The notes beneath the pieces are model-generated. The model searched no databases. It had not been told where the DNA came from and saw only the letters and a list, made by a program, of their open reading frames with translations. Below are positions 1-64,000 of a DNA stretch of 64,000 nucleotides, piece after piece (positions within the stretch are counted from its first letter, which is position 1; every line of letters starts with the position of its first letter). The DNA comes from a virus, in IMG/VR virus record IMGVR_UViG_3300042914_002167; one strand, given 5' to 3'. The translations under genes were made by a program, and so were the position numbers.

Positions 1-1364
1 TTTTGGCAGGTACTGGTGCGGGTCAAGTGGTGGCCATTGCAAGCAACACTGCTACAGCTTTGACAATTGTTGGTAACTGGGAAGTAACTCCTGACACTAC
101 GTCTGTGTACGTAATTCAAGGTGACCCAGACAAGTTTTACCTATTCGCTGGTGGTATTGCTGGTACGCCAATCTTAAATTTCAGCTCTCAAGTTCAAACT
201 TTTGGTCGTCAACAAGATTGGGGTATTGCCAGAAATGCCGCAGCAACTGTGGGTGGATATCAACCAGTCGCAATTGCTTCACTTGCTAATGCAACAACCA
301 CGGCAACGGTTACAACTGCACATCCTCATCAGTTTAAGGTTGGTGAATTGGTTACGGTCCGCGGCGCAACAGATGCAAACTTTAACGTAACCAACGTTGC
401 AATTGCTACTGTACCTTCAGCGACTACATTTACTTATACAATGGCAGGAACTCCTGCTGCAACTACAATTCCTGGTACTCAGTCTACTACAACACTCACA
501 GACGGTTCTAAGAGTTGGACAGTTAACCAGTGGGCAGGCTTTATCTGCTACATGTACGCAGCAACTCCAACCGCTGCATCAGGTTCAACTACAGGTCAAG
601 TATTGCGAATTATAAGCAACACTGCTACAACCTTAACCTTTGCTGTAGCAGGTACCGCACCAACAAACGGTATCAATCGTTATTCTATCTGTACTAGTTC
701 AGCAATTGGAGCAACTGACTTTGGTGTTGCCACGGGTACACACAGCACAACAACACTGCAAGATACCAGCAAAACTTGGGCAGTAAACATCCATGCTGGT
801 AAAAGAGCTCGTATCTTAACAAGTCCTGGCGGTCCCGTTGAAGCGATCATTCTTAGCAATACTGCTAATACCCTAACATTCTCAGCCGCGTTAGGTGCTG
901 CACCTGTTAGTGCTCAAACAGGTTATGTAATTATCGAACCTACTGTAAGAGGTCTTGGCACTACAGCAAATTGGGCGTTTGGTACTAGTGTTGCAGCCCT
1001 TCGTGGTCGGTACATGTACACTACTCGTGGCGGTGCTAATACTGGTTTTGATCGCTGGGACGTTACCACAGATCGCGTTAGCTTGATGACAACTTCGCCA
1101 CTTACAGAAACATTGACTACTGGTACTATGGCAGCGTATGATGGAAAAGATCGTATCTACTTCCACAAAGACAACACTCAACGTGTTTACAGCTTGAACG
1201 TAGTAACTGCAAACGTTAATGGTGCTTCAATGTATCCGTATGTTGCTCCTACAGCAATCATTGGCAACCGAATGGAGATTATTAGAACAAAAGACGGCTT
1301 GAAGTACATCTGGCTCAACCGAGCATCTTTTGCAGAGTGCTTCCGTTGCTTGGCTTTCTGGTAA
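1..1364 (+). CDS. Virion structural/fibre-like protein, 5'-truncated
   Basis: Open from the window edge. Thr/Ala/Gly-rich beta repeats (TTLTDGSKSWTVNQW / TTLQDTSKTWAVNIH, IISNTATTLTF / ILSNTANTLTF). Confidence 0.55.
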   Translation, partial: LAGTGAGQVVAIASNTATALTIVGNWEVTPDTTSVYVIQGDPDKFYLFAGGIAGTPILNFSSQVQTFGRQQDWGIARNAAATVGGYQPVAIASLANATTTATVTTAHPHQFKVGELVTVRGATDANFNVTNVAIATVPSATTFTYTMAGTPAATTIPGTQSTTTLTDGSKSWTVNQWAGFICYMYAATPTAASGSTTGQVLRIISNTATTLTFAVAGTAPTNGINRYSICTSSAIGATDFGVATGTHSTTTLQDTSKTWAVNIHAGKRARILTSPGGPVEAIILSNTANTLTFSAALGAAPVSAQTGYVIIEPTVRGLGTTANWAFGTSVAALRGRYMYTTRGGANTGFDRWDVTTDRVSLMTTSPLTETLTTGTMAAYDGKDRIYFHKDNTQRVYSLNVVTANVNGASMYPYVAPTAIIGNRMEIIRTKDGLKYIWLNRASFAECFRCLAFW

Positions 1365-1374
1365 AGGAAGTTGT

Positions 1375-1539
1375 ATGTTATTACAAGACATTATACAAAT
1401 CCTTAATAACAGGTTGGAGTCCTTGAAAGCTAAAAAGAACATAGCGATCGCCTCCGGAGAACTAGAACAGGTCACTCAGTTAGATTCAGAAATTGCCGAA
1501 ACTATGGTAACATTAAATCAACTCAAAACGTTGGTTTAA
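1375..1539 (+). CDS. Small coiled-coil hypothetical protein
   Basis: ATG 1375 follows AAGGAAG; MLLQDIIQILNNRLESLKAKK... Confidence 0.6.
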   Translation: MLLQDIIQILNNRLESLKAKKNIAIASGELEQVTQLDSEIAETMVTLNQLKTLV

Positions 1540-1610
1540 GGTGAGTTAACCCCTTGTTGCAGTATTCTAAGATACAGGTAATAGTGTAACCACCCAATTA
1601 GGAATAATCT

Positions 1611-3473
1611 ATGTCACTATTAACCCTGTTGAGTTCTGCCGGCGAGGCGGGGATAGTAGTAGGCAATGTATCTGAGATCAGTTTAGCGACTTCTGATTCC
1701 AGTGTCGCTAATGTTGTATTTGTAAGCACACTAAGTGAACCAAGTTTAGCGACTTCTGATTCCAGTGTCGCTAATGTTGTATTTGACATCAGTTCAAGTG
1801 AACAGGAACTATCAGCAACTGCTACTGAGTCAGCTAATGCTGAATTCGTAAGCACCCTAAGTGAAACGACATCAACATCAGAGACCGAATCTGCTGATGT
1901 AACATCAACTCTGAATGTATCGGAATCTACATCTACATCAGAGACCGAATCCGCGAATGCTGTATTTGCTGTAACTCTATCTGAAGATTCTGTTGCGACA
2001 TCAACAACAGAATCTTTTGATGGTTCTTCATTAGAAACAGTTTCCGAAACAAATTCTATATCATCAACAGAATCTGCTAATGCTGTATTCTTAAGCACGC
2101 TAAGTGAAACGAATTCCACAACATCAACAGAATCAACTAATGCTGAATTCACTTCTACCCTAAGTGAACCAGAACTATCAGCATCATCAACAGAATCTGC
2201 TAATGCTGTATTTGCTGTAACTCTATCTGAAGATTCTGTTGCGACATCAACAACAGAATCTTCTGATGGTTCTTCATTAGAAACAGTTTCCGAAACAAAT
2301 TCTGTAACTGCTACAGAATCTGCTAATGCTGAATTCGTAAGCACGCTAAGTGAACCAGAACTATCAGCAACTGCTTCCGAATCTTCTAATGCTGAATTCG
2401 TAAGCACACTAAGTGAAACAAATTCAACAGCATCTACAGAATCAACTAATGCTGTATTCACTTCTTTCCTAAGTGAAACCGTATCAGCGTCTTCAACTGA
2501 ATCTTCTGGTGGCGTTCAATCAGAAACAGTTTCCGAAACAAATTCTGTCACTTCTACAGAATCTTCTAATGCTGAATTCGTAAGCACACTAAGTGAAACA
2601 AATTCAACAGCATCTACAGAATCAACTAATGCTGAATTCGTAAGTACTCTAAGTGAAACGACTTCAACGGATTCGTCAGAACTTTCTAGCGCAAATGTAG
2701 TATCAAGTCTCAGTGAAACCTCTGTCGCAACATCTGCATCAGAGATTGCCTCAATTTTATCAACAAGAGTATTGAATGAAACATCTGCATCGGTTACAGA
2801 TGTTGCAAATGCTTCTTTTGTGGCACTTGCATCGTCAGATGAATCTAGTGTAATAACTTCAAGTGAAAATTCTACTGTCACCGCAGCATCAAGCGTATCT
2901 GAATCAACATCGTCTACAGAAGTATCGTCAAGTCAATTAACTGCAAACGCAACACTAAATGAAAGCACATCTACATCAGAGTCGATTGTTGCTGATATTT
3001 TCATTGATTTTTCAGAAGTTCCTGTTTCTTCAAGTGATTCAATAACGGCATCTTTAGCATTTAATAGAAGCGTTAGTGAGTCTACAAACGCAACAGATTT
3101 TGTAGATTCCATTGCTGCAAGATTTGGAAAACCAACTCTACCGCTGAACACCGCACATATAATCAGAAGAAATTATCCTAGAAATGTGAGTGTGTTTTTC
3201 AGAGCATCATTTGATCATATATCATCTGTATCTGGGCTGCAGCCAGAGATCAGTATAAGTAAAGAAGGAAGTCCATTCACCACTGTCAATAGAACAGTTA
3301 CAGATTTGGGTGATGGAATATATTCAATCGCACTGTTAGCGTCTGATACTGATACTTTAGGTGAATTGACTATTCTTGCAAAAGATCCATTCAATCTTGC
3401 AGACAACACGGCGATTGCAGCAACCGTGCAAGATGAATATTTGACAAAGGGCGAGTTTCTTGCTTTGAATTAG
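1611..3473 (+). CDS. Ser/Thr/Glu-rich tandem-repeat protein, probably a virion surface protein
   Basis: 620 aa with ~20-aa repeats of the type LSETNSTASTESTNAEFVST and a non-repetitive C-terminus; SD AGGA. Confidence 0.7.
   Translation: MSLLTLLSSAGEAGIVVGNVSEISLATSDSSVANVVFVSTLSEPSLATSDSSVANVVFDISSSEQELSATATESANAEFVSTLSETTSTSETESADVTSTLNVSESTSTSETESANAVFAVTLSEDSVATSTTESFDGSSLETVSETNSISSTESANAVFLSTLSETNSTTSTESTNAEFTSTLSEPELSASSTESANAVFAVTLSEDSVATSTTESSDGSSLETVSETNSVTATESANAEFVSTLSEPELSATASESSNAEFVSTLSETNSTASTESTNAVFTSFLSETVSASSTESSGGVQSETVSETNSVTSTESSNAEFVSTLSETNSTASTESTNAEFVSTLSETTSTDSSELSSANVVSSLSETSVATSASEIASILSTRVLNETSASVTDVANASFVALASSDESSVITSSENSTVTAASSVSESTSSTEVSSSQLTANATLNESTSTSESIVADIFIDFSEVPVSSSDSITASLAFNRSVSESTNATDFVDSIAARFGKPTLPLNTAHIIRRNYPRNVSVFFRASFDHISSVSGLQPEISISKEGSPFTTVNRTVTDLGDGIYSIALLASDTDTLGELTILAKDPFNLADNTAIAATVQDEYLTKGEFLALN
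1680..2660 (+). repeat. Degenerate ~60-63 bp coding tandem repeats with longer internal duplications
   Basis: Recurrent ctaagtgaaac...gaatc..ctaatgctgaattcgtaagc units; a ~100 bp block near 1956 recurs near 2202. Confidence 0.85.
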
Positions 3474-3480
3474 CAATGTT

Positions 3481-3488
3481 TATAAATA
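3481..3488 (+). promoter_or_regulatory. T4-type late promoter (gp55-dependent)
   Basis: TATAAATA upstream of gp67. Confidence 0.85.
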
Positions 3489-3507
3489 GATAAAAAGGAG
3501 ATAAATT

Positions 3508-3732
3508 ATGAGCGATGAACTAAAAAATGCAATTGCGTCAGTTTTTGAAACTGATCCTTCAGCATTCAAGAGTGCAATTTTTGATATTTTGGGAGCAAAA
3601 GTTTCTGACAAACTCCATGCTGCAAAAGTAGATTACGCATCAAGTGTTTTTGATCAATCTGATGATTCAGATGATGAAGAATACGAAGAAAATTCAATTG
3701 AAACAGGGGAAACAACAGATGAAGAAGTTTAG
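3508..3732 (+). CDS. gp67: Prohead core protein gp67-like
   Basis: Small protein with a helical N-terminus and acidic tail, placed before gp68-21-22-23; SD AAGGAG. Confidence 0.7.
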   Translation: MSDELKNAIASVFETDPSAFKSAIFDILGAKVSDKLHAAKVDYASSVFDQSDDSDDEEYEENSIETGETTDEEV

Positions 3733-5056
3733 TTCTTTCGTTAGTCAACTAGATGAGTTGACTGGCGTTGCACCTAAGTCTAAGGGTGAACACAAGTTCG
3801 TTCACTCAACTTATCTCGCTCAGATCAAAGATCCAGGTGATCTAGAGAAAGTTGGTCCTGAAGAGATTGGTCCTCATGACACGAAAACAGGTTCTGGTAA
3901 GAGACCGGCAGACAGACTAGACAACAAGCAAAAGTTTGGTGAGTCAGTTGACCTAGAAGAGAACTATCGCGTACTTGCACAAAAAGGCATTGGTGCTGAA
4001 AGAAAGCAAGACATCAAGGTTGGTCACGGAGTTGACTATTATCATCCAAAAGATGGGTCTAAGCACATGGGCAAGATTCATGATATGAGTGATAAGGGAT
4101 ATACTGTCAAGGACGACAAGACTGGCGAGAAGCACAAGTTTGATTACTTCAGAAAAGAAGAAGTTGAGCATGTTGAAGAGGGAAGAGGCGCATACGATGA
4201 ACTAGCGAGGCGCATGGGCACTAGCAGCCCCGGATTCAACAAGACTCCTGCTGGCAAAGCTAGAGAACAAAAGCGCAGACAAGAACATCTAAAGGGTCAA
4301 ATGCAGTTCACTCAGAGAATGGGTGGGCTCACTGGTCCTAAGGGTAAGTTGCCAGAAGAAGTTGAACTTGAAGAGGGTTACGAAAAGGTAGTTCTCAACT
4401 TTCTAAAAAATAAAGGCATTGATGCAGATTTCAGGTATGGAAAACTTCATGTTGACAAACGCGACATGCAAAAAGCAAAGTCTGCATTAGCAAAAGCAGA
4501 TTCATTTGATGCGAAAAATTTGCAAATTGTTGCCGAAGAAGTTGAACTAGAAGAAGCCGAAATTCATAAACCAGGAACAAAAGTAAGAGTTCCACACAAC
4601 GGTAAGATGGTTTCTGGTAAAGTCGTAAGACACGATAAGGGTGACAAGCACGGAAGTCCACATTATGTCGTAGATGTGGGTGGCTATCGTTCAGAAAATA
4701 TTCCAGCACACAAAGTTCAAAAAGAAGAAGTTGAACTAGAAGAAGCCGACTTCTCCAAAGCACAGACAACAATGGCACACACAATCGGTAAATACTTCAA
4801 GAAGAAGGGTGTCGGAGACGAATCTAAAGGTGGTCCATTTGCAGTTGCATCAGCAATGGTAAGAGACAAGCCAGCTTCAGCAAAGAAAGCATACACAACA
4901 ATCAAAGCAAAGATGAAGAACGAAGATCATCAAGACATGCTAATGGCACTCTATGATTCTCTAAATGAAGAGAATCAAAGTATGTTTGAGTCTATGATTG
5001 AAACTGATCCAGAAAAACTTCTTGCTTTTGCAGAATCAGTTTTGTCTAAGGAGTAA
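3719..5056 (+). CDS. Modular internal-head polyprotein with repeated EEVELEE linkers
   Basis: Starts MKKFSSFVSQLDE; basic modules separated by ESVDLEE, EEVEHVEE and 3x EEVELEE; located inside the head operon. Confidence 0.65.
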   Translation: MKKFSSFVSQLDELTGVAPKSKGEHKFVHSTYLAQIKDPGDLEKVGPEEIGPHDTKTGSGKRPADRLDNKQKFGESVDLEENYRVLAQKGIGAERKQDIKVGHGVDYYHPKDGSKHMGKIHDMSDKGYTVKDDKTGEKHKFDYFRKEEVEHVEEGRGAYDELARRMGTSSPGFNKTPAGKAREQKRRQEHLKGQMQFTQRMGGLTGPKGKLPEEVELEEGYEKVVLNFLKNKGIDADFRYGKLHVDKRDMQKAKSALAKADSFDAKNLQIVAEEVELEEAEIHKPGTKVRVPHNGKMVSGKVVRHDKGDKHGSPHYVVDVGGYRSENIPAHKVQKEEVELEEADFSKAQTTMAHTIGKYFKKKGVGDESKGGPFAVASAMVRDKPASAKKAYTTIKAKMKNEDHQDMLMALYDSLNEENQSMFESMIETDPEKLLAFAESVLSKE

Positions 5057-5058
5057 TC

Positions 5059-5517
5059 ATGCCAGATGCAGTAACGACACAAGTTCTAAAAGATCACGCT
5101 GGTGGATATGCAGTAAAGCTAACTAACATTTCTGATGGTACAGGTGAAAATAATGTCATCAAAGTTGATGCATCTACACTTGTAGCAAACACTGGAGTTG
5201 GAGCAGAGAGACTTTCAATTACAAAATTGTTGTGGTCTGTTGCATCCGGAACATCTTCAACAATGTCACCTAGAGTTGTTCTATCTTGGGCTGGATCATC
5301 AAACACAGTTATCGCAACACTCACTGGTTCTGGATATTGGGATTTATCATCTGGTGCACAAGCTCCATTCATAAATAATGCACCAACACCAACAGGAGAT
5401 ATTCTGTTGTCTACAGCAGGCTTCACTGCAAATGCTGCATACACAGTTGTCATTGAGGGTAAGAAGGGCGCTGGTTTCGCAAGTCGTGAATCCACTGATG
5501 ATGGTATTTCACCATGA
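5059..5517 (+). CDS. Conserved head-region hypothetical/structural protein
   Basis: 152 aa, beta-rich, SD AAGGAG, between the gp67 region and gp68. Confidence 0.6.
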   Translation: MPDAVTTQVLKDHAGGYAVKLTNISDGTGENNVIKVDASTLVANTGVGAERLSITKLLWSVASGTSSTMSPRVVLSWAGSSNTVIATLTGSGYWDLSSGAQAPFINNAPTPTGDILLSTAGFTANAAYTVVIEGKKGAGFASRESTDDGISP

Positions 5518-5786
5518 TTCGTTTCAAAGAGTTCATTTCTGAAGCTAGAACGGAAAGAGTAAATCGCATCCGTCATGGTAAAATTCAGAAGAGAGTTCTT
5601 GTTAGCAGAGTTCCTGGATACAAAGTAGAAGATGGTAGACTTGTCAAGATGTCATATCAAGAGATAAGACACAGAGAAGTTGCACAGAGAAAAGCTGCTA
5701 GAAAAAGAAAAGCGATGATGAATCAAATCGTCAGAAAAATGAAGATGTCACTGAGAAAAAGAAAAACTGCGGGGTTCAACAAATGA
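5514..5786 (+). CDS. gp68: Prohead core protein gp68-like
   Basis: K/R-rich, N-terminus MIRFKEFISEA, directly upstream of gp21. Confidence 0.65.
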   Translation: MIRFKEFISEARTERVNRIRHGKIQKRVLVSRVPGYKVEDGRLVKMSYQEIRHREVAQRKAARKRKAMMNQIVRKMKMSLRKRKTAGFNK

Positions 5787-6433
5787 AACTAATCACAGAA
5801 CTGGTAGAAGATGTCAAGTATGTAACAGAAGCAACCGAAAATGGAAAGAAAAATCTTTACATTGAGGGCATCTACATGCAGGCTGAGAAACCAAATCGGA
5901 ACGGAAGAATGTATCGCATGGAGACTCTAGAAAGAGAAACAAAGCGTTACAACGAAGAGTATGTTATGAAGGGGCGCGCTTTCGGTGAATTGGGTCATCC
6001 ATCAGGACCAACCATCAATCTAGAAAGAGCATCACACTTGATCAAGTCTCTGAAATCGGAAGGCACGGACTTCTACGGTAGAGCAAAGATTCTAGACACA
6101 CCATACGGAAACATCGTAAAGAACTTGATTGATGAGGGCGCCACACTTGGCGTTTCCACTCGAGGCATGGGAAGTCTAAAAGAGGGCAAAGATGGAGTCA
6201 AGATCGTCGAAGATGATTTCTATCTCGCAACAGCAGCCGATATTGTAGCGGATCCATCAGCACCAGATGCATTCGTTCGCGGCATCATGGAAAGCAAAGA
6301 GTGGGTTTGGGATAACGGTGTCATTCGCGAAATGGACATCAATACATACAAGAATGCTATCAAGAAAGCGTCAAGTAAAGAATTGACTGAAATGAAACTA
6401 AAAGTTTTCAAAGATTTCCTAGGAAAACTTTGA
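5783..6433 (+). CDS. gp21: Prohead protease
   Basis: MKLITE, NRNGRMY, GELGHP, GVSTRGMGSL, DIVADPSAPDAFV. Confidence 0.95.
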   Translation: MKLITELVEDVKYVTEATENGKKNLYIEGIYMQAEKPNRNGRMYRMETLERETKRYNEEYVMKGRAFGELGHPSGPTINLERASHLIKSLKSEGTDFYGRAKILDTPYGNIVKNLIDEGATLGVSTRGMGSLKEGKDGVKIVEDDFYLATAADIVADPSAPDAFVRGIMESKEWVWDNGVIREMDINTYKNAIKKASSKELTEMKLKVFKDFLGKL

Positions 6434-6455
6434 TGAAAGTAGCAAAACATCATTT

Positions 6456-6463
6456 TATAAATA
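6456..6463 (+). promoter_or_regulatory. T4-type late promoter
   Basis: TATAAATA upstream of gp22. Confidence 0.85.
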
Positions 6464-6499
6464 CATAAATGATTGATTCAAATACAAAGGAGAATTCTT

Positions 6500-7234
6500 A
6501 TGGGAATCGAAACTAAAGAACACATTGATGCTCTATTCAGCGGAGAAGAACTATCAGAACAATTCAAAGATCAGGCGAAAGCAATCTTTGAAGCGGCTGT
6601 TCAATCTAAAGTAGAAGAGCACAAGACACAACTAGAAGAAGAGATGGAAGGGCTTCTTGAGCAAAAAACTCTAGAAATCACTGAAACTCTTGTTTCAAAG
6701 ATTGACGACTATCTTGACTATGTTGTGACTGAATGGATGGAAGAAAATAAAGTTGCAATCGAAACTGGTCTAAAAGCTGAAATGGCAGAAGACTTTATGG
6801 TTGGTCTGAAGAATCTATTCACAGAACACTATATCACTATTCCTGAAGATAAAGTTGATATTGTTGAAGGTATGGCTGAAAAAGTCGAATCGCTACAGCA
6901 AGACTTGGATTCAGCGATCACAGAAAGAGCAGAATTGATTGATCAGCTAAACACATACAAGAAGCAACAAATTGCATTTGAAGTTTCAGAAGACCTTTCT
7001 GAAGTTCAGATGGCAAAATTGCAATCGCTGGCAGAACACATTGAGTTTGTGTCTGAGGGTGATTACAAAGAAAAACTTCTTTTGACAAAGAAGAAGTATT
7101 TTGAGTCTAAGGAATCCGAAGACTCGGTGATCGATTCACAAAGTAGTCTTGATTCCGAAGAATCTCTGGACGAATCATTCTCACCAGTAATGAGCCGTTA
7201 TGTACAGAGCATTTCAAGAAATGTGAAAAAGTAA
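6500..7234 (+). CDS. gp22: Prohead core scaffold protein
   Basis: Acidic coiled coil with ALFSGEELSE, IFEAAV, DYLDYVVTEWMEEN; between gp21 and gp23. Confidence 0.92.
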   Translation: MGIETKEHIDALFSGEELSEQFKDQAKAIFEAAVQSKVEEHKTQLEEEMEGLLEQKTLEITETLVSKIDDYLDYVVTEWMEENKVAIETGLKAEMAEDFMVGLKNLFTEHYITIPEDKVDIVEGMAEKVESLQQDLDSAITERAELIDQLNTYKKQQIAFEVSEDLSEVQMAKLQSLAEHIEFVSEGDYKEKLLLTKKKYFESKESEDSVIDSQSSLDSEESLDESFSPVMSRYVQSISRNVKK

Positions 7235-7239
7235 ATTTT

Positions 7240-7247
7240 TATAAATA
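7240..7247 (+). promoter_or_regulatory. T4-type late promoter
   Basis: TATAAATA upstream of gp23. Confidence 0.85.
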
Positions 7248-7284
7248 ACATCAGAGTTTTACAAATACTCAAAGGAGAAAACTT

Positions 7285-8598
7285 ATGTCAGTAGAAGCAC
7301 TTGTAAAAAAATGGAGTCCAGTTCTTGAACACTCTGAACTATCAGCAATCAAGGACAATCACAGAAGAGCGGTTACCGCACAACTTCTAGAGAACCAAGA
7401 AATCGCACTTCGCGAAGGTTCTTCAGGCGGATATCAGTCACAATCATCACTGTTGTCAGAAGCAGCCCCAACAAACAACATGGGTCTATCTTCTTCAACA
7501 GCTGGTCAAGGTGGTATCGACACATACGATCCAGTTCTAATCAGCTTGGTTCGTCGTGCAATGCCAAATCTTATCGCGTATGACATCTGCGGCGTTCAGC
7601 CAATGACTGGTCCTACAGGCTTGATCTTCGCAATGCGTTCTAACTACACAGTACAGCGTGGTACAGAAGCACTGTTCAACGAAGCAAATACAGCATTCTC
7701 TGGTGTCGGTGGTCAAGCTGGGTCTACACCTGCTCTTGCTAACGCTACAAACTACACATACGGCACAGCAATGTCTACTATACGTGCAGAATCATTGGGT
7801 GATGGCACAAACGCATTCGCTGAAATGGCATTCACAATCGACAAGATTGCTGTTACTGCTAAGAGCCGTGCATTGAAGGCAGAGTACACAATGGAATTGG
7901 CACAAGACTTGAAGGCAATTCACGGTCTTGACGCTGAACAAGAATTGTCAAACATTCTTTCCACAGAAATTCTTGCTGAAATCAACCGTGAAGTTGTTCG
8001 TACAATCAACTCTACAGCTACTGTTGGCGCACAAGAAAACGTTGCAATCGCAGGTACATTCGACCTAGACGTTGACGCTAACGGTCGTTGGTCTGTTGAG
8101 AAGTTCAAGGGTCTAATGTTCCAACTAGAGCGCGAAGCTAACGCAATTGCTAAGGCAACTCGTCGCGGTAAGGGTAACGTTATGATCTGTTCTTCTGACG
8201 TTGCATCAGCACTTCAGATGGCAGGTGTTCTTGACTACACTCCAGCACTTGCAAACAACTTGCAAGTTGACGACACAGGCAATACATTCGCAGGTGTTCT
8301 AAACGGTCGTGTCAAGGTTTACATCGATCCATATTTCGCAGCATCTGCTGGCGTTCACTACGCAACTATGGGTTACAAGGGAACTTCAGCATTTGACGCT
8401 GGTTTGTTCTACTGCCCATACGTTCCACTACAGATGGTTCGTGCTGTCGGTCAAGACACATTCCAACCTAAGATTGGCTTCAAGACACGTTACGGCATGG
8501 TTGCAAACCCATTCGCAACATCTGCTGGCGATGGCGCTGTAGCATTCGCTAATAAGAATCTGTACTATCGCAGATTCGCGATTACAAACTTGATGTAA
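7285..8598 (+). CDS. gp23: Major capsid protein
   Basis: LVRRAMPNLIAYDICGVQPMTGPTGLIFAMR, KSRALKAEYT, FQPKIGFKTRYG. Confidence 0.98.
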   Translation: MSVEALVKKWSPVLEHSELSAIKDNHRRAVTAQLLENQEIALREGSSGGYQSQSSLLSEAAPTNNMGLSSSTAGQGGIDTYDPVLISLVRRAMPNLIAYDICGVQPMTGPTGLIFAMRSNYTVQRGTEALFNEANTAFSGVGGQAGSTPALANATNYTYGTAMSTIRAESLGDGTNAFAEMAFTIDKIAVTAKSRALKAEYTMELAQDLKAIHGLDAEQELSNILSTEILAEINREVVRTINSTATVGAQENVAIAGTFDLDVDANGRWSVEKFKGLMFQLEREANAIAKATRRGKGNVMICSSDVASALQMAGVLDYTPALANNLQVDDTGNTFAGVLNGRVKVYIDPYFAASAGVHYATMGYKGTSAFDAGLFYCPYVPLQMVRAVGQDTFQPKIGFKTRYGMVANPFATSAGDGAVAFANKNLYYRRFAITNLM

Positions 8599-8626
8599 TC
8601 AATATAGCCGACATAGATCGGAATTC

Positions 8627-8655
8627 AAAGAGGCTCTTCGGAGCCTCTTTTTTTT
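8627..8655 (+). terminator. Rho-independent terminator with cUUCGg tetraloop
   Basis: AGAGGCTC-TTCG-GAGCCTCT followed by a T run, after gp23. Confidence 0.92.
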
Positions 8656-8694
8656 GTCTCATAAATATATGCATATTTCAGACAAGAGGATGAC

Positions 8695-9213
8695 ATGGCA
8701 GAATTTTATAAAGAACCAATCAACAAGAGTTTTCTCTCAAATAATAAGTTTGAGTTTTCTATTCAGAGACTACCAAACTTCACCTTTTTTGTGCAGTCTG
8801 TTAATATTCCCAGTTTGACACTATTTGATAGTCGCATTGCTTCTCCATTCACAAGAGTTCAGGTGCCTGGTAACCAAATTGATTATGGAGAGTTGAGTCT
8901 CACTGTCATTATGGATGAAGATTTTCATGCATGGTTTGAACTCTACAATTGGATGACTAACTTAGGTAATCCAGAATCGTATGACAAAAGAGGCACATTG
9001 ACAAATACAGCAGGAAGAATAAACAGCGTCACTTCTGATGCTTCATTGATTGTAAAGACAAACTCAAACAATCCAAACTTCATTATAAACTTCAAAGATG
9101 TCTTTCCTGTCTCTATGTCCGATCTGACTTTCAGCGCGACAGAATCACAAGATTTTCTAACAATCTCAAGCACATTCTCATATACATCATATTCAGCAAG
9201 AAAGTATTCTTGA
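8695..9213 (+). CDS. gp3: Tail completion/sheath stabiliser
   Basis: FLSNNKFEF..RLPN..FFVQSVNIP, tail-tube-like fold; position after gp23. Confidence 0.8.
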   Translation: MAEFYKEPINKSFLSNNKFEFSIQRLPNFTFFVQSVNIPSLTLFDSRIASPFTRVQVPGNQIDYGELSLTVIMDEDFHAWFELYNWMTNLGNPESYDKRGTLTNTAGRINSVTSDASLIVKTNSNNPNFIINFKDVFPVSMSDLTFSATESQDFLTISSTFSYTSYSARKYS

Positions 9214-9238
9214 CTTTTATATCATTATGTGATATTAT
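9210..9238 (+). promoter_or_regulatory. Sigma70-like promoter
   Basis: TTGACT-17-TATTAT upstream of uvsY. Confidence 0.65.
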
Positions 9239-9270
9239 AATGACAATATGTATTGACTTGAGGACTTGTA

Positions 9271-9708
9271 ATGACATTAGACCAGATATCAGAGGAATGG
9301 CGAAAAGACGCAGGAATAGATTCAACAGAACTTGGGGCTGAATCACTGAAGATTCCTCAACTCCATAGTAAGTTCATGAAGATTTACTTTGATGAGAGAC
9401 AAAGACTTCGTGCTTATGAATTCAAGAGCAAGGCAACATTCCTCAAGAAGTATGAATACTACAATGGGCGAATGTCTCGCGAAGAACTTGAAGAAGCGGG
9501 ATGGGAGCCTTTTGTCAAGAAACTCATGAAGAATGAGGTTGACATGTATGTAGACTCCGATGCAGACATCGTTGATGTAAACATGAGAATCGTAGCACAG
9601 AAAGAAAAAATTGATTTTCTAGAAGAAGTGTTGAAGAATCTCAATCAGAGAAACTATCAGATAAAAAATGCAATTGATTGGCAGCGTTTTACCAATGGCG
9701 TCAACTGA
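9271..9708 (+). CDS. uvsY: Recombination mediator UvsY
   Basis: ESLKIPQLHSK, YEYYNG, RNYQIKNAIDW. Confidence 0.9.
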   Translation: MTLDQISEEWRKDAGIDSTELGAESLKIPQLHSKFMKIYFDERQRLRAYEFKSKATFLKKYEYYNGRMSREELEEAGWEPFVKKLMKNEVDMYVDSDADIVDVNMRIVAQKEKIDFLEEVLKNLNQRNYQIKNAIDWQRFTNGVN

Positions 9709-11152
9709 CATCACAATCTCAAAGATAGATGAAGTACACATAAGAGTCCAGTGCGACAAAGGCATTGCAATGGAACTAAGTGAATACTTTACATTTTATG
9801 TTCCAAACTATAAGTTCATGCCTAGCTTTCGCAATAAGCAATGGGATGGTAAGATTCGTCTGTTCAATACACAGTCTCATTCAATCTATTCTGGGCTTGC
9901 TCCATATGTAGAGAGTTTTTGCAAAGAACGTGAATACACATGTGAGAACGATAGTAGTGTAGACGCAGATGAAGAGTTCTCTGATGACGAAGCAATGACA
10001 TTCATTGATACATTGGGCATACCATTCATGCCAAGAGACTATCAGATGAAAGCGTTTGTCTATGCAATCAGAAAGCGTAGAGGTCTTCTGTTGTCACCAA
10101 CTGCATCTGGCAAGTCACTCATCATCTATCTCATCGCGAGGTATTTGAACTGTAAGACACTCATCATTGTACCGACGATCTCTCTAGTGTCTCAATTGTC
10201 AAAAGACTTCGAAGACTATGGGTGGGATAGCAACGAAAATGTACACAAAATCGTTGCAGGAGCAACGAAGACTACTAATAAGCAAGTTATCATATCAACT
10301 TGGCAGTCCATTTACAAACAACCGAAGGAATGGTTTTCTCAGTTTGATCTTGTCATTGGTGACGAAGCACACTTGTTCAAAGCGCAGTCACTAACATCTA
10401 TATTGTCAAAAATGACAAATTGCGCATATAGATATGGTCTCACTGGCACACTAGATGGAACACAAACACACAAACTAGTTCTTGAAGGTCTATTCGGTAG
10501 AGTCAAGCAAATCACGACAACAAAAGAACTCATTGATGCAGGCAGTCTTGCTAAGTTCAGAATCAAAGCACTTGTTCTAAAGCACGATGCTGCAATCTGC
10601 GCTGAAAACAAGAACAATAAGTATCAAGAAGAGATTGACTACCTTGTATCTTCCGTTGCACGAAACAAGTTCATCAGAAATCTTGCAGTCAGTCTAAAAG
10701 GGAACACACTTGTTCTCTATCAACTCGTTGAGAAGCATGGTAAAGTTCTACACAAGATGATTGATGAGTCTATAGAAGACAGACGATTGTTTTTTGTGCA
10801 TGGTGGAGTAGATGGCGAAGAGCGTGAAGAAGTCAGACTCATCACGGAAGAAGAAAACAATGCGATCATCGTCGCATCTTATGGTACCTTCAGCACTGGA
10901 ATAAATATTCGCAATCTTCACAATGTCATCTTTGCTTCACCTAGCAAAAGTAAGATCAGAACACTTCAATCAATTGGGCGTGGATTGAGACTTGGAAGTA
11001 ATAAAGATGTTGCGACTCTATTTGATATCGCAGATGATATGTCATATAAATCCAAGAAGAACTTCACACTTGATCATTTCATGGAACGCATGAAGATATA
11101 CAACGATGAGAAGTTTGAGTACAAAATTTACACAATTGAACTAAAAGGATGA
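9695..11152 (+). CDS. uvsW: SF2 helicase UvsW
   Basis: SPTASGKS, DEAH, QSIGRGLR; WDGKIRLF at the N-terminus. Confidence 0.95.
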   Translation: MASTDITISKIDEVHIRVQCDKGIAMELSEYFTFYVPNYKFMPSFRNKQWDGKIRLFNTQSHSIYSGLAPYVESFCKEREYTCENDSSVDADEEFSDDEAMTFIDTLGIPFMPRDYQMKAFVYAIRKRRGLLLSPTASGKSLIIYLIARYLNCKTLIIVPTISLVSQLSKDFEDYGWDSNENVHKIVAGATKTTNKQVIISTWQSIYKQPKEWFSQFDLVIGDEAHLFKAQSLTSILSKMTNCAYRYGLTGTLDGTQTHKLVLEGLFGRVKQITTTKELIDAGSLAKFRIKALVLKHDAAICAENKNNKYQEEIDYLVSSVARNKFIRNLAVSLKGNTLVLYQLVEKHGKVLHKMIDESIEDRRLFFVHGGVDGEEREEVRLITEEENNAIIVASYGTFSTGINIRNLHNVIFASPSKSKIRTLQSIGRGLRLGSNKDVATLFDIADDMSYKSKKNFTLDHFMERMKIYNDEKFEYKIYTIELKG

Positions 11153-11153
11153 T

Positions 11154-11549
11154 ATGATTCAAACGGAAGAAGTAGATGGCGGAAGAGTCTTGATTCTGAA
11201 ACTTTCTAGTGGCGAAACAGTTGTTGGATCTGTTGTTAAAGAAACTCAAGGATACATTGAATTGAGTAATCCATTCAAACTGCTTATGGTTTATAATGGA
11301 GCATCAATGAATCTGACTATCATCCGTTGGGACATGGCTATTGACTTTAATTATCCAGTTCGTGTGTTCAAGAACACAATTGTGGCATGTGCTAAACCAA
11401 AAGATGAGATGGTGGCAGCCTACACTGAGGTTGTTGTAAGCGATGCAGACACCAGCGAAGAGGAATCTTCAACAGAAAATGACTTGCAGACTATTCAGGA
11501 TGAGGTCAGTGATCTCATCATGCAAGCTAAAAGAAGTAAACTACATTAA
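11154..11549 (+). CDS. Conserved hypothetical protein (Sm-like)
   Basis: ILKLSSGETVVG; usual position between uvsW and gp55. Confidence 0.6.
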   Translation: MIQTEEVDGGRVLILKLSSGETVVGSVVKETQGYIELSNPFKLLMVYNGASMNLTIIRWDMAIDFNYPVRVFKNTIVACAKPKDEMVAAYTEVVVSDADTSEEESSTENDLQTIQDEVSDLIMQAKRSKLH

Positions 11550-11574
11550 GTATACTTACTCTAACCCTTTGCAG

Positions 11575-11616
11575 AGGGTACACAGTGAATGTAACAGGTT
11601 GTCAAGTGAAAGTCAA
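11575..11616 (-). promoter_or_regulatory. Antisense sigma70-like promoter, copy 1
   Basis: Minus strand reads TTGACT-17-TACATT with an extended TG; near-identical copy at 43683-43723. Confidence 0.6.
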
Positions 11617-11634
11617 TGAAAAATAAGGAATATT

Positions 11635-12225
11635 ATGACAAAATCTAATCATTATGTTGATAACGAAGTCTTCCTAAAGGAGATGACGGAATATAGGAAT
11701 GCAGTGTATGATGCGCAGCAAAACAAACTTGAGCGCCCAAGAGTGCCAAATTACATAGGAACCTGTCTCTTCAAGATTGCCACTCATCTATCACGCAGAC
11801 CAAACTTCGCACGATACACATTCCGAGAAGACATGATTTCCGATGGAGTGGAGAACTGTCTTCTTTACATAGACAACTTTGATCCTGAGAAGTCTAAAAA
11901 TCCATTTGCGTATTTCACACAGATCATCTACTTTGCCTTTTTGCGCCGCATTCAAAAGGAAAAGAAGCACATGTATGTGAAGTATAAGAGCATGGAAAAC
12001 GAAGTCATCAATGCAATCATTGAGAACACTGGTGAGGGTGAAGATATGATTGGATCACAACTCAATGGTTCTATGCACGATTCTTACGCAGAAGAGTTCA
12101 TTCGCGATTTCATTCAGTCTTTTGAGGAGACAAAGCGGAAGAAAACAATTGCAAGAAAGAAAAAAACTGGTATCACTAAGTTTATGGAGGAAGATGATGC
12201 AGACGCCATTGCCAGCACAAATTGA
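11635..12225 (+). CDS. gp55: Late-transcription sigma factor
   Basis: HYVDN, PNFARYTFREDMISDGVENC, NPFAYFTQIIYFAFLRRIQKEK. Confidence 0.96.
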   Translation: MTKSNHYVDNEVFLKEMTEYRNAVYDAQQNKLERPRVPNYIGTCLFKIATHLSRRPNFARYTFREDMISDGVENCLLYIDNFDPEKSKNPFAYFTQIIYFAFLRRIQKEKKHMYVKYKSMENEVINAIIENTGEGEDMIGSQLNGSMHDSYAEEFIRDFIQSFEETKRKKTIARKKKTGITKFMEEDDADAIASTN

Positions 12226-12400
12226 ACATTGGATGAAGATCGTCCACAACAAGAAGTCACATCCCAATCTCAAGGATGATGCGATGTTGCATCTTAGCAC
12301 AATCCGTGATATAATCAATGAAACTTTGACTAAAGGAAAGATGAGATATGAAAATTTGCCTTCTCGGGGATACACACCTAGGCGCGAGAAACGACTCTAA
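12194..12400 (+). CDS. Small hypothetical protein
   Basis: GGAGG SD before ATG 12194; fills the gap between gp55 and gp47. Confidence 0.5.
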   Translation: MMQTPLPAQIEHWMKIVHNKKSHPNLKDDAMLHLSTIRDIINETLTKGKMRYENLPSRGYTPRREKRL

Positions 12401-13415
12401 ACACTTCCATGAATACTTTGAGAAGTTCTATGACTTTTTCTTTTCCTATTTGGATGAACATGCGATAACGACAGTCATCCAACTAGGTGACCTCTTTGAT
12501 CGGCGAAAGTATGTAAACTTCTACACACTCGCTGAGTCAAAGAGATATTTCTTTGATCGTCTTGCTGAAAGGAAGATCAACTTCTATGCTCTCGTTGGCA
12601 ATCATGACATCTTCTGGAAGCACAGTCTTTCCGTCAACTCTCCTGATCTTCTTCTTCAAGAGTATGATAACATCTTCATCCATGACAAACCGACGACACT
12701 GAGGTTTCCTGGGCTATCAATTGATCTTGTTCCTTGGATGTGCAACGAGAACGAAGATGAGATTGCAGCATTCGTAGAAAGTTCAGTCTCTCCAGTTTGC
12801 GTTGGTCATTTTGAACTTGTTGGCTTCCCTCTGATGAAGGGTGTTGAGAGTCATGATGGCATTGAAGCGAAGTTTCTTGACAGATATGATCACGTATACA
12901 GTGGGCACTATCACACACGATCAACAAAAGGAAATGTGACGTACACTGGCACTCCATATGAGTTGGTATGGAGTGACTACAAAGACACCAAAGGATTCTA
13001 CGTCCTAGATACATCTACACATCAAGTTGAGTTTGTAGAGAACACACTACGTATGTTCTACAAGGTATTCTATGATGACTCTAAGTTTGATCTTCAAGAT
13101 GTTCTTGGTACAGACTACAGCAGACTAAAAGATAAGTATGTGAAGATCGTTGTCATGAACAAACAGAATCCGTATGTGTTTGACAAGATGCTAGATGAGA
13201 TTTTCAAAGTGTCGCCCATTGATGTGATGATTGTCGAAGACTTCACTGAGTTGAATACCTCTGGTGAAGATACGGATGTGAATCAAGCTGAAGACACACT
13301 GACATCACTTTATAATTTCATAGATCAACAAACACTCCAAGTGGAATCGCCCAGACTAAAAGCTATTATGCATGAACTGTACATGGAAGCATTGTCGTCG
13401 GAGAACATTGAATGA
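12348..13415 (+). CDS. gp47: Mre11/SbcD-like recombination nuclease
   Basis: DTHLG, GDLFD, GNHD, GHYH. Confidence 0.95.
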   Translation: MKICLLGDTHLGARNDSKHFHEYFEKFYDFFFSYLDEHAITTVIQLGDLFDRRKYVNFYTLAESKRYFFDRLAERKINFYALVGNHDIFWKHSLSVNSPDLLLQEYDNIFIHDKPTTLRFPGLSIDLVPWMCNENEDEIAAFVESSVSPVCVGHFELVGFPLMKGVESHDGIEAKFLDRYDHVYSGHYHTRSTKGNVTYTGTPYELVWSDYKDTKGFYVLDTSTHQVEFVENTLRMFYKVFYDDSKFDLQDVLGTDYSRLKDKYVKIVVMNKQNPYVFDKMLDEIFKVSPIDVMIVEDFTELNTSGEDTDVNQAEDTLTSLYNFIDQQTLQVESPRLKAIMHELYMEALSSENIE

Positions 13416-15127
13416 ATGTTGTTTTTAGAAATGTCCGATGGAAGAATTTCTTGTCAACAGGAAACATCTTCACAGAGATGCAACTTGCTGAAGAGTCTGC
13501 TACACTTGTTGTTGGATCAAATGGTTCTGGCAAGTCAACTATGCTTGACGCAATCTGCTTTGGTCTGTTTGGTAAACCATTCCGGAATGTGAATAAACCA
13601 CAACTTTTGAATTCAATAAATCAAAAGGACTGTGTGGTTGAGGTTGAGTTTGACACTGGCAACAAGTCTTACCGCGTTGTTCGAGGAATGAAACCCAACA
13701 TCTTTGAAATATACTGCAACGGAACTCTTATATCTCAGTCAGCCGCGAATAGAGACTATCAAGAGCATCTAGAAAAGTTCATTCTGAAACTGAACTTCAA
13801 GTCATTCACACAGATCGTGATCCTTGGTTCTGCATCGTTCACTCCGTTCATGCAGTTGACTGCTAACGACAGACGCATGATCATTGAAGACTTGCTAGAC
13901 ATCCAGATTTTCTCTAGGATGAATGGTGTTCTGAAAGAGAAGTACGCAAAACTGAAGGACGACATTGCAGATGTCAAAAGAAAGCATGAGTCTGCTAAAG
14001 ATAAGCATGATATTCTAGTTGAGCATGCTGCAACTCTTGTCAAGGGCAACAAAGACAGAATCCAACAGAAGCGTGATGTTCTTGACAAAGAAAGCACTAC
14101 GATTGCTGCATATGAAAAGCAGATTGAAACGTTGAGTGCCGAGATCGATGACCTGAGAGACAAGACAAAGGATCAAAGTTCCATTCAATCCAAACTTCAG
14201 CGATATGACAACATTGAATCCAATCTGAACAAGACGCTAAAAAAGGTTGCTGCTGACATATCATTGTACACTGAGACTGAAGAGTGCCCAGTTTGCAAGC
14301 AAGGCATTCCACATGAACACAAGAAAGTTCTGATTGATGAGCGAGAGGGCAAGTTGAAAGATGTTGAGAGTGCAATTCAAGACTTGAACAGGAAGTACAA
14401 TCAAGAAGTTGATAGACTGGAAAAGATCAATAAGTTACTGACACAGATGGATGAGAAGTCTAAGGAATGCGCAACTCTTTCTAGAAACTTGACTGCATCT
14501 TACAAGTACATTGGTTCATTGAAAGAAGAACTTGATGAAATGGAAAAGCCACAAGAGGACATCAAAGAGATCAAGACACGAATAGGAGACTTGCAGCATG
14601 AAATGACTTCTGCTGCAATGTCAGAGCAGACATTGACAAGCGAGAAACACTACCTTGATGTTGCGACGAATCTGCTGAAAGACACTGGCATCAAGACAAA
14701 GATCATTAGACAATACATACCTGTGATCAACAAGTTTGTGAACAAGTACCTTTCTGCGATGGACTTCTTTGTGAACTTCACGTTGGATGAATCATTCAAA
14801 GAGACTATCAAGTCAAGGCATCGTGACGATTTCTGTTATGCATCTTTCAGTGAAGGTGAGAAGCAAAGAATTGATATGGCACTGATGTTGACATGGAGAG
14901 CGGTAGCTAAACTGAAGAACTCATCAAACACCAATCTGCTGATTCTGGATGAGGTGTTTGACTCAAGTCTAGACACAAACGGCACAGAAGACTTGATGAA
15001 GATTTTGAATATGCTTGAGAGCACGAATCTATTTGTGATCAGTCATCGAGGTGACATTCTTCAAGACAAGTTTAGGAATGTGATTCGGTTTGAGAAGATG
15101 AACAATTTTTCAAGGATGATAAAATGA
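13412..15127 (+). CDS. gp46: Rad50/SbcC-like ATPase
   Basis: GSNGSGKS, CPVC zinc hook, FSEGEK, LILDE. Confidence 0.95.
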   Translation: MNVVFRNVRWKNFLSTGNIFTEMQLAEESATLVVGSNGSGKSTMLDAICFGLFGKPFRNVNKPQLLNSINQKDCVVEVEFDTGNKSYRVVRGMKPNIFEIYCNGTLISQSAANRDYQEHLEKFILKLNFKSFTQIVILGSASFTPFMQLTANDRRMIIEDLLDIQIFSRMNGVLKEKYAKLKDDIADVKRKHESAKDKHDILVEHAATLVKGNKDRIQQKRDVLDKESTTIAAYEKQIETLSAEIDDLRDKTKDQSSIQSKLQRYDNIESNLNKTLKKVAADISLYTETEECPVCKQGIPHEHKKVLIDEREGKLKDVESAIQDLNRKYNQEVDRLEKINKLLTQMDEKSKECATLSRNLTASYKYIGSLKEELDEMEKPQEDIKEIKTRIGDLQHEMTSAAMSEQTLTSEKHYLDVATNLLKDTGIKTKIIRQYIPVINKFVNKYLSAMDFFVNFTLDESFKETIKSRHRDDFCYASFSEGEKQRIDMALMLTWRAVAKLKNSSNTNLLILDEVFDSSLDTNGTEDLMKILNMLESTNLFVISHRGDILQDKFRNVIRFEKMNNFSRMIK

Positions 15128-15639
15128 TTGAATTGAAAGCACTAGAACTAATTCCAGAAACAAGTGAAATCTTGAAGCAGACGCAGAGAGACTTTGATTT
15201 TGAAAATCTTCCTTACGATCCAAAAGACTTAGCCTTCAAGATGAACGAGTGTATGATCAAGAACAACGGGCTCGGTTTGTCAGCTTGTCAAGTTGGTATT
15301 CGGTACAAAGTGTTCGTCATGCGAGTCGATAGTGTAGAACCTCTCGCAATATTCAATCCTAGGATCGTGAGTGTGTCTGAAAACGAAGTCAGCATGAAAG
15401 AAGGATGCTTGAGTTTTCCTCTTCTGTACATGAACGTCAAGCGCCCAGATGCAGTGAGAATCAGATTTCAGACTGCCGACGGCGAAACAAAGACGCAACA
15501 ATTCATTGGTATGTCCGCTAGGGTTGCATTGCATGAATTGGATCACTTAGATGGAATAACATATTTGAATCGTGCAACATCATTTGAGTTGCAACGTGCC
15601 ACAAGAAAGCGTATGATTTTGAAAAGGAAAGTAAAATGA
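15124..15639 (+). CDS. def: Peptide deformylase
   Basis: GLGLSACQ, EGCLS, HELDHLDG. Confidence 0.93.
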   Translation: MIELKALELIPETSEILKQTQRDFDFENLPYDPKDLAFKMNECMIKNNGLGLSACQVGIRYKVFVMRVDSVEPLAIFNPRIVSVSENEVSMKEGCLSFPLLYMNVKRPDAVRIRFQTADGETKTQQFIGMSARVALHELDHLDGITYLNRATSFELQRATRKRMILKRKVK

Positions 15640-15995
15640 CTAGACTCCAAGGACCAGTTTCAAAGGGGTGGGGAAGTGAAGAGATTTGGGTGTCCAATGA
15701 CAAGTATTGTAGTAAATTTCTAAACTTCCATCAAGACGCAAAGTTCTCAATGCACTTTCATGCGGAGAAAGAAGAGACTTGGTATGTCCTCGAGGGCAGA
15801 TTCATTGTAGAGTGCATTGATACTAAAGATGCGTCAACATATACCAAAACTCTAAAGACGGGTGATGTTTGGCACAATCCACCTCTGCTTCCCCACAGAT
15901 TGACTTGTCTAGAGAAAGGTACTATAATTGAAGTATCTACACCAGACAGTGTGGAAGATAACTATCGTGTATCTAGAGGAGACAGTCAAAGGTGA
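15636..15995 (+). CDS. Cupin-fold protein (sugar isomerase-like)
   Basis: KGWGSEEIW, SMHFHAEKEETWYV, PHRL, IIEVST. Confidence 0.8.
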   Translation: MTRLQGPVSKGWGSEEIWVSNDKYCSKFLNFHQDAKFSMHFHAEKEETWYVLEGRFIVECIDTKDASTYTKTLKTGDVWHNPPLLPHRLTCLEKGTIIEVSTPDSVEDNYRVSRGDSQR

Positions 15996-16390
15996 AGAAG
16001 ATATTTCTGAACGGAACTTTTGATGTTCTTCATCTTGGGCATCTGAAGATTCTCAACTATGCAAAGAGTCTTGGCGATCATCTGATGGTTGCAATAGACA
16101 CAGACAAGCGTATTAGAGAATTGAAAGGCAACAATCGACCGATCAATGATGTATATGAGAGAAAGACTTTTTTGCAGAATCTAAAAGCGGTTGATGAAGT
16201 GCAGGTGTTTGGCAGCGAAGACGATCTAATTCATATTCTTGTTGCGTACAAACCAGACATCATCGTAAAGGGTGGCGATCATCGCGAAACCAGTAAATTG
16301 GCTAAACAGTATTGTAATGAGGTTGTGTTCTATGACAGATTTGGTGACTACTCTTCGACAGCAAAAATACAAAGTATTGCTAATCGGTGA
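15992..16390 (+). CDS. HxGH nucleotidyltransferase (HldE/RfaE domain II, TagD-like)
   Basis: GTFDVLHLGH, KGNNRP, KGGD, YSST; GTG start. Confidence 0.88.
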   Translation: MKKIFLNGTFDVLHLGHLKILNYAKSLGDHLMVAIDTDKRIRELKGNNRPINDVYERKTFLQNLKAVDEVQVFGSEDDLIHILVAYKPDIIVKGGDHRETSKLAKQYCNEVVFYDRFGDYSSTAKIQSIANR

Positions 16391-17096
16391 TACTTGTATA
16401 GACAACTATATCTATGGAACTGTAGATAGAGTTTCACCTGAAGCGCCCATTCCTGTTTTGAAGACGACTGGAAAGCAAGACTTTCGTGGAGGAATGTCGA
16501 GCAATGTACGCAAAAATCTAGAAGCACTTAATTGTGAAGTCAAACACATTAGAGGCAATAAGTCTGTAAAGACAAGATATATTGACGTCAAAAGCGGATA
16601 TCAACTTCTTCGTGTTGACAGTGATGCTGATCAGGTACCTCTTAGGATTGTAGATTGCAATGATGGATATGATGCTATTGTTATATCTGATTATGATAAA
16701 GGATTTATCACATATGACTTTGTAGAAGAGATTAGAAAGTCTTACACAGGACCGATCTTCATAGATACCAAAAAAACAGACCTGGGTAGGTTTGATGGTT
16801 GCTACGTCAAAATCAACGAATCAGAATTTTCTAAAGCAACATCACTTCCATCTGATTACATAGTGACTTTGAGTTCAGAAGGAACACGATGGAATGATAA
16901 AATCTATCCAACAGACAAAGTTGAAGTGCATGATGTGACTGGCGCAGGTGATGTTCATCTCGCATCATTAGCAGTTTTTTATCTGTTTACAGGAAGCATA
17001 GAAAATGCTATTCCTTTTGCAAACAAACTTGCGTCCATCTCCGTTCAACATCAAGGTGTCTATACAATAACTGAAAAGGACATCAATTCATTATGA
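16332..17096 (+). CDS. PfkB-family sugar kinase (HldE/RfaE domain I-like)
   Basis: IGDTCID, RVSPEAPIPV, ISDYDKG, DVTGAGD; start codon uncertain. Confidence 0.88.
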   Translation: MTDLVTTLRQQKYKVLLIGDTCIDNYIYGTVDRVSPEAPIPVLKTTGKQDFRGGMSSNVRKNLEALNCEVKHIRGNKSVKTRYIDVKSGYQLLRVDSDADQVPLRIVDCNDGYDAIVISDYDKGFITYDFVEEIRKSYTGPIFIDTKKTDLGRFDGCYVKINESEFSKATSLPSDYIVTLSSEGTRWNDKIYPTDKVEVHDVTGAGDVHLASLAVFYLFTGSIENAIPFANKLASISVQHQGVYTITEKDINSL

Positions 17097-17539
17097 TGAA
17101 AGAGAAGTACATGTGGGCATTCATGAAGACTGCCCGTATCTTCGGTGATCTTAGCACAGCCGTAAGACGAAAAGTTGGTGCGATTATCGTAAAAGATAAC
17201 CGTATCATTTCCATTGGATACAATGGTATGCCATCTGGCTGGACAAACGAGTGTGAAGATAAGATATACACTCCAGACAAAGTTGAGCCTTTATTGAGAA
17301 CAAAACCAGAGGTTCTGCATGCAGAGTCCAATGCAATCTTGAAACTTGCCCGATCTACAGAAAGTGGTGAGGGTGCTTACATGTTCGTGACTTGTGTTCC
17401 GTGCTTAGAGTGTGCTAAAATGATCTATCAATCTGGCATATCCAAAGTGTTTTATAGCGAACCGTATCGCAACAGTGATGGATTAGATTTCCTACATAAG
17501 TGTAATGTGTATACCGCACATTTGTCATTAGAGGAGTAA
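17093..17539 (+). CDS. cd: dCMP deaminase
   Basis: KVGAIIV, GYNG, HAESNA, PCLECAK. Confidence 0.9.
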   Translation: MMKEKYMWAFMKTARIFGDLSTAVRRKVGAIIVKDNRIISIGYNGMPSGWTNECEDKIYTPDKVEPLLRTKPEVLHAESNAILKLARSTESGEGAYMFVTCVPCLECAKMIYQSGISKVFYSEPYRNSDGLDFLHKCNVYTAHLSLEE

Positions 17540-17542
17540 ATT

Positions 17543-17905
17543 ATGGCTAAGAAACCTGTATTGAAAGAATCAACACAATACGATAGTTTTATCGGAAAGA
17601 AGAGCGAAGCGTCAAAGCCCGCATCTGTATTTGACTTCATGGACTTGGATGAATCTGAACGTCTGTCTTTGGAGCAACAAGAAGACAAAGAATGGAAGAA
17701 GCATTGGGTTGGTATGCCAGAGTACACTCAAGAAAACAACCCAACATACAAGACAATCTATGTCCACTTTCGGAACAAAGATGACTATGAGGAATTTGCT
17801 AAGTTGATTGATCAACACCTCACTGAGAAAACAAAGTCTATTTGGCATCCGAAACTTGATCGGACAGAGAATGCATTGATGCGTTGGATTGAGGAAGAAC
17901 AGTGA
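17543..17905 (+). CDS. Hypothetical protein, likely partner of the downstream glycosyltransferase
   Basis: WVGMPEY, VHFRNKDDYEEFAKLIDQ, TKSIWHP; overlaps the next gene. Confidence 0.6.
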   Translation: MAKKPVLKESTQYDSFIGKKSEASKPASVFDFMDLDESERLSLEQQEDKEWKKHWVGMPEYTQENNPTYKTIYVHFRNKDDYEEFAKLIDQHLTEKTKSIWHPKLDRTENALMRWIEEEQ

Positions 17906-18804
17906 TGAATCCTAGATGGCCAGTCTATATCATCTCAAAGGGTCGCGCAGACTCTATGTTCACTTCTCGTTCGTTGTCGCGAATGAAAGTGCCACACTAC
18001 ATTGCTATTGAGCCTCAAGATGAAGAACTCTATGAGAAAGCCCTAGACAACTTCAGCATCAGAGACTATGTGACTCTGTTGGTTGCTCCTTTCAGCAATC
18101 ACGGTGACGGTCCTGGGCGCGCTAGAAACTGGTGCTGGGATCACTCTATTGAAATTGGAGCAGAAAGGCACTGGGTTTGTGACGATAATATCTCAGACTT
18201 CTATCGGCTGCATCAGAACAAACGTATCCGCGTAGAGTCTGGTGCGATCTTTCGTGCTGCTGAAGACTTTGTAGATCGCTATGAGAATGTTCCCATCGCC
18301 GGCTTTCAGTATCGGTTTTTCATCGCGCCGAATCAAAGTTATCCACCCTATGTGAAGAACACTCGCATATATTCAACCTTACTGATTGACAACAAGTGTA
18401 AGCATCGTTGGCGTGGACGATATAATGAAGACACCGATATTTGCTTGCGGGTACTCAAAGACGGTGACTGCACGATACAATTCAATGCATTCCTACAAGG
18501 AAAAGCGGCCACTCAAACTGTAAAAGGTGGTAATACTGCTGAGTTTTATCATGCTGAGGGCACACAGGACAAGTCAAAGTGGCGAGATGGCACCTTGAAT
18601 CCTGAGGGTACAATCAACAAGTCGCAGATGCTGGTGGACATGCATCCAGATGTCTCCAGAGTCGTTTGGCGCTACGGAAGATGGCACCACTACGTGGACT
18701 ATTCACCTTTCAAGAAAAATGTGTTAAGATACAAGCCTGGAGTTGATGTTCCTAACGGAATCAACAACTACGGCATGCACTTGGAAACAAATTTCAGAGG
18801 ATGA
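17902..18804 (+). CDS. TAGT/GREB1-like glycosyltransferase (putative DNA-base modifying)
   Basis: PVYIISKGRA, ARNWCWDHS, HWVCDDNI, RIYSTLLI, WRGRYNEDTD, KGGNT. Confidence 0.7.
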   Translation: MMNPRWPVYIISKGRADSMFTSRSLSRMKVPHYIAIEPQDEELYEKALDNFSIRDYVTLLVAPFSNHGDGPGRARNWCWDHSIEIGAERHWVCDDNISDFYRLHQNKRIRVESGAIFRAAEDFVDRYENVPIAGFQYRFFIAPNQSYPPYVKNTRIYSTLLIDNKCKHRWRGRYNEDTDICLRVLKDGDCTIQFNAFLQGKAATQTVKGGNTAEFYHAEGTQDKSKWRDGTLNPEGTINKSQMLVDMHPDVSRVVWRYGRWHHYVDYSPFKKNVLRYKPGVDVPNGINNYGMHLETNFRG

Positions 18805-18807
18805 AAA

Positions 18808-19428
18808 ATGCATCTATATAGTGAAAACGGCAGACACATTGGTTGGTTTGATAAGAATTCTGTTATTCAAGCAACTAAAGGTCTTCCTAATGTGATATAT
18901 GGGCTAGCTTGCAGTAAAGAAAAGCCGGACAATTCTGTATTGCCTTGTTTTTATGAGGATACATTCTATATTGGAATGTCTGGCGGAATGCATTACGATA
19001 AGAAAAACAGAAAGTATCCAGGCAGTATTCAAATGAATTCTACCAAGAGAATGTTTCAACATAATAAACATCTCTATAATCCAAGAACTAAAGATAAAAA
19101 GTATAGACTATTTCATGAAAAGTATGCTTTGTTTCATAATGATGATCCAGATTTGATGAATTCAGAATTGAGAGTTTGGTATAGTCTTTCTATTCCAAAT
19201 AAAGACATGAATGAGATTTTAACAAAAGCATTTATGCATATGGTAGAAGATGAGTATATTTACTTCTACATCAAAACATTTGGTAATGTTCCGGTGATGA
19301 ATTTAGACCACAAAAGTAGTTCAGAAAAGATTCAAAATAAATCAAATAGAGTCGATAGGAGAGTGCCAAATACACTTTCGCATGATGTTATGAAAGGAAA
19401 TACGCTCTCTGAATTTCTTGTTGCATAA
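18808..19428 (+). CDS. GIY-YIG-like hypothetical protein
   Basis: VIYG...FYIGMS...KRMFQH...E...PVMN; visibly AT-rich. Confidence 0.45.
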   Translation: MHLYSENGRHIGWFDKNSVIQATKGLPNVIYGLACSKEKPDNSVLPCFYEDTFYIGMSGGMHYDKKNRKYPGSIQMNSTKRMFQHNKHLYNPRTKDKKYRLFHEKYALFHNDDPDLMNSELRVWYSLSIPNKDMNEILTKAFMHMVEDEYIYFYIKTFGNVPVMNLDHKSSSEKIQNKSNRVDRRVPNTLSHDVMKGNTLSEFLVA

Positions 19429-19491
19429 AAACAACATAGTTGACTAATCCACTCAACTACCGCTTGACCCACCTCCTCATCCATGTATAGT
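19419..19491 (+). promoter_or_regulatory. Early promoter with palindromic TGTTG-N8-CAACA box
   Basis: Box 19419-19436; TTGACC-16-TATAGT at 19464-19491. Confidence 0.65.
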
Positions 19492-19516
19492 AGTACCTGT
19501 GATGAGAGAGGTTCTA

Positions 19517-19657
19517 ATGATTCCAAACGACACGATCCCAGCCCAAGAGTGGGATGATGCTTTCGCCGATATGCCGCTGGAAGAAACCTCGGCTTATCGT
19601 GACTGGCTGGCGCGGTTCGAGGCTGAAGCCTTGGCTGCTTGTGAATTCGATATCTGA
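19517..19657 (+). CDS. Small acidic early protein (46 aa; not in the ORF track)
   Basis: SD GAGAGG; MIPNDTIPAQEWDDAFADMPLEETSAYRDWLARFEAEALAACEFDI. Confidence 0.6.
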   Translation: MIPNDTIPAQEWDDAFADMPLEETSAYRDWLARFEAEALAACEFDI

Positions 19658-19666
19658 GAGGTTATC

Positions 19667-20101
19667 ATGGGTCAGACTACCACAATCCACACCATCTACG
19701 GCGTTTCCAAGGCTAAGACCGACAAGGCTATCCTTGTTGAGATTGAAGACAACGGCTCGGCTAAACAGTCCTGGATGCCGTTGTCTGTTGCTGCTGTTAA
19801 GTTCATCGGCAAGAATTTCCAAGTCAAGGTGACCGTTCCTGGCTGGTTCTTCCGCAAGATAGCATGGAAGGCTCCTCAGCCTTTCACTCCTAAGGCTAAG
19901 CCTGCGGCTCCTAAGAATCCTTACATCGGTTCCGACGTTGGTAACATGATGGAAGAACAGATGATTCTGTCAGAACAGATTGACGCCTACCAAGAAGGCG
20001 CATTCGGTGAAGGTCTTGAACAGGATCGCATCATGCAAGACCTGTCCCGTCGAATCGAAATGATTCGGGAAGCTGTTGCTTTTGCGCAACAAACTGCTTG
20101 A
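19667..20101 (+). CDS. Early hypothetical protein
   Basis: SD GAGG; KTDKAILV...WMPLS. Confidence 0.65.
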   Translation: MGQTTTIHTIYGVSKAKTDKAILVEIEDNGSAKQSWMPLSVAAVKFIGKNFQVKVTVPGWFFRKIAWKAPQPFTPKAKPAAPKNPYIGSDVGNMMEEQMILSEQIDAYQEGAFGEGLEQDRIMQDLSRRIEMIREAVAFAQQTA

Positions 20102-20126
20102 CAAGTCACCCGATCCGCGCTAGAAT
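20074..20126 (+). promoter_or_regulatory. Early promoter with palindromic box
   Basis: Box 20074-20091; TTGACA-17-TAGAAT. Confidence 0.75.
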
Positions 20127-20153
20127 GTATTCATTAGATCGGAGAACATAGAA

Positions 20154-22373
20154 ATGTCCCTTCAGCAAACCAAATCCATTCTAGCCAAACTTCTGGCTAC
20201 CGAGAACATCAAAGTGGAGTTTCGCAAAGTCGAGACTGCGTGTTTTGATGTCAAGACTCGCACCATGACTCTGCCCCTGTGGGATGATATGTCTTCGGAA
20301 CTCTATGACCTGCTTGGCGGGCATGAAGTCGGTCACGCACTACACACTCCAGCGCAAGGCTGGCATGATGCTCTTGATGAGAAGATTGGTAAGAACTTCA
20401 AGACCTTCCTCAATGTGATTGAGGACGCTCGGATTGAGCGCAAGATCAAAGAAAAGTTTCCTGGCATTCGCAAGTCCTTCTTCAAGGGCTACGGTGAACT
20501 TCTGGAGAAGAACTTCTTTGGTATTCGCGATGTTGATATCAACGGTCTTCTGTTGATCGACCGCATCAACCTGCATTACAAGATCGGTTCTCTGGCTGGC
20601 GTTGACTTCTCTTCGGATGAACAAGTCTTTATCCGTCGCATTGACGTGGCTGAGACTTGGGCTGAAGTTGTTCAGATTGCCAAGGATTTGTTTGCATACT
20701 GCAAGCAAGAAATGGAAGAGATGCGCCAAGAACAAATGGAGCGCATGATGTCCATGAAGATGAATGACTTCGGTGAGTCTGGCGACAGTGAGCAAGGCGA
20801 GAAGTCCGAAGGAGACGCTGATGGGGAGTCAGAAGATGATGACGGCTTTGACTTCAGCGACTACGGCGATGATGAGCTGGACAGTGGCGATGAGGAGTCA
20901 TCTGCTGGCGATCCTCAAGACTCCGACGATTCTGAGGAACAACTGAAGGGTGCTGGTGGTACTGGATACTCTCACGTATATGAGGGTCAAGAAGAGCCTG
21001 TTTCTATCACCGATAAGAACTTCCAAGAGAAGGTGAAGACTCTTGCTCAAGGTAAGACTGTTCAAAACGGTTTCTTGCCCGGCTTCGCGAAGACCGATGT
21101 TAGCAAGGTTGTGGTTGACTGGCGTAAGATGTACGGCAACGTTGCCGACGGTTCTTCGGAATACTACAAGACTACTGCTTTCACTGAGTTTGAATCCAAG
21201 AACAAGAATGCCATCTCTTACCTTGTCAAGGAATTTGAGATGCGCAAGCGGGCTGCTGAGTTGCGCCGTGTGTCAATCTCTGACACTGGTATGATTGATA
21301 CTAACCTGCTGCATTCCTACAAGTTCTCGGACAACATCTTCCGCAAGATCGCTACTGTTGCAGAAGGCAAGAATCACGGGCTTGTTGCGATGGTTGACTG
21401 GTCTGGTTCCATGCAGAATAACCTGTACGGCAGCGTTGAACAGTTCCTGATTCTGACGATGTTCTGTCGTAAGTTGAACATTCCGTTTGAAGTGTACGCC
21501 TTCAGCGACAACCATGTTCAACCAGATGCATTTCAGTGGATGGACTTCTCTGCGCCGAACGTGATTGACCTGCGTCAAGGCTTCCAGTTGCTGAATTTGA
21601 TGTCCAGTCGGATGAGCAACCTTGCATTCCGTAAGATGGCTAATGATCTTCTGAATGTTGCGGCTGCGTATTCTGGGTACGGTGAAAATCACGGATACTA
21701 CGCCCGCGCGCGGCTTGACGGGATTGTAAATTCTAAGATCACACTTGGTGGTACTCCGCTGAATGCGTCAATCGTAGCCTTGTCTAAGGTTGTTGCAGAC
21801 TTCCGCGTCAAGAATCGTCTGGAGATCGTAAACACGGTTATCCTGACTGACGGTGAAGACTCTGACTATCTTTACACTCTGAACAGCACCGAAAAGTATC
21901 GTGGGCTGTATCAAGAGAGTGCTCACACCGTTTCTTATATCTTTGATGATGAGACTAAGAGGAGTTACAGGATCGGCCCTAAGGGTGTGACTCCGACCCT
22001 TCTTGAAATTCTCAAGGCTCGGACTGGCACCAATCTTGTTGGTTTCTATGTGGTCACCAACAATAAGAAGCATTTTGATCAGGCTGTATATCGTCTGAAC
22101 AACAGTATGCTTCAACCCGCCCGCGAAAAGGCTCTGCGTGAATTTCGCGAAAACGGTGTGTACACAATGGAAGGTTGGGGTTACGATGAATACTATATGA
22201 TTCCTGGTGGTAAGGCGATGGAAGCCTCTGATGATAGTCTTGAAGATATCCTCAAGGACGACACTGGCGGTAAGGTTAGCACTCGCCGCCTGAGTGGTGC
22301 GTTCCTGAAACTTAACCAAAATCGATTGAACTCCCGAATCCTATTGAAAAAATTCATCGAAAAGACCACCTAA
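20154..22373 (+). CDS. HExxH peptidase-like plus VWA domain protein (CobT-like)
   Basis: HEVGHAL, NVIEDARIE, acidic linker, MIDAS DWSGSM, GGTPL, LTDG. Confidence 0.82.
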   Translation: MSLQQTKSILAKLLATENIKVEFRKVETACFDVKTRTMTLPLWDDMSSELYDLLGGHEVGHALHTPAQGWHDALDEKIGKNFKTFLNVIEDARIERKIKEKFPGIRKSFFKGYGELLEKNFFGIRDVDINGLLLIDRINLHYKIGSLAGVDFSSDEQVFIRRIDVAETWAEVVQIAKDLFAYCKQEMEEMRQEQMERMMSMKMNDFGESGDSEQGEKSEGDADGESEDDDGFDFSDYGDDELDSGDEESSAGDPQDSDDSEEQLKGAGGTGYSHVYEGQEEPVSITDKNFQEKVKTLAQGKTVQNGFLPGFAKTDVSKVVVDWRKMYGNVADGSSEYYKTTAFTEFESKNKNAISYLVKEFEMRKRAAELRRVSISDTGMIDTNLLHSYKFSDNIFRKIATVAEGKNHGLVAMVDWSGSMQNNLYGSVEQFLILTMFCRKLNIPFEVYAFSDNHVQPDAFQWMDFSAPNVIDLRQGFQLLNLMSSRMSNLAFRKMANDLLNVAAAYSGYGENHGYYARARLDGIVNSKITLGGTPLNASIVALSKVVADFRVKNRLEIVNTVILTDGEDSDYLYTLNSTEKYRGLYQESAHTVSYIFDDETKRSYRIGPKGVTPTLLEILKARTGTNLVGFYVVTNNKKHFDQAVYRLNNSMLQPAREKALREFRENGVYTMEGWGYDEYYMIPGGKAMEASDDSLEDILKDDTGGKVSTRRLSGAFLKLNQNRLNSRILLKKFIEKTT

Positions 22374-22378
22374 AGCGC

Positions 22379-22407
22379 TTGACGGGTGGTAAAAAGTGAT
22401 GTATACT
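22379..22407 (+). promoter_or_regulatory. Sigma70-like promoter
   Basis: TTGACG-17-TATACT. Confidence 0.7.
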
Positions 22408-22441
22408 GGATCTATTGATTGATAAAGAAAGGCTCTAAATC

Positions 22442-23620
22442 ATGTTTACCGTGTCTGAGAAAGTTGCGTATCTGACTGAAGCCGCAAGCCGTTTCGGCGG
22501 TGAGGCTTCCCGTGACCAACTGGCTAGTCTGGCTGCTGAGGGTTTTCCTAAGCATCTCTGGCTTCAGAACAAAGAGTATCGCACCGGGCGTGGCATGTAT
22601 CGCCTGCCTCTGCAAGAGTTTGGCATTGATATGGCTCGACTTGCAGTTGTGCCTAAAGCAGCGGCTGAGACTCCTGTTTTTGCTCCTGTTGTTGCTCAAC
22701 CTCAAGTGCAACAGAAATCCATCTCTACGGTGGCTAAGTTCACCGACAAGGCGATTGTACCTTCTCGCGATCCTCTGTTCGTAGAATTTGGCTTCTTTGA
22801 TAAGATGAAGATGGTGATCAAGTCTAGGCAGTTCTACCCAGTCTTTGTGTCTGGTCTGTCTGGTAACGGTAAGACAATGATGGTTGAACAAGCCTGCGCG
22901 GCTCTTCAACGTGAGTATCTGCGAGTCAACATCTCTCCCGAGACTTGCGAAGATGACCTGATTGGTGGCTTTCGTCTGATTGATGGAGAGACTCGCTGGT
23001 ACGATGGTCCTGTTATCCAGGCTATGAAGTCTGGCGCAATTCTGTGCTTGGACGAGATTGACCGTGGATCTAATAAGCTAATGTGCCTGCAAGCTATTCT
23101 GGAAGGTAAGCCCTACCTGATCAAGAAGACTGGCGAGTATGTTCAACCGGCTGCTGGTTTCAACATTGTTGCTACTGCTAACACCAAGGGCAAGGGCGAT
23201 GAAACTGGTCGCTTCATGGCCGCGACGATTCTGGACGATGCCTTCCTTGAGCGTTTCCCGATCACGGTTGAGCAAGAATATCCTGACGTCAAGATAGAGA
23301 CTAAGATTCTGAGCCGAGTCTTTGACAGTCTTGGGCTGACTGATAAGGAGTTCGCAGTCAATCTTGTCAAGTGGGCTGATATCATCCGCAAGACCTTCAC
23401 TGAAGGTGCCATTGATGAGGTGATCGCAACTCGGCGTCTGGTCCACATCGCCAAGGCTTTCCAAATCTTCGGTGATCGCATGGCTGCGATTCAGTTCTGT
23501 ATCAACCGCTTTGATACCGAAACTAAGACTGCTTTCTTGGACCTCTACACCAAGATCGATGCGACTGAGACTGCACCTGCTGCACAGCCTGTAAGTCAGA
23601 ATCAGGAAGTGCCTTTTTAA
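22442..23620 (+). CDS. MoxR/CobS-like AAA+ ATPase
   Basis: GLSGNGKT, DDLIGG, LDEID, ATANTKG, AFLERF. Confidence 0.9.
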   Translation: MFTVSEKVAYLTEAASRFGGEASRDQLASLAAEGFPKHLWLQNKEYRTGRGMYRLPLQEFGIDMARLAVVPKAAAETPVFAPVVAQPQVQQKSISTVAKFTDKAIVPSRDPLFVEFGFFDKMKMVIKSRQFYPVFVSGLSGNGKTMMVEQACAALQREYLRVNISPETCEDDLIGGFRLIDGETRWYDGPVIQAMKSGAILCLDEIDRGSNKLMCLQAILEGKPYLIKKTGEYVQPAAGFNIVATANTKGKGDETGRFMAATILDDAFLERFPITVEQEYPDVKIETKILSRVFDSLGLTDKEFAVNLVKWADIIRKTFTEGAIDEVIATRRLVHIAKAFQIFGDRMAAIQFCINRFDTETKTAFLDLYTKIDATETAPAAQPVSQNQEVPF

Positions 23621-23643
23621 TTTTCTCCTGGCATAACTGCCTT

Positions 23644-23670
23644 AGAGACCACGAAAGTGGTCTCTTTTTT
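23644..23670 (+). terminator. Rho-independent terminator
   Basis: AGAGACCAC-GAAA-GTGGTCTCT followed by a T run. Confidence 0.9.
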
Positions 23671-23709
23671 CATATATAAGAGTACACATCCTAACATTAT
23701 GGAGATACT

Positions 23710-24549
23710 ATGGAACTTGAATTGAATCTAGAACAGCTACGACAAAAGAAATTATTCATTGCAACACCGATGTATGGTGGGCAATGTCATGGATCATACA
23801 CTAAAGCGGTGGCTGATCTAATGACAGTGTGTACCAAGTATGGAATTGATGCCCGTCTATTCTTCATCTTCAATGAATCATTGATCACTCGGGCTAGAAA
23901 TTATCTTGCAGATGAGTTTATCCGAAGTGATATGGATTATCTGTTCTTCATTGACAGTGACATTCATTTTGAGGCACAAGATGTTCTTGTCATGATGCAC
24001 CACGCAGTGAACAATCCAGAAATGGAAATCTTATGTGGAGCATATCCTAAGAAGACTATTTCTTGGGAGAAGATCAAAATGGCTGTTGATAAGGGTTTCG
24101 CCGACAAAAATCCAAACGTTCTTGATGAGTTTGTTGGGGACTATGTTTTCAATCCTATTGACGGAGTTACAACATTTAGAATTGATACTCCCATTCAAGT
24201 GAAAGAAGGTGGAACTGGATTCATGTTGATTCAAAGGAGCGCATTCGCTAAAATGGATGTTGCTTATCCTGAATTGCTTTACAAACCAGATCATGTTCGC
24301 ACTAAGAACTTTGATGGAAGTCGCGAGATCATGGCATACTTTGATACGGTGATTGATCCAAAGTCTAAACGATATTTGTCGGAAGACTACATGTTTTGTC
24401 AGTGGGCACGAAATGCTGGTTCTCAGGTTTGGATGCTACCCTGGATCAAGTTGAAGCATGCAGGAAACTACATCTTCGGTGGCTCCTTAGCAGCCCTAGC
24501 AGCCGTTGGCGCAAGCCCAACAGCCGATTCAACTGTGAAAAAGAGATAA
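23710..24549 (+). CDS. GT-A fold glycosyltransferase-like protein
   Basis: FIATPMYGG, ESLITRARN, FIDSDI, GTGFMLI, YLSEDY. Confidence 0.75.
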   Translation: MELELNLEQLRQKKLFIATPMYGGQCHGSYTKAVADLMTVCTKYGIDARLFFIFNESLITRARNYLADEFIRSDMDYLFFIDSDIHFEAQDVLVMMHHAVNNPEMEILCGAYPKKTISWEKIKMAVDKGFADKNPNVLDEFVGDYVFNPIDGVTTFRIDTPIQVKEGGTGFMLIQRSAFAKMDVAYPELLYKPDHVRTKNFDGSREIMAYFDTVIDPKSKRYLSEDYMFCQWARNAGSQVWMLPWIKLKHAGNYIFGGSLAALAAVGASPTADSTVKKR

Positions 24550-24551
24550 GC

Positions 24552-24749
24552 ATGATTGACAAGAATGTAGCTAGTGTAGTACAATTACTAGCAACTCGTA
24601 TGGAAGTTGGATTCAAGAAGTACGGTGTAACAACTGAGAGGAAAGACATTGATCTTCTTGGCTGGTTGCAACATCTTCAAGAGGAACTTCTAGATGCCGC
24701 AGTTTATATTGAACGACTAAAACAAGAGGTAAATAATGAAACTAAGTGA
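24552..24749 (+). CDS. Small hypothetical protein (possibly MazG-like helical)
   Basis: GFKKYGVT...WLQHLQEELLDAAVY. Confidence 0.55.
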   Translation: MIDKNVASVVQLLATRMEVGFKKYGVTTERKDIDLLGWLQHLQEELLDAAVYIERLKQEVNNETK

Positions 24750-25404
24750 AAGCACCCTAACATATCTGAAGAACTTCTCTTCAATCAACTCTGGCATTGT
24801 ATTCCAAGAGGGCAATGTCATTAGAACAATTTCAAAGCAGCAAAACATCCTAGCTAAAGCTACTGTTGAAGAAACTTTCACCGACAAGTTTGCCATCTAT
24901 GATCTGAATAGGTTCCTCGCTTTGATCGGTTCCCTAAGTGATCCTTCCCTTGACATCTCTTCAGAGAAGAAGAACATCAAGATCAAGTCTGGATCATCTC
25001 AGACTGTATATGGGCTGTCTGATGAATCTCTTGTTGTTACTGCACCAGCAAAGGATCTGAAAGTCTCAGGAGAAGTCAAGTTCACTCTGTCTAAAGATGT
25101 CATGTCTTCAGTTCTAAAGATGGCAGGCATTCTTGGTCTTCCAAACATCTCAGTACGCGGCGACAGGAATGTCGTTTCCGTTGCAGCAGTGGATGTGAAG
25201 AATCCAGACTCCGATGTGTTTAGCGTGGAAGTAGGTAAGACAAAGACTGAGTTTGAAATGATCTTCTCTACAGAGAACTTCAAGATGATTCCTGGCGACT
25301 ATGAAGTGACAATCTCCTCAAAGGGCATCTCACATCTGAAGAACACAAAAGAGCCGATTGAATACTGGATCGCAATTGAATCTGGTTCTCGCTATGCCGA
25401 GTGA
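24736..25404 (+). CDS. gp45: Sliding clamp
   Basis: LKNFSSINSGI, FAIYDLNRFL, GDYEV, YWIAIE. Confidence 0.95.
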   Translation: MKLSESTLTYLKNFSSINSGIVFQEGNVIRTISKQQNILAKATVEETFTDKFAIYDLNRFLALIGSLSDPSLDISSEKKNIKIKSGSSQTVYGLSDESLVVTAPAKDLKVSGEVKFTLSKDVMSSVLKMAGILGLPNISVRGDRNVVSVAAVDVKNPDSDVFSVEVGKTKTEFEMIFSTENFKMIPGDYEVTISSKGISHLKNTKEPIEYWIAIESGSRYAE

Positions 25405-25423
25405 CAATACGGAGGATTTTATT

Positions 25424-25711
25424 ATGAGTCAACAAGTGCAATCCACGGGCATTGCAATTCCATCTTCGCCTGCTGATCGGCAGGCTATCAAGAATGCTCT
25501 TCAAGAGATTTCAAACTCTCTTACTCGCATTGAGGGTGAGCGTGACCTGATCAAGGACATTCTTCAGACTGTTCAGGACAATCAGAGCATTCCTAAGAAG
25601 TATGTGCGCAAGCTAGCTAAGATTTACCACAAGCAAAACTTCACCGAAGTCCAACAGGAACAGGAAGACGTTGAAGCACTGTATGAGACTGTGACAAGTC
25701 CAAACGTATGA
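25424..25711 (+). CDS. dsbA: dsDNA-binding protein DsbA-like
   Basis: EISNSLTRIEGERDLIKDI...KLAKIYHKQNF. Confidence 0.7.
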   Translation: MSQQVQSTGIAIPSSPADRQAIKNALQEISNSLTRIEGERDLIKDILQTVQDNQSIPKKYVRKLAKIYHKQNFTEVQQEQEDVEALYETVTSPNV

Positions 25712-26175
25712 TGTACTTTCCTGCTGTCGATTTCTCAAACAAAGAGTTTGAGAAAACCCTGACAGACTTCTATAAGTCAGATGAGTGGATGAATCTGAGA
25801 AATGATTTTAAGTCAAAAATGTCTCAATTCTGTCCTGTGTGTGGTTCTGAAGAGAAACTGATCGTCGATCACATCAATCCAATAAGATTTTTCTGGGAAC
25901 AGAGATTAGAAGAAAACAATCTTCAAATGCTATGTTCTGAGTGTAATCTAGAGAAGGGATATGGTATAGGATGGTCTTTACAGTGGCATATAGACAGTAA
26001 AAAAAGATTTGCAAAAAAGAAAGAGATGGACAGATTCAGATACTTTGAGCCAAAGAAAAAAAGGAACATAGTTCAAGAAGACGAAGTTCCTCCAGTAAAA
26101 ATCAAGTCTACAGAAAGTTCCAAAAAAATAAGAATTGTGAAGAAAGATGGAACAATCATAGAAAGAACCATCTGA
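25708..26175 (+). CDS. HNH endonuclease
   Basis: CPVCG...VDHINP...NLQMLCSECN. Confidence 0.85.
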   Translation: MMYFPAVDFSNKEFEKTLTDFYKSDEWMNLRNDFKSKMSQFCPVCGSEEKLIVDHINPIRFFWEQRLEENNLQMLCSECNLEKGYGIGWSLQWHIDSKKRFAKKKEMDRFRYFEPKKKRNIVQEDEVPPVKIKSTESSKKIRIVKKDGTIIERTI

Positions 26176-26233
26176 TTGCATTCTAACACTGTACGTGTTA
26201 CAATGTTTTTTTATGTTATGAATGGAGTGACTC

Positions 26234-27172
26234 ATGCTACAAGACTTCTTGTGGGTTGAAAAGTATCGCCCAAAGAAAGTGGCAGATACAATTCTGCCGG
26301 ACGATCTAAAGCAAACTTTCCAGCAGTTTGTGAACAACAAAGAGATTCCCAATCTCATCCTAGCCGGTGGACCTGGTATCGGTAAGACGACAATCGCCAA
26401 GGCAATGCTAGAGGAGATTGGTTGCTCTTACATTGTGATCAATGGTTCTATGAACGGTAACATCGACACACTACGCAATGAAATCAAAAACTTTGCATCA
26501 ACCGTTTCCTTCTCTGGTGGTAGAAAATATGTCATCCTTGATGAGGCTGATTATCTCAATCCGCAGTCTACGCAACCTGCTCTTCGCAACTTCATGGAAG
26601 AGTTTTCTGCTAATTGTGGCTTTATCCTTACTTGCAACTTTCTCAATCGTATCATCACGCCTCTACACAGCAGATGCTCCGTTATACAGTTCAAGATAAA
26701 CAAGGCTGATCGCCCTAAACTTGCAACACAGTTCTTTGGGCGAGTGATGAAGATTCTCAAGACTGAGAACATTGAATTTGATCCGAAAGTTCTTCCTGAG
26801 TTGATCATGAAGTTCTTTCCTGATTGGCGTCGAGTTCTCAATGAACTTCAACGCTACTCAGCGACTGGTAAGATTGACTCTGGCATTCTAGCCAACGTCA
26901 AAGATGTCTCACTGAAGAATCTTGCATCTGCATTGAAAGAGAAAGACTTCTCTACGATGCGCAAGTGGGTTGTTGAGAATCTGGACAATGATCCAGCAGC
27001 AATCTTTCGCAACATCTTTGACACTGCGAATGAACATCTTCAACCAAACTCCATTCCACAGTTGGTGATTCTTCTTGCAGACTATCAGTATAAGTCTGCG
27101 TTCGTCACGGATCAAGAAATCAATCTCGTTGCTTTTCTGACTGAAGTCATGGCATCATGTGAGTTCAAATGA
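26234..27172 (+). CDS. gp44: Clamp loader large subunit
   Basis: WVEKYRP, GPGIGKT, LDEAD, SRC. Confidence 0.96.
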   Translation: MLQDFLWVEKYRPKKVADTILPDDLKQTFQQFVNNKEIPNLILAGGPGIGKTTIAKAMLEEIGCSYIVINGSMNGNIDTLRNEIKNFASTVSFSGGRKYVILDEADYLNPQSTQPALRNFMEEFSANCGFILTCNFLNRIITPLHSRCSVIQFKINKADRPKLATQFFGRVMKILKTENIEFDPKVLPELIMKFFPDWRRVLNELQRYSATGKIDSGILANVKDVSLKNLASALKEKDFSTMRKWVVENLDNDPAAIFRNIFDTANEHLQPNSIPQLVILLADYQYKSAFVTDQEINLVAFLTEVMASCEFK

Positions 27173-27591
27173 CACCGTTTGATTTCATCAAAGCAATCTC
27201 AGAGAGCAAAGAGAATCTGTTGGTTGGAACAGACAATGACGAATTGACTGAAAAGGAGTATGAACCCTTTATCGTCAATCGTGGTTTGTCTTTCTTTCCA
27301 GACACAATTCTCTATGTCAACGAGATGAATGTTCGCGCATCTCTAGGTAAAACTCCTCAATTCCTATTTCTTCTAAATAGCATTAGACCACGAAAGCGAT
27401 ATAGCAAGTGGCTAAAAAAAGAGAAATTGGATGATGTACAGATTGTCTCTGAATACTATGGATACAGTCTTGCCAAATCCAAGGAAGCACTCAAGGTCTT
27501 GACTGATGATCAGATCAAGATCATAAAAACAGCATTAGAAAAAGGTGGAGTGAACACCAAGGAGAAAAAGGATGCAAGAAAACTATGTTGA
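27169..27591 (+). CDS. gp62: Clamp loader small subunit
   Basis: PFIVNRGLS, RKRYSKW, EYYGYS. Confidence 0.92.
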   Translation: MTPFDFIKAISESKENLLVGTDNDELTEKEYEPFIVNRGLSFFPDTILYVNEMNVRASLGKTPQFLFLLNSIRPRKRYSKWLKKEKLDDVQIVSEYYGYSLAKSKEALKVLTDDQIKIIKTALEKGGVNTKEKKDARKLC

Positions 27592-27982
27592 CAGTCTGCT
27601 GGAGGTGAGACTAAAAAAAGAAGACGATTTTCTAAAAGTCAGAGAGACATTGATGCGAATCGGTGTGGCGTCAAGAAAAGACAAGAGACTGTATCAGTCG
27701 TGCCACATTCTTCATAAGAGGGGCAAATACTACATTGTACACTTCAAGGAGTTGTTTGCGCTAGATGGCAAACCAACAGACTTTGATGACAGTGATCTTG
27801 GGCGTAGAAACACCATCTCAAATCTTCTTTCTGAATGGGGATTGATTGAAATTGTTATTCCAGAAAGATCAAAAGAACCAGTCGCGCCACTCTCGCAGAT
27901 CAAGGTTATTGCGTACAGTGAAAAGAACGATTGGGAATTAATAACAAAATATAATATCGGAAACAACAAGCGTAAAGATTGA
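27572..27982 (+). CDS. regA: Translational repressor RegA
   Basis: DDFLKVRETL.RIGVAS, LYQSCHILHK, IVHFKELFALDG. Confidence 0.96.
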   Translation: MQENYVDSLLEVRLKKEDDFLKVRETLMRIGVASRKDKRLYQSCHILHKRGKYYIVHFKELFALDGKPTDFDDSDLGRRNTISNLLSEWGLIEIVIPERSKEPVAPLSQIKVIAYSEKNDWELITKYNIGNNKRKD

Positions 27983-28007
27983 CAATCCAACGAGGATGTG
28001 TCATAAT
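27979..28007 (+). promoter_or_regulatory. Sigma70-like promoter
   Basis: TTGACA-17-CATAAT. Confidence 0.7.
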
Positions 28008-28065
28008 AGAGTCTGATGCGATGTAGCATCGGTAAAATTTCTAACTGATTTGAAAGGTAATTATC

Positions 28066-28296
28066 ATGGCATTTGTAAATTCTAGCAAGACGCAAAACGA
28101 GCAACTCATCTCCCACCTTCGTGGCACCTGCCGCACACTTAGCGCACCTCAAGCACGAGCATTGTTCGGCGTCAAGAACCTTCGCGCCCGCATGAGCGAA
28201 CTTCGTCAGATGGGCTTCCGTGTTCGCACTTCAAAGAACACTTTGGGCAACACAACCTATGCAGTTGCCCGCCGCATGCAGTGGCAATTTAACTAA
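28066..28296 (+). CDS. Small winged-HTH protein
   Basis: LSAPQARALFGVKNLRARMSELRQMG. Confidence 0.7.
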   Translation: MAFVNSSKTQNEQLISHLRGTCRTLSAPQARALFGVKNLRARMSELRQMGFRVRTSKNTLGNTTYAVARRMQWQFN

Positions 28297-28345
28297 AAAA
28301 ATGTGCAAATACAGTCTTTATTAGGCTTGTTTGCACATAAATCTG

Positions 28346-28512
28346 TATAAATAAGATACCCAACGGGATGGGAACGTAAAGACTCTACCACCTTAGGAGC
28401 GTCTAACGCCGATGCAACGATATGGCATCCCTGTATTCGGTAAGCAGGAACTACGCTACGCCTTCGGGGTAGCATTTTCATTTTTACTCGCTTAATCAAA
28501 GGAGAAACTATC
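28346..28512 (+). promoter_or_regulatory. Late promoter and structured hsp20 leader with a ROSE-like SD hairpin
   Basis: TATAAATA at 28346; several hairpins; CTC(G)CTT can pair with AAGGAG leaving a bulged G. Confidence 0.6.
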
Positions 28513-28989
28513 ATGACAAATCTTTCCGCATTCGGTCCAGGCTTCAAAGACTTCGACAAGTATTTTGTGGGCTTTGAAGATCAATTCAATCGCCTTTCTA
28601 AGATGCACGATGATCTTACAAAGAGCATTCCTAACTACCCCCCGTACAACATCAAGAAAACTGGCGAAAACACTTACGCTATTGAACTTGCTGTTGCTGG
28701 TTTTGGTAAGCAGGACATTGAAATTGAACTAGCTGAAGGCAAGTTGATTGTTAAGGGAACTACATCTGATAACTCAGATGAAAATTTCCTATTCAAGGGT
28801 ATCGCAAATCGCGCATTCACACGCGCATTCGCCCTAGACGACCAAGTTGAAGTTCAAGACGCTGAGATGATCAACGGAATGCTTCGCATCTTCTTGGAGC
28901 GTATCATCCCTGAGCATAAGAAGCCAAAGAAGATCGCAGTCAAGGAAAAGGCTGAGAAGACATCTTCAAAGCAATTTCTAGCTGAGTGA
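28513..28989 (+). CDS. hsp20: Small heat shock protein (IbpA-like)
   Basis: NYPPYNI, IELAVAGF, GIANRAFTRAF, NGMLRI. Confidence 0.95.
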   Translation: MTNLSAFGPGFKDFDKYFVGFEDQFNRLSKMHDDLTKSIPNYPPYNIKKTGENTYAIELAVAGFGKQDIEIELAEGKLIVKGTTSDNSDENFLFKGIANRAFTRAFALDDQVEVQDAEMINGMLRIFLERIIPEHKKPKKIAVKEKAEKTSSKQFLAE

Positions 28990-28993
28990 TATC

Positions 28994-29086
28994 ATGTGGA
29001 CTAAATTGAAGACATTCCTTCTAACTATACTTGAAGGCTTGCAAGAAGCAAGAGAGAATCAAGCTAGAAAGAGAATCGGTCGCTAG
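28994..29086 (+). CDS. Putative 30-aa peptide
   Basis: MWTKLKTFLLTILEGLQEARENQARKRIGR, followed by a GGGGC-GCAA-GCCCC hairpin. Confidence 0.4.
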   Translation: MWTKLKTFLLTILEGLQEARENQARKRIGR

Positions 29087-29131
29087 CATACAAGGGGGCG
29101 CAAGCCCCCATTCGTTTACTGAAAGGTTATT

Positions 29132-29491
29132 ATGAACCCATTTATTGATCAACTCAACTTCATGCAAGCATGTGATCAGAGTACAGACGCATACAACGAA
29201 GCGCAGTTTCAATTGTATCAGCGGCTAATCCACGAAGAAGTTGAAGAACTAAATACTGCTACCGATCCGGTTGAGCAATTGGACGCTCTTGTTGACATTC
29301 TTGTTGTCACTATAGGAGCAATGCATAGCCTTGGTGTAAACGCTGAAGGTGCATGGAATGAAGTCATGAAAACAAACTTCGCAAAAGTGGATTGGGCAAC
29401 TAAGAAAGTCATCAAGCGGGCTGATGGCAAAGTTCTAAAGCCTGAAGGATGGCAATCGCCACAACTGGAGAAGTTTGTTCTACCTAGATAA
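29132..29491 (+). CDS. MazG/PRA-PH-like nucleotide pyrophosphohydrolase
   Basis: LIHEEVEEL, DALVDILVV, EVMKTNFAK, RADGKVLKP. Confidence 0.8.
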   Translation: MNPFIDQLNFMQACDQSTDAYNEAQFQLYQRLIHEEVEELNTATDPVEQLDALVDILVVTIGAMHSLGVNAEGAWNEVMKTNFAKVDWATKKVIKRADGKVLKPEGWQSPQLEKFVLPR

Positions 29492-29662
29492 ATGCACACA
29501 AAAGAGCAATTGGAACATGAAAAGACTATACTAGAGTCTGCTCTTCGTATCTTTATGATACGAGATCCAGTTATTGCCGACCGTGTTCAAAAAAGAATTT
29601 TGAAAATTGAAGAGGACCTAAAGAATGGCAATTATAAAGATTTTGAGGACCGTAGCGGGTGA
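29492..29662 (+). CDS. Small hypothetical protein (56 aa)
   Basis: Fills the gap; MHTKEQLEHEKTILESALR... Confidence 0.4.
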   Translation: MHTKEQLEHEKTILESALRIFMIRDPVIADRVQKRILKIEEDLKNGNYKDFEDRSG

Positions 29663-29927
29663 AGAGATTATCGGTGAAGTATTGAGTGATGATGAAGATA
29701 TAATTATGATCAAGAACCCTTGTTTGATTGGTCTCACGATGAGTCAGCAGGGGCAACCGTCCATCAACATGCAAAGACTTCTTCCGTTTTCTTCTGATAC
29801 TGAAGTGGGCATCTACAAAAAGAATCTATTGTTCATCGTTGGTGTTGACGCCAAGATTGAAATGAAGTACAATGAAATCTTCGGCAACATTATCGTTGCG
29901 CAATCAAAGAAGATTATCACTGGCTAA
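29625..29927 (+). CDS. Conserved hypothetical protein (Sm-like)
   Basis: IKILRTVAGEEIIGEV; precedes gp43. Confidence 0.6.
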   Translation: MAIIKILRTVAGEEIIGEVLSDDEDIIMIKNPCLIGLTMSQQGQPSINMQRLLPFSSDTEVGIYKKNLLFIVGVDAKIEMKYNEIFGNIIVAQSKKIITG

Positions 29928-32419
29928 TGAAATTCTACACAAACTTTACTAGACTCGGCAAGTTCATCGTAGAGAGAGGTTATAAAGACGGCAAGCGTTT
30001 CACGCGAAAGACGGAATATACTCCAACTCTCTACGTTCCATCTCGCGAAGTTACAGATTACACCACACTTCAAGGCGACTACGTTGCGCCTATAAAATTT
30101 GAAGGTATGCGTGAAGCAACAGACTTCACTAAGAATTATGAAGGTGTAGACAACTTTGCGATCTATGGCTCTACTAACTTCGCATACACTTACATTGATA
30201 GTCAATATCCCGACGGTGTTGACTACGATGTGAGTCTGATTCGCACACTGAACATTGACATTGAAGTTGGCTCAGAGAATGGCTTTCCTGAGCCCGCGCA
30301 AGCGAACGAACCAATCACCGCAATCACAATCAAGACTGGTGGGCATTACTATGTTCTAGGATGTGGCGAGTACACAAACGCTAGAAAAGATGTCACATAC
30401 ACTCAATGCAATGATGAGAATCAACTCATCATGAAGTTCCTTGAATTGTGGGAGTCGTTTGATGCGGACATCATCACTGGATGGAACGTGAAATTTTTCG
30501 ACATGCCATATCTGCACAATCGTATTGTCAAATTGGCTGGAGAGAACACCGTCAAGCGATTGTCTCCTCTCCGCGCAATCAGTCAAAGAACAACAAAGGT
30601 CAACAATCGCGAACAGGTCGCATATGAATTTGAGGGTATCGTAATTCTGGACTACCTTGAACTATACAAGAAGTTCACTTACTCGCAGCAAGAATCTTAT
30701 CAGTTGGATCATATCGCATTCGTTGAACTTGGCGAAAGAAAGCTGGACTACTCTGAGTATGAGAATCTGCATCAGCTATACAAGCTAGATTACCAGAAGT
30801 TCATTGAATACAACATCAAAGACGTTGATCTTGTGGATCGCATTGAAGACAAGATGAAACTGATTGAGATGGTGCTAGCCCTAGCCTATGACGCTAAGGT
30901 GAATCTGAATGATGTGTTCACTCAAGTTCGGATGTGGGATACTCTGACACACAATCATCTGATGACGAAGAAGATTGTTGTTCCACAGAAGAAGAATTCT
31001 TCTAAAGATGAACAGTTTGAGGGTGCATATGTAAAAGATCCAATCATCGGTAAGCATGAGTGGGTTGCATCGTTTGACTTGAACAGTCTGTACCCTCACC
31101 TGATCATGCAATACAACCTCAGCCCAGAGACACTTGTCGAGGGGATGCACACTAGCATCTCAGTTGATAATTTGCTGAACAGTAAATATGAAGCAAATCA
31201 GGAATATTGCATGGCTGCTAATGGGCACTACTTTCGCAAAGACAAGCAAGGCTTTCTGCCAGAGATGATGCAGACAATGTACGATGATCGATCAAAATAC
31301 AAGAAGCTGATGATTGAGTGGCAGAAGAAGAAAGAGGCAGCAAAGACTGATGAGGAGAAGTTTGAGTGTGAGAAGCGCATCTCAAAGTACAAGAATCTTC
31401 AGATGGCAAAGAAGGTGCAGTTGAATTCTGCTTATGGTGCTCTTGGCAATCAATACTTCCGTTTCTACGACATTCGTCAAGCTGAAGCAATCACACTGTC
31501 TGGGCAGTTGTCCATTCGCTGGATTGAACAAAAGATGAATGGGTATCTGAACAATCTACTCAAAACAGATGGTGTTGACTACATCATCGCATCAGATACA
31601 GATTCAATCTATGTTCACTTCGGTCCTCTTGTCAAGAAAGTGTACGGCGACTCTAGTCTTCCTAAAGAGAAGATTGTAGACTTTCTGGACAGAGTGTGTG
31701 AGCAGAAGATTCAACCGTTTATTGACAAGTCATATCAGCAGCTGGCTGACTACATGAATGCGTTTGATCAGAAGATGCAGATGAAGCGAGAGTCTATTGC
31801 AGACACTGGCATCTGGACTGCAAAGAAGCGATACATTCTGAATGTGTGGGATAACGAAGGTGTTCGATATGCAGAGCCGAAGTTGAAGATGATGGGTATT
31901 GAATCTGTGAAGTCTTCCACTCCTAGGGTGTGTCGCGACAAGTTTGAGGCTGCATTCAAGTTGATCATGACTGGCACAGAAGGTGAGTTTCAGCAGTTCA
32001 ATGATCAGTTCCGTCAGGAGTTCAGAAAGATGAAGTTTGAAGATGTAGCCTTTCCTCGAGGCATCTCTGACCTAACTAAATACAAGAGTTCTTCTCAGTT
32101 GTATGAGAAAGGTACACCGATTCACGTTCGTGGTGCCATCATGTACAATCATCTGTTGACCAAAAAGAATCTGACTAAGAAGTATCAGTTGATCAAAGAC
32201 GGAGAGAAGATAAAGTTCTGCTACATGAAGACACCTAATCCAATGCAGGAGAATGTGCTTTCAGTTCCAAACGTTCTGCCTAAAGAATTTGATTTTGAGA
32301 AGTACATAGACTACGATCTTCAGTTTGAGAAGTCTTATCTTGAGCCACTTCAGATCATTGTTGAGAAGTTTGGTTGGTCAGCAGAGAAGAAAAGTAACCT
32401 AATGGGATTCTTTCAGTAA
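29927..32419 (+). CDS. gp43: Family B DNA polymerase
   Basis: DIEV exo I, SFDLNSLYP, KVQLNSAYG, SDTDS, KKRY. Confidence 0.98.
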   Translation: MKFYTNFTRLGKFIVERGYKDGKRFTRKTEYTPTLYVPSREVTDYTTLQGDYVAPIKFEGMREATDFTKNYEGVDNFAIYGSTNFAYTYIDSQYPDGVDYDVSLIRTLNIDIEVGSENGFPEPAQANEPITAITIKTGGHYYVLGCGEYTNARKDVTYTQCNDENQLIMKFLELWESFDADIITGWNVKFFDMPYLHNRIVKLAGENTVKRLSPLRAISQRTTKVNNREQVAYEFEGIVILDYLELYKKFTYSQQESYQLDHIAFVELGERKLDYSEYENLHQLYKLDYQKFIEYNIKDVDLVDRIEDKMKLIEMVLALAYDAKVNLNDVFTQVRMWDTLTHNHLMTKKIVVPQKKNSSKDEQFEGAYVKDPIIGKHEWVASFDLNSLYPHLIMQYNLSPETLVEGMHTSISVDNLLNSKYEANQEYCMAANGHYFRKDKQGFLPEMMQTMYDDRSKYKKLMIEWQKKKEAAKTDEEKFECEKRISKYKNLQMAKKVQLNSAYGALGNQYFRFYDIRQAEAITLSGQLSIRWIEQKMNGYLNNLLKTDGVDYIIASDTDSIYVHFGPLVKKVYGDSSLPKEKIVDFLDRVCEQKIQPFIDKSYQQLADYMNAFDQKMQMKRESIADTGIWTAKKRYILNVWDNEGVRYAEPKLKMMGIESVKSSTPRVCRDKFEAAFKLIMTGTEGEFQQFNDQFRQEFRKMKFEDVAFPRGISDLTKYKSSSQLYEKGTPIHVRGAIMYNHLLTKKNLTKKYQLIKDGEKIKFCYMKTPNPMQENVLSVPNVLPKEFDFEKYIDYDLQFEKSYLEPLQIIVEKFGWSAEKKSNLMGFFQ

Positions 32420-32820
32420 TGCCAATACCAACAGAGTATCTAACAATTCGTCAAGGAGAAGACTTTGGATTTAGCGCAATTGATGAATCTGAAGTAAAGC
32501 AGGTAGTAGATGAGACTACTCTAGAGACTAAAGTCATTCGCGAAGTTGTGTCATCTTCAGGTGAAGCCTTAAGTCGCCTTGAACAAAAAGTAGATACAAT
32601 TCTTCAACTATACAATGAAGGTAAACTTGGGCTTGAGTCTGAGCGCATTCAACTTCAAACTCAGACAAAAGCCAAGTTAGTTGAACTTGAAAAAATGATT
32701 GTTCCTCTTCTTGTGAATCTGATGAAGAATTCAGAAAAAGAGTATATCTACTGGCCCAATCGTAGAGAAAAGATTCAAGAGCAGATTGATAAGATCATCG
32801 CCATAACAAGAGGTGCGTGA
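32419..32820 (+). CDS. Conserved hypothetical protein
   Basis: DFGFSAIDE...PLLVNLMKN..KEYIYWPNR. Confidence 0.65.
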   Translation: MPIPTEYLTIRQGEDFGFSAIDESEVKQVVDETTLETKVIREVVSSSGEALSRLEQKVDTILQLYNEGKLGLESERIQLQTQTKAKLVELEKMIVPLLVNLMKNSEKEYIYWPNRREKIQEQIDKIIAITRGA

Positions 32821-32821
32821 C

Positions 32822-33682
32822 ATGCCATTTGTAATTCTTCTTTTCGGCACTGCATTACTACTCTCTAGTGTTTCTGCATTCTATTCTGTAGTGGGATTGA
32901 TTGCTATCTTCGCCGCATCACCAGTATCAATTGCAATCATGGGTGGTGCACTAGAAGTCACTAAATTGGTTACTGCATCGTGGTTGTATAGAAACTGGAA
33001 GAATGCACCCAAAATTCTGAAATACTACTTCACTGTAGCAGTGATTATTCTCATGATGATCACTTCGCTCGGCATCTTCGGATACTTGTCAAAAGCACAT
33101 AGCGAACAGGGTGCAATCACGGGTGATGTTGTGGCTAAAGTTGAAATCATTGATGAGAAGATAAAACTCTCTAAGGAGAACATTGATGCGAATCGCAAGA
33201 ATCTCAAACAGCTGGATGAGGCTGTGGATCAAGTTATGGCAAGAAGCACAACGGAACAAGGTGCCTCGAATGCAGTACAGATCCGCCGTAGTCAGACAAA
33301 AGAGCGCACTAGACTCATTCAAGAGATTGAAGCCGAACAGAAGACGATTGCTAGTCTTGCTGAAGAAAGGGCTCCAATAGCCGCGACGATTCGGAAAATT
33401 GAGGCTGAAGTTGGTCCTATTAAGTACATCGCATCATTCATCTATGGAGATACAAGCACTGAACTCTTAGAGAAGTCTGTTGTATGGATGATCATCATCA
33501 TCGTGTTTGTTTTTGATCCGATGGCAGTTCTGCTACTAATCGCAGCCAACTATTCTCTTCAAAAATTGTCGGATGGCACTCCTATGAGAATTGATCTGAC
33601 GACAGTTGACCCCATCGCACTAAACAAAGATGAAATAGTAAACGCAACAAAACTATATCACAAAGATCACGACAGCATGTAA
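32822..33682 (+). CDS. Membrane protein with coiled coil
   Basis: Three N-terminal hydrophobic segments, ITSLGIFGYLSKAH, coiled coil, C-terminal TM FDPMAV. Confidence 0.7.
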   Translation: MPFVILLFGTALLLSSVSAFYSVVGLIAIFAASPVSIAIMGGALEVTKLVTASWLYRNWKNAPKILKYYFTVAVIILMMITSLGIFGYLSKAHSEQGAITGDVVAKVEIIDEKIKLSKENIDANRKNLKQLDEAVDQVMARSTTEQGASNAVQIRRSQTKERTRLIQEIEAEQKTIASLAEERAPIAATIRKIEAEVGPIKYIASFIYGDTSTELLEKSVVWMIIIIVFVFDPMAVLLLIAANYSLQKLSDGTPMRIDLTTVDPIALNKDEIVNATKLYHKDHDSM

Positions 33683-33685
33683 TAA

Positions 33686-33714
33686 TTGACTTTGAGTTTG
33701 GTATGGTGTATAAT
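33686..33714 (+). promoter_or_regulatory. Sigma70-like promoter
   Basis: TTGACT-17-TATAAT upstream of uvsX-N. Confidence 0.8.
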
Positions 33715-33743
33715 CAGTGATCATAAATTATGGAGTTTATTCT

Positions 33744-34664
33744 ATGAGCAATTTCTTTTCTAATCTAGTGGAACAGTTGAAAGATGAAGACACTAAAATT
33801 CTTGCAGATGGCGGAGCATCCGCTGAGTTTAGCGGTTGTATCGATACTGGGTCGTATGCTCTTAATGCTTTGCTTAGTGGCAGCATCTACGGTGGTGTAC
33901 CCAATAACAAAGTAACAGCATTCGCTGGCGAGTCTGCAACAGGCAAGACATTCTTTGTCTTAGGTGTTGTCAAGCAATTCTTGGACGACAATCCTAAAGG
34001 CGGTGTGATCTACTTTGACACTGAGGCTGCTGTCACTAAGCAGATGATGGAGTCTAAGGGTATTGATCCTAAGCGAGTTGTCATCTCTGAGCCAGACACA
34101 ATTCAAAAGTTCAGGCACACTGCACTGAAGATCATTGACACATACACAGCCCAGAAAGAATCTGATCGTCAACCAATGATGATGGTGCTTGACTCTATGG
34201 GTCAGTTGTCTTCAACGAAAGAGATGGAAGATACTTCAGAAGGCAAAGAGACTAAGGACATGACCAAGTCTCAGATTCTGAAGGCTACGTTCCGTGTTCT
34301 GAATCTGAAGCTAGCCAAGATCGGCGTTCCCCTTCTTGTCACTAATCACGTTTACGATGTTGTTGGTGCATACATTCCAACTAAGGAAATGTCTGGCGGC
34401 TGTCTAGTTGCAGGAACGAAGATTATTACAAAATATGGCTTGAGAAACATTGAAAACGTTTCAATCGACGATGAAGTTATGACAAAGGAAGGCGTTTGGA
34501 GACAAGTTCTCGATACCCATTTCTTCAACGACAAAGACATTCTTGAAATTGAGTTTGAAGATGGCACTAAAGTGAAATGCACTAAAGAGCATAAGTTCCT
34601 TGTCAATGGCGTGTGGATCGAAGCAAAGGACCTCATGACTAACGACTCGGTGGATATGGTCTAA
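33744..34664 (+). CDS. uvsX: UvsX/RecA N-extein fused to split intein N-fragment
   Basis: GESATGKT, FDTE, VLDS, VTNH...EMSGG, then CLVAGTKI...CTKEHKF (intein blocks A and B) and a stop. Confidence 0.93.
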   Translation: MSNFFSNLVEQLKDEDTKILADGGASAEFSGCIDTGSYALNALLSGSIYGGVPNNKVTAFAGESATGKTFFVLGVVKQFLDDNPKGGVIYFDTEAAVTKQMMESKGIDPKRVVISEPDTIQKFRHTALKIIDTYTAQKESDRQPMMMVLDSMGQLSSTKEMEDTSEGKETKDMTKSQILKATFRVLNLKLAKIGVPLLVTNHVYDVVGAYIPTKEMSGGCLVAGTKIITKYGLRNIENVSIDDEVMTKEGVWRQVLDTHFFNDKDILEIEFEDGTKVKCTKEHKFLVNGVWIEAKDLMTNDSVDMV

Positions 34665-34675
34665 AGTATAAAAAC

Positions 34676-34683
34676 TATAAATA
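34676..34683 (+). promoter_or_regulatory. Late promoter for the HNH and IntC genes
   Basis: TATAAATA between the IntN stop and the HNH start. Confidence 0.75.
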
Positions 34684-34712
34684 AACATGTAGCAACACCG
34701 AAAAGGAACTGC

Positions 34713-35441
34713 ATGTTTATAGATAACAAATACACCAAATGGTACATGTCAATTATAGAATCTGCCAAAACTAGAGAACGTTCGGACGAAGAATACTATG
34801 AGCGACATCATATTGTGCCAAAATCTTTGGGTGGTCGCAATAACAAAGAAAATCTTGTCAGCCTTACTGCCAGAGAACACTTTATATGTCACATGCTTCT
34901 AGTCAAAATGGTAGAGATCGCATCGTATAAGAGAAGCATGTCGTATGCGCTAATAACAATGAGCGCGTCTAATGGCGGCGCGAGGCGGCGTAAGATTTCT
35001 GCGAGAGAATTTGAGTTGGCTAAAAAAATTGCCAAGCATCACATATCAGGCGTAAACAATGGATTTTACGGAAAGGGTAAATTGATTGCAGGAGACAAAA
35101 ATCCAATGTACGGAAAACCATGCTACTATAACATGACAGAAAAAGAGAAACAGTCTTGGAAGAATGCAATATCAAAAGGCATTACTGGTGCAAAAAACCC
35201 ATTCTACGGAAAAACTCACACAGAAACCACGAAAGCAAAACTTTCGAAGCACAGATCAATACCGATTAGAGTCACATTTGATAACGGTAGCGTATTGGAG
35301 TTTGAGCAGTATAAGCACCTAGGAACGCACCTAGGGAAAAGCGGAGAGTTGGGCGCAAAGCTATGTAAAGATGAAAATAAGCACCTATTGAGTAAGTACG
35401 GAATCGTTTCGATCATCAAAATAAAAGGAACAACATCATGA
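34713..35441 (+). CDS. HNH homing endonuclease with NUMOD3-like repeats
   Basis: [26 protein letters not shown]; [21 protein letters not shown]. Confidence 0.9.
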
Positions 35442-35956
35442 AAACTATGAAGATCAAATCTATCACGAATGCAGGTAAATCTGAAGTGTACGATATCAGC
35501 GTCGATGAGTATGAGAACTACATTCTTGAAAACGGCGTCATCACACACAACTCCGGTCTCAAGTACACCGCATCTACCATTGTATATCTCAGCAAGAAGA
35601 AGGACAAAGACGGCACTGAAGTTGTTGGCAACATCATCAAGGCTAAACTCCAGAAGAGCCGATTCACCAAAGAGAATGCTTCAGTTGAGATTCGTCTGAC
35701 GTACAGCACTGGCTTGGATCGCTACTACGGTTTGCTTGAGATCGCAGAGAAGTATGAGATCATCAAGAAAGTCTCCACACGATATGAATTGCCCGATGGC
35801 AGTAAGGTCTTCGGCAAGAACATCAACGAAGAGCCTGAGAAGTATTTCACTAAGGAAGTGCTAGACAAGATTGATGCAGCATGCAAGAAAGAGTTCTTGT
35901 ATGGGCAAGGTGAAGCAAGTTCTACAAATGAGGAGACTGAAAATGGAGATGAATGA
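35438..35956 (+). CDS. uvsX: Split intein C-fragment fused to UvsX C-extein
   Basis: [19 protein letters not shown]|[21 protein letters not shown]...KSRFTKE...GLDRYYGL. Confidence 0.93.
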
Positions 35957-36278
35957 AGACTACGAAATTACTGACTCAAAATTTACATACAAAGAAGAAA
36001 ACGATTTATTTGGAGTCAGATTGTTGTCGGGTGAGTTTGCTGGTATTGAATACACATACGGCACAATCAACATGGGTGACGAGGAGAATCCAGATGGAAC
36101 ATATTCAATCTCTTTTGATTACACAGTGCGAGAAGGTAAAGTTGATGACGAAAACAAAGAAAAATTTGAAAGTGTTGTAGGTAATGTGCTAAACTCAGTT
36201 CTTCTACACAGTCTTGAAGCAGCACAGGAAAGACACAACAATGAAAATAGAAACACAGATTCTCAAGCATCTGATTGA
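35943..36278 (+). CDS. gp40: gp40-like head vertex assembly chaperone
   Basis: Position between uvsX and gp41; YTYGTI...SFDY. Confidence 0.55.
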
Positions 36279-37656
36279 CAACGAGAATTATGCCCGAAAG
36301 ACTCTTCCCTTTCTTAAGACAGATTACTTCTCTGAACAACATGAGAAAGTCATCTTTGAAGAAGTTCATCGATATGTTACTCAATACAACAGCCTACCTA
36401 CTGTATCGGCACTCAGGGTTGAACTTGAAGACAAGCCTAATCTCGTGGAATCTACTTACAAGAAGACATCACAGTTGCTTGATGAGATCAAGGAAACTGA
36501 ATGTGACATGAAGATCACGGAATGGCTTGTTGATTCTACAGAAAAATTCTGTCAAGAGAAAGCCATCTACAATGGCATTATGCAGAGCATCCAGATACTG
36601 GATAGCAAGACAGGAGAATCAAAACTTGACAAAGGCGCCATACCGAGTATCCTTGCAGATGCGTTGTCAGTCTCGTTTGACAATCATGTCGGGCATGATT
36701 TCCTAGATGATGCTGAGTCTCGCTATGAGTTCTATCATAAAGTAGAACAGCGCATTCCATTTGATCTTGAATACTTCAACAAGATCACAAAGGGTGGGCT
36801 GCCCAACAAGACACTGAACATCATTCTGGCTGGCACTGGCGTCGGCAAGTCAATGTTCATGTGTCACTGCGCAGCAGGCAATCTGACGATGGGCAAGAAC
36901 GTCCTCTACATCACACTTGAGATGGCAGAAGAGCGTATTGCTGAACGTATTGATGCGAATCTCCTGAACACTGACCTAGACAAACTTGTCTCTATGCCCA
37001 AGGATGTCTACGTCAGCAAGATTGAGAAGTTGCGCAAGAAGACAATGGGTAAGTTGATCATCAAGGAATATCCTACTGCATCAGCTAACGTGACTCACTT
37101 CAAGCATCTGCTGAATGAGTTGAAGTTGAAGCGACAGTTCATTCCAGATATCATCTACATTGACTACCTGAACATCTGCGCATCCTCTCGCATGAAGCAA
37201 GGTAACTCTGTCAATTCGTATACATTCATCAAAGCAATTGCAGAAGAACTTCGCGGGCTTGCAGTTGAGATGAAAGTTCCTGTTGTCTCAGCCACACAGA
37301 CAACGAGAAGTGGTTACGATAACACTGACGTTAGTCTTACAGACACATCAGAGTCTTTTGGTTTACCCGCGACAGCGGACTTCATGTTTGCTCTAATGTC
37401 GTCTGATGAACTCGCAGACTTGAATCAGATCATGGTCAAGCAATTGAAGAATCGGTACTCTAATCCAGACACAAACAAGAGATTTGTCATCGGCGTGGAT
37501 AAGGCAAAGATGAAACTTTACGATGTGGAACAGTCAGCACAGAACCATATCCATGATAGTGGTCAAGTTGAAGACAGTACTCCAGTCTTTGACAAGTCAG
37601 GATTTGGTAAGGGAATGCGCGCGGAGCGCAAGTTTGAGGGCTTCAAAGTGACATAG
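36241..37656 (+). CDS. gp41: Replicative DnaB-like helicase
   Basis: AGTGVGKS, TLEMAEE, IDYL, SATQ, SESFGLPATAD, KNRY. Confidence 0.97.
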   Translation: MKIETQILKHLIDNENYARKTLPFLKTDYFSEQHEKVIFEEVHRYVTQYNSLPTVSALRVELEDKPNLVESTYKKTSQLLDEIKETECDMKITEWLVDSTEKFCQEKAIYNGIMQSIQILDSKTGESKLDKGAIPSILADALSVSFDNHVGHDFLDDAESRYEFYHKVEQRIPFDLEYFNKITKGGLPNKTLNIILAGTGVGKSMFMCHCAAGNLTMGKNVLYITLEMAEERIAERIDANLLNTDLDKLVSMPKDVYVSKIEKLRKKTMGKLIIKEYPTASANVTHFKHLLNELKLKRQFIPDIIYIDYLNICASSRMKQGNSVNSYTFIKAIAEELRGLAVEMKVPVVSATQTTRSGYDNTDVSLTDTSESFGLPATADFMFALMSSDELADLNQIMVKQLKNRYSNPDTNKRFVIGVDKAKMKLYDVEQSAQNHIHDSGQVEDSTPVFDKSGFGKGMRAERKFEGFKVT

Positions 37657-37659
37657 GAG

Positions 37660-37752
37660 ACGGTCCAGGAGCGGTTTTGGGCGATTTTTCTGGCGGGTGG
37701 GTACTCAGATATCAACCTGGACGAAAAAATCGCTCCTGGACCGTTCTTTTTT
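37660..37752 (+). terminator. Long hairpin/terminator-like element
   Basis: 14-bp perfect arms ACGGTCCAGGAGCG / CGCTCCTGGACCGT, followed by a T run. Confidence 0.6.
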
Positions 37753-37858
37753 GTTGTTTTCCTGCAACAAAGTCTACTATTTTAGTCAACTAATCTATTG
37801 ACTTCTGGCATCACTGTGGTATACTGTATTCATAGTAGATAGAAAGAGGAGCAGCATC

Positions 37859-38101
37859 ATGAACGGCAAGATCAAGTTTCATAAGGCAGCGGGCCCCGCG
37901 TTCAATGTGGGCGAAGTGTGGGTTAGCGTCACTGGCGTTAATGTTGAAATCGTTGAGGTCGTCAAGTATCCTGGTGCTACCGAAGACCACACTGACGATT
38001 ACGGCGTGACATACAGGAACATTGTAGATGGTAGCATCCACGAAAAGGATGCTTGGAATTTTCAGGTTCGTTACACACACCACGCGGATCAGTTTGTATA
38101 A
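37859..38101 (+). CDS. Early hypothetical protein
   Basis: SD AGGAG, after promoter TTGACT-16-TATACT. Confidence 0.7.
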   Translation: MNGKIKFHKAAGPAFNVGEVWVSVTGVNVEIVEVVKYPGATEDHTDDYGVTYRNIVDGSIHEKDAWNFQVRYTHHADQFV

Positions 38102-38119
38102 CACGCTCAAGGAGCAGAC

Positions 38120-38389
38120 ATGTTTCTCGTTAAAGCAGGCACTGCGATTCAGGTCCAAACACCTAAGAGTGTGACTCATCACTATTGGTCAGGATGGATG
38201 CCCTACACCACCAGTGAGGACAAGCTTTACGACAAGCATGAGGTCTGGGACATTGTAGCGGTGTACAATGAGCGCGAGGATGTTCCCGACTGGGCTCGCC
38301 GCAACGTTGTGGAATTCAATAAGGTGGTTATCCAGCGCGCAGGCAAGTATGCACTGGTTAACCCACAGGACATTGAATTCCTCAATTGA
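38120..38389 (+). CDS. Early hypothetical protein
   Basis: SD AAGGAG. Confidence 0.7.
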   Translation: MFLVKAGTAIQVQTPKSVTHHYWSGWMPYTTSEDKLYDKHEVWDIVAVYNEREDVPDWARRNVVEFNKVVIQRAGKYALVNPQDIEFLN

Positions 38390-38500
38390 CAATAATTTTG
38401 TTGTTTTCCTGCAACAAAGTCTACTATTTTAGTCAACTATCTATTGACTTTGTACATCATCCAGTTATACTGAATATGTTGAGTTGATGAGGTGATTGAA

Positions 38501-38752
38501 ATGAGCGACTATCTGATGACTGTTGATACCGAAAGCAAGAGTTTCCTTACAGAAACTAATCGCTATAAGTTTATGTCGTTTGTTATGAACAAGACATTGA
38601 ATATTCATTATTATAAGATTAAGCAAGTATCAAAGAACAAGTATCAACTCTGGTGTGGTAATAAGGCAAAGAAAACTCGCAGAGAGTTTTTGGTAGTCTT
38701 CCATAGCAATACGTATAAGCCAAGATCGTTTGGAGAGTTGATAACCCGATAA
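38501..38752 (+). CDS. Early hypothetical protein
   Basis: SD GAGGTG, after the second repeat promoter. Confidence 0.6.
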   Translation: MSDYLMTVDTESKSFLTETNRYKFMSFVMNKTLNIHYYKIKQVSKNKYQLWCGNKAKKTRREFLVVFHSNTYKPRSFGELITR

Positions 38753-38763
38753 AGGATCATCAA

Positions 38764-38919
38764 ATGACCGTATCAGAACTGATTCACATCCTCCAAACTC
38801 TGGATCCTACCGAAGAGGTCCGCGTAGCACATCCTAATCTGGATGATACCGCTCCTCTTGAGGATGTGATCCTGGTTGGTCCTGCTGGTGGTATTCCTAC
38901 CCTTTGGGCCCGATTCTGA
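38764..38919 (+). CDS. Small hypothetical protein (51 aa)
   Basis: SD AAGGA; MTVSELIHILQTLDPTEEVRV... Confidence 0.55.
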   Translation: MTVSELIHILQTLDPTEEVRVAHPNLDDTAPLEDVILVGPAGGIPTLWARF

Positions 38920-38937
38920 ATAACCCAAAACTTGACA

Positions 38938-39144
38938 ATGAAAACTCAGACTGAAATTCTTGGTTACTCTGTGAAAGGTCGCGACGAGGTACTCCGTGTG
39001 CCGTTTGTCACTGGCTTGGAAAACACTGAGCGTAAGGCTAAGAAGACCCTGGAGCAAATGCTGGCAAGCCCTCAGTATTCCGAAAAAGAGAAAAAGACAC
39101 TCAAGGTTGTACGCATTTTGAGAGTCACTGAAGAAGTTGTATGA
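38938..39144 (+). CDS. Hypothetical protein
   Basis: ORF that overlaps the next start (ATGA). Confidence 0.5.
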   Translation: MKTQTEILGYSVKGRDEVLRVPFVTGLENTERKAKKTLEQMLASPQYSEKEKKTLKVVRILRVTEEVV

Positions 39145-39512
39145 TCTACACCAGCACACGATCCAAAAAGCGCAACTCTAAGACTAAAAAAGAGATCGCA
39201 GAGTACGAAGCATGGCTAGCTAGCGTCAACTCCATGTCCTCTGGCTTGTCTTCGCGCAAGTATGGCGGTTCAGTAGTAGCAAAGCCTAAGAAGGCAGAAC
39301 ATGTAGTCGCAGAAAAGCGAAAGGCTACATACGTCACTGGTGTATGCACCACCGGTGGCATCATGAAAGACTACCACAGACTCAGCAAGTCTGACAGGGA
39401 GATTGTAGACAATCTAGCGATGAGTGTCGCGCCTCTGCACAAAAGCAACTATGTCTATGTCTCAGAGGGTATGAATCCCGCAAGCCTTGGTCGCAAAAAC
39501 GAAGTTCTGTGA
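39141..39512 (+). CDS. Conserved basic hypothetical protein
   Basis: MIYT...APLHKSNYVYV. Confidence 0.6.
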   Translation: MIYTSTRSKKRNSKTKKEIAEYEAWLASVNSMSSGLSSRKYGGSVVAKPKKAEHVVAEKRKATYVTGVCTTGGIMKDYHRLSKSDREIVDNLAMSVAPLHKSNYVYVSEGMNPASLGRKNEVL

Positions 39513-39524
39513 TAACCTAGTTCT

Positions 39525-39556
39525 TATAAATAGCCTGTCAGCACGACAGGCTATTT
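39525..39556 (+). promoter_or_regulatory. Late promoter overlapping a hairpin
   Basis: TATAAATA at 39525 overlaps AAATAGCCTGTC-AGCAC-GACAGGCTATTT. Confidence 0.7.
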
Positions 39557-39573
39557 TGTTTATAGGGGCGCAG

Positions 39574-40560
39574 ATGGCAAATCTATCGGTAGGCGAAATA
39601 CAAAAGAGAGCAGGTAGAATAGAGACTTTGCTTAGAAAACTCGCCAATGGAGAATCGTTTGAGACTACACGCGGGCAGTTTGCCGCTAATCAACTTTATC
39701 ACTACAAGAAAAAAGTTCTAATTGGAGTTTATTCACCTAATGATAAGAAGCAATTTGATGCTGCACAAAAAGCATTGAATAGTGCGGGTGTTGGTGATGA
39801 ATTTTACATCGGCGTTCAGTTTTCAAAGACACACGGTGTTCCACTAACGCAACTTGTAAAGAATGTTGAGTTTGGAGGTAAAGGTAGTGGCGGCTCTCTT
39901 CAGGCGGAAACCGTAGCGATCAAACAATTACAAGAAGCGATAGATGAAGCTATCAAGCAAAACAAAGGTCCTATTGCAGTAAAAGCGGCAGGCAAAGTAC
40001 ACAAGAACATTGTTGGTGTTGAGAAGACTAACGGAACCCCAAAGTCAGATTTTCATCTTATAGATAACACGGGCGCAGCAGTCATCTGGATCAGCCACAA
40101 AGACGGTAGAGGACCAAAAGACTTCCAGCAGTGGGGTGGAATTTCACAAAGGTCTGAACCAACAATCTTCAATCATCATGAGACACAGACATTCATAAAT
40201 GACCTGAAGAAGTTCTACCCAAACGGGCTCCCTCCAGCAACGACACTCTATAGAAAAATTGCAGACAAGGGATTGAAGATGTTGAGTGTGTATGGTAATC
40301 AGTATCCTTCTGGTAGACTTGGTGAGCAGAACGTAAGCGTCCTTCTGCAAGGACCACCTGGTGTAAAGAAGGCGGGAATGCAATACGAACTAACAGCAAA
40401 CCACGTACACTACAACGGAGACTCAGTTGATGACGGTGGTTTTGAACCAGTCCTGATGGCCATCTACAAAGGCGATAGATCGGATGCTGGTATAAAAGGA
40501 ACAAGAATCGTTATCTCTCCTATCATGGGGCGTAAAGGAACGGAGTGGCCTTCACCGTGA
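39574..40560 (+). CDS. PD-(D/E)xK-like nuclease-fold protein
   Basis: E...TPKSDF...WISHK...FQQWGG. Confidence 0.5.
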   Translation: MANLSVGEIQKRAGRIETLLRKLANGESFETTRGQFAANQLYHYKKKVLIGVYSPNDKKQFDAAQKALNSAGVGDEFYIGVQFSKTHGVPLTQLVKNVEFGGKGSGGSLQAETVAIKQLQEAIDEAIKQNKGPIAVKAAGKVHKNIVGVEKTNGTPKSDFHLIDNTGAAVIWISHKDGRGPKDFQQWGGISQRSEPTIFNHHETQTFINDLKKFYPNGLPPATTLYRKIADKGLKMLSVYGNQYPSGRLGEQNVSVLLQGPPGVKKAGMQYELTANHVHYNGDSVDDGGFEPVLMAIYKGDRSDAGIKGTRIVISPIMGRKGTEWPSP

Positions 40561-41138
40561 AATCATTCAAAGAATACATAGCAGAAGCGAAAGGAGACTT
40601 ATCTACTACAGAGAAGGCTCTTTTGGACAAATACAATGAAAACAAAAAAATGTATGGTCATACTCATATTCCTATTCAGGGTAAGCGTGAGCATGATGCA
40701 GCTAAGAAATTAGTTGCGAAGGGTCATGCGAAAGAGTATAAAAACATGAGTGGGTTGTCTAAGGGTGAATACAAGATAAGCCCATTTACTCGTAAGGCAT
40801 ACACCACTAAAGATTTGTTTGTATACGGCGGAGAACTGGTGTTCGAACCCACTGTTGGAGACATTACATCTGAGTTCATCAATAGATACAAAGATGATCC
40901 TAAGGGCGTATACAATCAAGCTAAAGCGGCATACTTAGACGCAGTAAGTGCAGCAAAGTCTCATTCCGTGAAAGCTGCGGAACTGCACAAGTCACACGAA
41001 ACTATGTCCAAAATAGAATTTCAAAATTCTGTGATGAAGCACTTCGGTAAACATCTGAAGAAGTATGGATTTCCAAAACATGCATCTAAGGGATGGGGAG
41101 ATGCGGAGCATGATCTTCTAAAAGAACTATCAAAATGA
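40557..41138 (+). CDS. Putative internal (capsid-packaged) protein
   Basis: GTG start, MKSFKEYIAEA, basic protein. Confidence 0.6.
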   Translation: MKSFKEYIAEAKGDLSTTEKALLDKYNENKKMYGHTHIPIQGKREHDAAKKLVAKGHAKEYKNMSGLSKGEYKISPFTRKAYTTKDLFVYGGELVFEPTVGDITSEFINRYKDDPKGVYNQAKAAYLDAVSAAKSHSVKAAELHKSHETMSKIEFQNSVMKHFGKHLKKYGFPKHASKGWGDAEHDLLKELSK

Positions 41139-42364
41139 AATCATTCAAAGAACACATAAGTGAAGAGAAAAATCTTCACATGGAACACGGTGAAGACCTT
41201 GTTCTAAATGCAGGAGTCAAAGGCACACGCGAGGTGATCAATTCACTCCGTGCAGTTCGCGATATGCTGGCTGGTAACTCAACAAAGAAAGTTGATGTGA
41301 CAGTCAAGTGGGATGGTGCACCTGCTATCTTCGCTGGGCAAGATCCAAGAGATGGAAAGTTCTTCATCGCAAAGAAGGGTATCTTCAACAAGAATCCTAA
41401 GCTATACAAAACGAATGCTGAGATTGACGCAGACACATCTGGTGATCTTGCAGACAAACTAAAAGCATGTCTCCGATACCTACCTGAACTAGGCATCAAA
41501 GGAGTTGTGCAAGGTGATTTGCTATACACTAGAGAAGACATCAAAGATGCTACTATTGATGATGTGGAGTACATCACATTCCATCCAAACACCATCGTAT
41601 ACGCAGTGCCTAAAGCTAGTGATCTCGCTAAGAGAATTCTGTCAAGCAAGATTGGTCTTGCATGGCACACAATCTACGAAGGCGACTCTCTAGAAACAAT
41701 GAAGGCTGTGTTCGGAAAGAACATCGTTGGATCATTCAGTGCATCTAGAAACGTATGGTCAACCGACGTTGACTACAAAGACGTATCTGGCAAAGCAACA
41801 ATGACTGCTGAAGAGACTGCACAAGTCACCGAGTTGCTATCTCAAGCAGGAAAGTTGTTCTACAAACTTGACGCAAAGATTCTGAATGGCATCTCAGATG
41901 ACGAAGAACTCCTGATGCGAATCAAGACATTCAACAACATGAAGGTTCGCGCACAACAAAGAATCACGAATGTTGCAGCACACGTATCTGGATTGATTGA
42001 GTACATGAACGGCATCTACTCAAAAGAAGAACAAGAAAAGAAGACAGAAAAAGGCAAGTCTGCTGTTCAACAGAGAGCAAAGAAAGTCTTGTCATTCTTC
42101 AATCCAAAGAGCAAGAAGCAACTAGAGAATATCTTCACGATGATGAATCTTCTAGTTGACGCAAAGCAGATGTTGATAGATAAGTTGAACGAAGTCAAAA
42201 AGCTGGACACATTCTTGTTGACTAAGAACGGATACAAAGTCACTGGCGTAGAAGGCTACGTAGCAATTGACAAGCTATCCGGTAACGCTGTAAAATTGGT
42301 GGACAGAATGACGTTTAGTTACGCAAACTTCTCACCTGACGTAATCAAGGGATGGGAGAGATGA
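41135..42364 (+). CDS. Ligase-fold nucleotidyltransferase (DUF6267-like) with capsid-targeting N-terminus
   Basis: MKSFKEHISEE; KWDG, QGDL, EGYV, VKLVDR. Confidence 0.65.
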   Translation: MKSFKEHISEEKNLHMEHGEDLVLNAGVKGTREVINSLRAVRDMLAGNSTKKVDVTVKWDGAPAIFAGQDPRDGKFFIAKKGIFNKNPKLYKTNAEIDADTSGDLADKLKACLRYLPELGIKGVVQGDLLYTREDIKDATIDDVEYITFHPNTIVYAVPKASDLAKRILSSKIGLAWHTIYEGDSLETMKAVFGKNIVGSFSASRNVWSTDVDYKDVSGKATMTAEETAQVTELLSQAGKLFYKLDAKILNGISDDEELLMRIKTFNNMKVRAQQRITNVAAHVSGLIEYMNGIYSKEEQEKKTEKGKSAVQQRAKKVLSFFNPKSKKQLENIFTMMNLLVDAKQMLIDKLNEVKKLDTFLLTKNGYKVTGVEGYVAIDKLSGNAVKLVDRMTFSYANFSPDVIKGWER

Positions 42365-43666
42365 ATGGCACAATTTAATAAAAATACACACACATACTTA
42401 GATCAAGCAAAGACACTCTTTGAAGTAGTCATGCTGGCTGACCAGTATGGTAACAGAGTCGGTCCTGCTAATCCAACTGGTGTTGCAGTTGATGCATTTG
42501 GTAGAGGCAGAACATCATCTCCACTAACTCTGTTTGATTCTTCCCACAGATACAAAGACAACGGATTGTGGTCAACAGCAAACACAGCAAACACCACGAT
42601 TGTGTTTTCACCCAACGAGGGGCTTATCAATCTCACATTGACAAACGGCACTGCAAATGCAGAGATTGTTCGTGAAACAACAAAGGTGATGTCATATCAA
42701 CCAGGCAAGTCTTTGCTCTCAATGAACACGTTTGTAATGTCTCCAGCCAAGACAAATCTAAGGCAAAGAATCGGTTATTTCGGCGCAAACAACGGAGTAT
42801 TCCTAGAGCAATCAGGAAACACTGTAAGTTTCGTTGAACGTTCGATTGTCAGTGGTGCAGTAGTTGACACGCCAGTTACACAAGCAAACTGGAATCTAGA
42901 TCCACTAGACGGCACAGGACCATCTAAGTTGACATTGAATCTCGCACAAGCGCAGATTTTCTGGGCTGATATTGAGTGGCTAGGAGTTGGATCGGTGAGA
43001 TGCGGATTCGTCATCAACGGGCAGTTGATTCACTGCCACTCATTCCATCATGCAAACATACTGTCTTCAACATACATCACAACAGCATCATTGCCGGTGC
43101 GTTATGAGATAAAGAACACAGGAACAGTCTCTGGTGGATCAACACTAAAGCAAATCTGTTCTACTGTAATCTCTGAAGGTGGATATGAACTTCGTGGTGA
43201 TCAGAGGGCAGTTGGCACACCAGTCCAAACACCAAAGTCATTGGCGACAGCGGGTACGTACTATCCAGTTGTATCTCTTCAGTTGAAAGCTGCTAATCTA
43301 GACGGAATTGCAATCCTTACTGCGTTATCTATTCTTGGAATAAACTCAAATCCCACAAGTATAGCATGGAGAGTTATTAGAGGCGGAACATTGAACTCTC
43401 CGTCATGGAGCCCATCAGATGGTTCTGTTGAGTATGATCTATCTGCAACAGGCATATCAGGTGGTCAAGTTATGGCTCAGGGATATGTTGGTATCACGAA
43501 CCAATCATCACAGACAATTGATGTTCTGAAAGAAGCATTGTTCAAGTTTCAATTGCAACGTAATGGATTGACTGGTACTCCAGAACCCATTACACTAGCA
43601 CTCGCTGCATCCGTGAACAATGTACAATGTCTAGGTTCTATGGATTGGGAAGAGATATCTAGATAA
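42365..43666 (+). CDS. Beta-rich virion structural protein
   Basis: DAFGR..S.P.TLFDS, YQPGKS, EWLGVGSVRCGF. Confidence 0.6.
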   Translation: MAQFNKNTHTYLDQAKTLFEVVMLADQYGNRVGPANPTGVAVDAFGRGRTSSPLTLFDSSHRYKDNGLWSTANTANTTIVFSPNEGLINLTLTNGTANAEIVRETTKVMSYQPGKSLLSMNTFVMSPAKTNLRQRIGYFGANNGVFLEQSGNTVSFVERSIVSGAVVDTPVTQANWNLDPLDGTGPSKLTLNLAQAQIFWADIEWLGVGSVRCGFVINGQLIHCHSFHHANILSSTYITTASLPVRYEIKNTGTVSGGSTLKQICSTVISEGGYELRGDQRAVGTPVQTPKSLATAGTYYPVVSLQLKAANLDGIAILTALSILGINSNPTSIAWRVIRGGTLNSPSWSPSDGSVEYDLSATGISGGQVMAQGYVGITNQSSQTIDVLKEALFKFQLQRNGLTGTPEPITLALAASVNNVQCLGSMDWEEISR

Positions 43667-43682
43667 GATTATTCATTGTCAT

Positions 43683-43723
43683 AGGGTACACAGTAATGTA
43701 ACATAGTGTCAAGTCAAAGTCAA
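43683..43723 (-). promoter_or_regulatory. Antisense sigma70-like promoter, copy 2
   Basis: Minus strand reads TTGACT-17-TACATT followed by ACTGTGTACCCT, as in copy 1. Confidence 0.6.
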
Positions 43724-43739
43724 GCAAAGAATCGGTAAT

Positions 43740-43747
43740 TATAAATA
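43740..43747 (+). promoter_or_regulatory. T4-type late promoter
   Basis: TATAAATA. Confidence 0.8.
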
Positions 43748-43807
43748 GAATATCAGCAGTTAGGTTAAGGCAAACCTGCTAGGATAAGCCCAAGGGAACC
43801 TCCAAGC

Positions 43808-46102
43808 ATGAAAAAATTCAAAACACATCTCACTGAAGCGAAAAAGTCTACCGTTGTGGTGTCATTCGGAAGAATGAATCCGATGACAAACGGGCACGAA
43901 AAACTCGCAAACAAACTCAAGTCAGAAGCTGCATCGCGTAGCGCAGACGCAAAGTTATATCTCTCACATTCCACTAATCCCAAAAAAGATCCTCTGTCGT
44001 TTGACGCTAAAGTCAAATTCGCAAAGAAGGCTTTTGGTCCAATGGTGCAGAACTCAGTAGCACGAACTATCATTGAAGTTGCTAAAGAGTTGACTGGTAA
44101 GTATTCCAATCTTGTGGTTGTTGTTGGCAGTGATCGTGTTCCAGAATTCAGAACATTGCTTGAGAAATACAACGGCAAAGACTTCACATTTGATTCCATT
44201 GAAATTGTATCCGCCGGAGAAAGAGATCCAGACGCAGAGGGCGTAGAGGGTATGTCTGGATCAAAGATGCGCAAGTTTGCAGCAGATGAAGACTTTGCGA
44301 ACTTCAAACAGGGTGTTCCATCTAAGTTGTCTGACTCAGACGCAAAAGAACTCTATAACGCAGTGAGAAAGGGCATGAAGTTGGACGAAAGCGTTGAACT
44401 GGAAGAGGGCGAACAGACTACAGCAGACTACAAAGTAAGCAAGAGTGGTAAGAAGTATCCTGCACACAGAATCGTCTTGGGAAAGAAAAGAAAAGAAGAT
44501 GATGAAGAGTCTGAAGAAGACGATAAGGAAGATGTGAAAGAAGCAGTTCTCAACTACTCTCAGCGTATGATGAGAGCGACAAGATTCAAGCGTCTCCAGA
44601 AGAGAGTGCAAAGAGCAAGAACCCTTGCAATGAGAAGATATGCAAATCCTGAGCGTTTGAAACAACGATCTCTGAAGATGGCAAGAAACTTCTTGAGAAT
44701 GCACATGGCTGGAGGCAAACAGTATTCCAATCTTTCCACTGGTGAAAAGATTTCAGTAGACACAAGAATGCAGAGACTTGCGCCTGTGATCAAGAAACTG
44801 GCCGCACGACTAATGCCAACTGTCAGACAAAAAGAAACACTGCGTCATGTCGTTGGTTCATCCGTCAAAGAAGAAACTCAAATCAATGAACTGGCGTATC
44901 AAGGAAACATCGGTGCAATGGAAATGTTTGCTTTCTTCCAGAAGGCAACAGATGAACAAAAGAAACAGATGAAAGCGTTGATTGGTGCAGGTAAAGATAG
45001 AGAAGCATGGAAGTTGATTCACAAAGTCACGGGTGTCAAGTTGGTTGGTCCTCAGTTTGAACAGTATCTGATGGAGCAAGAAGAAGAGGAAGAAGACGAA
45101 ACTGAGATTGATGGTCTAGAGATGATCCAGATTGAACTTCGCGCAATGATTGAAGATGCGAGAAGTTTGCTAGTGACAATTAGTAATATGGAAGAAGAGC
45201 CAGAAGCATGGGTTCAATCTAAAGTCAGTCTCGCCACAGATTACATTGCAAGCGTCAAAGATTATCTTGAGTTCTCTGATGATGATGATGAAGAAGAAGA
45301 TGATGACGAAAGCGAAGATGATTACGCAGACGCTGAAGATGCAATGTATGGAATGGAAACAGAGGGATTTGAGTCTGATCTAGAACATATCGTAGAAACG
45401 CTAAACGCACTTCACAAGAAATCCGAAAAGAGTGGAATTGACTATTCAACTATCCGAGAAGTATACTTGAGGGGTCTTCAATCATATGATGAATCTGCAT
45501 CAATGACTCCACAACAATGGGCATTTGCTAGAGTCAATTCATTCGTCAGTGGCGGTGCTACAATCAAGCACGATGATGCTGATTTATGGGAGTCTGTTCA
45601 GAGAAACAATAAGTTCTCACAGTTTGCAGAGGGTGTTCTTGAGTACGGCACAGATGCAGCTAGATTAGCCTATGCTAGAGCAACACCCGGGCAGAGCCAA
45701 GAAATCACGATGGCTAGATACTCAGCAGATAAAGCACTAGAAGCAATCAACAGTGCAAATCTTCAGAGAGCATTCAAGTTGTACAGCGAAGAAGCGTGTT
45801 GCGATGAGTGTCAAGATGAAATCGTTGAAGAAGTAGATTGGGATCTAGTTCTTCACGAAGCGCAGTATCAGGGCAAAGACGTTACGCTAAACAAGCCATT
45901 CTACACACCAGATGGACCAAAGAAGTCTGCGGTGTACACAATGGGACCAAACGATAAAGTTGTGATTGTTCGTTTCGGTGATCCTAATATGGAAATCAAA
46001 AAAGACAATCCAGAGAGAAGAAAGAGTTTCCGTGCAAGACATAATTGCGACGAACCAGGACCAAAGTGGAAAGCAAAATACTGGTCTTGCGCAGCATGGT
46101 AA
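43808..46102 (+). CDS. HxGH nucleotidyltransferase fused to multiple small modules (polyprotein-like)
   Basis: MKKFKTHLTEA; FGRMNPMTNGH, VVGSDR, SAGERDPD, MSGSKMR; linkers ESVELEE, QINE, VLHE; C-terminal RKSFRARHNC..YWSC. Confidence 0.75.
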   Translation: MKKFKTHLTEAKKSTVVVSFGRMNPMTNGHEKLANKLKSEAASRSADAKLYLSHSTNPKKDPLSFDAKVKFAKKAFGPMVQNSVARTIIEVAKELTGKYSNLVVVVGSDRVPEFRTLLEKYNGKDFTFDSIEIVSAGERDPDAEGVEGMSGSKMRKFAADEDFANFKQGVPSKLSDSDAKELYNAVRKGMKLDESVELEEGEQTTADYKVSKSGKKYPAHRIVLGKKRKEDDEESEEDDKEDVKEAVLNYSQRMMRATRFKRLQKRVQRARTLAMRRYANPERLKQRSLKMARNFLRMHMAGGKQYSNLSTGEKISVDTRMQRLAPVIKKLAARLMPTVRQKETLRHVVGSSVKEETQINELAYQGNIGAMEMFAFFQKATDEQKKQMKALIGAGKDREAWKLIHKVTGVKLVGPQFEQYLMEQEEEEEDETEIDGLEMIQIELRAMIEDARSLLVTISNMEEEPEAWVQSKVSLATDYIASVKDYLEFSDDDDEEEDDDESEDDYADAEDAMYGMETEGFESDLEHIVETLNALHKKSEKSGIDYSTIREVYLRGLQSYDESASMTPQQWAFARVNSFVSGGATIKHDDADLWESVQRNNKFSQFAEGVLEYGTDAARLAYARATPGQSQEITMARYSADKALEAINSANLQRAFKLYSEEACCDECQDEIVEEVDWDLVLHEAQYQGKDVTLNKPFYTPDGPKKSAVYTMGPNDKVVIVRFGDPNMEIKKDNPERRKSFRARHNCDEPGPKWKAKYWSCAAW

Positions 46103-46134
46103 AGAACAACACATACAATCAAGGAGATATCAAC

Positions 46135-47202
46135 ATGTCACTAGCAAACAAATTTGGAATTCCACAGGGTCTTCTGGACGCATCAAAAGCAGCCTTGGAT
46201 GAAGCGAATGAGTATCAGAAGAAAGTTCAAGCACACATGGCAAAAAAAGGCATCAAGTCAATGAGCGATATGACTGCTGACCAGAAGAAGAAGTTCTTCA
46301 ATGAACTAGATGCCATGCACACAGCAAAGCATGAAGAAGTTGAATCTGTCGAAGAGGAACTAAAGGGCGATATGCACCCAGGAGCAAAAAAGGTTCTAAA
46401 GCACATCAAGCCAGAGCATCAAGACAAGTACAAGCCTTACCTAAAGAAGGGCGTATACAGGGGCGACTATAAGGATCGTGCTGCTGTATTGAGTGCCGCT
46501 GAGAGAGCGAAGCATACCAATGAAGAGTATTTTGCCGAGGAAGAAGAACTTGAAGAATTGGCAATCTCACCTGCCGCAAGAAGAGATGCTTACGAAAGAC
46601 AAGCGGATTATCATCGCTCGCGTGATGAAGATGATGTTTCACCAAGCGCAGATTTGCACAAGCACAAGTTGAAGACTCTACATCGCGCACACGAACTCCA
46701 TTCAATGCATCAAGGTACTGCCGACACTAGCAATAAAGATGAAAAGTCTGACTTCCATAATGCGACAAAAACAATGCGCAGAATTGAAAAGCATGTTGCT
46801 GCAAAGTACGGTAAAAAAGAAGCGGGTAGACTACAAAGAGGAGACTATAGAGAAGAAGTCTCTCTAGATGACTTTTCCCCTAAAGACATTGAATCCTTCA
46901 TGCAGACTGAAGACTACAATCAATTGGATGAGTTGAGCAAGAACACACTAGCGAGTTACATCAAAAAGCGCAGTCATGATGTTGCTGCAATGGGCGCAGT
47001 CACACGCAAACACGCTATGGACTCTGAGGCTGCTAGAAAAGATCAGAACTACTCCCAAGCAAAAAAGAGTAACGACAAATCAAACAGAGCCTTCATGAAG
47101 GGTTGGAAGCACCGTGAAAATATCGGTAAGGCTGTAGACAAACTGACCAAAGAAGAGTTTGAATTCATTGAGTCTTTGAACGCAGGAACTGCTAAGGAAT
47201 AA
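46135..47202 (+). CDS. Modular basic internal-protein-like polyprotein
   Basis: SD AAGGAG; linkers ALDE, EEVESVEE, EEELEE, QLDE-LSKNTLASYIKK. Confidence 0.6.
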   Translation: MSLANKFGIPQGLLDASKAALDEANEYQKKVQAHMAKKGIKSMSDMTADQKKKFFNELDAMHTAKHEEVESVEEELKGDMHPGAKKVLKHIKPEHQDKYKPYLKKGVYRGDYKDRAAVLSAAERAKHTNEEYFAEEEELEELAISPAARRDAYERQADYHRSRDEDDVSPSADLHKHKLKTLHRAHELHSMHQGTADTSNKDEKSDFHNATKTMRRIEKHVAAKYGKKEAGRLQRGDYREEVSLDDFSPKDIESFMQTEDYNQLDELSKNTLASYIKKRSHDVAAMGAVTRKHAMDSEAARKDQNYSQAKKSNDKSNRAFMKGWKHRENIGKAVDKLTKEEFEFIESLNAGTAKE

Positions 47203-47205
47203 AAC

Positions 47206-48999
47206 ATGAAAACGATAAAGGAACTTCTTGGGCTGTCAGAAGCCAAAAAGAAAAATATGAAGGGTGAAGACCCTTGCTGGGACAACTACGAAATGGTCGG
47301 CACAAAGAAGAAGAACGGCAAAGAAGTTCCTAATTGTGTGCCAAAGAATGAAGAACTTGAACTTGAAGAAGGTTCAATGGCAAGTCAATGGAAGTCTGGT
47401 GCAAAGTCTATCAAGAAAGGTTCCGTAGAACTTGTTCGTGGGCAAGGCGTTCATACAATCAAGAAAGACGGAAAAGAGATTGGTGACTTTTCTCTTGACG
47501 ACGATGCTGGCAATTGGGTTATCAACTGGAACAAGAAGAAGCCTGGGCGCGGGCAAGGTGTTCATGATCATATTGACGACATCGTAGATGCTGCATTGAA
47601 AGAAGAAGTTGAAATCTACGAAGCCAAAGTCGGAGACACAGTTTCTTTCCATCACGAATTGAAAGCTGCGCCTGGCACTAAGATGAAGAAGAGTGGAACT
47701 GTAGAGAAGGTTCGGGGCGACGATGTTCTTGTGAAAGTCAAGGACAGATATGGCGTCAAGCGCCATCAAGTCAAGATGAGTGATCTTGTCAAAGAGAACT
47801 TTGGCGCAGACTTCCTAGCTATGGCAAGACAGAAGAATCCAAATGCGCGCCTAGTTACTCCTGAGCAGAAGAAAAAAGAAGCTGAAGAGTTGGCAAAGAA
47901 GAGGGCTGGGCTAAAGCCAACACATGCTGCTCCTACAGGCAACTCTCGCCCATTGGGTGGATACGATCCTAAGTCTAATCGTTCATACTCAGAAGAAGTT
48001 GAGAGTGTGGCGGAAGCAAGTCCAAAAGACAAAATTAAAGACGATGACAAACCATTCAATTACGCCGACTGGGCCAAGAGTGGCAAAAAACCTCGCGCAC
48101 TACCAGGTTGGGGTCCTAAGGGTTTTAGCACCCGGCTGTTCAAAGATGACCCTAAAGGCAAGAAAGATAAAGACCAAGGTGTGACGGAAGGAGTAGAACA
48201 AGTTGACGAACTAAACAAAGACACTGTTTACTCATACAACAAGAAGTCAACAGCAGAGACAGAAAAACTCCACAAGAAACTCGGCGAATTCATTCGTAGC
48301 AACAAACCATCAGAGGCTAACAAAACTGCACACAAGTTGAACAAGAGAGTTGCTGGGCAAGAACGCGCAGATGCTAGAATGAACACTGAAGAAACTGTAG
48401 TTGAAGAAGCACCTTCAATTCATGTGAGAACGTCATACACTCAAGCTTACGCAAAGCATCATAAGACTGGAAAGAAACCTTCCGAAGCCGTCGCAGCAGC
48501 CTATGAAGATGTTGCGAAGAAACATGGCTATGACATGGTAAAAAAACTAAAAGCACACCATGCAGCAAATGAGCAAGTTGAGACTGCTGCACAAGTGGTA
48601 AAGCACTTTGAGAAGGGGCAATCTACTCCTTCTGGTGTGCCTAAGTGGGTCGCAGAGCCACTAAAGAAAAAAAAGAAAGTGCAAGAAGCGGGTGATCCAG
48701 AAATGATGGGTGGTGCGGTTAGTAGACCGACTGCTTCAGGAAACAATCCAAAACTTGCAGACAAGTTCATGAAGGCTTTCAAAAAGATGAAGTCTCCAGC
48801 CAATATTTCATGTAAGACAGTTGGCATGACTTCTACATGTGAAGACACTGAGCAAGAATTCAATAATATGTTCACCGAAGCAATGAAGAAAAAGCCAGAA
48901 CCAAATTCTAAACAGAATTTGAAGAAAGGTGAAAAACTGAGCGGAAAGCAAGAGCCTATAACAATTTCTCCAGAGATTGAGAAAAAAGGCGTTGCATAA
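47206..48999 (+). CDS. Modular basic internal-protein-like polyprotein
   Basis: MKTIKELLGLSEA; DPCWDNY...VPNCVP; linkers EELELEE, EEVEIYE, EEVESVAE, VEQVDE, ETVVEE. Confidence 0.6.
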   Translation: MKTIKELLGLSEAKKKNMKGEDPCWDNYEMVGTKKKNGKEVPNCVPKNEELELEEGSMASQWKSGAKSIKKGSVELVRGQGVHTIKKDGKEIGDFSLDDDAGNWVINWNKKKPGRGQGVHDHIDDIVDAALKEEVEIYEAKVGDTVSFHHELKAAPGTKMKKSGTVEKVRGDDVLVKVKDRYGVKRHQVKMSDLVKENFGADFLAMARQKNPNARLVTPEQKKKEAEELAKKRAGLKPTHAAPTGNSRPLGGYDPKSNRSYSEEVESVAEASPKDKIKDDDKPFNYADWAKSGKKPRALPGWGPKGFSTRLFKDDPKGKKDKDQGVTEGVEQVDELNKDTVYSYNKKSTAETEKLHKKLGEFIRSNKPSEANKTAHKLNKRVAGQERADARMNTEETVVEEAPSIHVRTSYTQAYAKHHKTGKKPSEAVAAAYEDVAKKHGYDMVKKLKAHHAANEQVETAAQVVKHFEKGQSTPSGVPKWVAEPLKKKKKVQEAGDPEMMGGAVSRPTASGNNPKLADKFMKAFKKMKSPANISCKTVGMTSTCEDTEQEFNNMFTEAMKKKPEPNSKQNLKKGEKLSGKQEPITISPEIEKKGVA

Positions 49000-49054
49000 A
49001 TAGAACGAACCATTTCTCATCTTACAAAAGAGATAACATAAAGGAGAACACACC

Positions 49055-49528
49055 ATGGCACTATGGGGTAAAAGAGATGCATTTGCAGTTACTGGAACTG
49101 TAAGCGTAGTAAACACATCAGTTACTGTCACAGGATCAGGAACTTCATTTCTGACTGAATTAGAAAACGGAGAAAGTCTTTTCGTCGATGCGTCAAACAC
49201 TCATGTTAAGATTATTGATATTGCAAATAACACATCATTGACTATTGGTCCAGCATGGGCTACTGCTAATGCAACTGGCGCTGCGATCTTTGGTCAAGAT
49301 TCACCTAAGTATGTACCGTCATCAGAAATCGCAAACATCATCGGCGTTGACACTACAGAAGCCGGAGTTGCTGCTAACGCGGCACGAGGCTTGAACAATG
49401 CTGGATGGAACAAGTATGTTACATACACAGACATGCACGGTAGAACACGCTACAAAGTAGAAAATCTTGTCGCGATGAGTAGCATCACAGCAGATGCACC
49501 TGATGATTCCGTCGCAGCAGATTCTTGA
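49055..49528 (+). CDS. Virion structural protein
   Basis: MALWG..., GVDTTEA, GRTRYKVENLVAM; CATAAATA upstream. Confidence 0.6.
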   Translation: MALWGKRDAFAVTGTVSVVNTSVTVTGSGTSFLTELENGESLFVDASNTHVKIIDIANNTSLTIGPAWATANATGAAIFGQDSPKYVPSSEIANIIGVDTTEAGVAANAARGLNNAGWNKYVTYTDMHGRTRYKVENLVAMSSITADAPDDSVAADS

Positions 49529-49602
49529 TGATATAAATTGGTCTGAGTCCCAGTAGTAGCATTCCCATTAAGTTGGGTTTATAGGATTGTAAAGGAATAA
49601 AA

Positions 49603-50016
49603 ATGGCAGATAAAAAAATCACACAGTTGCCTGTTGCGACAACCGCAGCAAACACTGATCTTCTACTGATTGTAAATGATCCAGTTGGTTCACCGGTCAA
49701 TAAAAAAATTGAGATTGGTGATCTTTTCGGAGAAACTGCGCAAACTGTTGTTACAACATTAGACCTCAGAGCATCGTCTAATGCAACTATTGGTGGTTCT
49801 TTTGTTAAAGTTACGCCCACTAACACATTTGAAGTTGCTGGCCTAGCCGATTTCAATCACAATAGAATCCGTATTAGAACATCATCAACTCCGGCAAACT
49901 CAAACAACACTCTTGTTGGTTGGCCTATTGGCACTATTGCATGGGATGTTAACTACCTCTACATAGCAGTGTCATCATCACAAATAGCGAGAATTGCAGC
50001 GAACACTTCTTGGTAA
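49603..50016 (+). CDS. Virion structural/fibre-associated protein
   Basis: MADKKITQL...DLLLIVNDP...GTIAWD..YLYIA. Confidence 0.6.
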   Translation: MADKKITQLPVATTAANTDLLLIVNDPVGSPVNKKIEIGDLFGETAQTVVTTLDLRASSNATIGGSFVKVTPTNTFEVAGLADFNHNRIRIRTSSTPANSNNTLVGWPIGTIAWDVNYLYIAVSSSQIARIAANTSW

Positions 50017-50018
50017 TA

Positions 50019-50375
50019 ATGACACTATTTGATGATGATAATTTTGAGGAATACGCAGTTAGTAATTACAAAAATTCTAACTGCGTTTCTTTGTTGGAGT
50101 TTTTAGATGATCTAAAAACTTTCAAGTACATCAAGAGACTGATAAATAAGTATAATGAAAAGGGTGATTTGAAATCGCGATTGATTTTGAATCACATCAT
50201 ATGCTTATCAAATGTATTTGGTGTAGAAGCAACAGTCAACATGCTAATGTATAAAATTGAAAAAACAGATCATGATGTATTGAATGCATTCTTATTGTAT
50301 TTGAATTATGTTGATGTTAACTCTATTGATGTGTTGGACCTAAATCTCTATCAAACACTGAAGAAGACAATCTAA
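50019..50375 (+). CDS. Conserved T4-like hypothetical protein
   Basis: EFLDDLKTFKYIKRL...RLILNHII. Confidence 0.7.
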   Translation: MTLFDDDNFEEYAVSNYKNSNCVSLLEFLDDLKTFKYIKRLINKYNEKGDLKSRLILNHIICLSNVFGVEATVNMLMYKIEKTDHDVLNAFLLYLNYVDVNSIDVLDLNLYQTLKKTI

Positions 50376-51421
50376 TGAAAATTATAGACCTCTATCTTGT
50401 ATACAGAATACTTAGAAAATTGACAACTCCGTTCAAGGAGTGGGACGCATTCAAGTATGGTATCATTGATGATGAGGGAAACATCACAAAGAAACCTCAA
50501 GACAGAAAAACTCCAGAAGAGAAAGACTCCTTTACTCTGTTTGATGTTCTAATTTTAAGATTGAAAAGATTGCTTGAGAAGTTACCTTTTGGCAAAACAA
50601 GACTTGCTTCATATGCAGCAGCACTGTTTCTCATAAGAGAGCAATCAAATCTAGATGAGACTAATGTTGAAGAGTTGTTTGAAAGATTTTACCATGATCA
50701 TGAGTCTGAGTTTCTATCTGAAGAGATTGCGAACAATGTTGGCGGTGGAAACATAGCAGGAACTACAGGTGATCCTCCAAAAGGGTCAAAGACGATGTTG
50801 CGTAGATTTGCAAACAACGATGTCTTTGTTGTTGATCAAGATCGCTACTTGAAAGCAAGACTTGGTAAGCGCAAGTATCTGAAGTATGAGAACTATGTGG
50901 GCAACGATGAAGTTGGAGAAGATATTCGTCAGTATGGCAGAAAGTATCCCAACAAGCCCATCATTCTTCAATGTGAAAGAACTGGAGCAATGACATTTCT
51001 TCGCTACGGAAAGAGTGGCATGTTCAAAGAGTCTTTGGATGCAACCAAGTCACCTAAGTATGTCACAGACAAAGACCTGAAAGAAGTTGAGCGTTATGCA
51101 GATTCGTTGTTCAAAGCAGTTGGCGTAGACATTCAGTTCACAAAACACTTCGTTGAACGAGTCAACGACGAAAGAAACATCAAGCAAATCACTGTTGATG
51201 AGTTGAGTGAATTGTTCAGAAAGACATTCAAGATGTATGGTACAAGAATTCCAAAATTAGGTAAAGATGCAGAGGCTGTGCTGAACGATATGAAAACAAA
51301 CATCAATCTTCCGTTCGTTCTGAAGTGGGATGACAAGTCGCAAGAACTTGATCTTGTCGCTAAGACTGTCATGCGCAAAAAGAACTTCATGACGCCAAAC
51401 AAGAAACTTGTGGTGCAGTAA
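50375..51421 (+). CDS. Conserved multi-domain hypothetical protein
   Basis: TPFKEWDAFKYGIIDDEG, LASYAAALFLIRE, FLSEEIANNVG, C-terminal FTKHFVERVND. Confidence 0.65.
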   Translation: MKIIDLYLVYRILRKLTTPFKEWDAFKYGIIDDEGNITKKPQDRKTPEEKDSFTLFDVLILRLKRLLEKLPFGKTRLASYAAALFLIREQSNLDETNVEELFERFYHDHESEFLSEEIANNVGGGNIAGTTGDPPKGSKTMLRRFANNDVFVVDQDRYLKARLGKRKYLKYENYVGNDEVGEDIRQYGRKYPNKPIILQCERTGAMTFLRYGKSGMFKESLDATKSPKYVTDKDLKEVERYADSLFKAVGVDIQFTKHFVERVNDERNIKQITVDELSELFRKTFKMYGTRIPKLGKDAEAVLNDMKTNINLPFVLKWDDKSQELDLVAKTVMRKKNFMTPNKKLVVQ

Positions 51422-51822
51422 TGCCAATCACTTTGTTGTGGAAACTCGCTCCTGCAATAGGAGCATTATTATTGATTGCATTATCTTTCATCGCCGGCGT
51501 TAGATACAATGAAGCTGATCATGTAAGAGAACAAGCAAATTTGGCTCTTCAAGCACAAAAAGATTTGCAATCTGAGATTGACAGAAAGCATCAACTTGCG
51601 TTAGAATATGAGAAGAAACTTCAAGACATGGCTGGCAAGGTACGCACCATCGTCAAGACTGTTGAGAAAGAAGTAGAGAAGCCAATCTACAAAGAGTGTG
51701 TTCTGCCAGTCACCGGTGTTGCTACGATCAACAACGCAGCGAAGACACTCAATGAAACTAGAGAAATGGACTCTGTGAACAGAACTATTGAGAAGTTAAA
51801 CAAAGAGCGAGATAAGAAATGA
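51421..51822 (+). CDS. i-spanin (Rz-like)
   Basis: N-terminal TM, coiled coil and a single Cys; adjacent to a lipoprotein gene. Confidence 0.7.
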   Translation: MPITLLWKLAPAIGALLLIALSFIAGVRYNEADHVREQANLALQAQKDLQSEIDRKHQLALEYEKKLQDMAGKVRTIVKTVEKEVEKPIYKECVLPVTGVATINNAAKTLNETREMDSVNRTIEKLNKERDKK

Positions 51823-52070
51823 AGACACTTTTGATCGTTCTTGTTTCTACTCTACTTGTGGGTTGCCAAACTATACCACCAAAAACTGAAGTTCCTGTTC
51901 CAGCGAATCTTCTGACTAAATGCGAACTCATTCCGAACATCAAAGACAAAGCAAACATGGGTGACTTAATGACATATGCCATTGATTTGATGCGTCAATA
52001 CAACGAATGCGCAGTTCGGCATGACGGATTGGTGGAAGCAGTCACAAAGTCATCAAAAAAGAAAGATTGA
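51819..52070 (+). CDS. o-spanin (Rz1-like lipoprotein)
   Basis: Lipobox LVGC, Pro-rich segment, YNECAVRH. Confidence 0.8.
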   Translation: MKTLLIVLVSTLLVGCQTIPPKTEVPVPANLLTKCELIPNIKDKANMGDLMTYAIDLMRQYNECAVRHDGLVEAVTKSSKKKD

Positions 52071-52095
52071 CATCTGATCATTTGTTCGCTATAAT
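52067..52095 (+). promoter_or_regulatory. Consensus sigma70 promoter
   Basis: TTGACA-17-TATAAT upstream of the primase gene. Confidence 0.85.
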
Positions 52096-52134
52096 AGACA
52101 AAACATAGTCTTTTGTCTAGAATGGTATACATTT

Positions 52135-53163
52135 ATGAGCATGTGGCTTGATCACAAGTACATCGGCACTTTATCAACACGATTAGAAAAGTTCACTCGC
52201 AAGGGTGACTATCTATACAACTTCCGCTGCCCAATTTGCGGCGACAGTCAAACAAACAAGAACAAGGCTAGAGGTTATACTTTTGCACAAAAAGGCGGCA
52301 TGTTCTATAAGTGCCACAATTGTCAAGCAAGCATGACACTAGGAAGTCTTATTCGTTCGGTTGATCCAAATCTATATAAAGAGTATTGTCTTGAGCGATA
52401 CAAGTCCGGCGAGACTGGGCGCAAAGCACACAAAGAACACAACTTCGTTTTCAAGCCAGTCGTGTTTGAGTCTTCTAGAAAAGATAATGCAATGAGAGGT
52501 ATTGTTGTGCCTCTTGAGAGACTGCCAAAAGATCATGCTGCTGTCAAGTATGTTACAGATAGGAAGATACCAAAAGACAAGTTTGATCGGCTATACTTTG
52601 TTGATGACTCTACGAAGATGAGGGAGTTTGCTCCTGGATACGAAGAGAAGATTGTTGGCAATGAACCGCGATTGATTCTTCCGTTCTTTGATGAAGAAGA
52701 TAATCTCGTTGGGCTATCTGGTCGTGCAATTACAGATCATAAAATTCGTTATCTGACAATGCGTATCATTGAAGATGCTCCGATGATCTTTGGATTGAAC
52801 ACCGTAGACAAGAGCAAGACAATTCTTGTGACAGAGGGTCCTATCGACAGTCTGTTTCTTCCCAACGCAGTCGCATCTGGCAACGCAAATCTAAAGTCTG
52901 TTGGTGACTATTTGCCGAAAGATAAATTGGTACTCATCTATGACAATGAACCTCGCAACAAAGAAGTGATGCGAGAGATGAAACGTGCGGTTGAAGAAGG
53001 ATTTTCTGTCTGCATCTGGCCAGATGATATGAAGGAAAAAGATATCAACGATATGATCCGAGTGTCGAATCTGAGCGTGGACGAAGTGATCGATGTCATA
53101 AATAAAAACACATTTTCTGGTCCTACAGCATTATTGAAATTTAACTCATGGAGAATTGCATGA
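52135..53163 (+). CDS. gp61: DNA primase
   Basis: CPICGDS..KARG, CHNC, EGPIDS, DNEPRN, KDIND. Confidence 0.95.
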   Translation: MSMWLDHKYIGTLSTRLEKFTRKGDYLYNFRCPICGDSQTNKNKARGYTFAQKGGMFYKCHNCQASMTLGSLIRSVDPNLYKEYCLERYKSGETGRKAHKEHNFVFKPVVFESSRKDNAMRGIVVPLERLPKDHAAVKYVTDRKIPKDKFDRLYFVDDSTKMREFAPGYEEKIVGNEPRLILPFFDEEDNLVGLSGRAITDHKIRYLTMRIIEDAPMIFGLNTVDKSKTILVTEGPIDSLFLPNAVASGNANLKSVGDYLPKDKLVLIYDNEPRNKEVMREMKRAVEEGFSVCIWPDDMKEKDINDMIRVSNLSVDEVIDVINKNTFSGPTALLKFNSWRIA

Positions 53164-53819
53164 AAGTGAAGCTAGTAAATTATTCCCAATCAAGTTTTGA
53201 TATGGGCAAGATGAATCTGTTAGAGCAAATTGCATACGCAGCAAGAGTCTCTAATCCTCAGAATCAAAACAACAGCGAAACGGCTGAAAAGCTGGTTCGG
53301 TATTTGATCAAACATCAGCATTGGAGCCCTCTAGAAATGGTCAGTGTGTGTCTAGAGATTGACACAACTCGCGACATTGCGCGACAGATTCTACGACATC
53401 GTTCTTTTTCTTTCCAAGAATTTAGTCAGCGGTATGCTGACCCAACAAAGGGATTGAGTTTTGAAGTCCGGGATGCTAGACTTCAAGACACGAAGAATCG
53501 ACAGAACAGTATTGATACAGATGATGCGCTTTTACAGAAGAGATGGATTGAAAAGCAACAGTATTTGATCCAGACATCAAAAGATGCATATGAATGGGCA
53601 ATTCAACATGGCATTGCAAAAGAACAAGCCAGAGCAGTTCTGCCGGAAGGTAACACTCAGTCACGACTTTTCATGAATGGAACATTGAGGTCCTGGGTAC
53701 ACTACATACAACTCCGGTCAGCAAATGGGACACAAAAAGAACATAGAGAAGTAGCCATTGCTTGCGCTAAAGCAATTGAACCTGTTTTTCCAATGATCAA
53801 AGAGTTTATTACAGAATAA
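53160..53819 (+). CDS. thyX: Flavin-dependent thymidylate synthase
   Basis: HWSPLE, RHRSFSFQEFSQRY, TQKEHR. Confidence 0.95.
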   Translation: MKVKLVNYSQSSFDMGKMNLLEQIAYAARVSNPQNQNNSETAEKLVRYLIKHQHWSPLEMVSVCLEIDTTRDIARQILRHRSFSFQEFSQRYADPTKGLSFEVRDARLQDTKNRQNSIDTDDALLQKRWIEKQQYLIQTSKDAYEWAIQHGIAKEQARAVLPEGNTQSRLFMNGTLRSWVHYIQLRSANGTQKEHREVAIACAKAIEPVFPMIKEFITE

Positions 53820-53841
53820 CAACAATAGAGGCAAATGGCAC

Positions 53842-55656
53842 ATGACATCTGATGACACGGTACACAGTATCAAAGTAGACTACACAAGAGATTCATTGTT
53901 TGATGAACTGGGGCTCAAGAGGTTGAAAGAGTCCTACATGAAAGAAGAAGAACAATCACCTCAGGAAAGATTTGCGTATGTTTCAAAAGCATTTGGTACG
54001 AATCAAGAACACGCTCAAAGACTGTATGAGTACAGCAGCAAGCATTGGCTATCATATTCTACTCCAATTCTGTCTTTTGGTAGGAGTAAGCGTGGGCTTC
54101 CTATTTCTTGTTTCTTGCCATACCTGCACGATAGCGCAGAGGGCTTGGTGGAAACTCTTTCTGAGGTAAACTGGCTTTCAATGCTCGGAGGCGGAGTTGG
54201 AATTGGACTGGGAATTCGTGCTGCTGACGATAAGTCCGTTGGCATCATGCCTCACCTTAGGACTTATGATGCGTCGAGCCTCGCATATCGTCAAGGTCGT
54301 ACTCGTCGTGGCTCTTATGCCGCTTATCTTGATATCAACCATCCAGATATTCTTCTATTTCTTGAAATGAGAAAGCCTACGGGCGATCCCAACATGAGAG
54401 CATTGAATCTGCATCATGGCATCAACATCACAGATGACTTCATGCGAATCATTGAGAAGTGCATGATTGATCCTTTGGCGAACGATGATTGGGAATTGAT
54501 TGATCCTGCATCAAAAGAAGTCAAAGAAGTTGTGTCAGCCCGTGATCTTTGGCAGCGCATTCTTGAAACTCGCATGTTGACTGGTGAGCCATACATTCAC
54601 TTCATCGACACTAGCAACAATGCAATGCCTCAATTCCAAAAAGACTTGGGTTTGTCTATCAAGCAAAGCAATCTATGCAGCGAGATCATTCTGCCTACAG
54701 ATAAAGATCGCACTGCTGTATGTTGTCTCTCTTCTGTGAACTTGGAGTATTATGATGATTGGAAGAACGATCCACTATTTCTTTCAGACATGGCAGAGAT
54801 GCTTGATAACGTGCTACAGTATTTCATTGACAATGCTCCTGATAGCATTCATCGCGCCAAATACTCTGCTATTAGGGAGCGGTCTATTGGCATTGGTGCT
54901 CTTGGGTTTCATGCATTTCTACAACGCAATAACATTCCATGGGAAAGCCCCATGGCAGTTGGTAGAAACATCAACATGTTCAAGCACATCAGAAAGCAAC
55001 TTGACGAAGCTAACCTACGCCTCGGAAAAGCTAGGGGTGAGGCTCTTGATGCTGTGGGTACTGGTCGTAGGTTCAGTCATCTTATGGCTATCGCTCCCAA
55101 CGCTTCATCTTCCATTCTCATGGGAAACACTTCTCCTAGCATTGAACCTTACCGCGCAAATGCTTACAGACAAGACACACTTTCTGGTTCTCACTTGAAT
55201 AAGAATCGATATCTTGATAAAGTAATCAGAAAACATCTGTCACTAAAAGATGGAATGGATTCTGGAAAATATGCTGATATTTGGTCTTCAATTATTGCGA
55301 ATGATGGCTCCGTACAGCATCTGGAATGGATGGATGAGTGGACTAGAGATGTGTTCAAGACATCCATGGAGATTGATCAACGCTGGGTCATTCAACATGC
55401 GGCTGATAGACAGCAGTTCATTGACCAAGCGCAGTCATTGAATCTATTCTTCCGACCAGATGTGAACGTCAAGTATCTTCATGCGATTCACTTCCTTGCA
55501 TGGAAACTTGGATTGAAGACTCTGTACTACTGCCGTTCTGAGAAGATTGGCAAAGCAGACAAAGTGTCTAAGAGTATTGAACGTAAAGTCATTGAGGAGT
55601 TAGACTTGAAAGCATTGGCGATGGCAGATGATGTTTGTCAGGCTTGTGAAGGGTAG
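53842..55656 (+). CDS. nrdA: Ribonucleotide reductase class I alpha (no ATP cone)
   Basis: ISCF, SNLCSEI, VCCLSS, IAPNASSS, KTLYY, C-terminal CQACEG. Confidence 0.95.
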   Translation: MTSDDTVHSIKVDYTRDSLFDELGLKRLKESYMKEEEQSPQERFAYVSKAFGTNQEHAQRLYEYSSKHWLSYSTPILSFGRSKRGLPISCFLPYLHDSAEGLVETLSEVNWLSMLGGGVGIGLGIRAADDKSVGIMPHLRTYDASSLAYRQGRTRRGSYAAYLDINHPDILLFLEMRKPTGDPNMRALNLHHGINITDDFMRIIEKCMIDPLANDDWELIDPASKEVKEVVSARDLWQRILETRMLTGEPYIHFIDTSNNAMPQFQKDLGLSIKQSNLCSEIILPTDKDRTAVCCLSSVNLEYYDDWKNDPLFLSDMAEMLDNVLQYFIDNAPDSIHRAKYSAIRERSIGIGALGFHAFLQRNNIPWESPMAVGRNINMFKHIRKQLDEANLRLGKARGEALDAVGTGRRFSHLMAIAPNASSSILMGNTSPSIEPYRANAYRQDTLSGSHLNKNRYLDKVIRKHLSLKDGMDSGKYADIWSSIIANDGSVQHLEWMDEWTRDVFKTSMEIDQRWVIQHAADRQQFIDQAQSLNLFFRPDVNVKYLHAIHFLAWKLGLKTLYYCRSEKIGKADKVSKSIERKVIEELDLKALAMADDVCQACEG

Positions 55657-55659
55657 AAC

Positions 55660-55941
55660 ATGAACAGTATCGTTGAATTGGTCCTGTTGATTCTAGGATT
55701 CATCATCGCAAAGCAAATAGAGAAGAACATGCCAGATGTTGGCGAGAAGAACGTCACAGAGAAATCTAGCGATAAACCTCTCGTCAACATCTATGTTGAG
55801 CAATTCAAAGACATCTACTATGCATGGGAAGACGACAAGAAGTTTCTATTTCAGCATGAAGATGCTAACGAAATGGCAAGAATGTTGTTGAGGAAGTATC
55901 CAGGGCACAAACTAAAGATAAACGAGAAAGTGATAGCATGA
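55660..55941 (+). CDS. Hypothetical protein with N-terminal TM
   Basis: Between nrdA and nrdB. Confidence 0.55.
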   Translation: MNSIVELVLLILGFIIAKQIEKNMPDVGEKNVTEKSSDKPLVNIYVEQFKDIYYAWEDDKKFLFQHEDANEMARMLLRKYPGHKLKINEKVIA

Positions 55942-56930
55942 TCAAAAAAACAAAACTAAGACTGACAGATGAAAGAAACTACTTCAAGCCCTTCTCTCAT
56001 CCCTGGGCATATGATGCATGGTTGAAGCATGAGCAGAGTCATTGGATTCACACTGAAGTTCCTATGCTTGAAGACGTGAAAGACTGGAAGAATCGCATGA
56101 CAGAAAGCGAGAAGCACTTTCTGACTAATATCTTCCGTTTCTTCACTCAAGGTGACATTGACGTTGCTGGTGGCTACGTGAAGAACTATCTTCCGTATTT
56201 TCCTCAACCAGAGATTCGCATGATGCTGTCTGGTTTTGCTGCAAGAGAAGCCTTGCATATTGCTGCATACAGTCACTTGATTGAGACTCTCGGTATGCCA
56301 GAGTCTACATACAATGAGTTTCTTGAGTATCAGGAGATGCGAGAGAAGCATGACTATCTTCTAGAAGTGTCTTCTAAGAACGGCACCAAAGAATCTACCG
56401 CTGCACACATCGCAGCGTTTTCGGCTTTCACTGAAGGGATGCAACTCTTCAGTTCTTTCATCATGCTATTGAACTTTCCTCGCCACGGCAAGATGAGGGG
56501 TATGGGGCAAATCATCACTTGGTCTATCGTTGATGAAACTCAACATGCTGAGTCTATGATAAAACTGTTCCGCACATATGTTGAGGAAAACAGAGAGATA
56601 TGGAATGATGAACTCAAAAGCACAATTTATACCATCGCTGAAAAGATGGTGCAGCTGGAAGATAGATTTATTGATCTGGCGTTTGGGGTCAGCGAAATGG
56701 AGAACCTTAGTTCTGATGACGTCAAGCGTTACATTCGCTATATTGCTGATCGTCGCCTTATTAGTCTCGGTCTGAGGGGCATCTTCAAGGTCAAGAAGAA
56801 TCCTCTGCCTTGGGTAGAATCCATGATCAATGCACCCACGCACACCAATTTCTTTGAGAATCGTGCGACAGACTACGCAAAAGGTGCTTTGTCTGGTACG
56901 TGGGAAGATGTTTGGGGTAAAACTGTGTGA
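55938..56930 (+). CDS. nrdB: Ribonucleotide reductase class I beta
   Basis: FFTQGD, EALHIAAY, EGMQLFSSF, DETQH, NFFE. Confidence 0.96.
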   Translation: MIKKTKLRLTDERNYFKPFSHPWAYDAWLKHEQSHWIHTEVPMLEDVKDWKNRMTESEKHFLTNIFRFFTQGDIDVAGGYVKNYLPYFPQPEIRMMLSGFAAREALHIAAYSHLIETLGMPESTYNEFLEYQEMREKHDYLLEVSSKNGTKESTAAHIAAFSAFTEGMQLFSSFIMLLNFPRHGKMRGMGQIITWSIVDETQHAESMIKLFRTYVEENREIWNDELKSTIYTIAEKMVQLEDRFIDLAFGVSEMENLSSDDVKRYIRYIADRRLISLGLRGIFKVKKNPLPWVESMINAPTHTNFFENRATDYAKGALSGTWEDVWGKTV

Positions 56931-56971
56931 TTGCTATATAACTTGACGCGGCATTTTACAAGGAGGAGCCC

Positions 56972-57199
56972 ATGTCAAGTTACAGAGCATTTTGCAATGA
57001 GTGTGGTGCTGAATCATTTATTAGTTTTGTAGACGACGATGCTGAAGCAAAATTCTGCCCGCATTGCGGAAGTAGTTTTGATGGTTCTAGCGTAGACGAA
57101 CAAAACGATGACTCAGATGATGAAGAGGCTTGGGATAAACTTTCAAAAGAGGCATTCGATGATCTAGACGATGCCGACGATTGGAAGATCAATCGATGA
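56972..57199 (+). CDS. Zinc-ribbon protein with acidic tail
   Basis: CNEC...CPHCG; SD AGGAGG. Confidence 0.7.
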   Translation: MSSYRAFCNECGAESFISFVDDDAEAKFCPHCGSSFDGSSVDEQNDDSDDEEAWDKLSKEAFDDLDDADDWKINR

Positions 57200-57753
57200 A
57201 AGTCGCAGGGCTGGACTACTCAATGACATCTCCAGCCATATGTCTCTATGATGATGCAGATGGTGAAATGAACTTTAGTAACTGCCGATCCTATTACTTG
57301 ACACAGGTAAAGAAGTATGATATCATTGTCAAGAATATGGTCGGCAAATACTTTGAGTACACTGACGATATGATGAGATTTGATTCCATATCAAGTTTCT
57401 TCATAGAGAGAATTCTAGAGCGTGGCATTGAGAAAGTCTTTATTGAAGGCTACTCAATGGGATCAAAAGGCAGAGTGTTCCACATCGCAGAGAACACTGG
57501 CATTCTAAAGTACAGATTGTGGAAGTACGGCGTAGACTTTGAAGCTGTGCCTCCAACTGTGATCAAAAAGTTCGCTACGGGCAAAGGTAATGCAGACAAA
57601 GAAAAGATGCAAACCGCGTTTGTAGCCGAAAACAACCTAGACATCAAATTTGAACTCGGTATGACTGAGAAGCAATGGAATCCATCTTCTGACATTATCG
57701 ATGCCTATTGGATATGCAAGTATGGCTATCAACAAATTAGGAGCGTGGAATGA
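57196..57753 (+). CDS. RuvC-like resolvase/nuclease
   Basis: GLDYSMTSP, IEGY, KKFATGKGNADK, DIIDA. Confidence 0.8.
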   Translation: MKVAGLDYSMTSPAICLYDDADGEMNFSNCRSYYLTQVKKYDIIVKNMVGKYFEYTDDMMRFDSISSFFIERILERGIEKVFIEGYSMGSKGRVFHIAENTGILKYRLWKYGVDFEAVPPTVIKKFATGKGNADKEKMQTAFVAENNLDIKFELGMTEKQWNPSSDIIDAYWICKYGYQQIRSVE

Positions 57754-58421
57754 CAAGATTATCAGGAGATGACACCATGGCAGGTTTGAAGAATATCAAG
57801 TTTGAGGGTAAGCCTATCGGGCACATCTTCGATCTTTATCTTTGTGGTGAGATTCTTCCACCAGAAAACTACATTGATCAGTTTGAGATCATCCGAAACG
57901 CAGGAGAGAATGATGTGATCCGACTTCACATCAACTCAGCCGGCGGTGATCTATCAACTGCGATCCAATTCAATCGTGTAATCCAAGAGTCGCAAGCACA
58001 AATCTGCGCATCTGCTGAAGGTTATTGTATGTCTGCTGCGACAATGATCTTTCTAGCAGCAGACATGTTTGAAATCTCGGATCACTGTTTCTTTATGTTC
58101 CACAACTACTCTGGTGGATCATTTGGCAAGGGCGGCGAGATGTACGATCATATCGTCAGTGAACGCAAGTGGTCCGACAAGCTAGTCAACAAGGTTTACA
58201 GTGACTTCCTAACTCCAGAAGAGATCAAGTCTATTCTTGACAACAAAGACATCTGGATGGACGGCGAAGAGGTCAAGATTCGTCTTGAGAAGAAGATTAA
58301 AAAAATGAACGCCGATGTTGAAAAGATTGAAAGGGCGCTCATGGATCAATCTATACCTGATGTTATAGAGAAAAAGCCATCGCCCAAGAAAAAGGTTGCA
58401 GGAAAGACAACTGATGTATAA
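57750..58421 (+). CDS. ClpP-like serine protease
   Basis: HINSAGG, CMSAATMIFLA, FMFHN, KDIW. Confidence 0.8.
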   Translation: MTRLSGDDTMAGLKNIKFEGKPIGHIFDLYLCGEILPPENYIDQFEIIRNAGENDVIRLHINSAGGDLSTAIQFNRVIQESQAQICASAEGYCMSAATMIFLAADMFEISDHCFFMFHNYSGGSFGKGGEMYDHIVSERKWSDKLVNKVYSDFLTPEEIKSILDNKDIWMDGEEVKIRLEKKIKKMNADVEKIERALMDQSIPDVIEKKPSPKKKVAGKTTDV

Positions 58422-59241
58422 ATTGAAGTTCAACTTTCATCATATTGGTGATCAAATAAGCACAACATCAATACCAGAAAATGTATTCAATGTAACTGGG
58501 AAAAAGTGTGTTATCACAGATAAAAGAATCTGGGCATTTGAACATAATCCGTATGTACACTTCTTAGAAGAAGAGGATGCTATTGATCTTCCTGAGATCA
58601 GTTTGATTCCAGATTGTAGAGTTCAAGAGCAAGTGAAACATTTTCATGAGAAGATGCAAACGATTGTTGCTGGTTCTCAAGCAGAATATATGTGTGTGAA
58701 TTTGGGATTTAGTGATGTTAGATTGAGGCATCCTAGACTTTACATCCATGAAGATGTTGATATTATTCCAAATAAAATTGTAGTGCATACAACAGGTTCT
58801 GATAGAACTCGCGATAAAGAACCAGCTATTCGTACATCTTCTGGTGAAGATGCGGTTAGGGTGATGTCCGATGATGTCATAGCGAATATTCTAAGAAACT
58901 ACAAAGACTATCAAATCATTCAGTTGGGTGGAAAAGATGACAAGTTACTCGGTGGGCACAGTGTGGACATGAGAGGTAAACTTTCACTGTTTGATGTTGC
59001 AAAAGAAATTGCATCGTCTGCCAGATTCATAGGTGTAAACTCTGGGCTAATGCACATTGCTAATTGCTATCCTCGTGTAGATAAGAGAATTGTATTGATG
59101 GAGTTTCCTAGGGAGACATTGATGACATTCAAGCCATGTGACATCAGAAATTGGTTGTTCTCTTGGATTGACATCTCAAATGTATTTTTCAATAAGTTTG
59201 AACACGATGTTGGGCTTACATATTCGTACACTAAGATATGA
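58414..59241 (+). CDS. GT9-like (heptosyltransferase-type) glycosyltransferase
   Basis: HIGDQI, IIQLGG, DMRGKLSL, FIGVNSGLMHIA. Confidence 0.7.
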   Translation: MYKLKFNFHHIGDQISTTSIPENVFNVTGKKCVITDKRIWAFEHNPYVHFLEEEDAIDLPEISLIPDCRVQEQVKHFHEKMQTIVAGSQAEYMCVNLGFSDVRLRHPRLYIHEDVDIIPNKIVVHTTGSDRTRDKEPAIRTSSGEDAVRVMSDDVIANILRNYKDYQIIQLGGKDDKLLGGHSVDMRGKLSLFDVAKEIASSARFIGVNSGLMHIANCYPRVDKRIVLMEFPRETLMTFKPCDIRNWLFSWIDISNVFFNKFEHDVGLTYSYTKI

Positions 59242-59260
59242 AAAAAATTACTTTGTTATT

Positions 59261-60013
59261 ATGAAAAAAATTACTTTGTTATGCGTTGGCAATACACATC
59301 ATTCGTTGATGAAAAAGTCTATAGATATAAGTTTGCGTGCCATTGAGACTGAATGTGAAGAGGTTCTCCATATCACAGATAGACAAACAAATGATAGGGG
59401 CTTGATACTATCAAACACATTTGATATTGATCAATATAACAAACTTATCGTAAAAGAACTTTCTGGCTTGATCAAGACAGAGTTTGTCATGATCATTCAA
59501 TATGATGGTATGGCAGTCAACAATAAGTATTGGACAAACGAATTCTATAATTATGATTACATAGGTGCACCCTGGCCAGATAGATTTACCTGGATAGAAG
59601 ACTCTGAAAAAGTTGGAAATGGTGGTTTTAGTTTGCGTAGCGCAAAGTTACTTGATGTGCTAACAGATGATTCTATTAGATTTCATAACGATAATCCAAG
59701 ATTCAAAAATGAAGATGCTGTGATTTGTCAAGGATATAGTGAATACTTGAAGCGTAAGTACAAAATCAAGTATGCCACTTCATCATTAGCAAACAAATTC
59801 TCGCATGAATGGTGTAATCCTACAGGAAAAACATTTGGCTTTCATGGTGTATGGAATACACCTCTTTACTTCAAAGAAGATGAAGTTGTCAACTTTATAC
59901 AAGAAATACCAAAGAGTCACTGGCTTGACGACAAACGACAGATGTTCTTTCAAAATTGTCGATCAAAAGGTTATCTAAGAGCAATAAGAAAGTATAGTGA
60001 AATATATGAATAA
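59261..60013 (+). CDS. DUF5672-like putative glycosyltransferase
   Basis: IIQYDG, YDYIGAPW, VGNGGFSLRS, NED, FGFHG. Confidence 0.75.
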   Translation: MKKITLLCVGNTHHSLMKKSIDISLRAIETECEEVLHITDRQTNDRGLILSNTFDIDQYNKLIVKELSGLIKTEFVMIIQYDGMAVNNKYWTNEFYNYDYIGAPWPDRFTWIEDSEKVGNGGFSLRSAKLLDVLTDDSIRFHNDNPRFKNEDAVICQGYSEYLKRKYKIKYATSSLANKFSHEWCNPTGKTFGFHGVWNTPLYFKEDEVVNFIQEIPKSHWLDDKRQMFFQNCRSKGYLRAIRKYSEIYE

Positions 60014-60296
60014 TCCTTTCTCATCAACGATTGAATGGATACAAAATGACTGGAATTCAAATAAGTTTAGATTCATGGTTGAAGTCTTGGCGTGGGCTAT
60101 TAGTATTGGCTGTAGTATTATTATGGCCCTCACTGTTCCTAATCCTCCTCTTATGGCTCTTTATCCTGTTTGGATTGTTGGTTGCAGTTTGTATGCTTGG
60201 GCTTCTTGGACTAGGAAATCTTTTGGTATGCTTGCTAACTATATCTTGCTAACAACAATTGATTCTATTGGGCTGGTACGGATGATCATTGCTTGA
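60006..60296 (+). CDS. Small membrane protein
   Basis: Three hydrophobic segments. Confidence 0.65.
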   Translation: MNNPFSSTIEWIQNDWNSNKFRFMVEVLAWAISIGCSIIMALTVPNPPLMALYPVWIVGCSLYAWASWTRKSFGMLANYILLTTIDSIGLVRMIIA

Positions 60297-60321
60297 CATT
60301 CCGTGTGTTCCGTGATATGAT
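60293..60321 (+). promoter_or_regulatory. Sigma70-like promoter
   Basis: TTGACA-17-TATGAT. Confidence 0.75.
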
Positions 60322-60350
60322 GATGACACTTGACTATGAAGGAGTTTGGA

Positions 60351-60794
60351 ATGACTGGAAATACTTTTACCCTTGATGTTCAGCATGATGATGCTGGAGA
60401 AGCATACATTGAATTTCCCCAAGAGACTATGGCTGGGCTTGGATGGAAAGAGGGAGACACTGTTGTCTGGGCTGACAACAACGACGGCTCTTTCACTTTG
60501 ACGAAGAAGAACACCGAATGGGTTCTTGTAGAATGTGTCAGCACATTCCGTCAGCGTTACATGGTAGAAGTTCCTCGCGGTAAGTCTGAGTGGGCACTAG
60601 ATACAGTGACTATGGAAGAAGCACAAGAGTTCTCTCAGAAGCATCTCGGTGAAACCATCGTATCGCATCGTGTCGTTTCTTACGATGAAGCAATGCGTAT
60701 GTGTGATGAAGACAATGACTATGTAAAAAATACATGGACTAATCTGAAGAAGCGTGAAGTATTCTTCACACCAATCAAGGAAGATGAAGAATGA
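60351..60794 (+). CDS. Protein with AbrB/MazE-like N-terminal domain
   Basis: IEFPQETMAGLGWKEGDTVVW; SD AAGGAG. Confidence 0.6.
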   Translation: MTGNTFTLDVQHDDAGEAYIEFPQETMAGLGWKEGDTVVWADNNDGSFTLTKKNTEWVLVECVSTFRQRYMVEVPRGKSEWALDTVTMEEAQEFSQKHLGETIVSHRVVSYDEAMRMCDEDNDYVKNTWTNLKKREVFFTPIKEDEE

Positions 60795-61537
60795 AAGTGT
60801 ATATCGGTCCATACACCGATTGGTTCGGTCCTTATCAACTGGCAGAAAAAATTCTTTTCTGGATGGACAAAGATGAAGATGATCGTGTTCACAAGTTTGG
60901 GCAATGGCTTGCTGGCGACAGTGATCGGGAAGAAGATGATGAAGTTCTCCGTGAACCGGAAAAGAAGTCTATGCTTTACAAGTTCCTCCTTTGGGTGGAC
61001 TCTAAGAAAAGCCGTACTGTCGAGGTCTGTATTGACAAGTATGATACTTGGAACATGGACCGTACGCTTGCGATTATTGTCCTACCTATGCTCAAGCAAC
61101 TCCAAGAAAAGAAGCATGGCTCTCAAATTGTTGATGTAGAAGATGTCCCCGAATACCTTCGCTGCACCACAACTGAAGACTATGATAGTCAACTGACTTT
61201 TGAGTTCTACCAAGAGCATGAAGTCAAAGAAGGTGAAGCAGATATTCACGCTCGTTGGGATTGGGTTCTTAGTGAAATGATCTGGGCGTTTGAGCAACAC
61301 CAACCTGACGTTGATTGGGAATCACAATACTACACAGGTGAATCAGACTGGCGCTGGAAGAAAGTCGAGGGGACTTATCCTAATCCAGTGACGGGTAAAG
61401 AGGAGGGGCTGACTCAGATGGTAGAAGGCCCTAATCACACACAGAATATTGATTCGGATGGTATGCGCAAGCATCAAGAGCGCATCAGCAACGGCTTTCG
61501 TTTGTTCGGAAAATATTATCAAGGATTGTGGGACTAA
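60791..61537 (+). CDS. Conserved hypothetical protein
   Basis: DTWNMD.TLA.IVLPML, WDWVLSEMIWAF, GFRLFGKYYQGLWD. Confidence 0.7.
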   Translation: MKVYIGPYTDWFGPYQLAEKILFWMDKDEDDRVHKFGQWLAGDSDREEDDEVLREPEKKSMLYKFLLWVDSKKSRTVEVCIDKYDTWNMDRTLAIIVLPMLKQLQEKKHGSQIVDVEDVPEYLRCTTTEDYDSQLTFEFYQEHEVKEGEADIHARWDWVLSEMIWAFEQHQPDVDWESQYYTGESDWRWKKVEGTYPNPVTGKEEGLTQMVEGPNHTQNIDSDGMRKHQERISNGFRLFGKYYQGLWD

Positions 61538-61540
61538 ATC

Positions 61541-61771
61541 ATGACTGTACCATATGAAAGAGTATCATCAGTCAACAGAACAAGACAGTTTCTGATTGAC
61601 TTGATGAATCCTAAAGTGACGCCTCGTGTTCCTAAAGACATTCGATGGCAAGCAAGATCATTGCTGAGACACTATCCTAGTAAATATGAAATGGAAATTG
61701 CATGTGAGAACGAAGAAATATTGACAGAAAAACATCCAATGACATTTAGAGTATTCAAGAAAGACTTTTAG
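61541..61771 (+). CDS. Small conserved hypothetical protein
   Basis: MT.P.ER...TPRVPK.IR..A..LLRHYP. Confidence 0.65.
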   Translation: MTVPYERVSSVNRTRQFLIDLMNPKVTPRVPKDIRWQARSLLRHYPSKYEMEIACENEEILTEKHPMTFRVFKKDF

Positions 61772-61773
61772 AT

Positions 61774-62619
61774 ATGAAATTCTCTCTAGCAAGTGACGTT
61801 CATTTGGAGTGTGGATATCTTGATCTGACAAACGAAGAAGGATCAGATGTCCTTGTTCTTGCGGGTGACATCTTTGTCGCAAATGAATTCAGAATCAAAA
61901 CTGGAAATGGGCATACGTATCGCCGATTCATTGAAGAAGTGACTGGGCGATATGGGCATGTTGTCTACATCATGGGCAATCATGAACACTATCATGGTGA
62001 CTACGCAAAGACTGCTGACATCATTCGCGATGAGTTCAAATACTTCAACAATCTGAAGTTTTTGGATAACACTTTCGTTGACATTTGTGATGTTCGGTTC
62101 ATCGGTGGCACTCTATGGACTGATCTGAACAAGAATGATCCACTGACGATTCAGCAAATCCAGAGGTCGATGAATGACTATCGTCTGGTCGAGAACAGTG
62201 GAAATCCAGTGTCATATCGCGTGACGAATACGGACGGTCAAGTTTCATTCAAGACAAGACCATCTAGACTTCATCCTAACGACTGCGCCGAAGAACACAA
62301 GAAGTGTCTCGCGACAATCAGTGAGATCCTGAATTCTTATCAGGATGACAAGAAAGTTGTTGTTGTCACACATCATCTGCCCACGCTTGAGTCTGTGCCA
62401 CATGAGTACAGGAGAGATTATCACGGCAACGGTGCTTTCGCCTCAGACTTGTCGAATTTCATTCTTGATCGGCCGCGCATCAAGTATTGGATTCATGGGC
62501 ATACGCACGACCCGTGTGACTACATGGTTGGTGACACTAGGGTTGTTTGTAATCCTCGTGGTTATATCGGATATGAAACAATTGCCAGAAATTTCAAGAT
62601 AAAGCAGTACGAAGTCTGA
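61774..62619 (+). CDS. Calcineurin-like metallophosphoesterase
   Basis: SDVH, AGDI, GNHE, THH, HGHTH, NPRGY. Confidence 0.9.
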   Translation: MKFSLASDVHLECGYLDLTNEEGSDVLVLAGDIFVANEFRIKTGNGHTYRRFIEEVTGRYGHVVYIMGNHEHYHGDYAKTADIIRDEFKYFNNLKFLDNTFVDICDVRFIGGTLWTDLNKNDPLTIQQIQRSMNDYRLVENSGNPVSYRVTNTDGQVSFKTRPSRLHPNDCAEEHKKCLATISEILNSYQDDKKVVVVTHHLPTLESVPHEYRRDYHGNGAFASDLSNFILDRPRIKYWIHGHTHDPCDYMVGDTRVVCNPRGYIGYETIARNFKIKQYEV

Positions 62620-62672
62620 TGTTGTTTTTACGCAACAACAGACTTGACATTGTTGACATAGTGCGATAAACT
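62620..62672 (+). promoter_or_regulatory. Promoter with palindromic box
   Basis: Box 62620-62637; TTGACA-17-TAAACT. Confidence 0.65.
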
Positions 62673-62681
62673 ATATACAAG

Positions 62682-63035
62682 ATGAAAGATAACTCATGGA
62701 GCAATATGTTTTTCATCTACGGTGCGGAAAATAGCAGGGCATGCGACAAAGCAGAATTTTTGCTCTTTACTATGAACTTGGAGTATAGACTCTACATTTT
62801 TGGTAGAGACTACACATTCAAACAACTCAACAGACTTGTGCCCGACACAACAGTTGTGCCGCACATCTATCATGGCGCCAAGTATATTGGCGGCGTGAAA
62901 GACCTATACGATTATCTACATAGTGAGAAAGTGATAAATGAGTCAAAAGGACAATCCGAAAGATGTGAGAAAATTCTTGGTATCTCTCCTGACGGAGACT
63001 CCAGGGAAAGCAAAGGTGACTTTCACGAAGAGTGA
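62682..63035 (+). CDS. Glutaredoxin-like protein (SxxC)
   Basis: IYG..NSRAC..A, VPHIY, YIGG. Confidence 0.6.
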   Translation: MKDNSWSNMFFIYGAENSRACDKAEFLLFTMNLEYRLYIFGRDYTFKQLNRLVPDTTVVPHIYHGAKYIGGVKDLYDYLHSEKVINESKGQSERCEKILGISPDGDSRESKGDFHEE

Positions 63036-63225
63036 CGGTACCGAGCGTGAGATGCTTTGCACTCTTCGCGAAGAATTCATTCAACAATATGAAAAGAAGA
63101 CAGAAAGGGTTCGTCAAGAGAACTTGGATGTCATGTCCGTATGGGACCTAGAAAAAAGCGGTTGGAGATCATTCCGCATTGATTCGGTGAAACGTATTGA
63201 TTTTGATCTTGTAGAAAATGCGTAA
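62938..63225 (+). CDS. SH3/WYL-like small protein
   Basis: VTFTKSDGTEREMLCTL...VWDLEKSGWRSFR. Confidence 0.7.
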   Translation: MSQKDNPKDVRKFLVSLLTETPGKAKVTFTKSDGTEREMLCTLREEFIQQYEKKTERVRQENLDVMSVWDLEKSGWRSFRIDSVKRIDFDLVENA

Positions 63226-64000
63226 ATTGACTGCACTGGATCCATCTATGATGGGTCCAGAACCATCTTGGGCTGATCCAGCCAATCTTCCTACACTCAC
63301 ATCAGCATTGAGTTGGTACACATATTCCTTTGGCAATAAAGAAGCCAAAGAGTTTGTGTTGGACTATGCGAAAAGTGTTGGTCGCTCGAAAGATGAGATT
63401 GAGAATCTGAAGAGCATTTCAGACGACAAGTACATCAAGCAATTCGGCTGGGTTGCTAGAATGATGTGTGTCGGATATACACCAGACGACAAGACAAAAG
63501 AATTCTTCACTAAGACATACAAGTCTATGTTTGCGTATGTCAAGAAGACTGACGCAATCAAGACTGAGGAAGTTGCATCGGACGCCACTCTCGCACCAAG
63601 GGTGACGATACAATCACGCATTCAAGACAAAGCACATGAAGAAGCTGGTGATCTTGAAGGATTGATTGACGACTTCGTTGCGTCTGGATGCAAGATGCAG
63701 ATTGATCTGGACAACTATGTGAAGAACAAGAAGTTGAGTTCGGTTGTTCTCAAGAAAATTTGTGACATCTTTGTCGTCCGCAGTTCGCGAATTGCGAATG
63801 TGATTGAGTCTAAGGATCCACAAATCAAAGAGGGATACTCCAACTTCACAAAGCCAGAATTGAGGCGGTTGAAAGACTTCCTTGATGCTATCGTTGCAGC
63901 CACAAACAAGGGTGCAGTTGAGTCTAAGCCAGTTCGAAAGACCAGGAAGAAGAAAGAGAAGCCCGCTGCGGTTCTTGCCTCAAAGGTGTCTTATCTCAAG
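63218..64000 (+). CDS. Conserved hypothetical protein, 3'-truncated
   Basis: ATG 63218, MRKLTALDPSMMGPEP...ALSWY; appears open to the window end. Confidence 0.6.
   Translation, partial: MRKLTALDPSMMGPEPSWADPANLPTLTSALSWYTYSFGNKEAKEFVLDYAKSVGRSKDEIENLKSISDDKYIKQFGWVARMMCVGYTPDDKTKEFFTKTYKSMFAYVKKTDAIKTEEVASDATLAPRVTIQSRIQDKAHEEAGDLEGLIDDFVASGCKMQIDLDNYVKNKKLSSVVLKKICDIFVVRSSRIANVIESKDPQIKEGYSNFTKPELRRLKDFLDAIVAATNKGAVESKPVRKTRKKKEKPAAVLASKVSYLK

Follow-up and report, generated by a model that had tools for sequence, protein, structure and literature searches.

What four large genes in the late region of a T4-like phage encode, and whether their products travel in the phage head, is the question raised by this locus. 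The window analysed (64,000 nt, IMG/VR record IMGVR_UViG_3300042914_002167) comes from an uncultured T4-like phage of lake water. The initial annotation described the four products, here P0001–P0004, as chains of small modules joined by short acidic linkers, loaded into the prohead and cut by gp21. All four ORFs translate as claimed, and every linker quoted was found and assigned coordinates within them; as a description of P0002, an enzyme-bearing multidomain protein with one canonical linker, the mini-module chain failed. The features of P0001 are as follows.

3719–5056, + strand: P0001, 445 aa; tag aa 1–13, modules A 14–74, B 82–146, C 155–212, D 220–272, E 280–335 and the constant C-terminal module F 343–445
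3941–3961, + strand: linker 1, ESVDLEE, predicted cut after Glu81
3962–4156, + strand: module B, Tudor/SH3-like small β-barrel
4157–4180, + strand: linker 2, EEVEHVEE, predicted cut after Glu154
4355–4375, + strand: linker 3, EEVELEE, left edge of a 180-nt stretch missing from another lake population
4376–4534, + strand: module D, small α/β domain (pLDDT 91–93)
4535–4555, + strand: linker 4, EEVELEE
4724–4744, + strand: linker 5, EEVELEE, preceding module F

The module cores of P0001 comprise 53–103 aa with net charges of +2 to +9, except for the C-terminal module (−1). The AlphaFold model consists of folded beads on a string, with low-confidence stretches at or adjoining the last four linkers; linker 1 lies within a larger low-confidence region. 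Module B superposes on the SMN Tudor domain (1g5v; VIA Z 6.1, r.m.s.d. 1.5 Å over 48 residues), and Foldseek gave TM scores of 0.64–0.72 (normalised to the target).

P0001 lies in an operon of head-core genes.

3481–3488, + strand: T4-type late promoter TATAAATA, upstream of the head-core genes
3508–3732, + strand: gp67-like prohead core protein, 74 aa, helical N-terminal part and acidic tail
5059–5517, + strand: 152-aa conserved neighbour, always between the polyprotein and gp21 (synteny, L001–L006)
5514–5786, + strand: gp68-like very basic protein, 90 aa, starting MIRFKEFISE
5783–6433, + strand: gp21 prohead protease (PHROG 207, E = 1e-80)
6473–7234, + strand: gp22 scaffold (PHROG 237, E = 5e-74)
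7285–8598, + strand: gp23 major capsid protein, predicted maturation site LLSE59/A60 at 7450–7464

The gp67-like ORF overlaps the P0001 start by 14 nt including its ATG; it matches PHROG 1064 ('prohead') weakly (E = 0.0036) and resembles T4 gp67 in composition. The 90-aa protein matches PHROG 3503 ('head scaffolding protein', E = 7.7e-5), with a basic tail resembling that of T4 gp68. Among cultured phages, the 152-aa neighbour has matches only in the pelagiphages Mosig and HTVC008M. The protease aligns with the T4 gp21 structure 5JBL (E = 2.4e-26) with the GELGH and GVS motifs kept, and retains His and Ser where the crystallised T4 chain has Ala. The gp23 site LLSE-AAPT was present as annotated (Glu59 at 7459–7461), and LLSE/A aligns column for column with T4 FLTE/AEIG. 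The ORFs had been described as lying downstream of late promoters, and TATAAATA does occur at 3481, 39525 and 43740, ahead of the three gene clusters; the window holds seven exact matches on the + strand and none on the − strand. The head-core operon and the late promoters fit late expression. The two other clusters contain the following features.

39525–39532, + strand: late promoter of the second cluster
40557–41138, + strand: 193-aa protein, GTG start followed by KSFKEYIAE, of all the tags the one nearest to T4 MKTYQEFIAE
41135–42364, + strand: DUF6267 protein (Pfam E = 4e-106), starting MKSFKEHISE
42365–43666, + strand: virion structural protein without a tag (PHROG 1645, E = 1.6e-140)
43740–43747, + strand: late promoter ahead of P0002–P0004
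43808–46102, + strand: P0002, 764 aa; tag MKKFKTHLTE followed by A, NMNAT/cytidylyltransferase-like domain, linker, basic helical part, DUF5824, C-terminal domain after LHE followed by A
44387–44407, + strand: ESVELEE, the sole canonical linker of P0002
46135–47202, + strand: P0003, 355 aa; non-canonical N-terminus ending ALDE, then A
46333–46356, + strand: P0003 linker EEVESVEE
46537–46557, + strand: P0003 linker EEEELEE
47206–48999, + strand: P0004, 597 aa; tag-like MKTIKELLGLSE, then A, then a Cys-pair mini-module
47350, 47602, 47992 and 48187 (starts), + strand: P0004 linkers EELELEE, EEVEIYE, EEVESVAE and EGVEQVDE
48016–48186, + strand: P0004 cassette slot, content varying among near-identical relatives

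Beyond its linker, P0002 is a larger multidomain chain. The last module of P0003 (about aa 256–350) is very widespread.

Six tag-like N-termini had been listed, and all were recovered (at 3719, 5514, 40557 with a GTG start, 41135, 43808 and 47206). The resemblance to the T4 capsid-targeting peptide stood at the mapped positions, but did not extend to P0003, the N-terminus of which differs and carries no canonical tag. In the P0001 family (84 unique N-termini) Phe was found at position 4 in 83, Phe at 7 in 76 and Ile, Leu or Val at 8 in 72; the 48 unique DUF6267 N-termini have Phe or Leu at 4, Phe or Tyr at 7 (46), and Leu or Ile at 8 and Glu at 10 without exception. With aromatic residues at positions 4 and 7, Leu/Ile at position 8 and Glu at position 10, the overall pattern is that of the T4 tag MKTYQEFIAE (10.1101/2021.01.19.427310), in which genetics assigned residues 4 and 7 to targeting and 8 and 10 to processing (PMC9026906). 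Over 80 related loci the strict tag was found on 134 + strand ORFs and on none in the reverse-strand control. Within the window, gp23, gp22 and the structural protein at 42365 were late genes on which no tag was found. With its invariant K-x-D-G motif, the DUF6267 protein is a nucleotidyltransferase of ligase-like type; its AlphaFold model (pLDDT 84) resembles RNA-ligase folds (Z 7.0–7.9 over 171–204 residues), and the tag (residues 1–15) is disordered. Targeting of the tagged proteins to the capsid is likely. Counting against the cargo reading set out below, the strict 10-aa tag was present in just three of 30 ORFs having at least two linkers at DUF6267 loci, and many linker-bearing relatives have N-termini of other kinds.

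A strict linker expression applied to all + strand ORFs of the window gave nine matches, confined to P0001–P0004, and back-translated linker DNA patterns gave five matches against 0.00 expected from 100 shuffles. In 357 relatives 554 linkers were counted compared with 13 in shuffled sequences (approximately 40-fold enrichment), and the EEVE-type core 309 times compared with 0.1. Over 352 contexts in relatives, P3 was always Leu, Ile, Val or Met (L 193, I 95, V 44), P2 alternated freely between Asp (213) and Glu (139), and P1 was Glu in 344 and Asp in eight, the search expression permitting Asp at P1 too; in T4, Asp at P1 prevents processing (PMC9026906). P1′ (A 101, L 70, G 33, E 32) is less uniform than in classic Glu-Ala bonds, which counts against cleavage. 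Modules began directly after [LIVMF]-x-Glu in 77–100% of cases (24–199 scored starts per module; background 2.8%), as in 189 of 199 for module F, 122 of 134 for A, 34 of 34 for B and 57 of 57 for the P0004 module at aa 336–396. Module F itself follows the tag in some relatives (ISE/ADFSK) and a linker in others (LEE/ADFSK). Inside 112 non-redundant module cores [LIV]-x-E occurred 25 times where 42.5 were expected (z = −3.0, below every other of the nine motifs tested), although the control motifs reached −1.7 to −2.0, so that its depletion is just modestly stronger. Cleavage by gp21 at the linkers is probable.

The initial annotation had proposed comparing orthologues for colinearity. They proved not to be colinear: whole modules are gained, lost and swapped at the linkers. 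P0006, 99% identical to P0001, lacks exactly module D, and in run X4, a lake metagenome from a separate study, one contig is missing precisely 180 nt (4355–4534), which removes the same module. A 26-nt exact DNA repeat, beginning at linker 4, is common to linkers 4 and 5. Different cassettes occupy the same P0004 slot in P0245, P0246 and P0253, and members of the P0001 family range from tag plus F (115 aa) to at least six modules. Most relatives are metagenome assemblies, in which chimeric joins at repeated linkers are conceivable, though the repeats are only 21–26 nt. Family searches returned no match for most modules; HicA-like and RMF-like modules also occur in relatives. Module cores have a mean net charge of +8, and 97% are positive. 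A cut after the last linker Glu would leave an acidic tail on each basic module, an observation that counts against the favoured explanation.

That explanation, to which we assign a probability of about 0.65, is that P0001–P0004 are made late as precursors of cargo for the phage head. The short T4-type peptide would direct each chain into the prohead core during its assembly; gp21 would then remove the peptide and would also cut after the last Glu of each linker (consensus E-E-V-E-(x)-L/I/V-D/E-E). With one tag and several linker cuts, each targeting event would yield several small, mostly basic proteins of about 6–10 kDa, kept with the DNA; larger tagged enzymes (NMNAT-like, ligase-like DUF6267) would be loaded likewise. 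Because the linker would be both cleavage site and short DNA repeat, recombination could insert, delete or exchange modules and leave their neighbours undisturbed, and the gene would be an expandable cassette array. Since exchange occurs exactly at linkers, small proteins from an interchangeable set are probably what the phage loads, cleaves and delivers. Packaging and cleavage, although we infer them, are well supported; retention in the head and ejection into the host stand at even odds. Injection and roles in anti-defence or DNA protection are speculative and, like cleavage and head retention, draw on analogy with T4 internal proteins and on a few suggestive modules of relatives (HicA-like, RMF-like).

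The same cuts could instead process a sacrificial core or scaffold serving space filling, head size or charge balance, as gp22, gp67 and gp68 do, with fragments that leave the head or only neutralise DNA rather than act on the host. The position of P0001 between the gp67-like and gp68-like genes, adjoining gp21 and gp22, would suit this, as would the T4 core proteins, which are cut into several fragments, most of them exiting the head (PMC9026906); yet the modules are folded domains (Tudor-like barrel, α/β domain) rather than simple peptides, and cassette turnover between near-identical phages would be unusual for structural filler. The basic charge and the scarcity of family matches are likewise compatible with a core, whereas HicA-like and RMF-like modules, and the tagged enzymes of the second cluster with NMNAT-like homologues kept in purified cyanophage virions, count against it. 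We regard it as unlikely.

If the chains stayed uncut as multidomain proteins of the head or virion, their acidic stretches would be flexible spacers with an incidental likeness to gp21 sites. Many multidomain proteins have acidic linkers of low complexity and P1′ is variable, but strict Glu at P1 beside a free P2, an invariably aliphatic or Met P3, module starts right after Glu in hundreds of different contexts, the interchange of tag and linker before module F and the depletion of the motif within cores make this reading quite improbable. Least credible is that the proteins are late, unpackaged and cytoplasmic, the N-terminal motif serving translation initiation or folding in late genes: the motif matches the T4 peptide at each of the four positions to which function has been mapped, is disordered and outside the fold, and marks only a subset of late genes. 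NMNAT-like homologues were detected by mass spectrometry in virions of S-SCSM1, S-SZBM1, S-CBWM1 and S-CREM2, four independent proteomes, although their authors caution that abundant late proteins may contaminate CsCl-purified virions (PMC9602691, PMC10665884). The S-SCSM1 protein (ORF91), one of the virion-associated NMNAT/cytidylyltransferases of cyanomyoviruses, shares 48% identity over 188 aa with the first domain of P0002, its homologue; it starts with the tag MKSFLQFLKE followed by A, and its virion-protein neighbours carry the linkers EEVENVDE and EEVELDE. The papers leave the association unexplained or attribute it to possible contamination, and mention neither targeting peptide nor linkers.

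A literature search found no publication describing polyproteins of this kind. The polyvalent proteins of phages and conjugative elements (Iyer, Burroughs & Aravind, 2017; PMC5512222) also join many unrelated domains in one polypeptide, with predicted packaging and delivery with DNA and proposed proteolytic release; that paper covers T4-like phages only via Alt. Their large domains (MuF, ART, ArdC-N, methylases) and embedded peptidases were not found here, where the modules are mini-domains and a dedicated linker would be the site at which the prohead protease acts in trans. The multiply cleaved head and ejection proteins of the giant phages phiKZ, 201phi2-1 and SPN3US (PMC10052503) share a prohead protease, several Glu sites and packaged proteins, but cutting there follows an A-x-E motif and serves to remove and fragment propeptides, without a repeated linker or cassette array. 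Like the chains here, T4 IPI, IPII, IPIII and Alt are basic products of late genes, begin with a 10-residue tag patterned alike and vary greatly between related phages; a gp21-type protease cuts them after L/I-x-Glu, as is predicted here. T4 has one cargo per gene, whereas here up to about six unrelated modules, parted by a conserved acidic linker, follow one tag; the predicted mature parts have no sequence similarity to the T4 internal proteins. With T4 gp22, gp67 and gp68 the chains share operon position, acidic stretches and, as predicted here, several gp21 cuts per chain, but the T4 core is a conserved scaffold whose fragments mostly leave the head, while the pieces here are folded, basic, hypervariable cassettes.

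The four ORFs are best read as the T4 internal-protein system in polyprotein form. A single N-terminal tag would carry each chain into the prohead core, where gp21 would remove the tag and then cut at each linker; the small basic products would remain with the DNA and would probably be ejected. We infer packaging and cutting from several lines that converge, namely sequence, structure, evolution and, indirectly, proteomics; ejection and the function of the products would follow by analogy.

The phage to which the window belongs is T4-like and uncultured. For its gp23 (7285-8598), identity was 68% to the proteins of both Stenotrophomonas phage DLP_6 and the Methylophilales phage Melnitz, and 66% to the one in Pelagibacter phage Mosig. 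Near-identical DNA was found in lake-water metagenomes from several studies; RNA data sets were absent from the sequencing runs listed as carrying window-like DNA. A megablast search with 43000-49500 gave no close DNA relative among cultured phages, and a tblastn search with P0001 and a minimal 92-aa family member gave no match in cultured phages.

The translations of the four ORFs agreed with the initial annotation, which had described them as chains of small, mostly basic modules joined by acidic linkers, and every linker and N-terminus quoted there was found in the window. The upstream late promoters TATAAATA that it had claimed were located at 3481, 39525 and 43740, preceding all three clusters, for which late expression is predicted on this basis. 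The features are as follows.

Gene clusters carrying the polyproteins and tagged proteins
3481, + strand: late promoter, first element of the head-core operon
3508-3732, + strand: gp67-like ORF of 74 aa, after the late promoter
3719-5056, + strand: polyprotein P0001, after the gp67-like ORF
5059-5517, + strand: conserved 152-aa protein, always between polyprotein and gp21; no family match
Head-core operon, before gp21: 90-aa basic gp68-like protein starting MIRFKEFISE (PHROG 3503)
5783-6433, + strand: gp21 (PHROG 207, E 1e-80)
Head-core operon, after gp21: gp22, then gp23
39.5-49 kb: second cluster, opening with a PHROG 13937 protein
Second cluster: 193-aa protein with a GTG start and KSFKEYIAE after the initiator, the closest match to the T4 tag
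Second cluster: DUF6267 protein starting MKSFKEHISE
Second cluster, after DUF6267: untagged virion structural protein
Second cluster, downstream of a further late promoter (43740): polyproteins P0002 (43808-46102, + strand), P0003 (46135-47202, + strand) and P0004 (47206-48999, + strand)

The order polyprotein, 152-aa gene, gp21, gp22, gp23 was kept in related IMG/VR loci to the extent of each contig. The possibility that P0001 is an expanded gp67 orthologue was set aside in view of the separate gp67-like ORF at 3508-3732.

The capsid targeting sequence of T4 is MKTYQEFIAE (10.1101/2021.01.19.427310); genetically, its residues 4 and 7 serve targeting and residues 8 and 10 processing, which is blocked by Asp at position 10 (PMC9026906). 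The peptides found here are of the same kind, comprising about ten N-terminal residues with an aromatic residue at positions 4 and 7, a hydrophobic residue at 8 and Glu at 10. Among 84 unique N-termini of the P0001 family, Phe occupied position 4 in 83 and position 7 in 76, and position 8 was Ile, Leu or Val in 72. DUF6267 homologues from IMG/VR provided 48 unique N-termini, in which position 4 was Phe or Leu, position 7 was Phe or Tyr in 46, and position 8 (Leu or Ile) and Glu10 were kept in all 48. Across 80 DUF6267 loci the strict tag pattern was matched by 134 + strand ORFs versus 0/2283 reverse-strand control frames. Residues 1-15 were disordered and lay outside the fold in the AlphaFold model of DUF6267 (pLDDT 84). 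Some linker-bearing proteins had no canonical tag.

The phage encodes a prohead protease of the gp21 type as well as a gp22 scaffold core. Its gp21 matched the solved T4 gp21 structure (PDB entry 5JBL) with E 2.4e-26 and retains the His and Ser of wild-type T4, both of which are Ala in the crystallised chain. The predicted gp23 maturation site, LLSE59|A60, aligned column for column with FLTE|AEIG of T4 gp23, which is cut after Glu65; the database record of T4 gp23 states cleavage by gp21 without more. Cleavage of the present chains by gp21 after Glu is a prediction from the sequence signature of the linkers and module starts.

P0001 consists of a tag (aa 1-13), modules A-E and a C-terminal module F, joined by linkers 1-5. 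Matches to the strict linker expression within the window were confined to P0001-P0004, and back-translated linker DNA patterns gave five matches in the window versus 0.00 expected. Database searches returned 244 matches of similar length plus 218 shorter ones for P0001, 423 matches for P0004 and 831 cluster representatives for P0003; most matches of these three had only part of the query in common. In 357 relatives, 554 strict linkers were counted versus 13 in shuffled sequences, and 309 copies of the core EEVE-x-[LIVMF]-[DE]-E versus 0.1. Over 352 unique linker contexts, P3 was Leu in 193, Ile in 95 and Val in 44, P2 was Asp in 213 and Glu in 139, and P1 was Glu in 344 and Asp in eight, the search expression having permitted either residue at P1; P1' was variable. 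A strict Glu at P1 beside a mixed P2 fits a Glu-specific protease and not merely an acidic spacer.

Module boundaries were located by module-by-module BLAST, since automatic clustering after splitting at strict linkers missed looser linkers and merged many segments. In all scored modules most starts directly followed [LIVMF]-x-Glu, a context with a background frequency of 0.028.

Module starts directly preceded by [LIVMF]-x-Glu
Module A: 122/134
Module B: 34/34
Module F: 189/199
P0004 aa 140-197: 45/59 (59/59 after Glu)
P0004 aa 336-396: 57/57

Module F was preceded either by a tag (ISE|ADFSK) or by a linker (LEE|ADFSK), so that tag and linker junctions are interchangeable. Within 112 non-redundant module cores, [LIV]-x-E occurred 25 times versus 42.5 expected (z -3.0), the strongest depletion of nine motifs; as related control motifs were also somewhat low (z -1.7 to -2.0), this is supportive and not decisive.

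The initial annotation had looked to orthologues for gain and loss of modules at linkers, and their comparison bore this out: the chains were not colinear, whole modules having been gained, lost and swapped. P0001 has six modules and its relatives from none to at least six, the family ranging from tag plus F (115 aa) through tag, A and F (~175 aa) up to chains with at least six modules. Exactly module D is missing from the relative P0006, whose identity to P0001 is 99%. In a 4.8-kb contig (depth 58.6) from sequencing run X4, which belongs to a different lake study, position 4354 was joined to 4535 with exactly 180 nt absent; 14 letters at the joint are common to both sides and thus lie within the repeated linker. 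Run X2 yielded the full form with no differences. Linkers 4 (4535) and 5 (4724-4744) each form the start of a common 26-nt exact DNA repeat. In P0004, the slot between EEVESV(A/T)E and EGVEQVDE held different cassettes in the relatives P0245, P0246 and P0253, of which P0245 is near-identical to P0004 outside the slot (91% overall); identity is 78% for P0246, and in P0253 a further module is missing as well. The cassette of P0253 contains a long hydrophobic membrane-span-like stretch that was absent from all other cassettes seen in this slot. Two modules present in P0004 in the window were carried by P0018, a head-operon-type protein, which indicates that modules move between loci.

In a 1.8-kb contig of run X2, matches were confined to two linkers (4157-4180 and 4724-4744), which are separated there by 484 nt of other DNA. 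A joint from 4176 to 4721, as a variant of P0001, was set aside with only 23 nt on each side; the contig probably represents a different gene with linkers, from a phage present in the same sample. Linker DNA is thus common to different genes.

The AlphaFold model of P0001 resembled beads on a string, with low-confidence stretches on or beside the last four linkers and the first linker inside the disordered region of module A. Modules A and C were largely disordered and basic, module D was a confident small alpha/beta domain and module F a helical bundle. Module B was a Tudor/SH3-like five-stranded small barrel (Z 6.1, r.m.s.d. 1.5 Å over 48/56 residues), a match at the level of the fold only. 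Neither the P0001 nor the DUF6267 model had a Foldseek match in the PDB at E <= 0.001, and VIA matches were of middling Z. Module F matched no PHROG or Pfam family and, in the protein atlas, only unnamed viral clusters (<=0.82). Of the modules in 95 relatives, very few were recognised by Pfam, the families being HicA toxin, ribosome modulation factor (RMF), KOW, DUF6321 and DUF3008. Linker-flanked modules in the relatives P0110 and P0289 included matches to HicA toxin (E 2.6e-12) and to RMF (E 4e-5 at best over the 95 relatives; the stretch resembling RMF was read in P0289). HicA-like and RMF-like modules are candidate translation-directed cargo.

Module cores had a mean net charge of +8 and 97% were positive; with the linker attached the charge was about zero, and the predicted gp21 cut would leave an acidic tail on each basic module. 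The main rival explanation holds that the pieces are sacrificial core material or counter-ions for the DNA, and it is kept alive by this uniform basic charge and by the position in the operon. Tag processing by gp21 in T4 (PMC9026906, PMC3012670), polyvalent proteins (PMC5512222) and multi-site maturation in giant phages (PMC10052503) have been described; our literature search found no description of linker-joined cargo polyproteins in T4-like phages. T4-type internal proteins provide one mature cargo per gene, whereas several modules per chain occur here. Like the present chains, polyvalent proteins unite a number of unrelated domains in a single phage polypeptide for which packaging is predicted; they contain an embedded peptidase, whereas a trans-acting protease is proposed here. 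Pfam searches of the four ORFs and 95 relatives found no embedded peptidase for self-release and none of the polyvalent signature domains (MuF, ART, ArdC-N, Zn-peptidase, methylase, helicase).

K58, D60 and G61 (K-x-D-G) of DUF6267 were invariant in 30 sequences, and all of its long structural matches were adenylyltransferase domains of RNA/DNA ligases, at Z of only 7.0-7.9 over 171-204 residues; the model is suggestive of an ATP-dependent RNA/DNA ligase-type nucleotidyltransferase. Sequence searches of DUF6267 and of the NMNAT-like domain against solved structures gave nothing significant. The first domain of P0002 is a homologue of the cyanophage 'cytidylyltransferase/NMNAT'. Virion mass spectrometry has found such NMNAT-like proteins in S-SCSM1, S-SZBM1, S-CBWM1 and S-CREM2, with contamination left as a possibility by the authors (PMC9602691, PMC10665884). 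The S-SCSM1 protein starts with MKSFLQFLKE|A; ORFs 89, 90, 92 and 93 of this phage are annotated virion proteins, and the linkers EEVENVDE and EEVELDE occur in ORF89 and ORF92. The same cluster is present in Melnitz and DLP_6, with tagged proteins and a few linkers. The papers on these cultured relatives make no mention of a targeting peptide. In DLP_6, 7034-8335 is annotated 'exodeoxyribonuclease VII large subunit'; it encodes a His/Lys-rich chain with an EEVDQIDE linker and looks like a member of the polyprotein class, so that the annotation is probably wrong.

To our knowledge, T-even coliphages are the only phages in which the logic of T4 capsid targeting and gp21 has been established. If our inference holds, it would be the general means of loading in aquatic T4-like phages, which are very abundant and include Kyanoviridae cyanophages and pelagiphages. 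The polyprotein format would allow more cargo per targeting event and evolution by cassette exchange, the recurrence of NMNAT-like enzymes in cyanophage virion proteomes, a published puzzle, would be accounted for, and hundreds of small unannotated proteins would become candidates for the first phage proteins to enter the host cell. It would also offer a natural design for multi-protein loading of T4-type capsids and be directly testable in cultured S-SCSM1, Melnitz, Mosig and DLP_6. A bolder and tentative reading, which we would hold somewhat less probable than its negation, is that lake and ocean T4-like phages carry a plug-and-play effector array at the protein level. It would be loaded by the tag, with linkers serving as both protease and recombination sites, at which any small protein could be gained, dropped or swapped, and the set, freed by the head protease, would be injected together with the DNA. 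HicA-like and RMF-like translation-directed toxins and Tudor-like binders would belong to the pool; they would be accompanied by tagged enzymes, NAD-salvage and RNA-ligase-like, that forestall host defences. Such an array would be the phage counterpart of polymorphic-toxin or integron-style cassette systems.

Several further features were observed. A hairpin (GCCTGTC...GACAGGC) followed by a T-run lies at 39533-39573 (+ strand), directly 3' of the late promoter (39525); standing between this promoter and the ATG at 39574, it is similar to an intrinsic terminator. Just upstream of the head-core operon, at the site of the portal gene in T4, 1611-3473 (+ strand) encodes a 620-aa Ser/Thr-rich protein with degenerate TESANA(E/V)F(V/A)STLSE-type repeats and a folded C-terminal part of ~120 aa; it had no PHROG match, and its repeated L-S-E also matches the protease motif. 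Cultured homologues of the 152-aa protein were found only in the pelagiphages Mosig and HTVC008M. In Mosig, four separate small untagged acidic or neutral genes (3893-5008), between the portal gene and the 152-aa homologue, replace the single polyprotein, and gp22 is enlarged to 410 aa with a Lys/Glu-rich N-terminal part.

Follow-up and report, generated by a model that had tools for sequence, protein, structure and literature searches.

A modular gene in the head operon of a marine T4-like phage

We analyzed a DNA stretch of 64,000 nucleotides (termed the window) from an uncultured marine T4-like phage (IMG/VR virus record IMGVR_UViG_3300042914_002167). It contains an open reading frame (ORF) of 445 amino acids (3719-5056, termed gene X) which, within a T4-like head operon, is located between a gp67-like gene and homologues of gp68, gp21, gp22 and gp23. 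Gene X and all other features assigned below are on the plus strand. The gp67-like gene and gene X are preceded by a putative late promoter (3481..3488), whose function is read from its motif, TATAAATA, which has the T4-type consensus. The motif is found seven times in the window, always on the plus strand, compared to 1.26 matches expected, and its other positions include 6456 (before gp22), 7240 (before gp23) and 43740. The gp67-like ORF (3508..3732, 74 amino acids) probably encodes a small acidic prohead core protein, since it weakly matches phrog_1064 ('prohead') and its position is the same as in T4. The last codons of this ORF (..DEEV*) overlap with the beginning of gene X and contain another GAAGAAGTT core, at 3721.

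Downstream of gene X is a conserved ORF of 152 amino acids (5059..5517) that has a homologue in the same place in Pelagibacter phage Mosig and in the related contigs L007 and L008. It is followed by the gene for a gp68-like basic core protein (5514..5786; phrog_3503, 'head scaffolding protein'), which starts with MIRFKEFISE and thus resembles a capsid targeting sequence (CTS) ending in I-S-E. Next are the genes for a gp21-type prohead serine protease (5783..6433; Pfam Peptidase_S77, E 1.7e-37; 42% identical to T4 gp21), about 0.7 kb downstream of gene X, the gp22 scaffolding core protein (6500..7234; Pfam T4_CASP, E 3.7e-65) and the gp23 major capsid protein (7285..8598; Pfam Gp23). The Peptidase_S77, T4_CASP and Gp23 genes all lie at most 3.5 kb downstream of gene X. 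Two antisense ORFs in the region (4431-4784 and 3953-4171) are unsupported, and we took them to be due to chance.

A second late cluster (43808..48999), preceded by the late-promoter motif at 43740, encodes three proteins that have CTS-like leaders and the same linkers as gene X. The first (43808-46102) starts with MKKFKTHLTE and has a cytidylyltransferase-like N-terminus, the second is encoded at 46135-47202 and the third, which starts with MKTIKELLGLSE, at 47206-48999. Modules of this cluster are also found in gene X homologues (families I, C and N).

Homologues of gene X number roughly 460 in all; the family comparison comprises more than 240 of these, which all begin at the equivalent methionine. 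In profile-guided scans for relatives, one locus was found in IMG/VR and four in metagenome contigs. A tblastn search of 50,697 isolated phage genomes gave no match to gene X. In Melnitz and Mosig, the nearest cultured relatives, the interval between the portal gene and gp21 has only small separate ORFs and no gene X orthologue. The Methylophilales phage Melnitz does have leader-bearing genes and one such linker, its proteins of this kind being encoded by genes 15-20 of MZ577098, and an experimental system therefore exists. No Pfam family was above the cut-off, with E-values up to 1, for the whole of gene X or for any single module, and a profile search of the PDB revealed no sequence relative. 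Searches of the gene X region for Rfam families and for tandem repeats were likewise negative.

Gene X consists of six modules separated by acidic linkers

Gene X combines six modules that belong to different sequence clusters in one polypeptide. Module 1 (family N1; 3758..3961) is predicted to be disordered (pLDDT < 50) and ends in linker 1, ESVDLEE (3941-3961). The whole module is missing from the homologues P0009, P0012 and P0013. Module 2 (family B; 3962..4180), modeled as a Tudor/SH3-like small beta-barrel with a pLDDT of 78-85, matches phrog_5709 and ends in linker 2, EEVEHVEE (4157-4180). Module 3 (family D; 4181..4375) is very basic, is predicted to form one long helix and ends in linker 3, EEVELEE (4355-4375); it recurs in the unrelated architectures of P0100, P0111 and P0120. 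For module 4 (family N; 4376..4555), which ends in linker 4, EEVELEE (4535-4555), an alpha-beta-beta-alpha-beta fold is predicted with a pLDDT of about 90, and the model matches a type III secretion ring-building motif with a Z-score of 5.5. Module 5 (family H; 4556..4744) is a predicted SH3/Tudor-like beta-barrel that lies between two identical 26-nt repeats and ends in linker 5 (4724-4744). The C-terminal domain (4745..5053), which starts with ADFSK and defines the family, is predicted to form five helices (AF2 pLDDT 82). It comprises 36 clusters at 50% identity and is always C-terminal. Fold searches with this domain gave no convincing match, with a best Z-score of 5.0 (phage G1 ORF67) and nothing in BFVD, and we do not read a function from them.

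A preliminary description of this DNA had noted that at least two modules look like SH3/KOW beta-barrels. The models bear this out to the extent that two whole-domain barrels are predicted, whose best matches are Tudor/SH3-like: residues 94-144 match the SMN Tudor domain (Z 6.0, rmsd 1.5 Å, 49 of 59 residues) and residues 277-339 the Tudor domain of ERCC6-L2 (Z 5.4). The models of modules 2 and 5 are consistent with a Tudor/SH3-like fold, but the scores are modest, with Foldseek E-values of only 0.1-0.4 and Z-scores too low to exclude a common arrangement. The similar module proposed for the protein encoded at 47206-48999 is real, and its family is also present in the homologues P0014 and P0100. 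Each of the five linkers is located within, or immediately behind, a low-confidence stretch that divides the folded modules; four have a pLDDT below 50, and the third adjoins a low stretch at residues 197-216.

The linkers are repeated in DNA and in peptide sequence

A repeat search confirms that the 26 nucleotides at 4535-4560 and 4724-4749 are 100% identical, as had been described. The copy at 4355-4380, previously called near-identical, shares 81% with them, and the degenerate copies at 3941-3966 and 4157-4182 share 69%. Measured from start to start, the copies are 216, 198, 180 and 189 nt apart, in agreement with the 180-216 bp of unrelated sequence reported between them. The exact 26-mer is present at only these two places in 64 kb (0 expected from shuffles), the degenerate in-frame EEVELEE pattern has five matches compared to 0.05 expected, and the 11-nt core GAAGAAGTTGA occurs nine times compared to 0.14 expected. 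All five linkers (ESVDLEE, EEVEHVEE and three times EEVELEE) are in frame in the gene X ORF. No inverted repeats of note were found in the linker region.

The preliminary description had asked whether the identity exceeds what codon bias would produce. Two independent encodings of EEVELEEA would be identical by chance with P = 7.7e-4 if window-wide codon usage is applied, and with P = 3.1e-3 if the codon usage of gene X outside of the linkers is applied. The identity is thus not explained by codon preference, which by itself would produce it with P of about 0.001-0.003. The alanine codon GCC, common to both identical linkers, has a usage of only 3% in the rest of gene X. At 17 other loci, whose choice biases the test, linker codons are 82% identical compared to 54% expected, and eight fully identical pairs were found compared to 0.3 expected. 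In other phages the linker peptide is encoded by different codons (e.g., GAG TTG instead of GAA CTA), and the primary constraint on the linker is therefore at the level of its peptide. This in turn points to a role at the protein level, namely that of a protease site.

Leader and linkers match the cleavage rule of the prohead protease

The N-terminal leader of gene X, MKKFSSFVSQLDE (3719..3757), is CTS-like, as judged from its likeness to the leaders of the T4 internal proteins (IPs). It starts with MKKFSSF and ends in L-D-E at residues 11-13. The family consensus is MKTFKSF, compared to MKTFKEF in T4 IPI and MKTYQEFIAE in IPII and IPIII. Phenylalanine is found at position 4 in 113 and at position 7 in 106 of 124 family leaders, and the first [LIV]xE ends at a median residue of 12. 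Processing of the T4 CTS is blocked if its P1 Glu is changed to Asp. Targeting by this CTS depends on residues 4 and 7, and its processing on residues 8 and 10 (PMC9026906). By its sequence, the gene X leader is thus a match to the T4-type capsid targeting motif.

Every linker of gene X ends in [L/I/V]-x-E, which is the rule that the gp21 prohead protease of T4 follows (T4 systems are reviewed in PMC9026906, PMC3012670 and PMC5694885). Eight of the nine [LIV]xE motifs in gene X are found at the leader end or in linkers. When 224 distinct EEV[ED] cores are considered, 83% are directly followed by [LIVFM]-x-E, and P3 is L, I or V in 95% of those. Minimal relatives consist of the leader and the C-terminal domain only, and their leader junction, I-S-E|ADF, equals the last-linker junction, L-E-E|ADF, of the long forms. 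The gp22 scaffolds of related contigs contain the same motif, and in T4 gp22 scaffolds are known gp21 substrates. In gp23 of the window, L-S-E59|A is found in the alignment where T4 has its maturation site, L-T-E65|A; T4 gp23 loses 65 N-terminal residues (PMC9958956). Finally, 20 of 119 IMG/VR loci that were chosen only by a 21-nt linker pattern have a gp21 homologue, and the multi-linker ORF is often directly upstream of it. From the motif, its position and the analogy with T4 we infer that the linkers are protease sites. We propose that the gp21-type protease is the enzyme that cuts them and expect gp22, in analogy to T4, to be the docking partner of the leader. A protease-site role of the linkers was not part of the preliminary description.

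Alternatively, gene X might encode an uncleaved, beads-on-a-string head-internal or scaffold-accessory protein, in which the acidic linkers serve as flexible spacers or contact the scaffold or DNA, and in which junctions are merely tolerated. The predicted disorder of the linkers would fit such a protein, and EEVE-like acidic runs occur widely among scaffolding proteins, T4 gp22 included. Moreover, no depletion of [LI]xE was detectable in the module cores of the family, where its ratio to shuffles was 0.95 (with incomplete segmentation), and a selective signature of site avoidance is therefore absent. An acidic tail of eight residues would also lower the net positive charge of released modules, which counts against cleavage. 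A spacer, however, does not need the invariant hydrophobic-x-Glu ending seen in most of the cores, nor would it explain why the end of the linker coincides with the cut junction of the leader in the minimal forms and matches the aligned maturation site of gp23. We therefore regard an uncleaved protein as unlikely. Because of the T4-type leader, the [L/I/V]-x-E linkers and the cut junction of the minimal relatives, gene X most likely encodes a capsid-loaded polyprotein that, by sequence and by analogy with T4, would be cleaved to yield about six proteins, which are small and mostly basic.

Whole modules are gained, lost and exchanged at linkers

Alignment across related contigs shows that the module content of the locus is not fixed. 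Contig L007, which has collinear flanks and shares 99.5-99.8% identity with the window over 3.6 kb, differs from it in just one module: it lacks exactly 180 bp (4355-4534), bounded by linker copies 3 and 4 and corresponding to the module 4 cassette. The junction of this gap is inside a shared stretch of 14 nt, GAAGAAGTTGAACT, and the two HSPs overlap by 27 nt. Across the homologues the architectures are combinatorial, as seen in N1-B-D-N-H-CT, N1-B-D-H-CT, N1-B-D-Q-CT, B-E-D-Q-CT and B-Z-N-K-E-CT. Between relatives that are at least 90% identical we found 114 distinct indels of at least 40 amino acids. A linker is present at both ends in 35% of them (5.5% expected) and at one or both ends in 77% (33% expected), the remaining 23% having a linker at neither end. 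Similarity boundaries lie within 8 amino acids of a linker in 53% of the cases, compared to 18% for random positions. Four further junctions at the DNA level show overlaps of 14-31 nt, all of them in linkers, and between different phages, linkers that occupy non-orthologous positions agree at 23 of 23 nt, while the modules are 82-88% identical. The association of the linker tail with the upstream or the downstream module is mixed and is clearly downstream only for module D (x-V-E-E-G), a hint that crossovers take place in the EEVE core. The cassette array inside one gene that had been postulated before is therefore supported by whole-module gains, losses and swaps that break at linkers. At the level of sequence, this comparison shows that the modules are whole cassettes, which phages as well as paralogous genes have acquired, lost and exchanged with one another, the breakpoints being located in the linker.

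Might these differences be chimeras or collapses that arose from the repeated 26-mer during metagenome assembly? The relatives are all metagenomic contigs, and repeats can mislead assemblers. A repeat of 14-26 nt is, however, shorter than the k-mers usually used for assembly, dozens of distinct architectures have been recovered repeatedly from independent samples and from different sources (JGI, ENA, NCBI and Logan), the flanks of L007 are collinear and nearly identical to the window, and every junction is in frame. We consider an artefact very improbable.

A different question is whether the linker DNA causes the exchange. Illegitimate recombination could occur at random and only in-frame linker junctions survive, in which case the identical 26-mers would reflect recent duplication or shared descent. 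The homology patches are indeed small (11-31 nt), and 11-26 nt is little for efficient homologous recombination of the T4 type; the different codons used for the same peptide in other phages speak against a universal DNA signal, and nearly a quarter of the indels have no linker at either end. On the other hand, T4-type systems recombine at patches of less than 50 bp (PMC2839356). The junction of the single recent event is within a perfect 14-nt repeat, all four further DNA junctions overlap by 14-31 nt, and non-orthologous linkers are identical where the modules have diverged. Moreover, linkers of the same ORF have common synonymous codons far above expectation. The breakpoint data themselves fit exchange driven by linker DNA and survival of in-frame linker junctions alike and cannot tell the two apart. 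On balance, a non-causal role of the linker DNA appears somewhat unlikely to us.

A model for gene X

Taken together, we propose that gene X encodes a late-expressed head-cargo polyprotein, which is targeted by its leader, cut by gp21 at its linkers and diversified by exchange of linker-bounded cassettes, and assign this reading a probability of roughly 0.6. The absence of gene X from this position in Melnitz and Mosig counts against it. By means of its leader (MKxFxxF..L-D-E), the polyprotein would dock into the scaffolding core formed by gp22, in the manner of the T4 CTS. The gp21-type protease would then cut after the Glu of [L/I/V]-x-E, both at the end of the leader and in every acidic linker (..EEVELEE|A/G/N). 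Cutting would free about six small proteins of 60-100 amino acids, namely the two Tudor/SH3-like barrels, the alpha/beta module, two basic modules of poor order and the conserved helical C-terminal domain. These proteins would stay with the DNA and may be ejected along with it. The DNA that encodes the linkers (core GAAGAAGTTGA, at most 26-31 nt identical) would serve the recombination system of the phage as an in-frame homology patch and, because each crossover is proposed to restore an intact cut site, almost all linker-to-linker recombinants would be viable. Gene X may have originated from a T4 IP-like gene, consisting of leader and C-terminal domain, which grew by cassettes entering at the junction between leader and mature protein, each insertion repeating the cleavage site.

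We also put forward, as a tentative possibility, that the linker has been selected twice, its peptide as a repeated prohead-protease site and its DNA as an in-frame recombination signal, resulting in an integron-like array of domain cassettes. If so, this would be a phage form of 'exon shuffling' without introns, by which marine T4-like phages keep re-assorting injected mini-proteins from a common pool, both between genes and between phage lineages.

If the model is correct, head loading differs in many uncultured marine T4-like phages, in that one gene yields a protein chain which is cut by the head protease. A cut-site linker that doubles as a safe place for recombination would allow fast diversification of the cargo without broken proteins. 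The combination of leader and [L/I/V]-x-E linkers provides a testable criterion by which metagenomes can be searched for cargo proteins, and suggests a natural design for loading several foreign proteins into T4-type capsids.

Comparison with known systems

The T4 internal proteins are the classic example of proteins that are shipped into the host together with the DNA. It is now known that each of the three disarms restriction systems (PMC12373910). Gene X resembles IPI, IPII, IPIII and Alt of T-even phages (Mullaney and Black 1996; PMC9026906; PMC3012670; PMC5694885) in its leader, which is about 10-13 residues long, has aromatic residues at positions 4 and 7 and closes with [L/I]-x-E. As for the T-even IPs, gp21, gp22 and gp23 are encoded by the phage, the products are (in our case by prediction) small and for the most part basic, and the payloads are highly variable. 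The minimal relatives, with a leader and one domain of 100 amino acids, look like an IP gene. However, whereas T4 IPs are encoded by separate genes with one site each, gene X strings together up to six or more unrelated mini-domains and repeats the cut site. Moreover, the payloads of gene X have no sequence similarity to any T4 IP. We found no published description of such a modular linker gene.

Head and ejection proteins of phiKZ, 201phi2-1 and SPN3US (PMC5694885, PMC7411985, PMC10052503) are also processed by a gp21-related protease, which cuts after x-X-E at several sites per protein. In these giant phages, however, the sites are mostly in propeptides that are discarded, and neither a regular linker-module-linker array nor cassette exchange has been described.

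Polyvalent proteins (Iyer et al. 2017, PMC5512222) likewise combine many unrelated domains in one polypeptide with combinatorial architectures. They are predicted to be packed into the capsid, delivered with the DNA and freed by proteolysis (PMC5512222). Unlike gene X, which has neither a peptidase nor any Pfam domain, they carry an embedded peptidase (MPTase) and large enzymatic domains that come from a defined catalogue. The modules of gene X are about 60 amino acids long, and the proposed protease, in contrast to that of polyvalent proteins, is a trans-acting one of the prohead type. The same study reports a paucity of polyvalent proteins in cyanobacteria and does not treat marine T4-like phages (PMC5512222).

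Finally, the linkers are reminiscent of PeSL cassettes and of the IP-locus repeats, by which modules are shuffled in T4-type genomes (PMC2839356; PMC4122927; Repoila et al. 1994), and where short conserved sequences surround variable cassettes. As with PeSLs, phages that are closely related differ by the precise gain or loss of a cassette between two repeats, in the case of gene X the 180 bp missing from L007. The model put forward for PeSLs (Arbiol et al. 2010, PMC2839356; Comeau et al. 2014, PMC4122927) has the phage machinery recombine the repeats, for which it needs less than 50 bp of homology. A PeSL, however, is an intergenic promoter and stem-loop of about 100 bp that moves whole genes, whereas the repeat of gene X is a coding sequence of 11-31 nt that moves protein domains. 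Since this repeat is coding and lies inside one gene, exchange has to be in frame, and it is.

A repeated linker lies in frame in one gene of the head operon

Gene X (3719-5056), which encodes a modular protein of 445 aa, is located within a T4-type head operon. It is preceded by a small acidic gp67-like ORF (3508-3732) and followed by a conserved 152-aa ORF (5059-5517), a gp68-like ORF (5514-5786), the gp21 prohead protease (Peptidase_S77, E 1.7e-37), gp22 (T4_CASP) and gp23, after which come UvsY, UvsW and gp55. The 152-aa ORF has no family match and occupies the same position in Pelagibacter phage Mosig (Mosig_00039) and related contigs. The T4 late-promoter consensus TATAAATA is present in seven copies in the window, all on the + strand (1.26 expected), including those at 3481, 6456, 7240 and 43740, the last of which precedes a second cluster of linker-protein genes. 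Translation of gene X starts at the ATG at 3719 (MKKFSSF...), a start common to all homologues. Directly upstream of the operon, 1611-3473 encodes a 620-aa protein in which Ser/Thr/Glu-rich repeats of ~20 aa, nearly without Lys and Arg, are followed by a globular C-terminal part. Judged by gp23, the closest cultured phages are Methylophilales phage Melnitz (68%) and Mosig (66%). Gene X is absent between portal and gp21 in both, and it has no match among isolated phage genomes.

A repeat search recovered a single family of 26-nt direct repeats, whose copies at 4535-4560 and 4724-4749 are identical, as the preliminary description had reported. A third copy (4355-4380) shows 81% identity and those at 3941 and 4157 show 69%, with start-to-start spacings of 216, 198, 180 and 189 nt. 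All five copies lie in frame in gene X, where each encodes an acidic EEVELEE-type peptide, the linker, that closes a module. The exact 26-mer has no further copy within 64 kb (0 expected), the in-frame degenerate EEVELEE pattern has five matches (0.05 expected) and the 11-nt linker core GAAGAAGTTGA occurs nine times (0.14 expected). The region contains no tandem array, notable inverted repeat or Rfam match. A linker core, GAAGAAGTT, is also found at 3721-3729 in the gp67 frame, where the end of the gp67-like ORF (..D-E-E-V-stop) overlaps the ATG of gene X; it may be a linker remnant or a coincidence.

Module content varies, with breakpoints at linkers

The module content of gene X is not fixed among its relatives. 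Over 3.6 kb, flanking genes included, the related contig L007 matches the window at 99.5-99.8% identity, but it lacks precisely the 180 bp that separate linker copies 3 and 4 (4355-4534). The junction of this gap lies inside a common 14-nt stretch, GAAGAAGTTGAACT, with an overlap of 27 nt between the two alignment blocks. Among more than 460 homologues, the leader and the C-terminal domain (CT) are common and the internal sets differ. With module families denoted by letters, the architecture in the window is N1-B-D-N-H-CT, and others include N1-B-D-H-CT, N1-B-D-Q-CT, N1-B-D-CT, N1-B-E-D-R-CT, B-E-D-Q-CT, B-Z-N-K-E-CT and N1-B-E-R-I-J-CT. More than 40 module families recur, and one module can occupy different positions and unrelated proteins. 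That such differences are artefacts of assembly is unlikely, because usual k-mers are longer than the repeats, the architectures are found again in independent sources and the flanks are collinear.

In pairs with at least 90% identity across the parts they share, 114 distinct indels were counted, ranging from 40 to 185 aa (median 64). An EEVE-type motif is found within 10 aa of both ends in 35% of them (5.5% expected), and at one or both ends in 77% (33% expected). Moreover, 53% of the boundaries of high-identity local alignments fall within 8 aa of a linker, compared to 18% at random. Four more indel junctions, resolved in DNA from the window and contigs L001, L008 and L011, each lie in a linker, with overlaps of 14-31 nt. 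A non-orthologous linker of L001 agrees with window linkers 4 and 5 at 23/23 nt, whereas identity between the modules is 82-88%. Cassettes are thus inserted, deleted and swapped at the linkers, in one case recently and between near-identical genomes, which supports the cassette array proposed in the preliminary description; we put the probability that the gene X family exchanges cassettes at linkers at about 0.9.

The identity of the linker DNA also exceeds what codon preference alone would give. If EEVELEEA were encoded twice independently, the two DNA sequences would coincide with P = 7.7e-4 under window-wide codon usage and P = 3.1e-3 under the usage of gene X outside the linkers, where the shared linker Ala codon, GCC, has a usage of 3%. 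In 17 other loci, linkers of the same peptide within one ORF share 82% of their codons (54% expected), with eight fully identical pairs (0.3 expected), an excess that is somewhat overstated because the loci were picked by DNA pattern. Other phages write the same peptide with other codons (GAG TTG versus GAA CTA); therefore, it is the peptide that is most deeply constrained, and the identical DNA stems from recent copying or exchange. Homology between linkers may contribute causally to the exchanges: less than 50 bp suffices for T4-type recombination (PMC2839356), and both UvsY and UvsW are encoded in the window. Selection under which only in-frame linker junctions survive would, however, produce much the same pattern.

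Modelled folds of the gene X protein

An AlphaFold model (54 homologues as input, mean pLDDT 63) contains a small beta-barrel (residues 94-144), an alpha-beta-beta-alpha-beta unit (221-273, pLDDT about 90), a second barrel (288-325) and a helical domain (347-443), with modules 1 and 3 mostly disordered or a single helix. Low-confidence stretches between folded blocks coincide with or adjoin linkers. Structural superposition places the barrels closest to Tudor/SH3-like domains (SMN Tudor, Z 6.0, rmsd 1.5 A for 49/59 residues; ERCC6-L2 Tudor, Z 5.4), which is consistent with the SH3/KOW modules guessed earlier but, since the Foldseek E-values are weak, falls short of proof. No module has a Pfam or PDB sequence match. 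Internal modules 1-5 are basic (pI 9.1-11.4) once the acidic 8-residue tail of each is left out. The C-terminal domain modelled alone forms five helices (pLDDT 82), for which fold searches gave no convincing structural relative. Finally, phrog_5709, a 676-position profile of unknown function, has matches to module B of gene X (profile positions 301-351) and to a module of the ORF at 46135-47202 (positions 401-485). Since it matches two different modules, it is itself made of such multi-module proteins in sequenced phages.

The linker resembles a prohead-protease site

The sites on record for T4 (/, cut) are MKTYQEFIAE/A in IPII and IPIII, MKTFKEF...I-T-E/A in IPI, MAKINELLRE/S in gp24, MELITELFDE/D in Alt and ..F-L-T-E65/A in gp23. 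gp21 removes precisely these 10 and 65 residues, cutting after Glu (PMC9958956; PMC5694885). Within the T4 capsid targeting sequence (CTS), an N-terminal leader, residues 4 and 7 target, and residues 8 and 10 direct processing (PMC9026906). Leaders of the gene X family have F4 in 113/124 and F7 in 106/124 cases, and the median end position of their first [LIV]-x-E is residue 12. In the 224 distinct linkers anchored by EEV[ED], [LIVFM]-x-E is immediately next in 83%, with L (54%), I (22%) or V (19%) at P3. Eight of the nine [LIV]xE motifs of gene X are at the leader end or linkers. Within module cores across the family, as far as these were segmented, [LI]xE occurs about as often as in shuffled sequences (ratio 0.95). 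Moreover, the window's gp21 is 42% identical to that of T4, and L-S-E59/A in its gp23 aligns with the T4 maturation site.

The shortest relatives (115 aa) are the most informative for the linker as a putative cut site; they consist of leader and C-terminal domain (..F-L-A-N-I-S-E/A-D-F-T-K). Because these join the leader straight to the domain, the end of the last linker (..L-E-E/A-D-F-S-K) is equivalent to the leader's own cut junction. Other short relatives have the form leader-linker-domain, leader-B-domain or leader-N1-domain. From these sequences, we interpret the linker as a CTS cleavage site that is reiterated, and gene X as an IP-like gene that would have grown by cassettes inserted at the leader/domain junction. 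The leader would dock the product to the scaffold, gp21 would cut after every linker Glu, and the modules would be retained or ejected. From motif, position and analogy with T4, we consider cleavage and packaging likely. The fuller reading, in which gene X would be a head-cargo polyprotein whose reiterated prohead-protease sites double as in-frame exchange marks, is slightly less so, yet still favoured.

Linkers and leaders beyond gene X

Scanned with a 21-nt linker pattern, IMG/VR yielded 119 loci. About half of the matches are in ORFs with 2-9 such linkers, some longer than 1400 aa. A gp21 homologue is present in 20/119 loci, where it often follows the multi-linker ORF closely. Several loci have the motif within gp22, a known gp21 substrate in T4. 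In the gp22 scaffolding proteins of the related T4-like contigs L040, L021, L105, L060 and L065, EEVE[LIV]xE either separates a long, charged N-terminal extension from the conserved scaffold domain or immediately precedes the conserved C-terminal tail.

Three further late proteins of the window (43808-48999) combine CTS-like leaders with the same linkers. In the 764-aa protein at 43808-46102, the CTS-like leader MKKFKTHLTE/A runs straight into a cytidylyltransferase-like domain (HxGH-type motif TNGH; phrog_3041; weak Pfam CTP_transf_like), followed by an ESVELEE linker and further domains (DUF5824). Hundreds of cyanophage genomes encode homologues with the annotation 'cytitidyltransferase'. 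Provided that its leader is functional, the 764-aa protein would be a capsid-packed enzyme. The start of an 830-aa ORF at 29927 (+ strand), MKFYTNFTRLGKFIVE, also fits a loose CTS pattern, probably by chance.

The corresponding cluster of the OM43 phage Melnitz-3 (MZ577098.1, 12203-18519) comprises five neighbouring genes with T4-CTS-like leaders (MQGFKTFLSE, xINFSKYITE, MKKFSELTSELIE, MKKFSEIIE and MTRYNKTMSEALSE). The second of these genes contains a ligase-like KxDG motif, and one gene of the cluster carries an EEIEIDE linker. By their sequences, these look like candidate capsid-cargo genes in a cultured isolate.

Comparison with known systems

A full-text literature search returned no description of linker peptides or polyprotein-type internal proteins. 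Head proteins of giant phages have several x-X-E cut sites, but no module-linker array (PMC5694885). Polyvalent proteins are known capsid-delivered multi-domain proteins; they have their own peptidase and large catalogue domains, both of which gene X lacks (PMC5512222). PeSL elements and IP-locus repeats are known recombination linkers of T4-type genomes, but, unlike the linkers of gene X, they are intergenic and move whole genes (PMC2839356). Closest in function are the T-even internal proteins, which share with gene X the kind of leader, the protease rule and variable payloads, but are encoded by separate genes with one site each.

Follow-up and report, generated by a model that had tools for sequence, protein, structure and literature searches.

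Known fractured genes and related systems

Genes fractured at a split intein have been described in environmental phages (Dassa et al., 2009; PMC2677866); marine T4-like cyanophages, for example, have one at the gp41-1 locus. In such genes, co-oriented adjacent ORFs of an essential DNA-metabolism gene carry the two intein halves (IntN and IntC) at the break, together with a free-standing nuclease gene, a late-promoter element with a leader hairpin, and overlapping reading frames. The same traits recur in the locus analysed here, whose fractured-gene layout had been pointed out by a sequence-only reading of this DNA. It lies in a 64,000-nucleotide stretch (hereafter the window; IMG/VR record IMGVR_UViG_3300042914_002167) from an uncultured T4-like phage of lake water. 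The host gene in the window is uvsX, which in PMC2677866 appears only as the intact neighbor of gp41.

Three further systems are close in part. In Pseudomonas jumbo phage MIJ3 the PolB gene is interrupted by a split intein whose halves flank a free-standing gene for an HNH homing endonuclease (PMC6892783); the first residue of this intein is Ser1 (block A SVDGS), whereas the uvsX intein of the window has Cys1. The mini-intein of Salicola phage SCTP-2 is a relative of the MIJ3 PolB intein (PMC6892783), and by our comparison is the nearest contiguous relative of the window intein in a cultured phage (IntN 40%, IntC 44% identical). The HNH protein of the window is 30–38% identical over most of its length to the MobE proteins of T4, T6 and Aeh1, which also have HNH followed by NUMOD3 and are also free-standing, inside or between DNA-metabolism genes; MobE genes lie between nrd genes or split nrdA without an intein, whereas the window gene is at an intein split point. 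For Aeh1 mobE, a late promoter and a hairpin sequestering the start codon have been described (cited in PMC2677866). The canonical split point and the class-1 residues are shared with the Npu and Ssp DnaE inteins, whose halves in contrast lie far apart in the genome with no nuclease gene between them and are followed by Cys+1 rather than Ser+1. The DnaE IntN is also longer (about 102 aa in Npu, 123 aa in Ssp).

A fractured uvsX is also present in deposited Straboviridae: Yersinia phage TG1, Vibrio phage VmeM-32, Shewanella phage Thanatos-1, Proteus phage Pm5461, Pseudomonas phage PspYZU05, coliphage HY03 and Vibrio phage EniLVp02. The Straboviridae records annotate the fractured gene as just two RecA-like genes. 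The insertion site (GG before the intein Cys, and HN before S/T-G) and the split point (IntC beginning MK.K) are those of the window, the intein is homologous (IntN 37–43%, IntC 52–60% identical), and a nuclease gene lies between the halves there too, often with an ATGA overlap. The Straboviridae cassettes differ in carrying GIY-YIG/Seg-like nucleases, or NUMOD3 nucleases missed by a search with the window HNH protein; their inteins have Thr at +1 where the window has Ser, and two extra insertions in IntN. Our literature search for a uvsX split intein, with subscription journals outside its coverage, found no paper describing one. The arrangement is already known in kind, both at uvsX in cultured T4-like phages and at other phage genes, and the novelty implied by the earlier reading was too high: cultured phages on deposit have a split at this very site of uvsX, and a case of the HNH type has been published (PMC6892783).

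The uvsX locus

Megablast of positions 33700–36000 against deposited phages gave no match; the window phage is novel as well as uncultured, with relatives at the protein level only. The features of the locus are collected in Table 1.

Table 1. Features of the fractured uvsX locus (positions in the window).
Feature	Coordinates	Strand	Evidence or remark
Sigma-70-type (early-like) promoter, TTGACT-17 nt-TATAAT	33686..33714	+	Putative; consensus match only
uvsX N-fragment ORF	33744..34664	+	219 aa UvsX + 87 aa IntN = 306 aa
uvsX N-extein, 219 aa, Walker A GESATGKT, ending ...PTKEMSGG	33744..34400	+	PF00154, phrog_97, 9gbg
IntN, 87 aa, Cys1, block A CLVAGTKI, block B CTKEHKF	34401..34664	+	TAA at 34662-34664
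T4-type late promoter motif TATAAATA	34676..34683	+	Consensus prediction; in 48-nt spacer before HNH gene
Predicted RNA hairpin, 12 bp; 3' arm holds HNH start codon, AAGGA in loop	34681..34720	+	Fold energy
Free-standing MobE-family HNH homing endonuclease gene (putative), 242 aa	34713..35441	+	NUMOD3/HNH, phrog_655, MobE identity
uvsX C-fragment ORF	35438..35956	+	38 aa IntC + 134 aa UvsX = 172 aa
IntC, 38 aa, block F VYDISV, block G NGVITHN	35438..35551	+	Intein_splicing; 4qfq_B
uvsX C-extein, 134 aa, SGLKYTAS... from Ser+1, plus stop	35552..35956	+	9gbg, phrog_97, phrog_18112

The N-extein matches RecA in Pfam (PF00154, 7.8e-12) and the UvsX-like family phrog_97 (7e-61), and its residues 3–219 align with chain residues 2–218 of the UvsX structure 9gbg (8.4e-83). 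The C-extein continues the alignment over residues 219–334 of 9gbg (1.9e-50), Ser+1 being residue 219; the C fragment also matches phrog_97, while phrog_18112 spans IntC plus extein. The RecA-fold ATPase core, Walker A, loop L2 and homology to solved UvsX identify the host protein as a UvsX/RecA recombinase. As in the fractured genes of Dassa et al. (2009), two co-oriented adjacent ORFs have extein parts that sum to an uninterrupted homologue, the first ending with an N-intein and the second opening with a C-intein. That a natural split intein breaks uvsX, with a free-standing HNH gene between the halves, is borne out by the window sequence and by its relatives, and each position proposed earlier holds (Cys1, a TGT codon, at 34401; block B TKEH; the stop at 34664; IntC and Ser+1).

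The break falls between residues 218 and 219 of 9gbg, and the junction is seamless, with no residue gained or lost. The 9gbg alignment confirms that joining would restore EMSGG-SGLKY, as had been proposed; the proposed location inside L2 needs correction, the site being the conserved GG followed by S, T or N at the C-terminal border of that loop. The M. leprae RecA intein may lie close to the same loop.

Start sites could be assigned for both fragments. The N-fragment ATG stands 8 nt after GGAG, and homologues begin MSNFF. The putative promoter upstream of it agrees with 11 of 12 consensus positions and scored highest of the scanned region in a consensus scan. The C fragment starts MKTMKIKS, runs through VYDISV and NGVITHN, and reaches Ser+1 (TCC, 35552) followed by GLKYTAS. 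The HNH stop and the C-fragment ATG overlap in ATGA, and AAGGA lies 8 nt before that ATG; IntC relatives begin MKT.K.KSI, which favors the first ATG as start.

Proposed mechanism

A selfish cassette divides uvsX into two genes, so that UvsX would have to be stitched together post-translationally. The mobile cassette lies between the Gly219 codon and the next Ser codon, at the C-terminal edge of the DNA-binding loop L2, in the order IntN, stop codon, late promoter with hairpin, MobE-like HNH gene, IntC. From the early-type upstream promoter one long transcript would cover the three ORFs; on it the hairpin would bury the nuclease start codon, so that only UvsX-N-IntN (306 aa) and IntC-UvsX-C (172 aa) would be made, at the time when recombination-dependent replication requires them. 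IntN and IntC would dock into one HINT fold and undergo canonical class-1 trans-splicing through Cys1, T-x-x-H of block B, Asp of block F, the His-Asn end and, as nucleophile, Ser+1. This would yield a UvsX of 353 aa (about 39 kDa), ...EMSGG-SGLKY..., of the same design as intein-less alleles. Late in infection, transcripts would start at TATAAATA, within the 5' arm of the hairpin, which could then not form, and the HNH nuclease would therefore be translated. It would cut or nick the cassette-free uvsX of co-infecting phages, and recombinational repair of the cut allele would spread the cassette.

Splicing activity, nuclease activity and its target, and expression timing are all parts of this account that we infer. 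As a whole, it is very probably the best explanation of the locus: a fractured uvsX, trans-splicing, a nuclease timed by hairpin and late promoter, and spread of the cassette.

The nuclease gene and the probable spread of the cassette

The middle ORF has an HNH motif at residues 26–51 and NUMOD3 at residues 150–178 (Pfam: NUMOD3 2.1e-9, HNH 8.7e-5), matches the homing endonuclease family phrog_655 (4.8e-42), and is 38% identical to phiN3 MobE and 30% to T6 MobE. The motif HHI.PK..GG...N..LT.REHF is kept in relatives. These features place the putative enzyme in the MobE family. MobE-type enzymes are able to act far from their insertion site.

As in described fractured genes, the endonuclease ORF between the halves has its own predicted control region, with late promoter and hairpin. 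Seven copies of the late promoter motif occur in the window, where chance would give 1.26, and every one is on the + strand; TATAAAT was found in nine of ten distinct readable homologous spacers. The leader hairpin is predicted at -15.2 kcal/mol (z -4.4), and none of 200 shuffles folds equally well. The equivalent leader of relative L004 differs in sequence and is also predicted to form a hairpin (z -5.8), and most relatives have a predicted hairpin touching the nuclease start codon.

The uvsX gene runs uninterrupted through EMSGG-SGLKY, N-extein directly into C-extein, in 75 of 80 related viral contigs. One of the intein-less loci, L003, is collinear with the window and its exteins are 97–98% identical. 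About 25 IMG/VR loci have the same layout as the window, with HNH proteins 40–61% identical to its own; split forms without a homing endonuclease (L107, L108, L115, L122, L123) and contiguous mini-intein forms (L110, P0008, P0017, P0057-60) also occur. Between distant hosts the inteins are more alike (IntN 54–64%, IntC 68–76%) than the exteins (48–57%), and the closest extein relatives have no cassette, which supports a probable horizontal spread. Within 25 nt around the junction the window and L003 have six synonymous differences, whereas the average of 7.3% would predict about 1.8; as a signature of co-conversion or target immunity this excess is weak, the sites being four-fold-degenerate Gly/Ser/Leu codons. 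A further split intein, unrelated to this one and accompanied by an inverted HNH gene, lies 11 codons upstream of the uvsX site. A search with P0015 among viral contigs found nothing close.

An alternative is a real cassette whose nuclease has lost its homing endonuclease activity, with the fracture surviving as a fixed, vertically inherited relic. The nuclease activity is after all a prediction, and the nuclease-less split forms show that the split can outlast the nuclease gene. The window ORF, however, is full length with intact HNH motif and NUMOD3, and the regulatory leader structure is kept across divergent sequences. A near-identical phage (L003) lacks the cassette, both alleles occur in one lake sample, and cassette similarity does not track extein similarity. 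We regard a relic as unlikely.

The intein halves

The Pfam Intein_splicing profile is divided between the two pieces, its positions 29–92 on the N piece and 121–155 on the C piece. The best solved-structure match of IntN is the gp41-1 intein (6qaz; E 3e-5, 25–28 bits over 63 residues, about 30% identity as counted on the printed alignment), and that of IntC is the Npu DnaE IntC (4qfq_B; E 0.0026, aligned end to end). The gp41-1 split intein has halves of 88 and 37 aa and Ser+1, and the likeness in fragment size pointed out earlier (87/38 aa here) is confirmed. The window intein resembles gp41-1 in layout and size without membership: we ruled out a gp41-1 allele or close family member, the host being UvsX and not gp41 helicase and the IntN similarity weak, and the window homologue of gp41 (36214..37656) is intact. 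No paralogue of IntN, IntC or the HNH gene was found within the window.

The class-1 residue set is complete (Cys1, T-K-E-H, the Asp of VYD, THN, Ser+1), and these residues are invariant or conservatively replaced throughout the intein family. All 21 distinct IntN of the family have Cys1 and the His of block B, without exception, and HN followed by SG was read in 35/35 readable IntC loci. Both halves are acidic (net charge -6 for IntN, -2 for IntC), so that the opposite-charge pairing that is a feature of several fast split inteins is not evident.

The window IntN and IntC align without gaps with the contiguous mini-intein of P0008. An AlphaFold model of contiguous P0008 (483 aa) has a confident all-beta insert at 220–346 (block-mean pLDDT 82–94), preceded by a disordered L2 loop, and its exteins superpose on UvsX 9gbg with TM 0.90; a structure search with the model gave only RecA/UvsX entries among the matches listed.

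It is quite improbable that the halves no longer splice and act instead as a non-covalent clamp joining two UvsX pieces. That a split gene can function with its products never covalently rejoined is on record for Aeh1 NrdA around mobE (cited in PMC2677866 and PMC3045599), the acidity of both halves would fit such a role, and splicing is here a prediction. Against it, all the chemistry residues are present and are invariant in 21 and 35 family members whose exteins are only about 50% identical, whereas a mere clamp would leave catalytic residues unconstrained. The break is moreover in the ATPase core beside L2, and a further domain of 125 aa at that place would probably get in the way of filament and DNA contacts.

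Reading frames and assembly

In the window one frame happens to hold both the N fragment and the HNH ORF, with TAA alone between them, and IntC is in another frame; in L004 the three ORFs are in three different frames. The sequencing runs, from lake metagenomes, were examined as assembled contigs. A 4569-nt contig of run X3 (depth 53.6) spans 33700–35622 with five differences and no gap, and coverage of both the stop codon and the HNH gene also comes from contigs of runs X4 and X5. In run X6 the cassette allele occurs beside a contig that joins 34396 to 35561 through 13 letters, reading M-S-G-G-S-G-L-K. As far as contigs can show, assembly error is excluded, since one sample has the intein allele together with an exact empty-site allele.

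It is scarcely conceivable that the true element is a contiguous intein with an HNH domain and that the IntN stop is erroneous, the outcome named beforehand as refuting the split: the shared frame with its single TAA would suit such an artefact, but the stop and spacer recur in independent contigs of three other studies, IntC is out of frame and the L004 ORFs are in three frames, about 25 homologous loci of the same layout retain the stop, have promoter and hairpin in the spacer after it, and start the nuclease at a codon of its own, and no HNH domain is present in the contiguous relatives, which are mini-inteins.

Significance

The anatomy of the fractured uvsX, its exact empty site, the conservation of its residues, its presence/absence polymorphism and its regulatory motifs are established. 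With it uvsX, encoding the strand-exchange protein on which homing depends, joins the genes fractured by split inteins, and a MobE-type HNH enzyme joins the nucleases known in that role.

The 87/38-aa Cys1/Ser+1 pair and about 20 natural variants are candidates for orthogonal protein-ligation tools; many such inteins exist already, and the gain would be incremental until kinetics are known.

At the uvsX site one intein family is found as the empty site, the contiguous mini-intein, the nuclease-less split, the split with a MobE-like HNH gene, and the split with GIY-YIG, the last seen in cultured phages. This series may represent every stage of the gene-breaking model of Dassa et al. (2009), and is a ready comparative system for the transition from contiguous to split intein and for cassette movement. 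Tentatively, and with opinion leaning slightly against, the uvsX L2 edge can be seen, in T4-like phages of freshwater and of the sea, as a living hot spot of fractured-gene evolution. If so, it would supply natural Ser+1 split inteins with matched contiguous controls; and if the HNH nuclease is active, a whole split-intein cassette would be homing at present, with a free-standing nuclease as its driver in trans.

Structure of the uvsX locus

Three ORFs in one orientation occupy 33744-35956 of the window (ORF list and sequence). The extein of ORF 1 carries the Walker A motif GESATGKT and ends in ...PTKEMSGG; IntN starts directly after EMSGG (CLVAGTKI..., Cys codon at 34401), has block B as C-T-K-E-H-K-F and ends at a TAA stop at 34662. 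The intein part of ORF 3 has block F (VYDISV) and block G (NGVITHN), followed by Ser (35552) and GLKYTAS. Pfam finds RecA on ORF 1 and divides the Intein_splicing profile between the pieces, positions 29-92 on ORF 1 and 121-155 on ORF 3. PHROGs describes the exteins as UvsX-like recombinase and ORF 2 as a homing endonuclease (4.8e-42). All coordinates given in the sequence-only reading were correct; its observation of a uvsX fractured by a split intein and a free-standing HNH gene is confirmed, and sequence and relatives support its interpretation.

Features of the fractured uvsX locus and its putative control elements
Feature	Position	Strand	Remarks
Sigma-70-type promoter, near-consensus (predicted)	33686-33714	+	11/12 matches; upstream of ORF 1
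ORF 1, UvsX N-terminal part and IntN	33744..34664	+	Start agrees with homologues (MSNFF...), GGAG 8 nt upstream
TATAAATA, T4-type late promoter motif	34676-34683	+	In 48-nt spacer ahead of HNH gene
12-bp hairpin (predicted)	34681-34720	+	Start codon in 3' arm, AAGGA in loop; z -4.4
ORF 2, HNH gene	34713..35441	+	NUMOD3 2.1e-9, HNH 8.7e-5 (Pfam)
ORF 3, IntC and UvsX C-terminal part	35438..35956	+	Begins MKTMKIKS...

Recurrence in lake-water runs

The segment 33700-36000 was compared with Logan contigs (assembled, not raw reads, so that rare variants could escape) from four independent lake-water runs. In run X3 a single 4569-nt contig of depth 53.6 spans 33700-35622 without a gap and with five differences. 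The IntN stop and the nuclease gene are also present in X4 and X5, at 0-2 differences, and run X6 contains fragments of the cassette allele. An assembly error at the IntN stop, which the sequence-only reading had named among the results that would refute its claim, is ruled out, as far as contigs can show, by the recurrence of stop and layout in these independent contigs. The HNH ORF lies in the frame of ORF 1 and IntC in another; in relative L004 all three frames differ.

A 1505-nt contig of X6 links 34396 to 35561 by 13 letters, and with its flanks translates as M-S-G-G-S-G-L-K. This is the empty site, identical to the predicted spliced junction. The cassette allele in X6 has a depth of about 4-6, and the intein-less allele, about 96% identical in the N-extein, a depth of about 11; this sample holds a presence/absence polymorphism inside one community.

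Insertion site and empty alleles

The break in uvsX is exact: the N-extein aligns to residues 2-218 of the solved UvsX 9gbg, and the C-extein Ser pairs with residue 219. Among the best 80 related viral contigs, uvsX is uninterrupted in 75, with the C-extein match beginning at the base that directly follows the end of the N-extein match; one of the 75 is L003, whose exteins are 97% and 98% identical to those of the window. Empty alleles read ...KEMSGG SGLKY..., and residues at the site are a conserved GG, then S/T/N. P0008, a relative with a contiguous intein, was modelled by AlphaFold from protein alignment A2 (mean pLDDT 80). Outside the insert the model matches 9gbg (TM 0.90), and the insert (220-346), all-beta, has mean pLDDT values of 82-94 over blocks of 10 residues. 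Low confidence at residues 204-218, just ahead of the insertion, fits the flexible loop L2, named as in RecA, and therefore places the insertion at its C-terminal border; the sequence-only reading had the right region but not this position.

Over the joined junction (34385-34409 and 35552-35566), the window and L003 show 6 synonymous differences within 25 nt of the junction, the gene average being 7.3%. Nearly all empty alleles have AAA GAA ... TCT, and the window AAG GAA ... TCC. These differences may reflect co-conversion or target immunity, or merely degenerate codons.

The intein and its forms

The best solved-structure match of IntN is the gp41-1 intein (6qaz, E 3e-5, 63 residues aligned). 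For IntC it is Npu DnaE IntC (4qfq_B, E 0.0026); the alignment is end to end, which makes the split point the canonical one. With net charges of -6 for IntN and -2 for IntC, the halves are not oppositely charged. In the protein database 56 clusters match the IntN region, the majority being N fragments of about 300 aa, and about 25 IMG/VR loci have IntN, HNH gene and IntC within uvsX. Among 21 distinct IntN sequences neither Cys1 nor the block B His varies; the IntC end is HN|SG in 35/35 readable loci, and the block F Asp is retained.

In P0008 (483 aa) the exteins share 90% and 83% identity with those of the window, and the same intein is present in one piece, reading ...SVEQV-R-MKELKIKTITK... 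where the window has ...SVDMV-stop, its IntC then starting separately. Further contiguous mini-inteins occur in L110 (126 aa, 3234-3611), P0017, P0057-60 and P0051-55. L107 (1219-1653)/L108, L115, L122 and L123 are split without a nuclease gene, with stop-containing spacers of 69-210 nt (69 nt in L107/L108). Split forms with a MobE-like HNH gene are the window, L004 and about 25 more. In terms of the gene-breaking model, the contiguous and the nuclease-free split forms are stages found at a single site. Deposited Straboviridae (TG1, VmeM-32, Thanatos-1, Pm5461, PspYZU05, HY03, EniLVp02) have a homologous split intein at the identical site and divided at the identical point, but their nucleases are GIY-YIG/Seg-like or other NUMOD3 enzymes and their +1 residue is Thr, whereas the window has a MobE-like HNH nuclease and Ser+1.

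In distant hosts IntN is 54-64% and IntC 68-76% identical, versus 48-57% for the exteins, and the closest extein relatives of the window lack the cassette. Together these indicate that the cassette moved horizontally rather than by vertical descent alone.

Outside uvsX, the closest cultured-phage relative is a contiguous mini-intein (IntN 40%, IntC 44%) encoded by gene 204 of Salicola phage SCTP-2 (L088), whose 656-aa product carries the annotation hypothetical protein. A PolB mini-intein has been described in SCTP-2 (PMC6892783).

The nuclease and its control region

ORF 2 is 30-38% identical to MobE of T6 and of Sinorhizobium phage phiN3, and retains, with all relatives, the motif HHI.PK..GG...N..LT.REHF. 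TATAAATA occurs seven times in the window (3481, 6456, 7240, 28346, 34676, 39525, 43740), always on the + strand, with 1.26 copies expected by chance, which fits a T4-type late promoter of this phage. TATAAAT is present in 9/10 readable homologous spacers (the window's and eight others), most of which fold over the start codon; the L004 equivalent of the hairpin differs in sequence (predicted z -5.8). T4 late transcripts begin a few bases downstream of the late promoter motif. A late transcript from TATAAATA would therefore start within the 5' arm, and the hairpin could not form. Control of this kind has been described for Aeh1 mobE, and Dassa et al. (PMC2677866) noted it in fractured genes. 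No convincing terminator was found between the uvsX pieces.

The start codon of IntC shares an ATGA with the stop of the HNH gene at 35438-35441 and has its own AAGGA 8 nt upstream. By annotated coordinates alone, the same 4-base overlap is found in L004 (5646-5649), TG1 and EniLVp02 (L001 3835-3838 and L087 3017-3020). Its occurrence with unrelated nucleases (HNH in the window, GIY-YIG in TG1) suggests that a compact or translationally coupled junction is favored by selection.

A second and a possible further intein site in uvsX

A different split intein lies 11 codons upstream in L006 (4001-6123), L028/L029 and L125-L127 (N-extein 86-87% identical), reading ...YDVVG|CALAGTKI... and ...GTVSHN|SYVPTKEMSGGSGLKY, with an opposite-strand HNH gene between the halves. 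The L2 loop is thus flanked by two independent fractured sites. P0015 (365 aa, from a 5.5-kb metagenome contig) is the middle part of a uvsX: about 129 intein-like aa, with blocks B, F and G and a terminal HHN, precede TFF... just past the Walker A lysine, and the extein then proceeds as far as ...EMSGG, where an IntN of the window's family follows. It may represent a uvsX in three pieces whose second intein sits in the P-loop.

Comparison with known systems

The layout is that of the fractured genes of Dassa et al. (2009), whose hosts were gp41, IMPDH, DnaE, NrdA, NrdJ, ligase and terminase, whose nucleases were GIY-YIG or Vsr-like, and in which uvsX appeared only as an intact neighbor (PMC2677866). 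For PolB of phage MIJ3, a split intein accompanied by an HNH gene was reported later (PMC6892783). T4 SegA cuts uvsX (PMC2988022), which is therefore an established nuclease target. Our literature search yielded no publication on a split intein in uvsX; GenBank records of cultured phages contain the arrangement without comment. We infer splicing by the split intein and homing by the HNH gene. Of interest are the MobE-type nuclease, the full evolutionary series at one site, the existence of another split-intein site 11 codons upstream, and the presence of both alleles in one lake sample.
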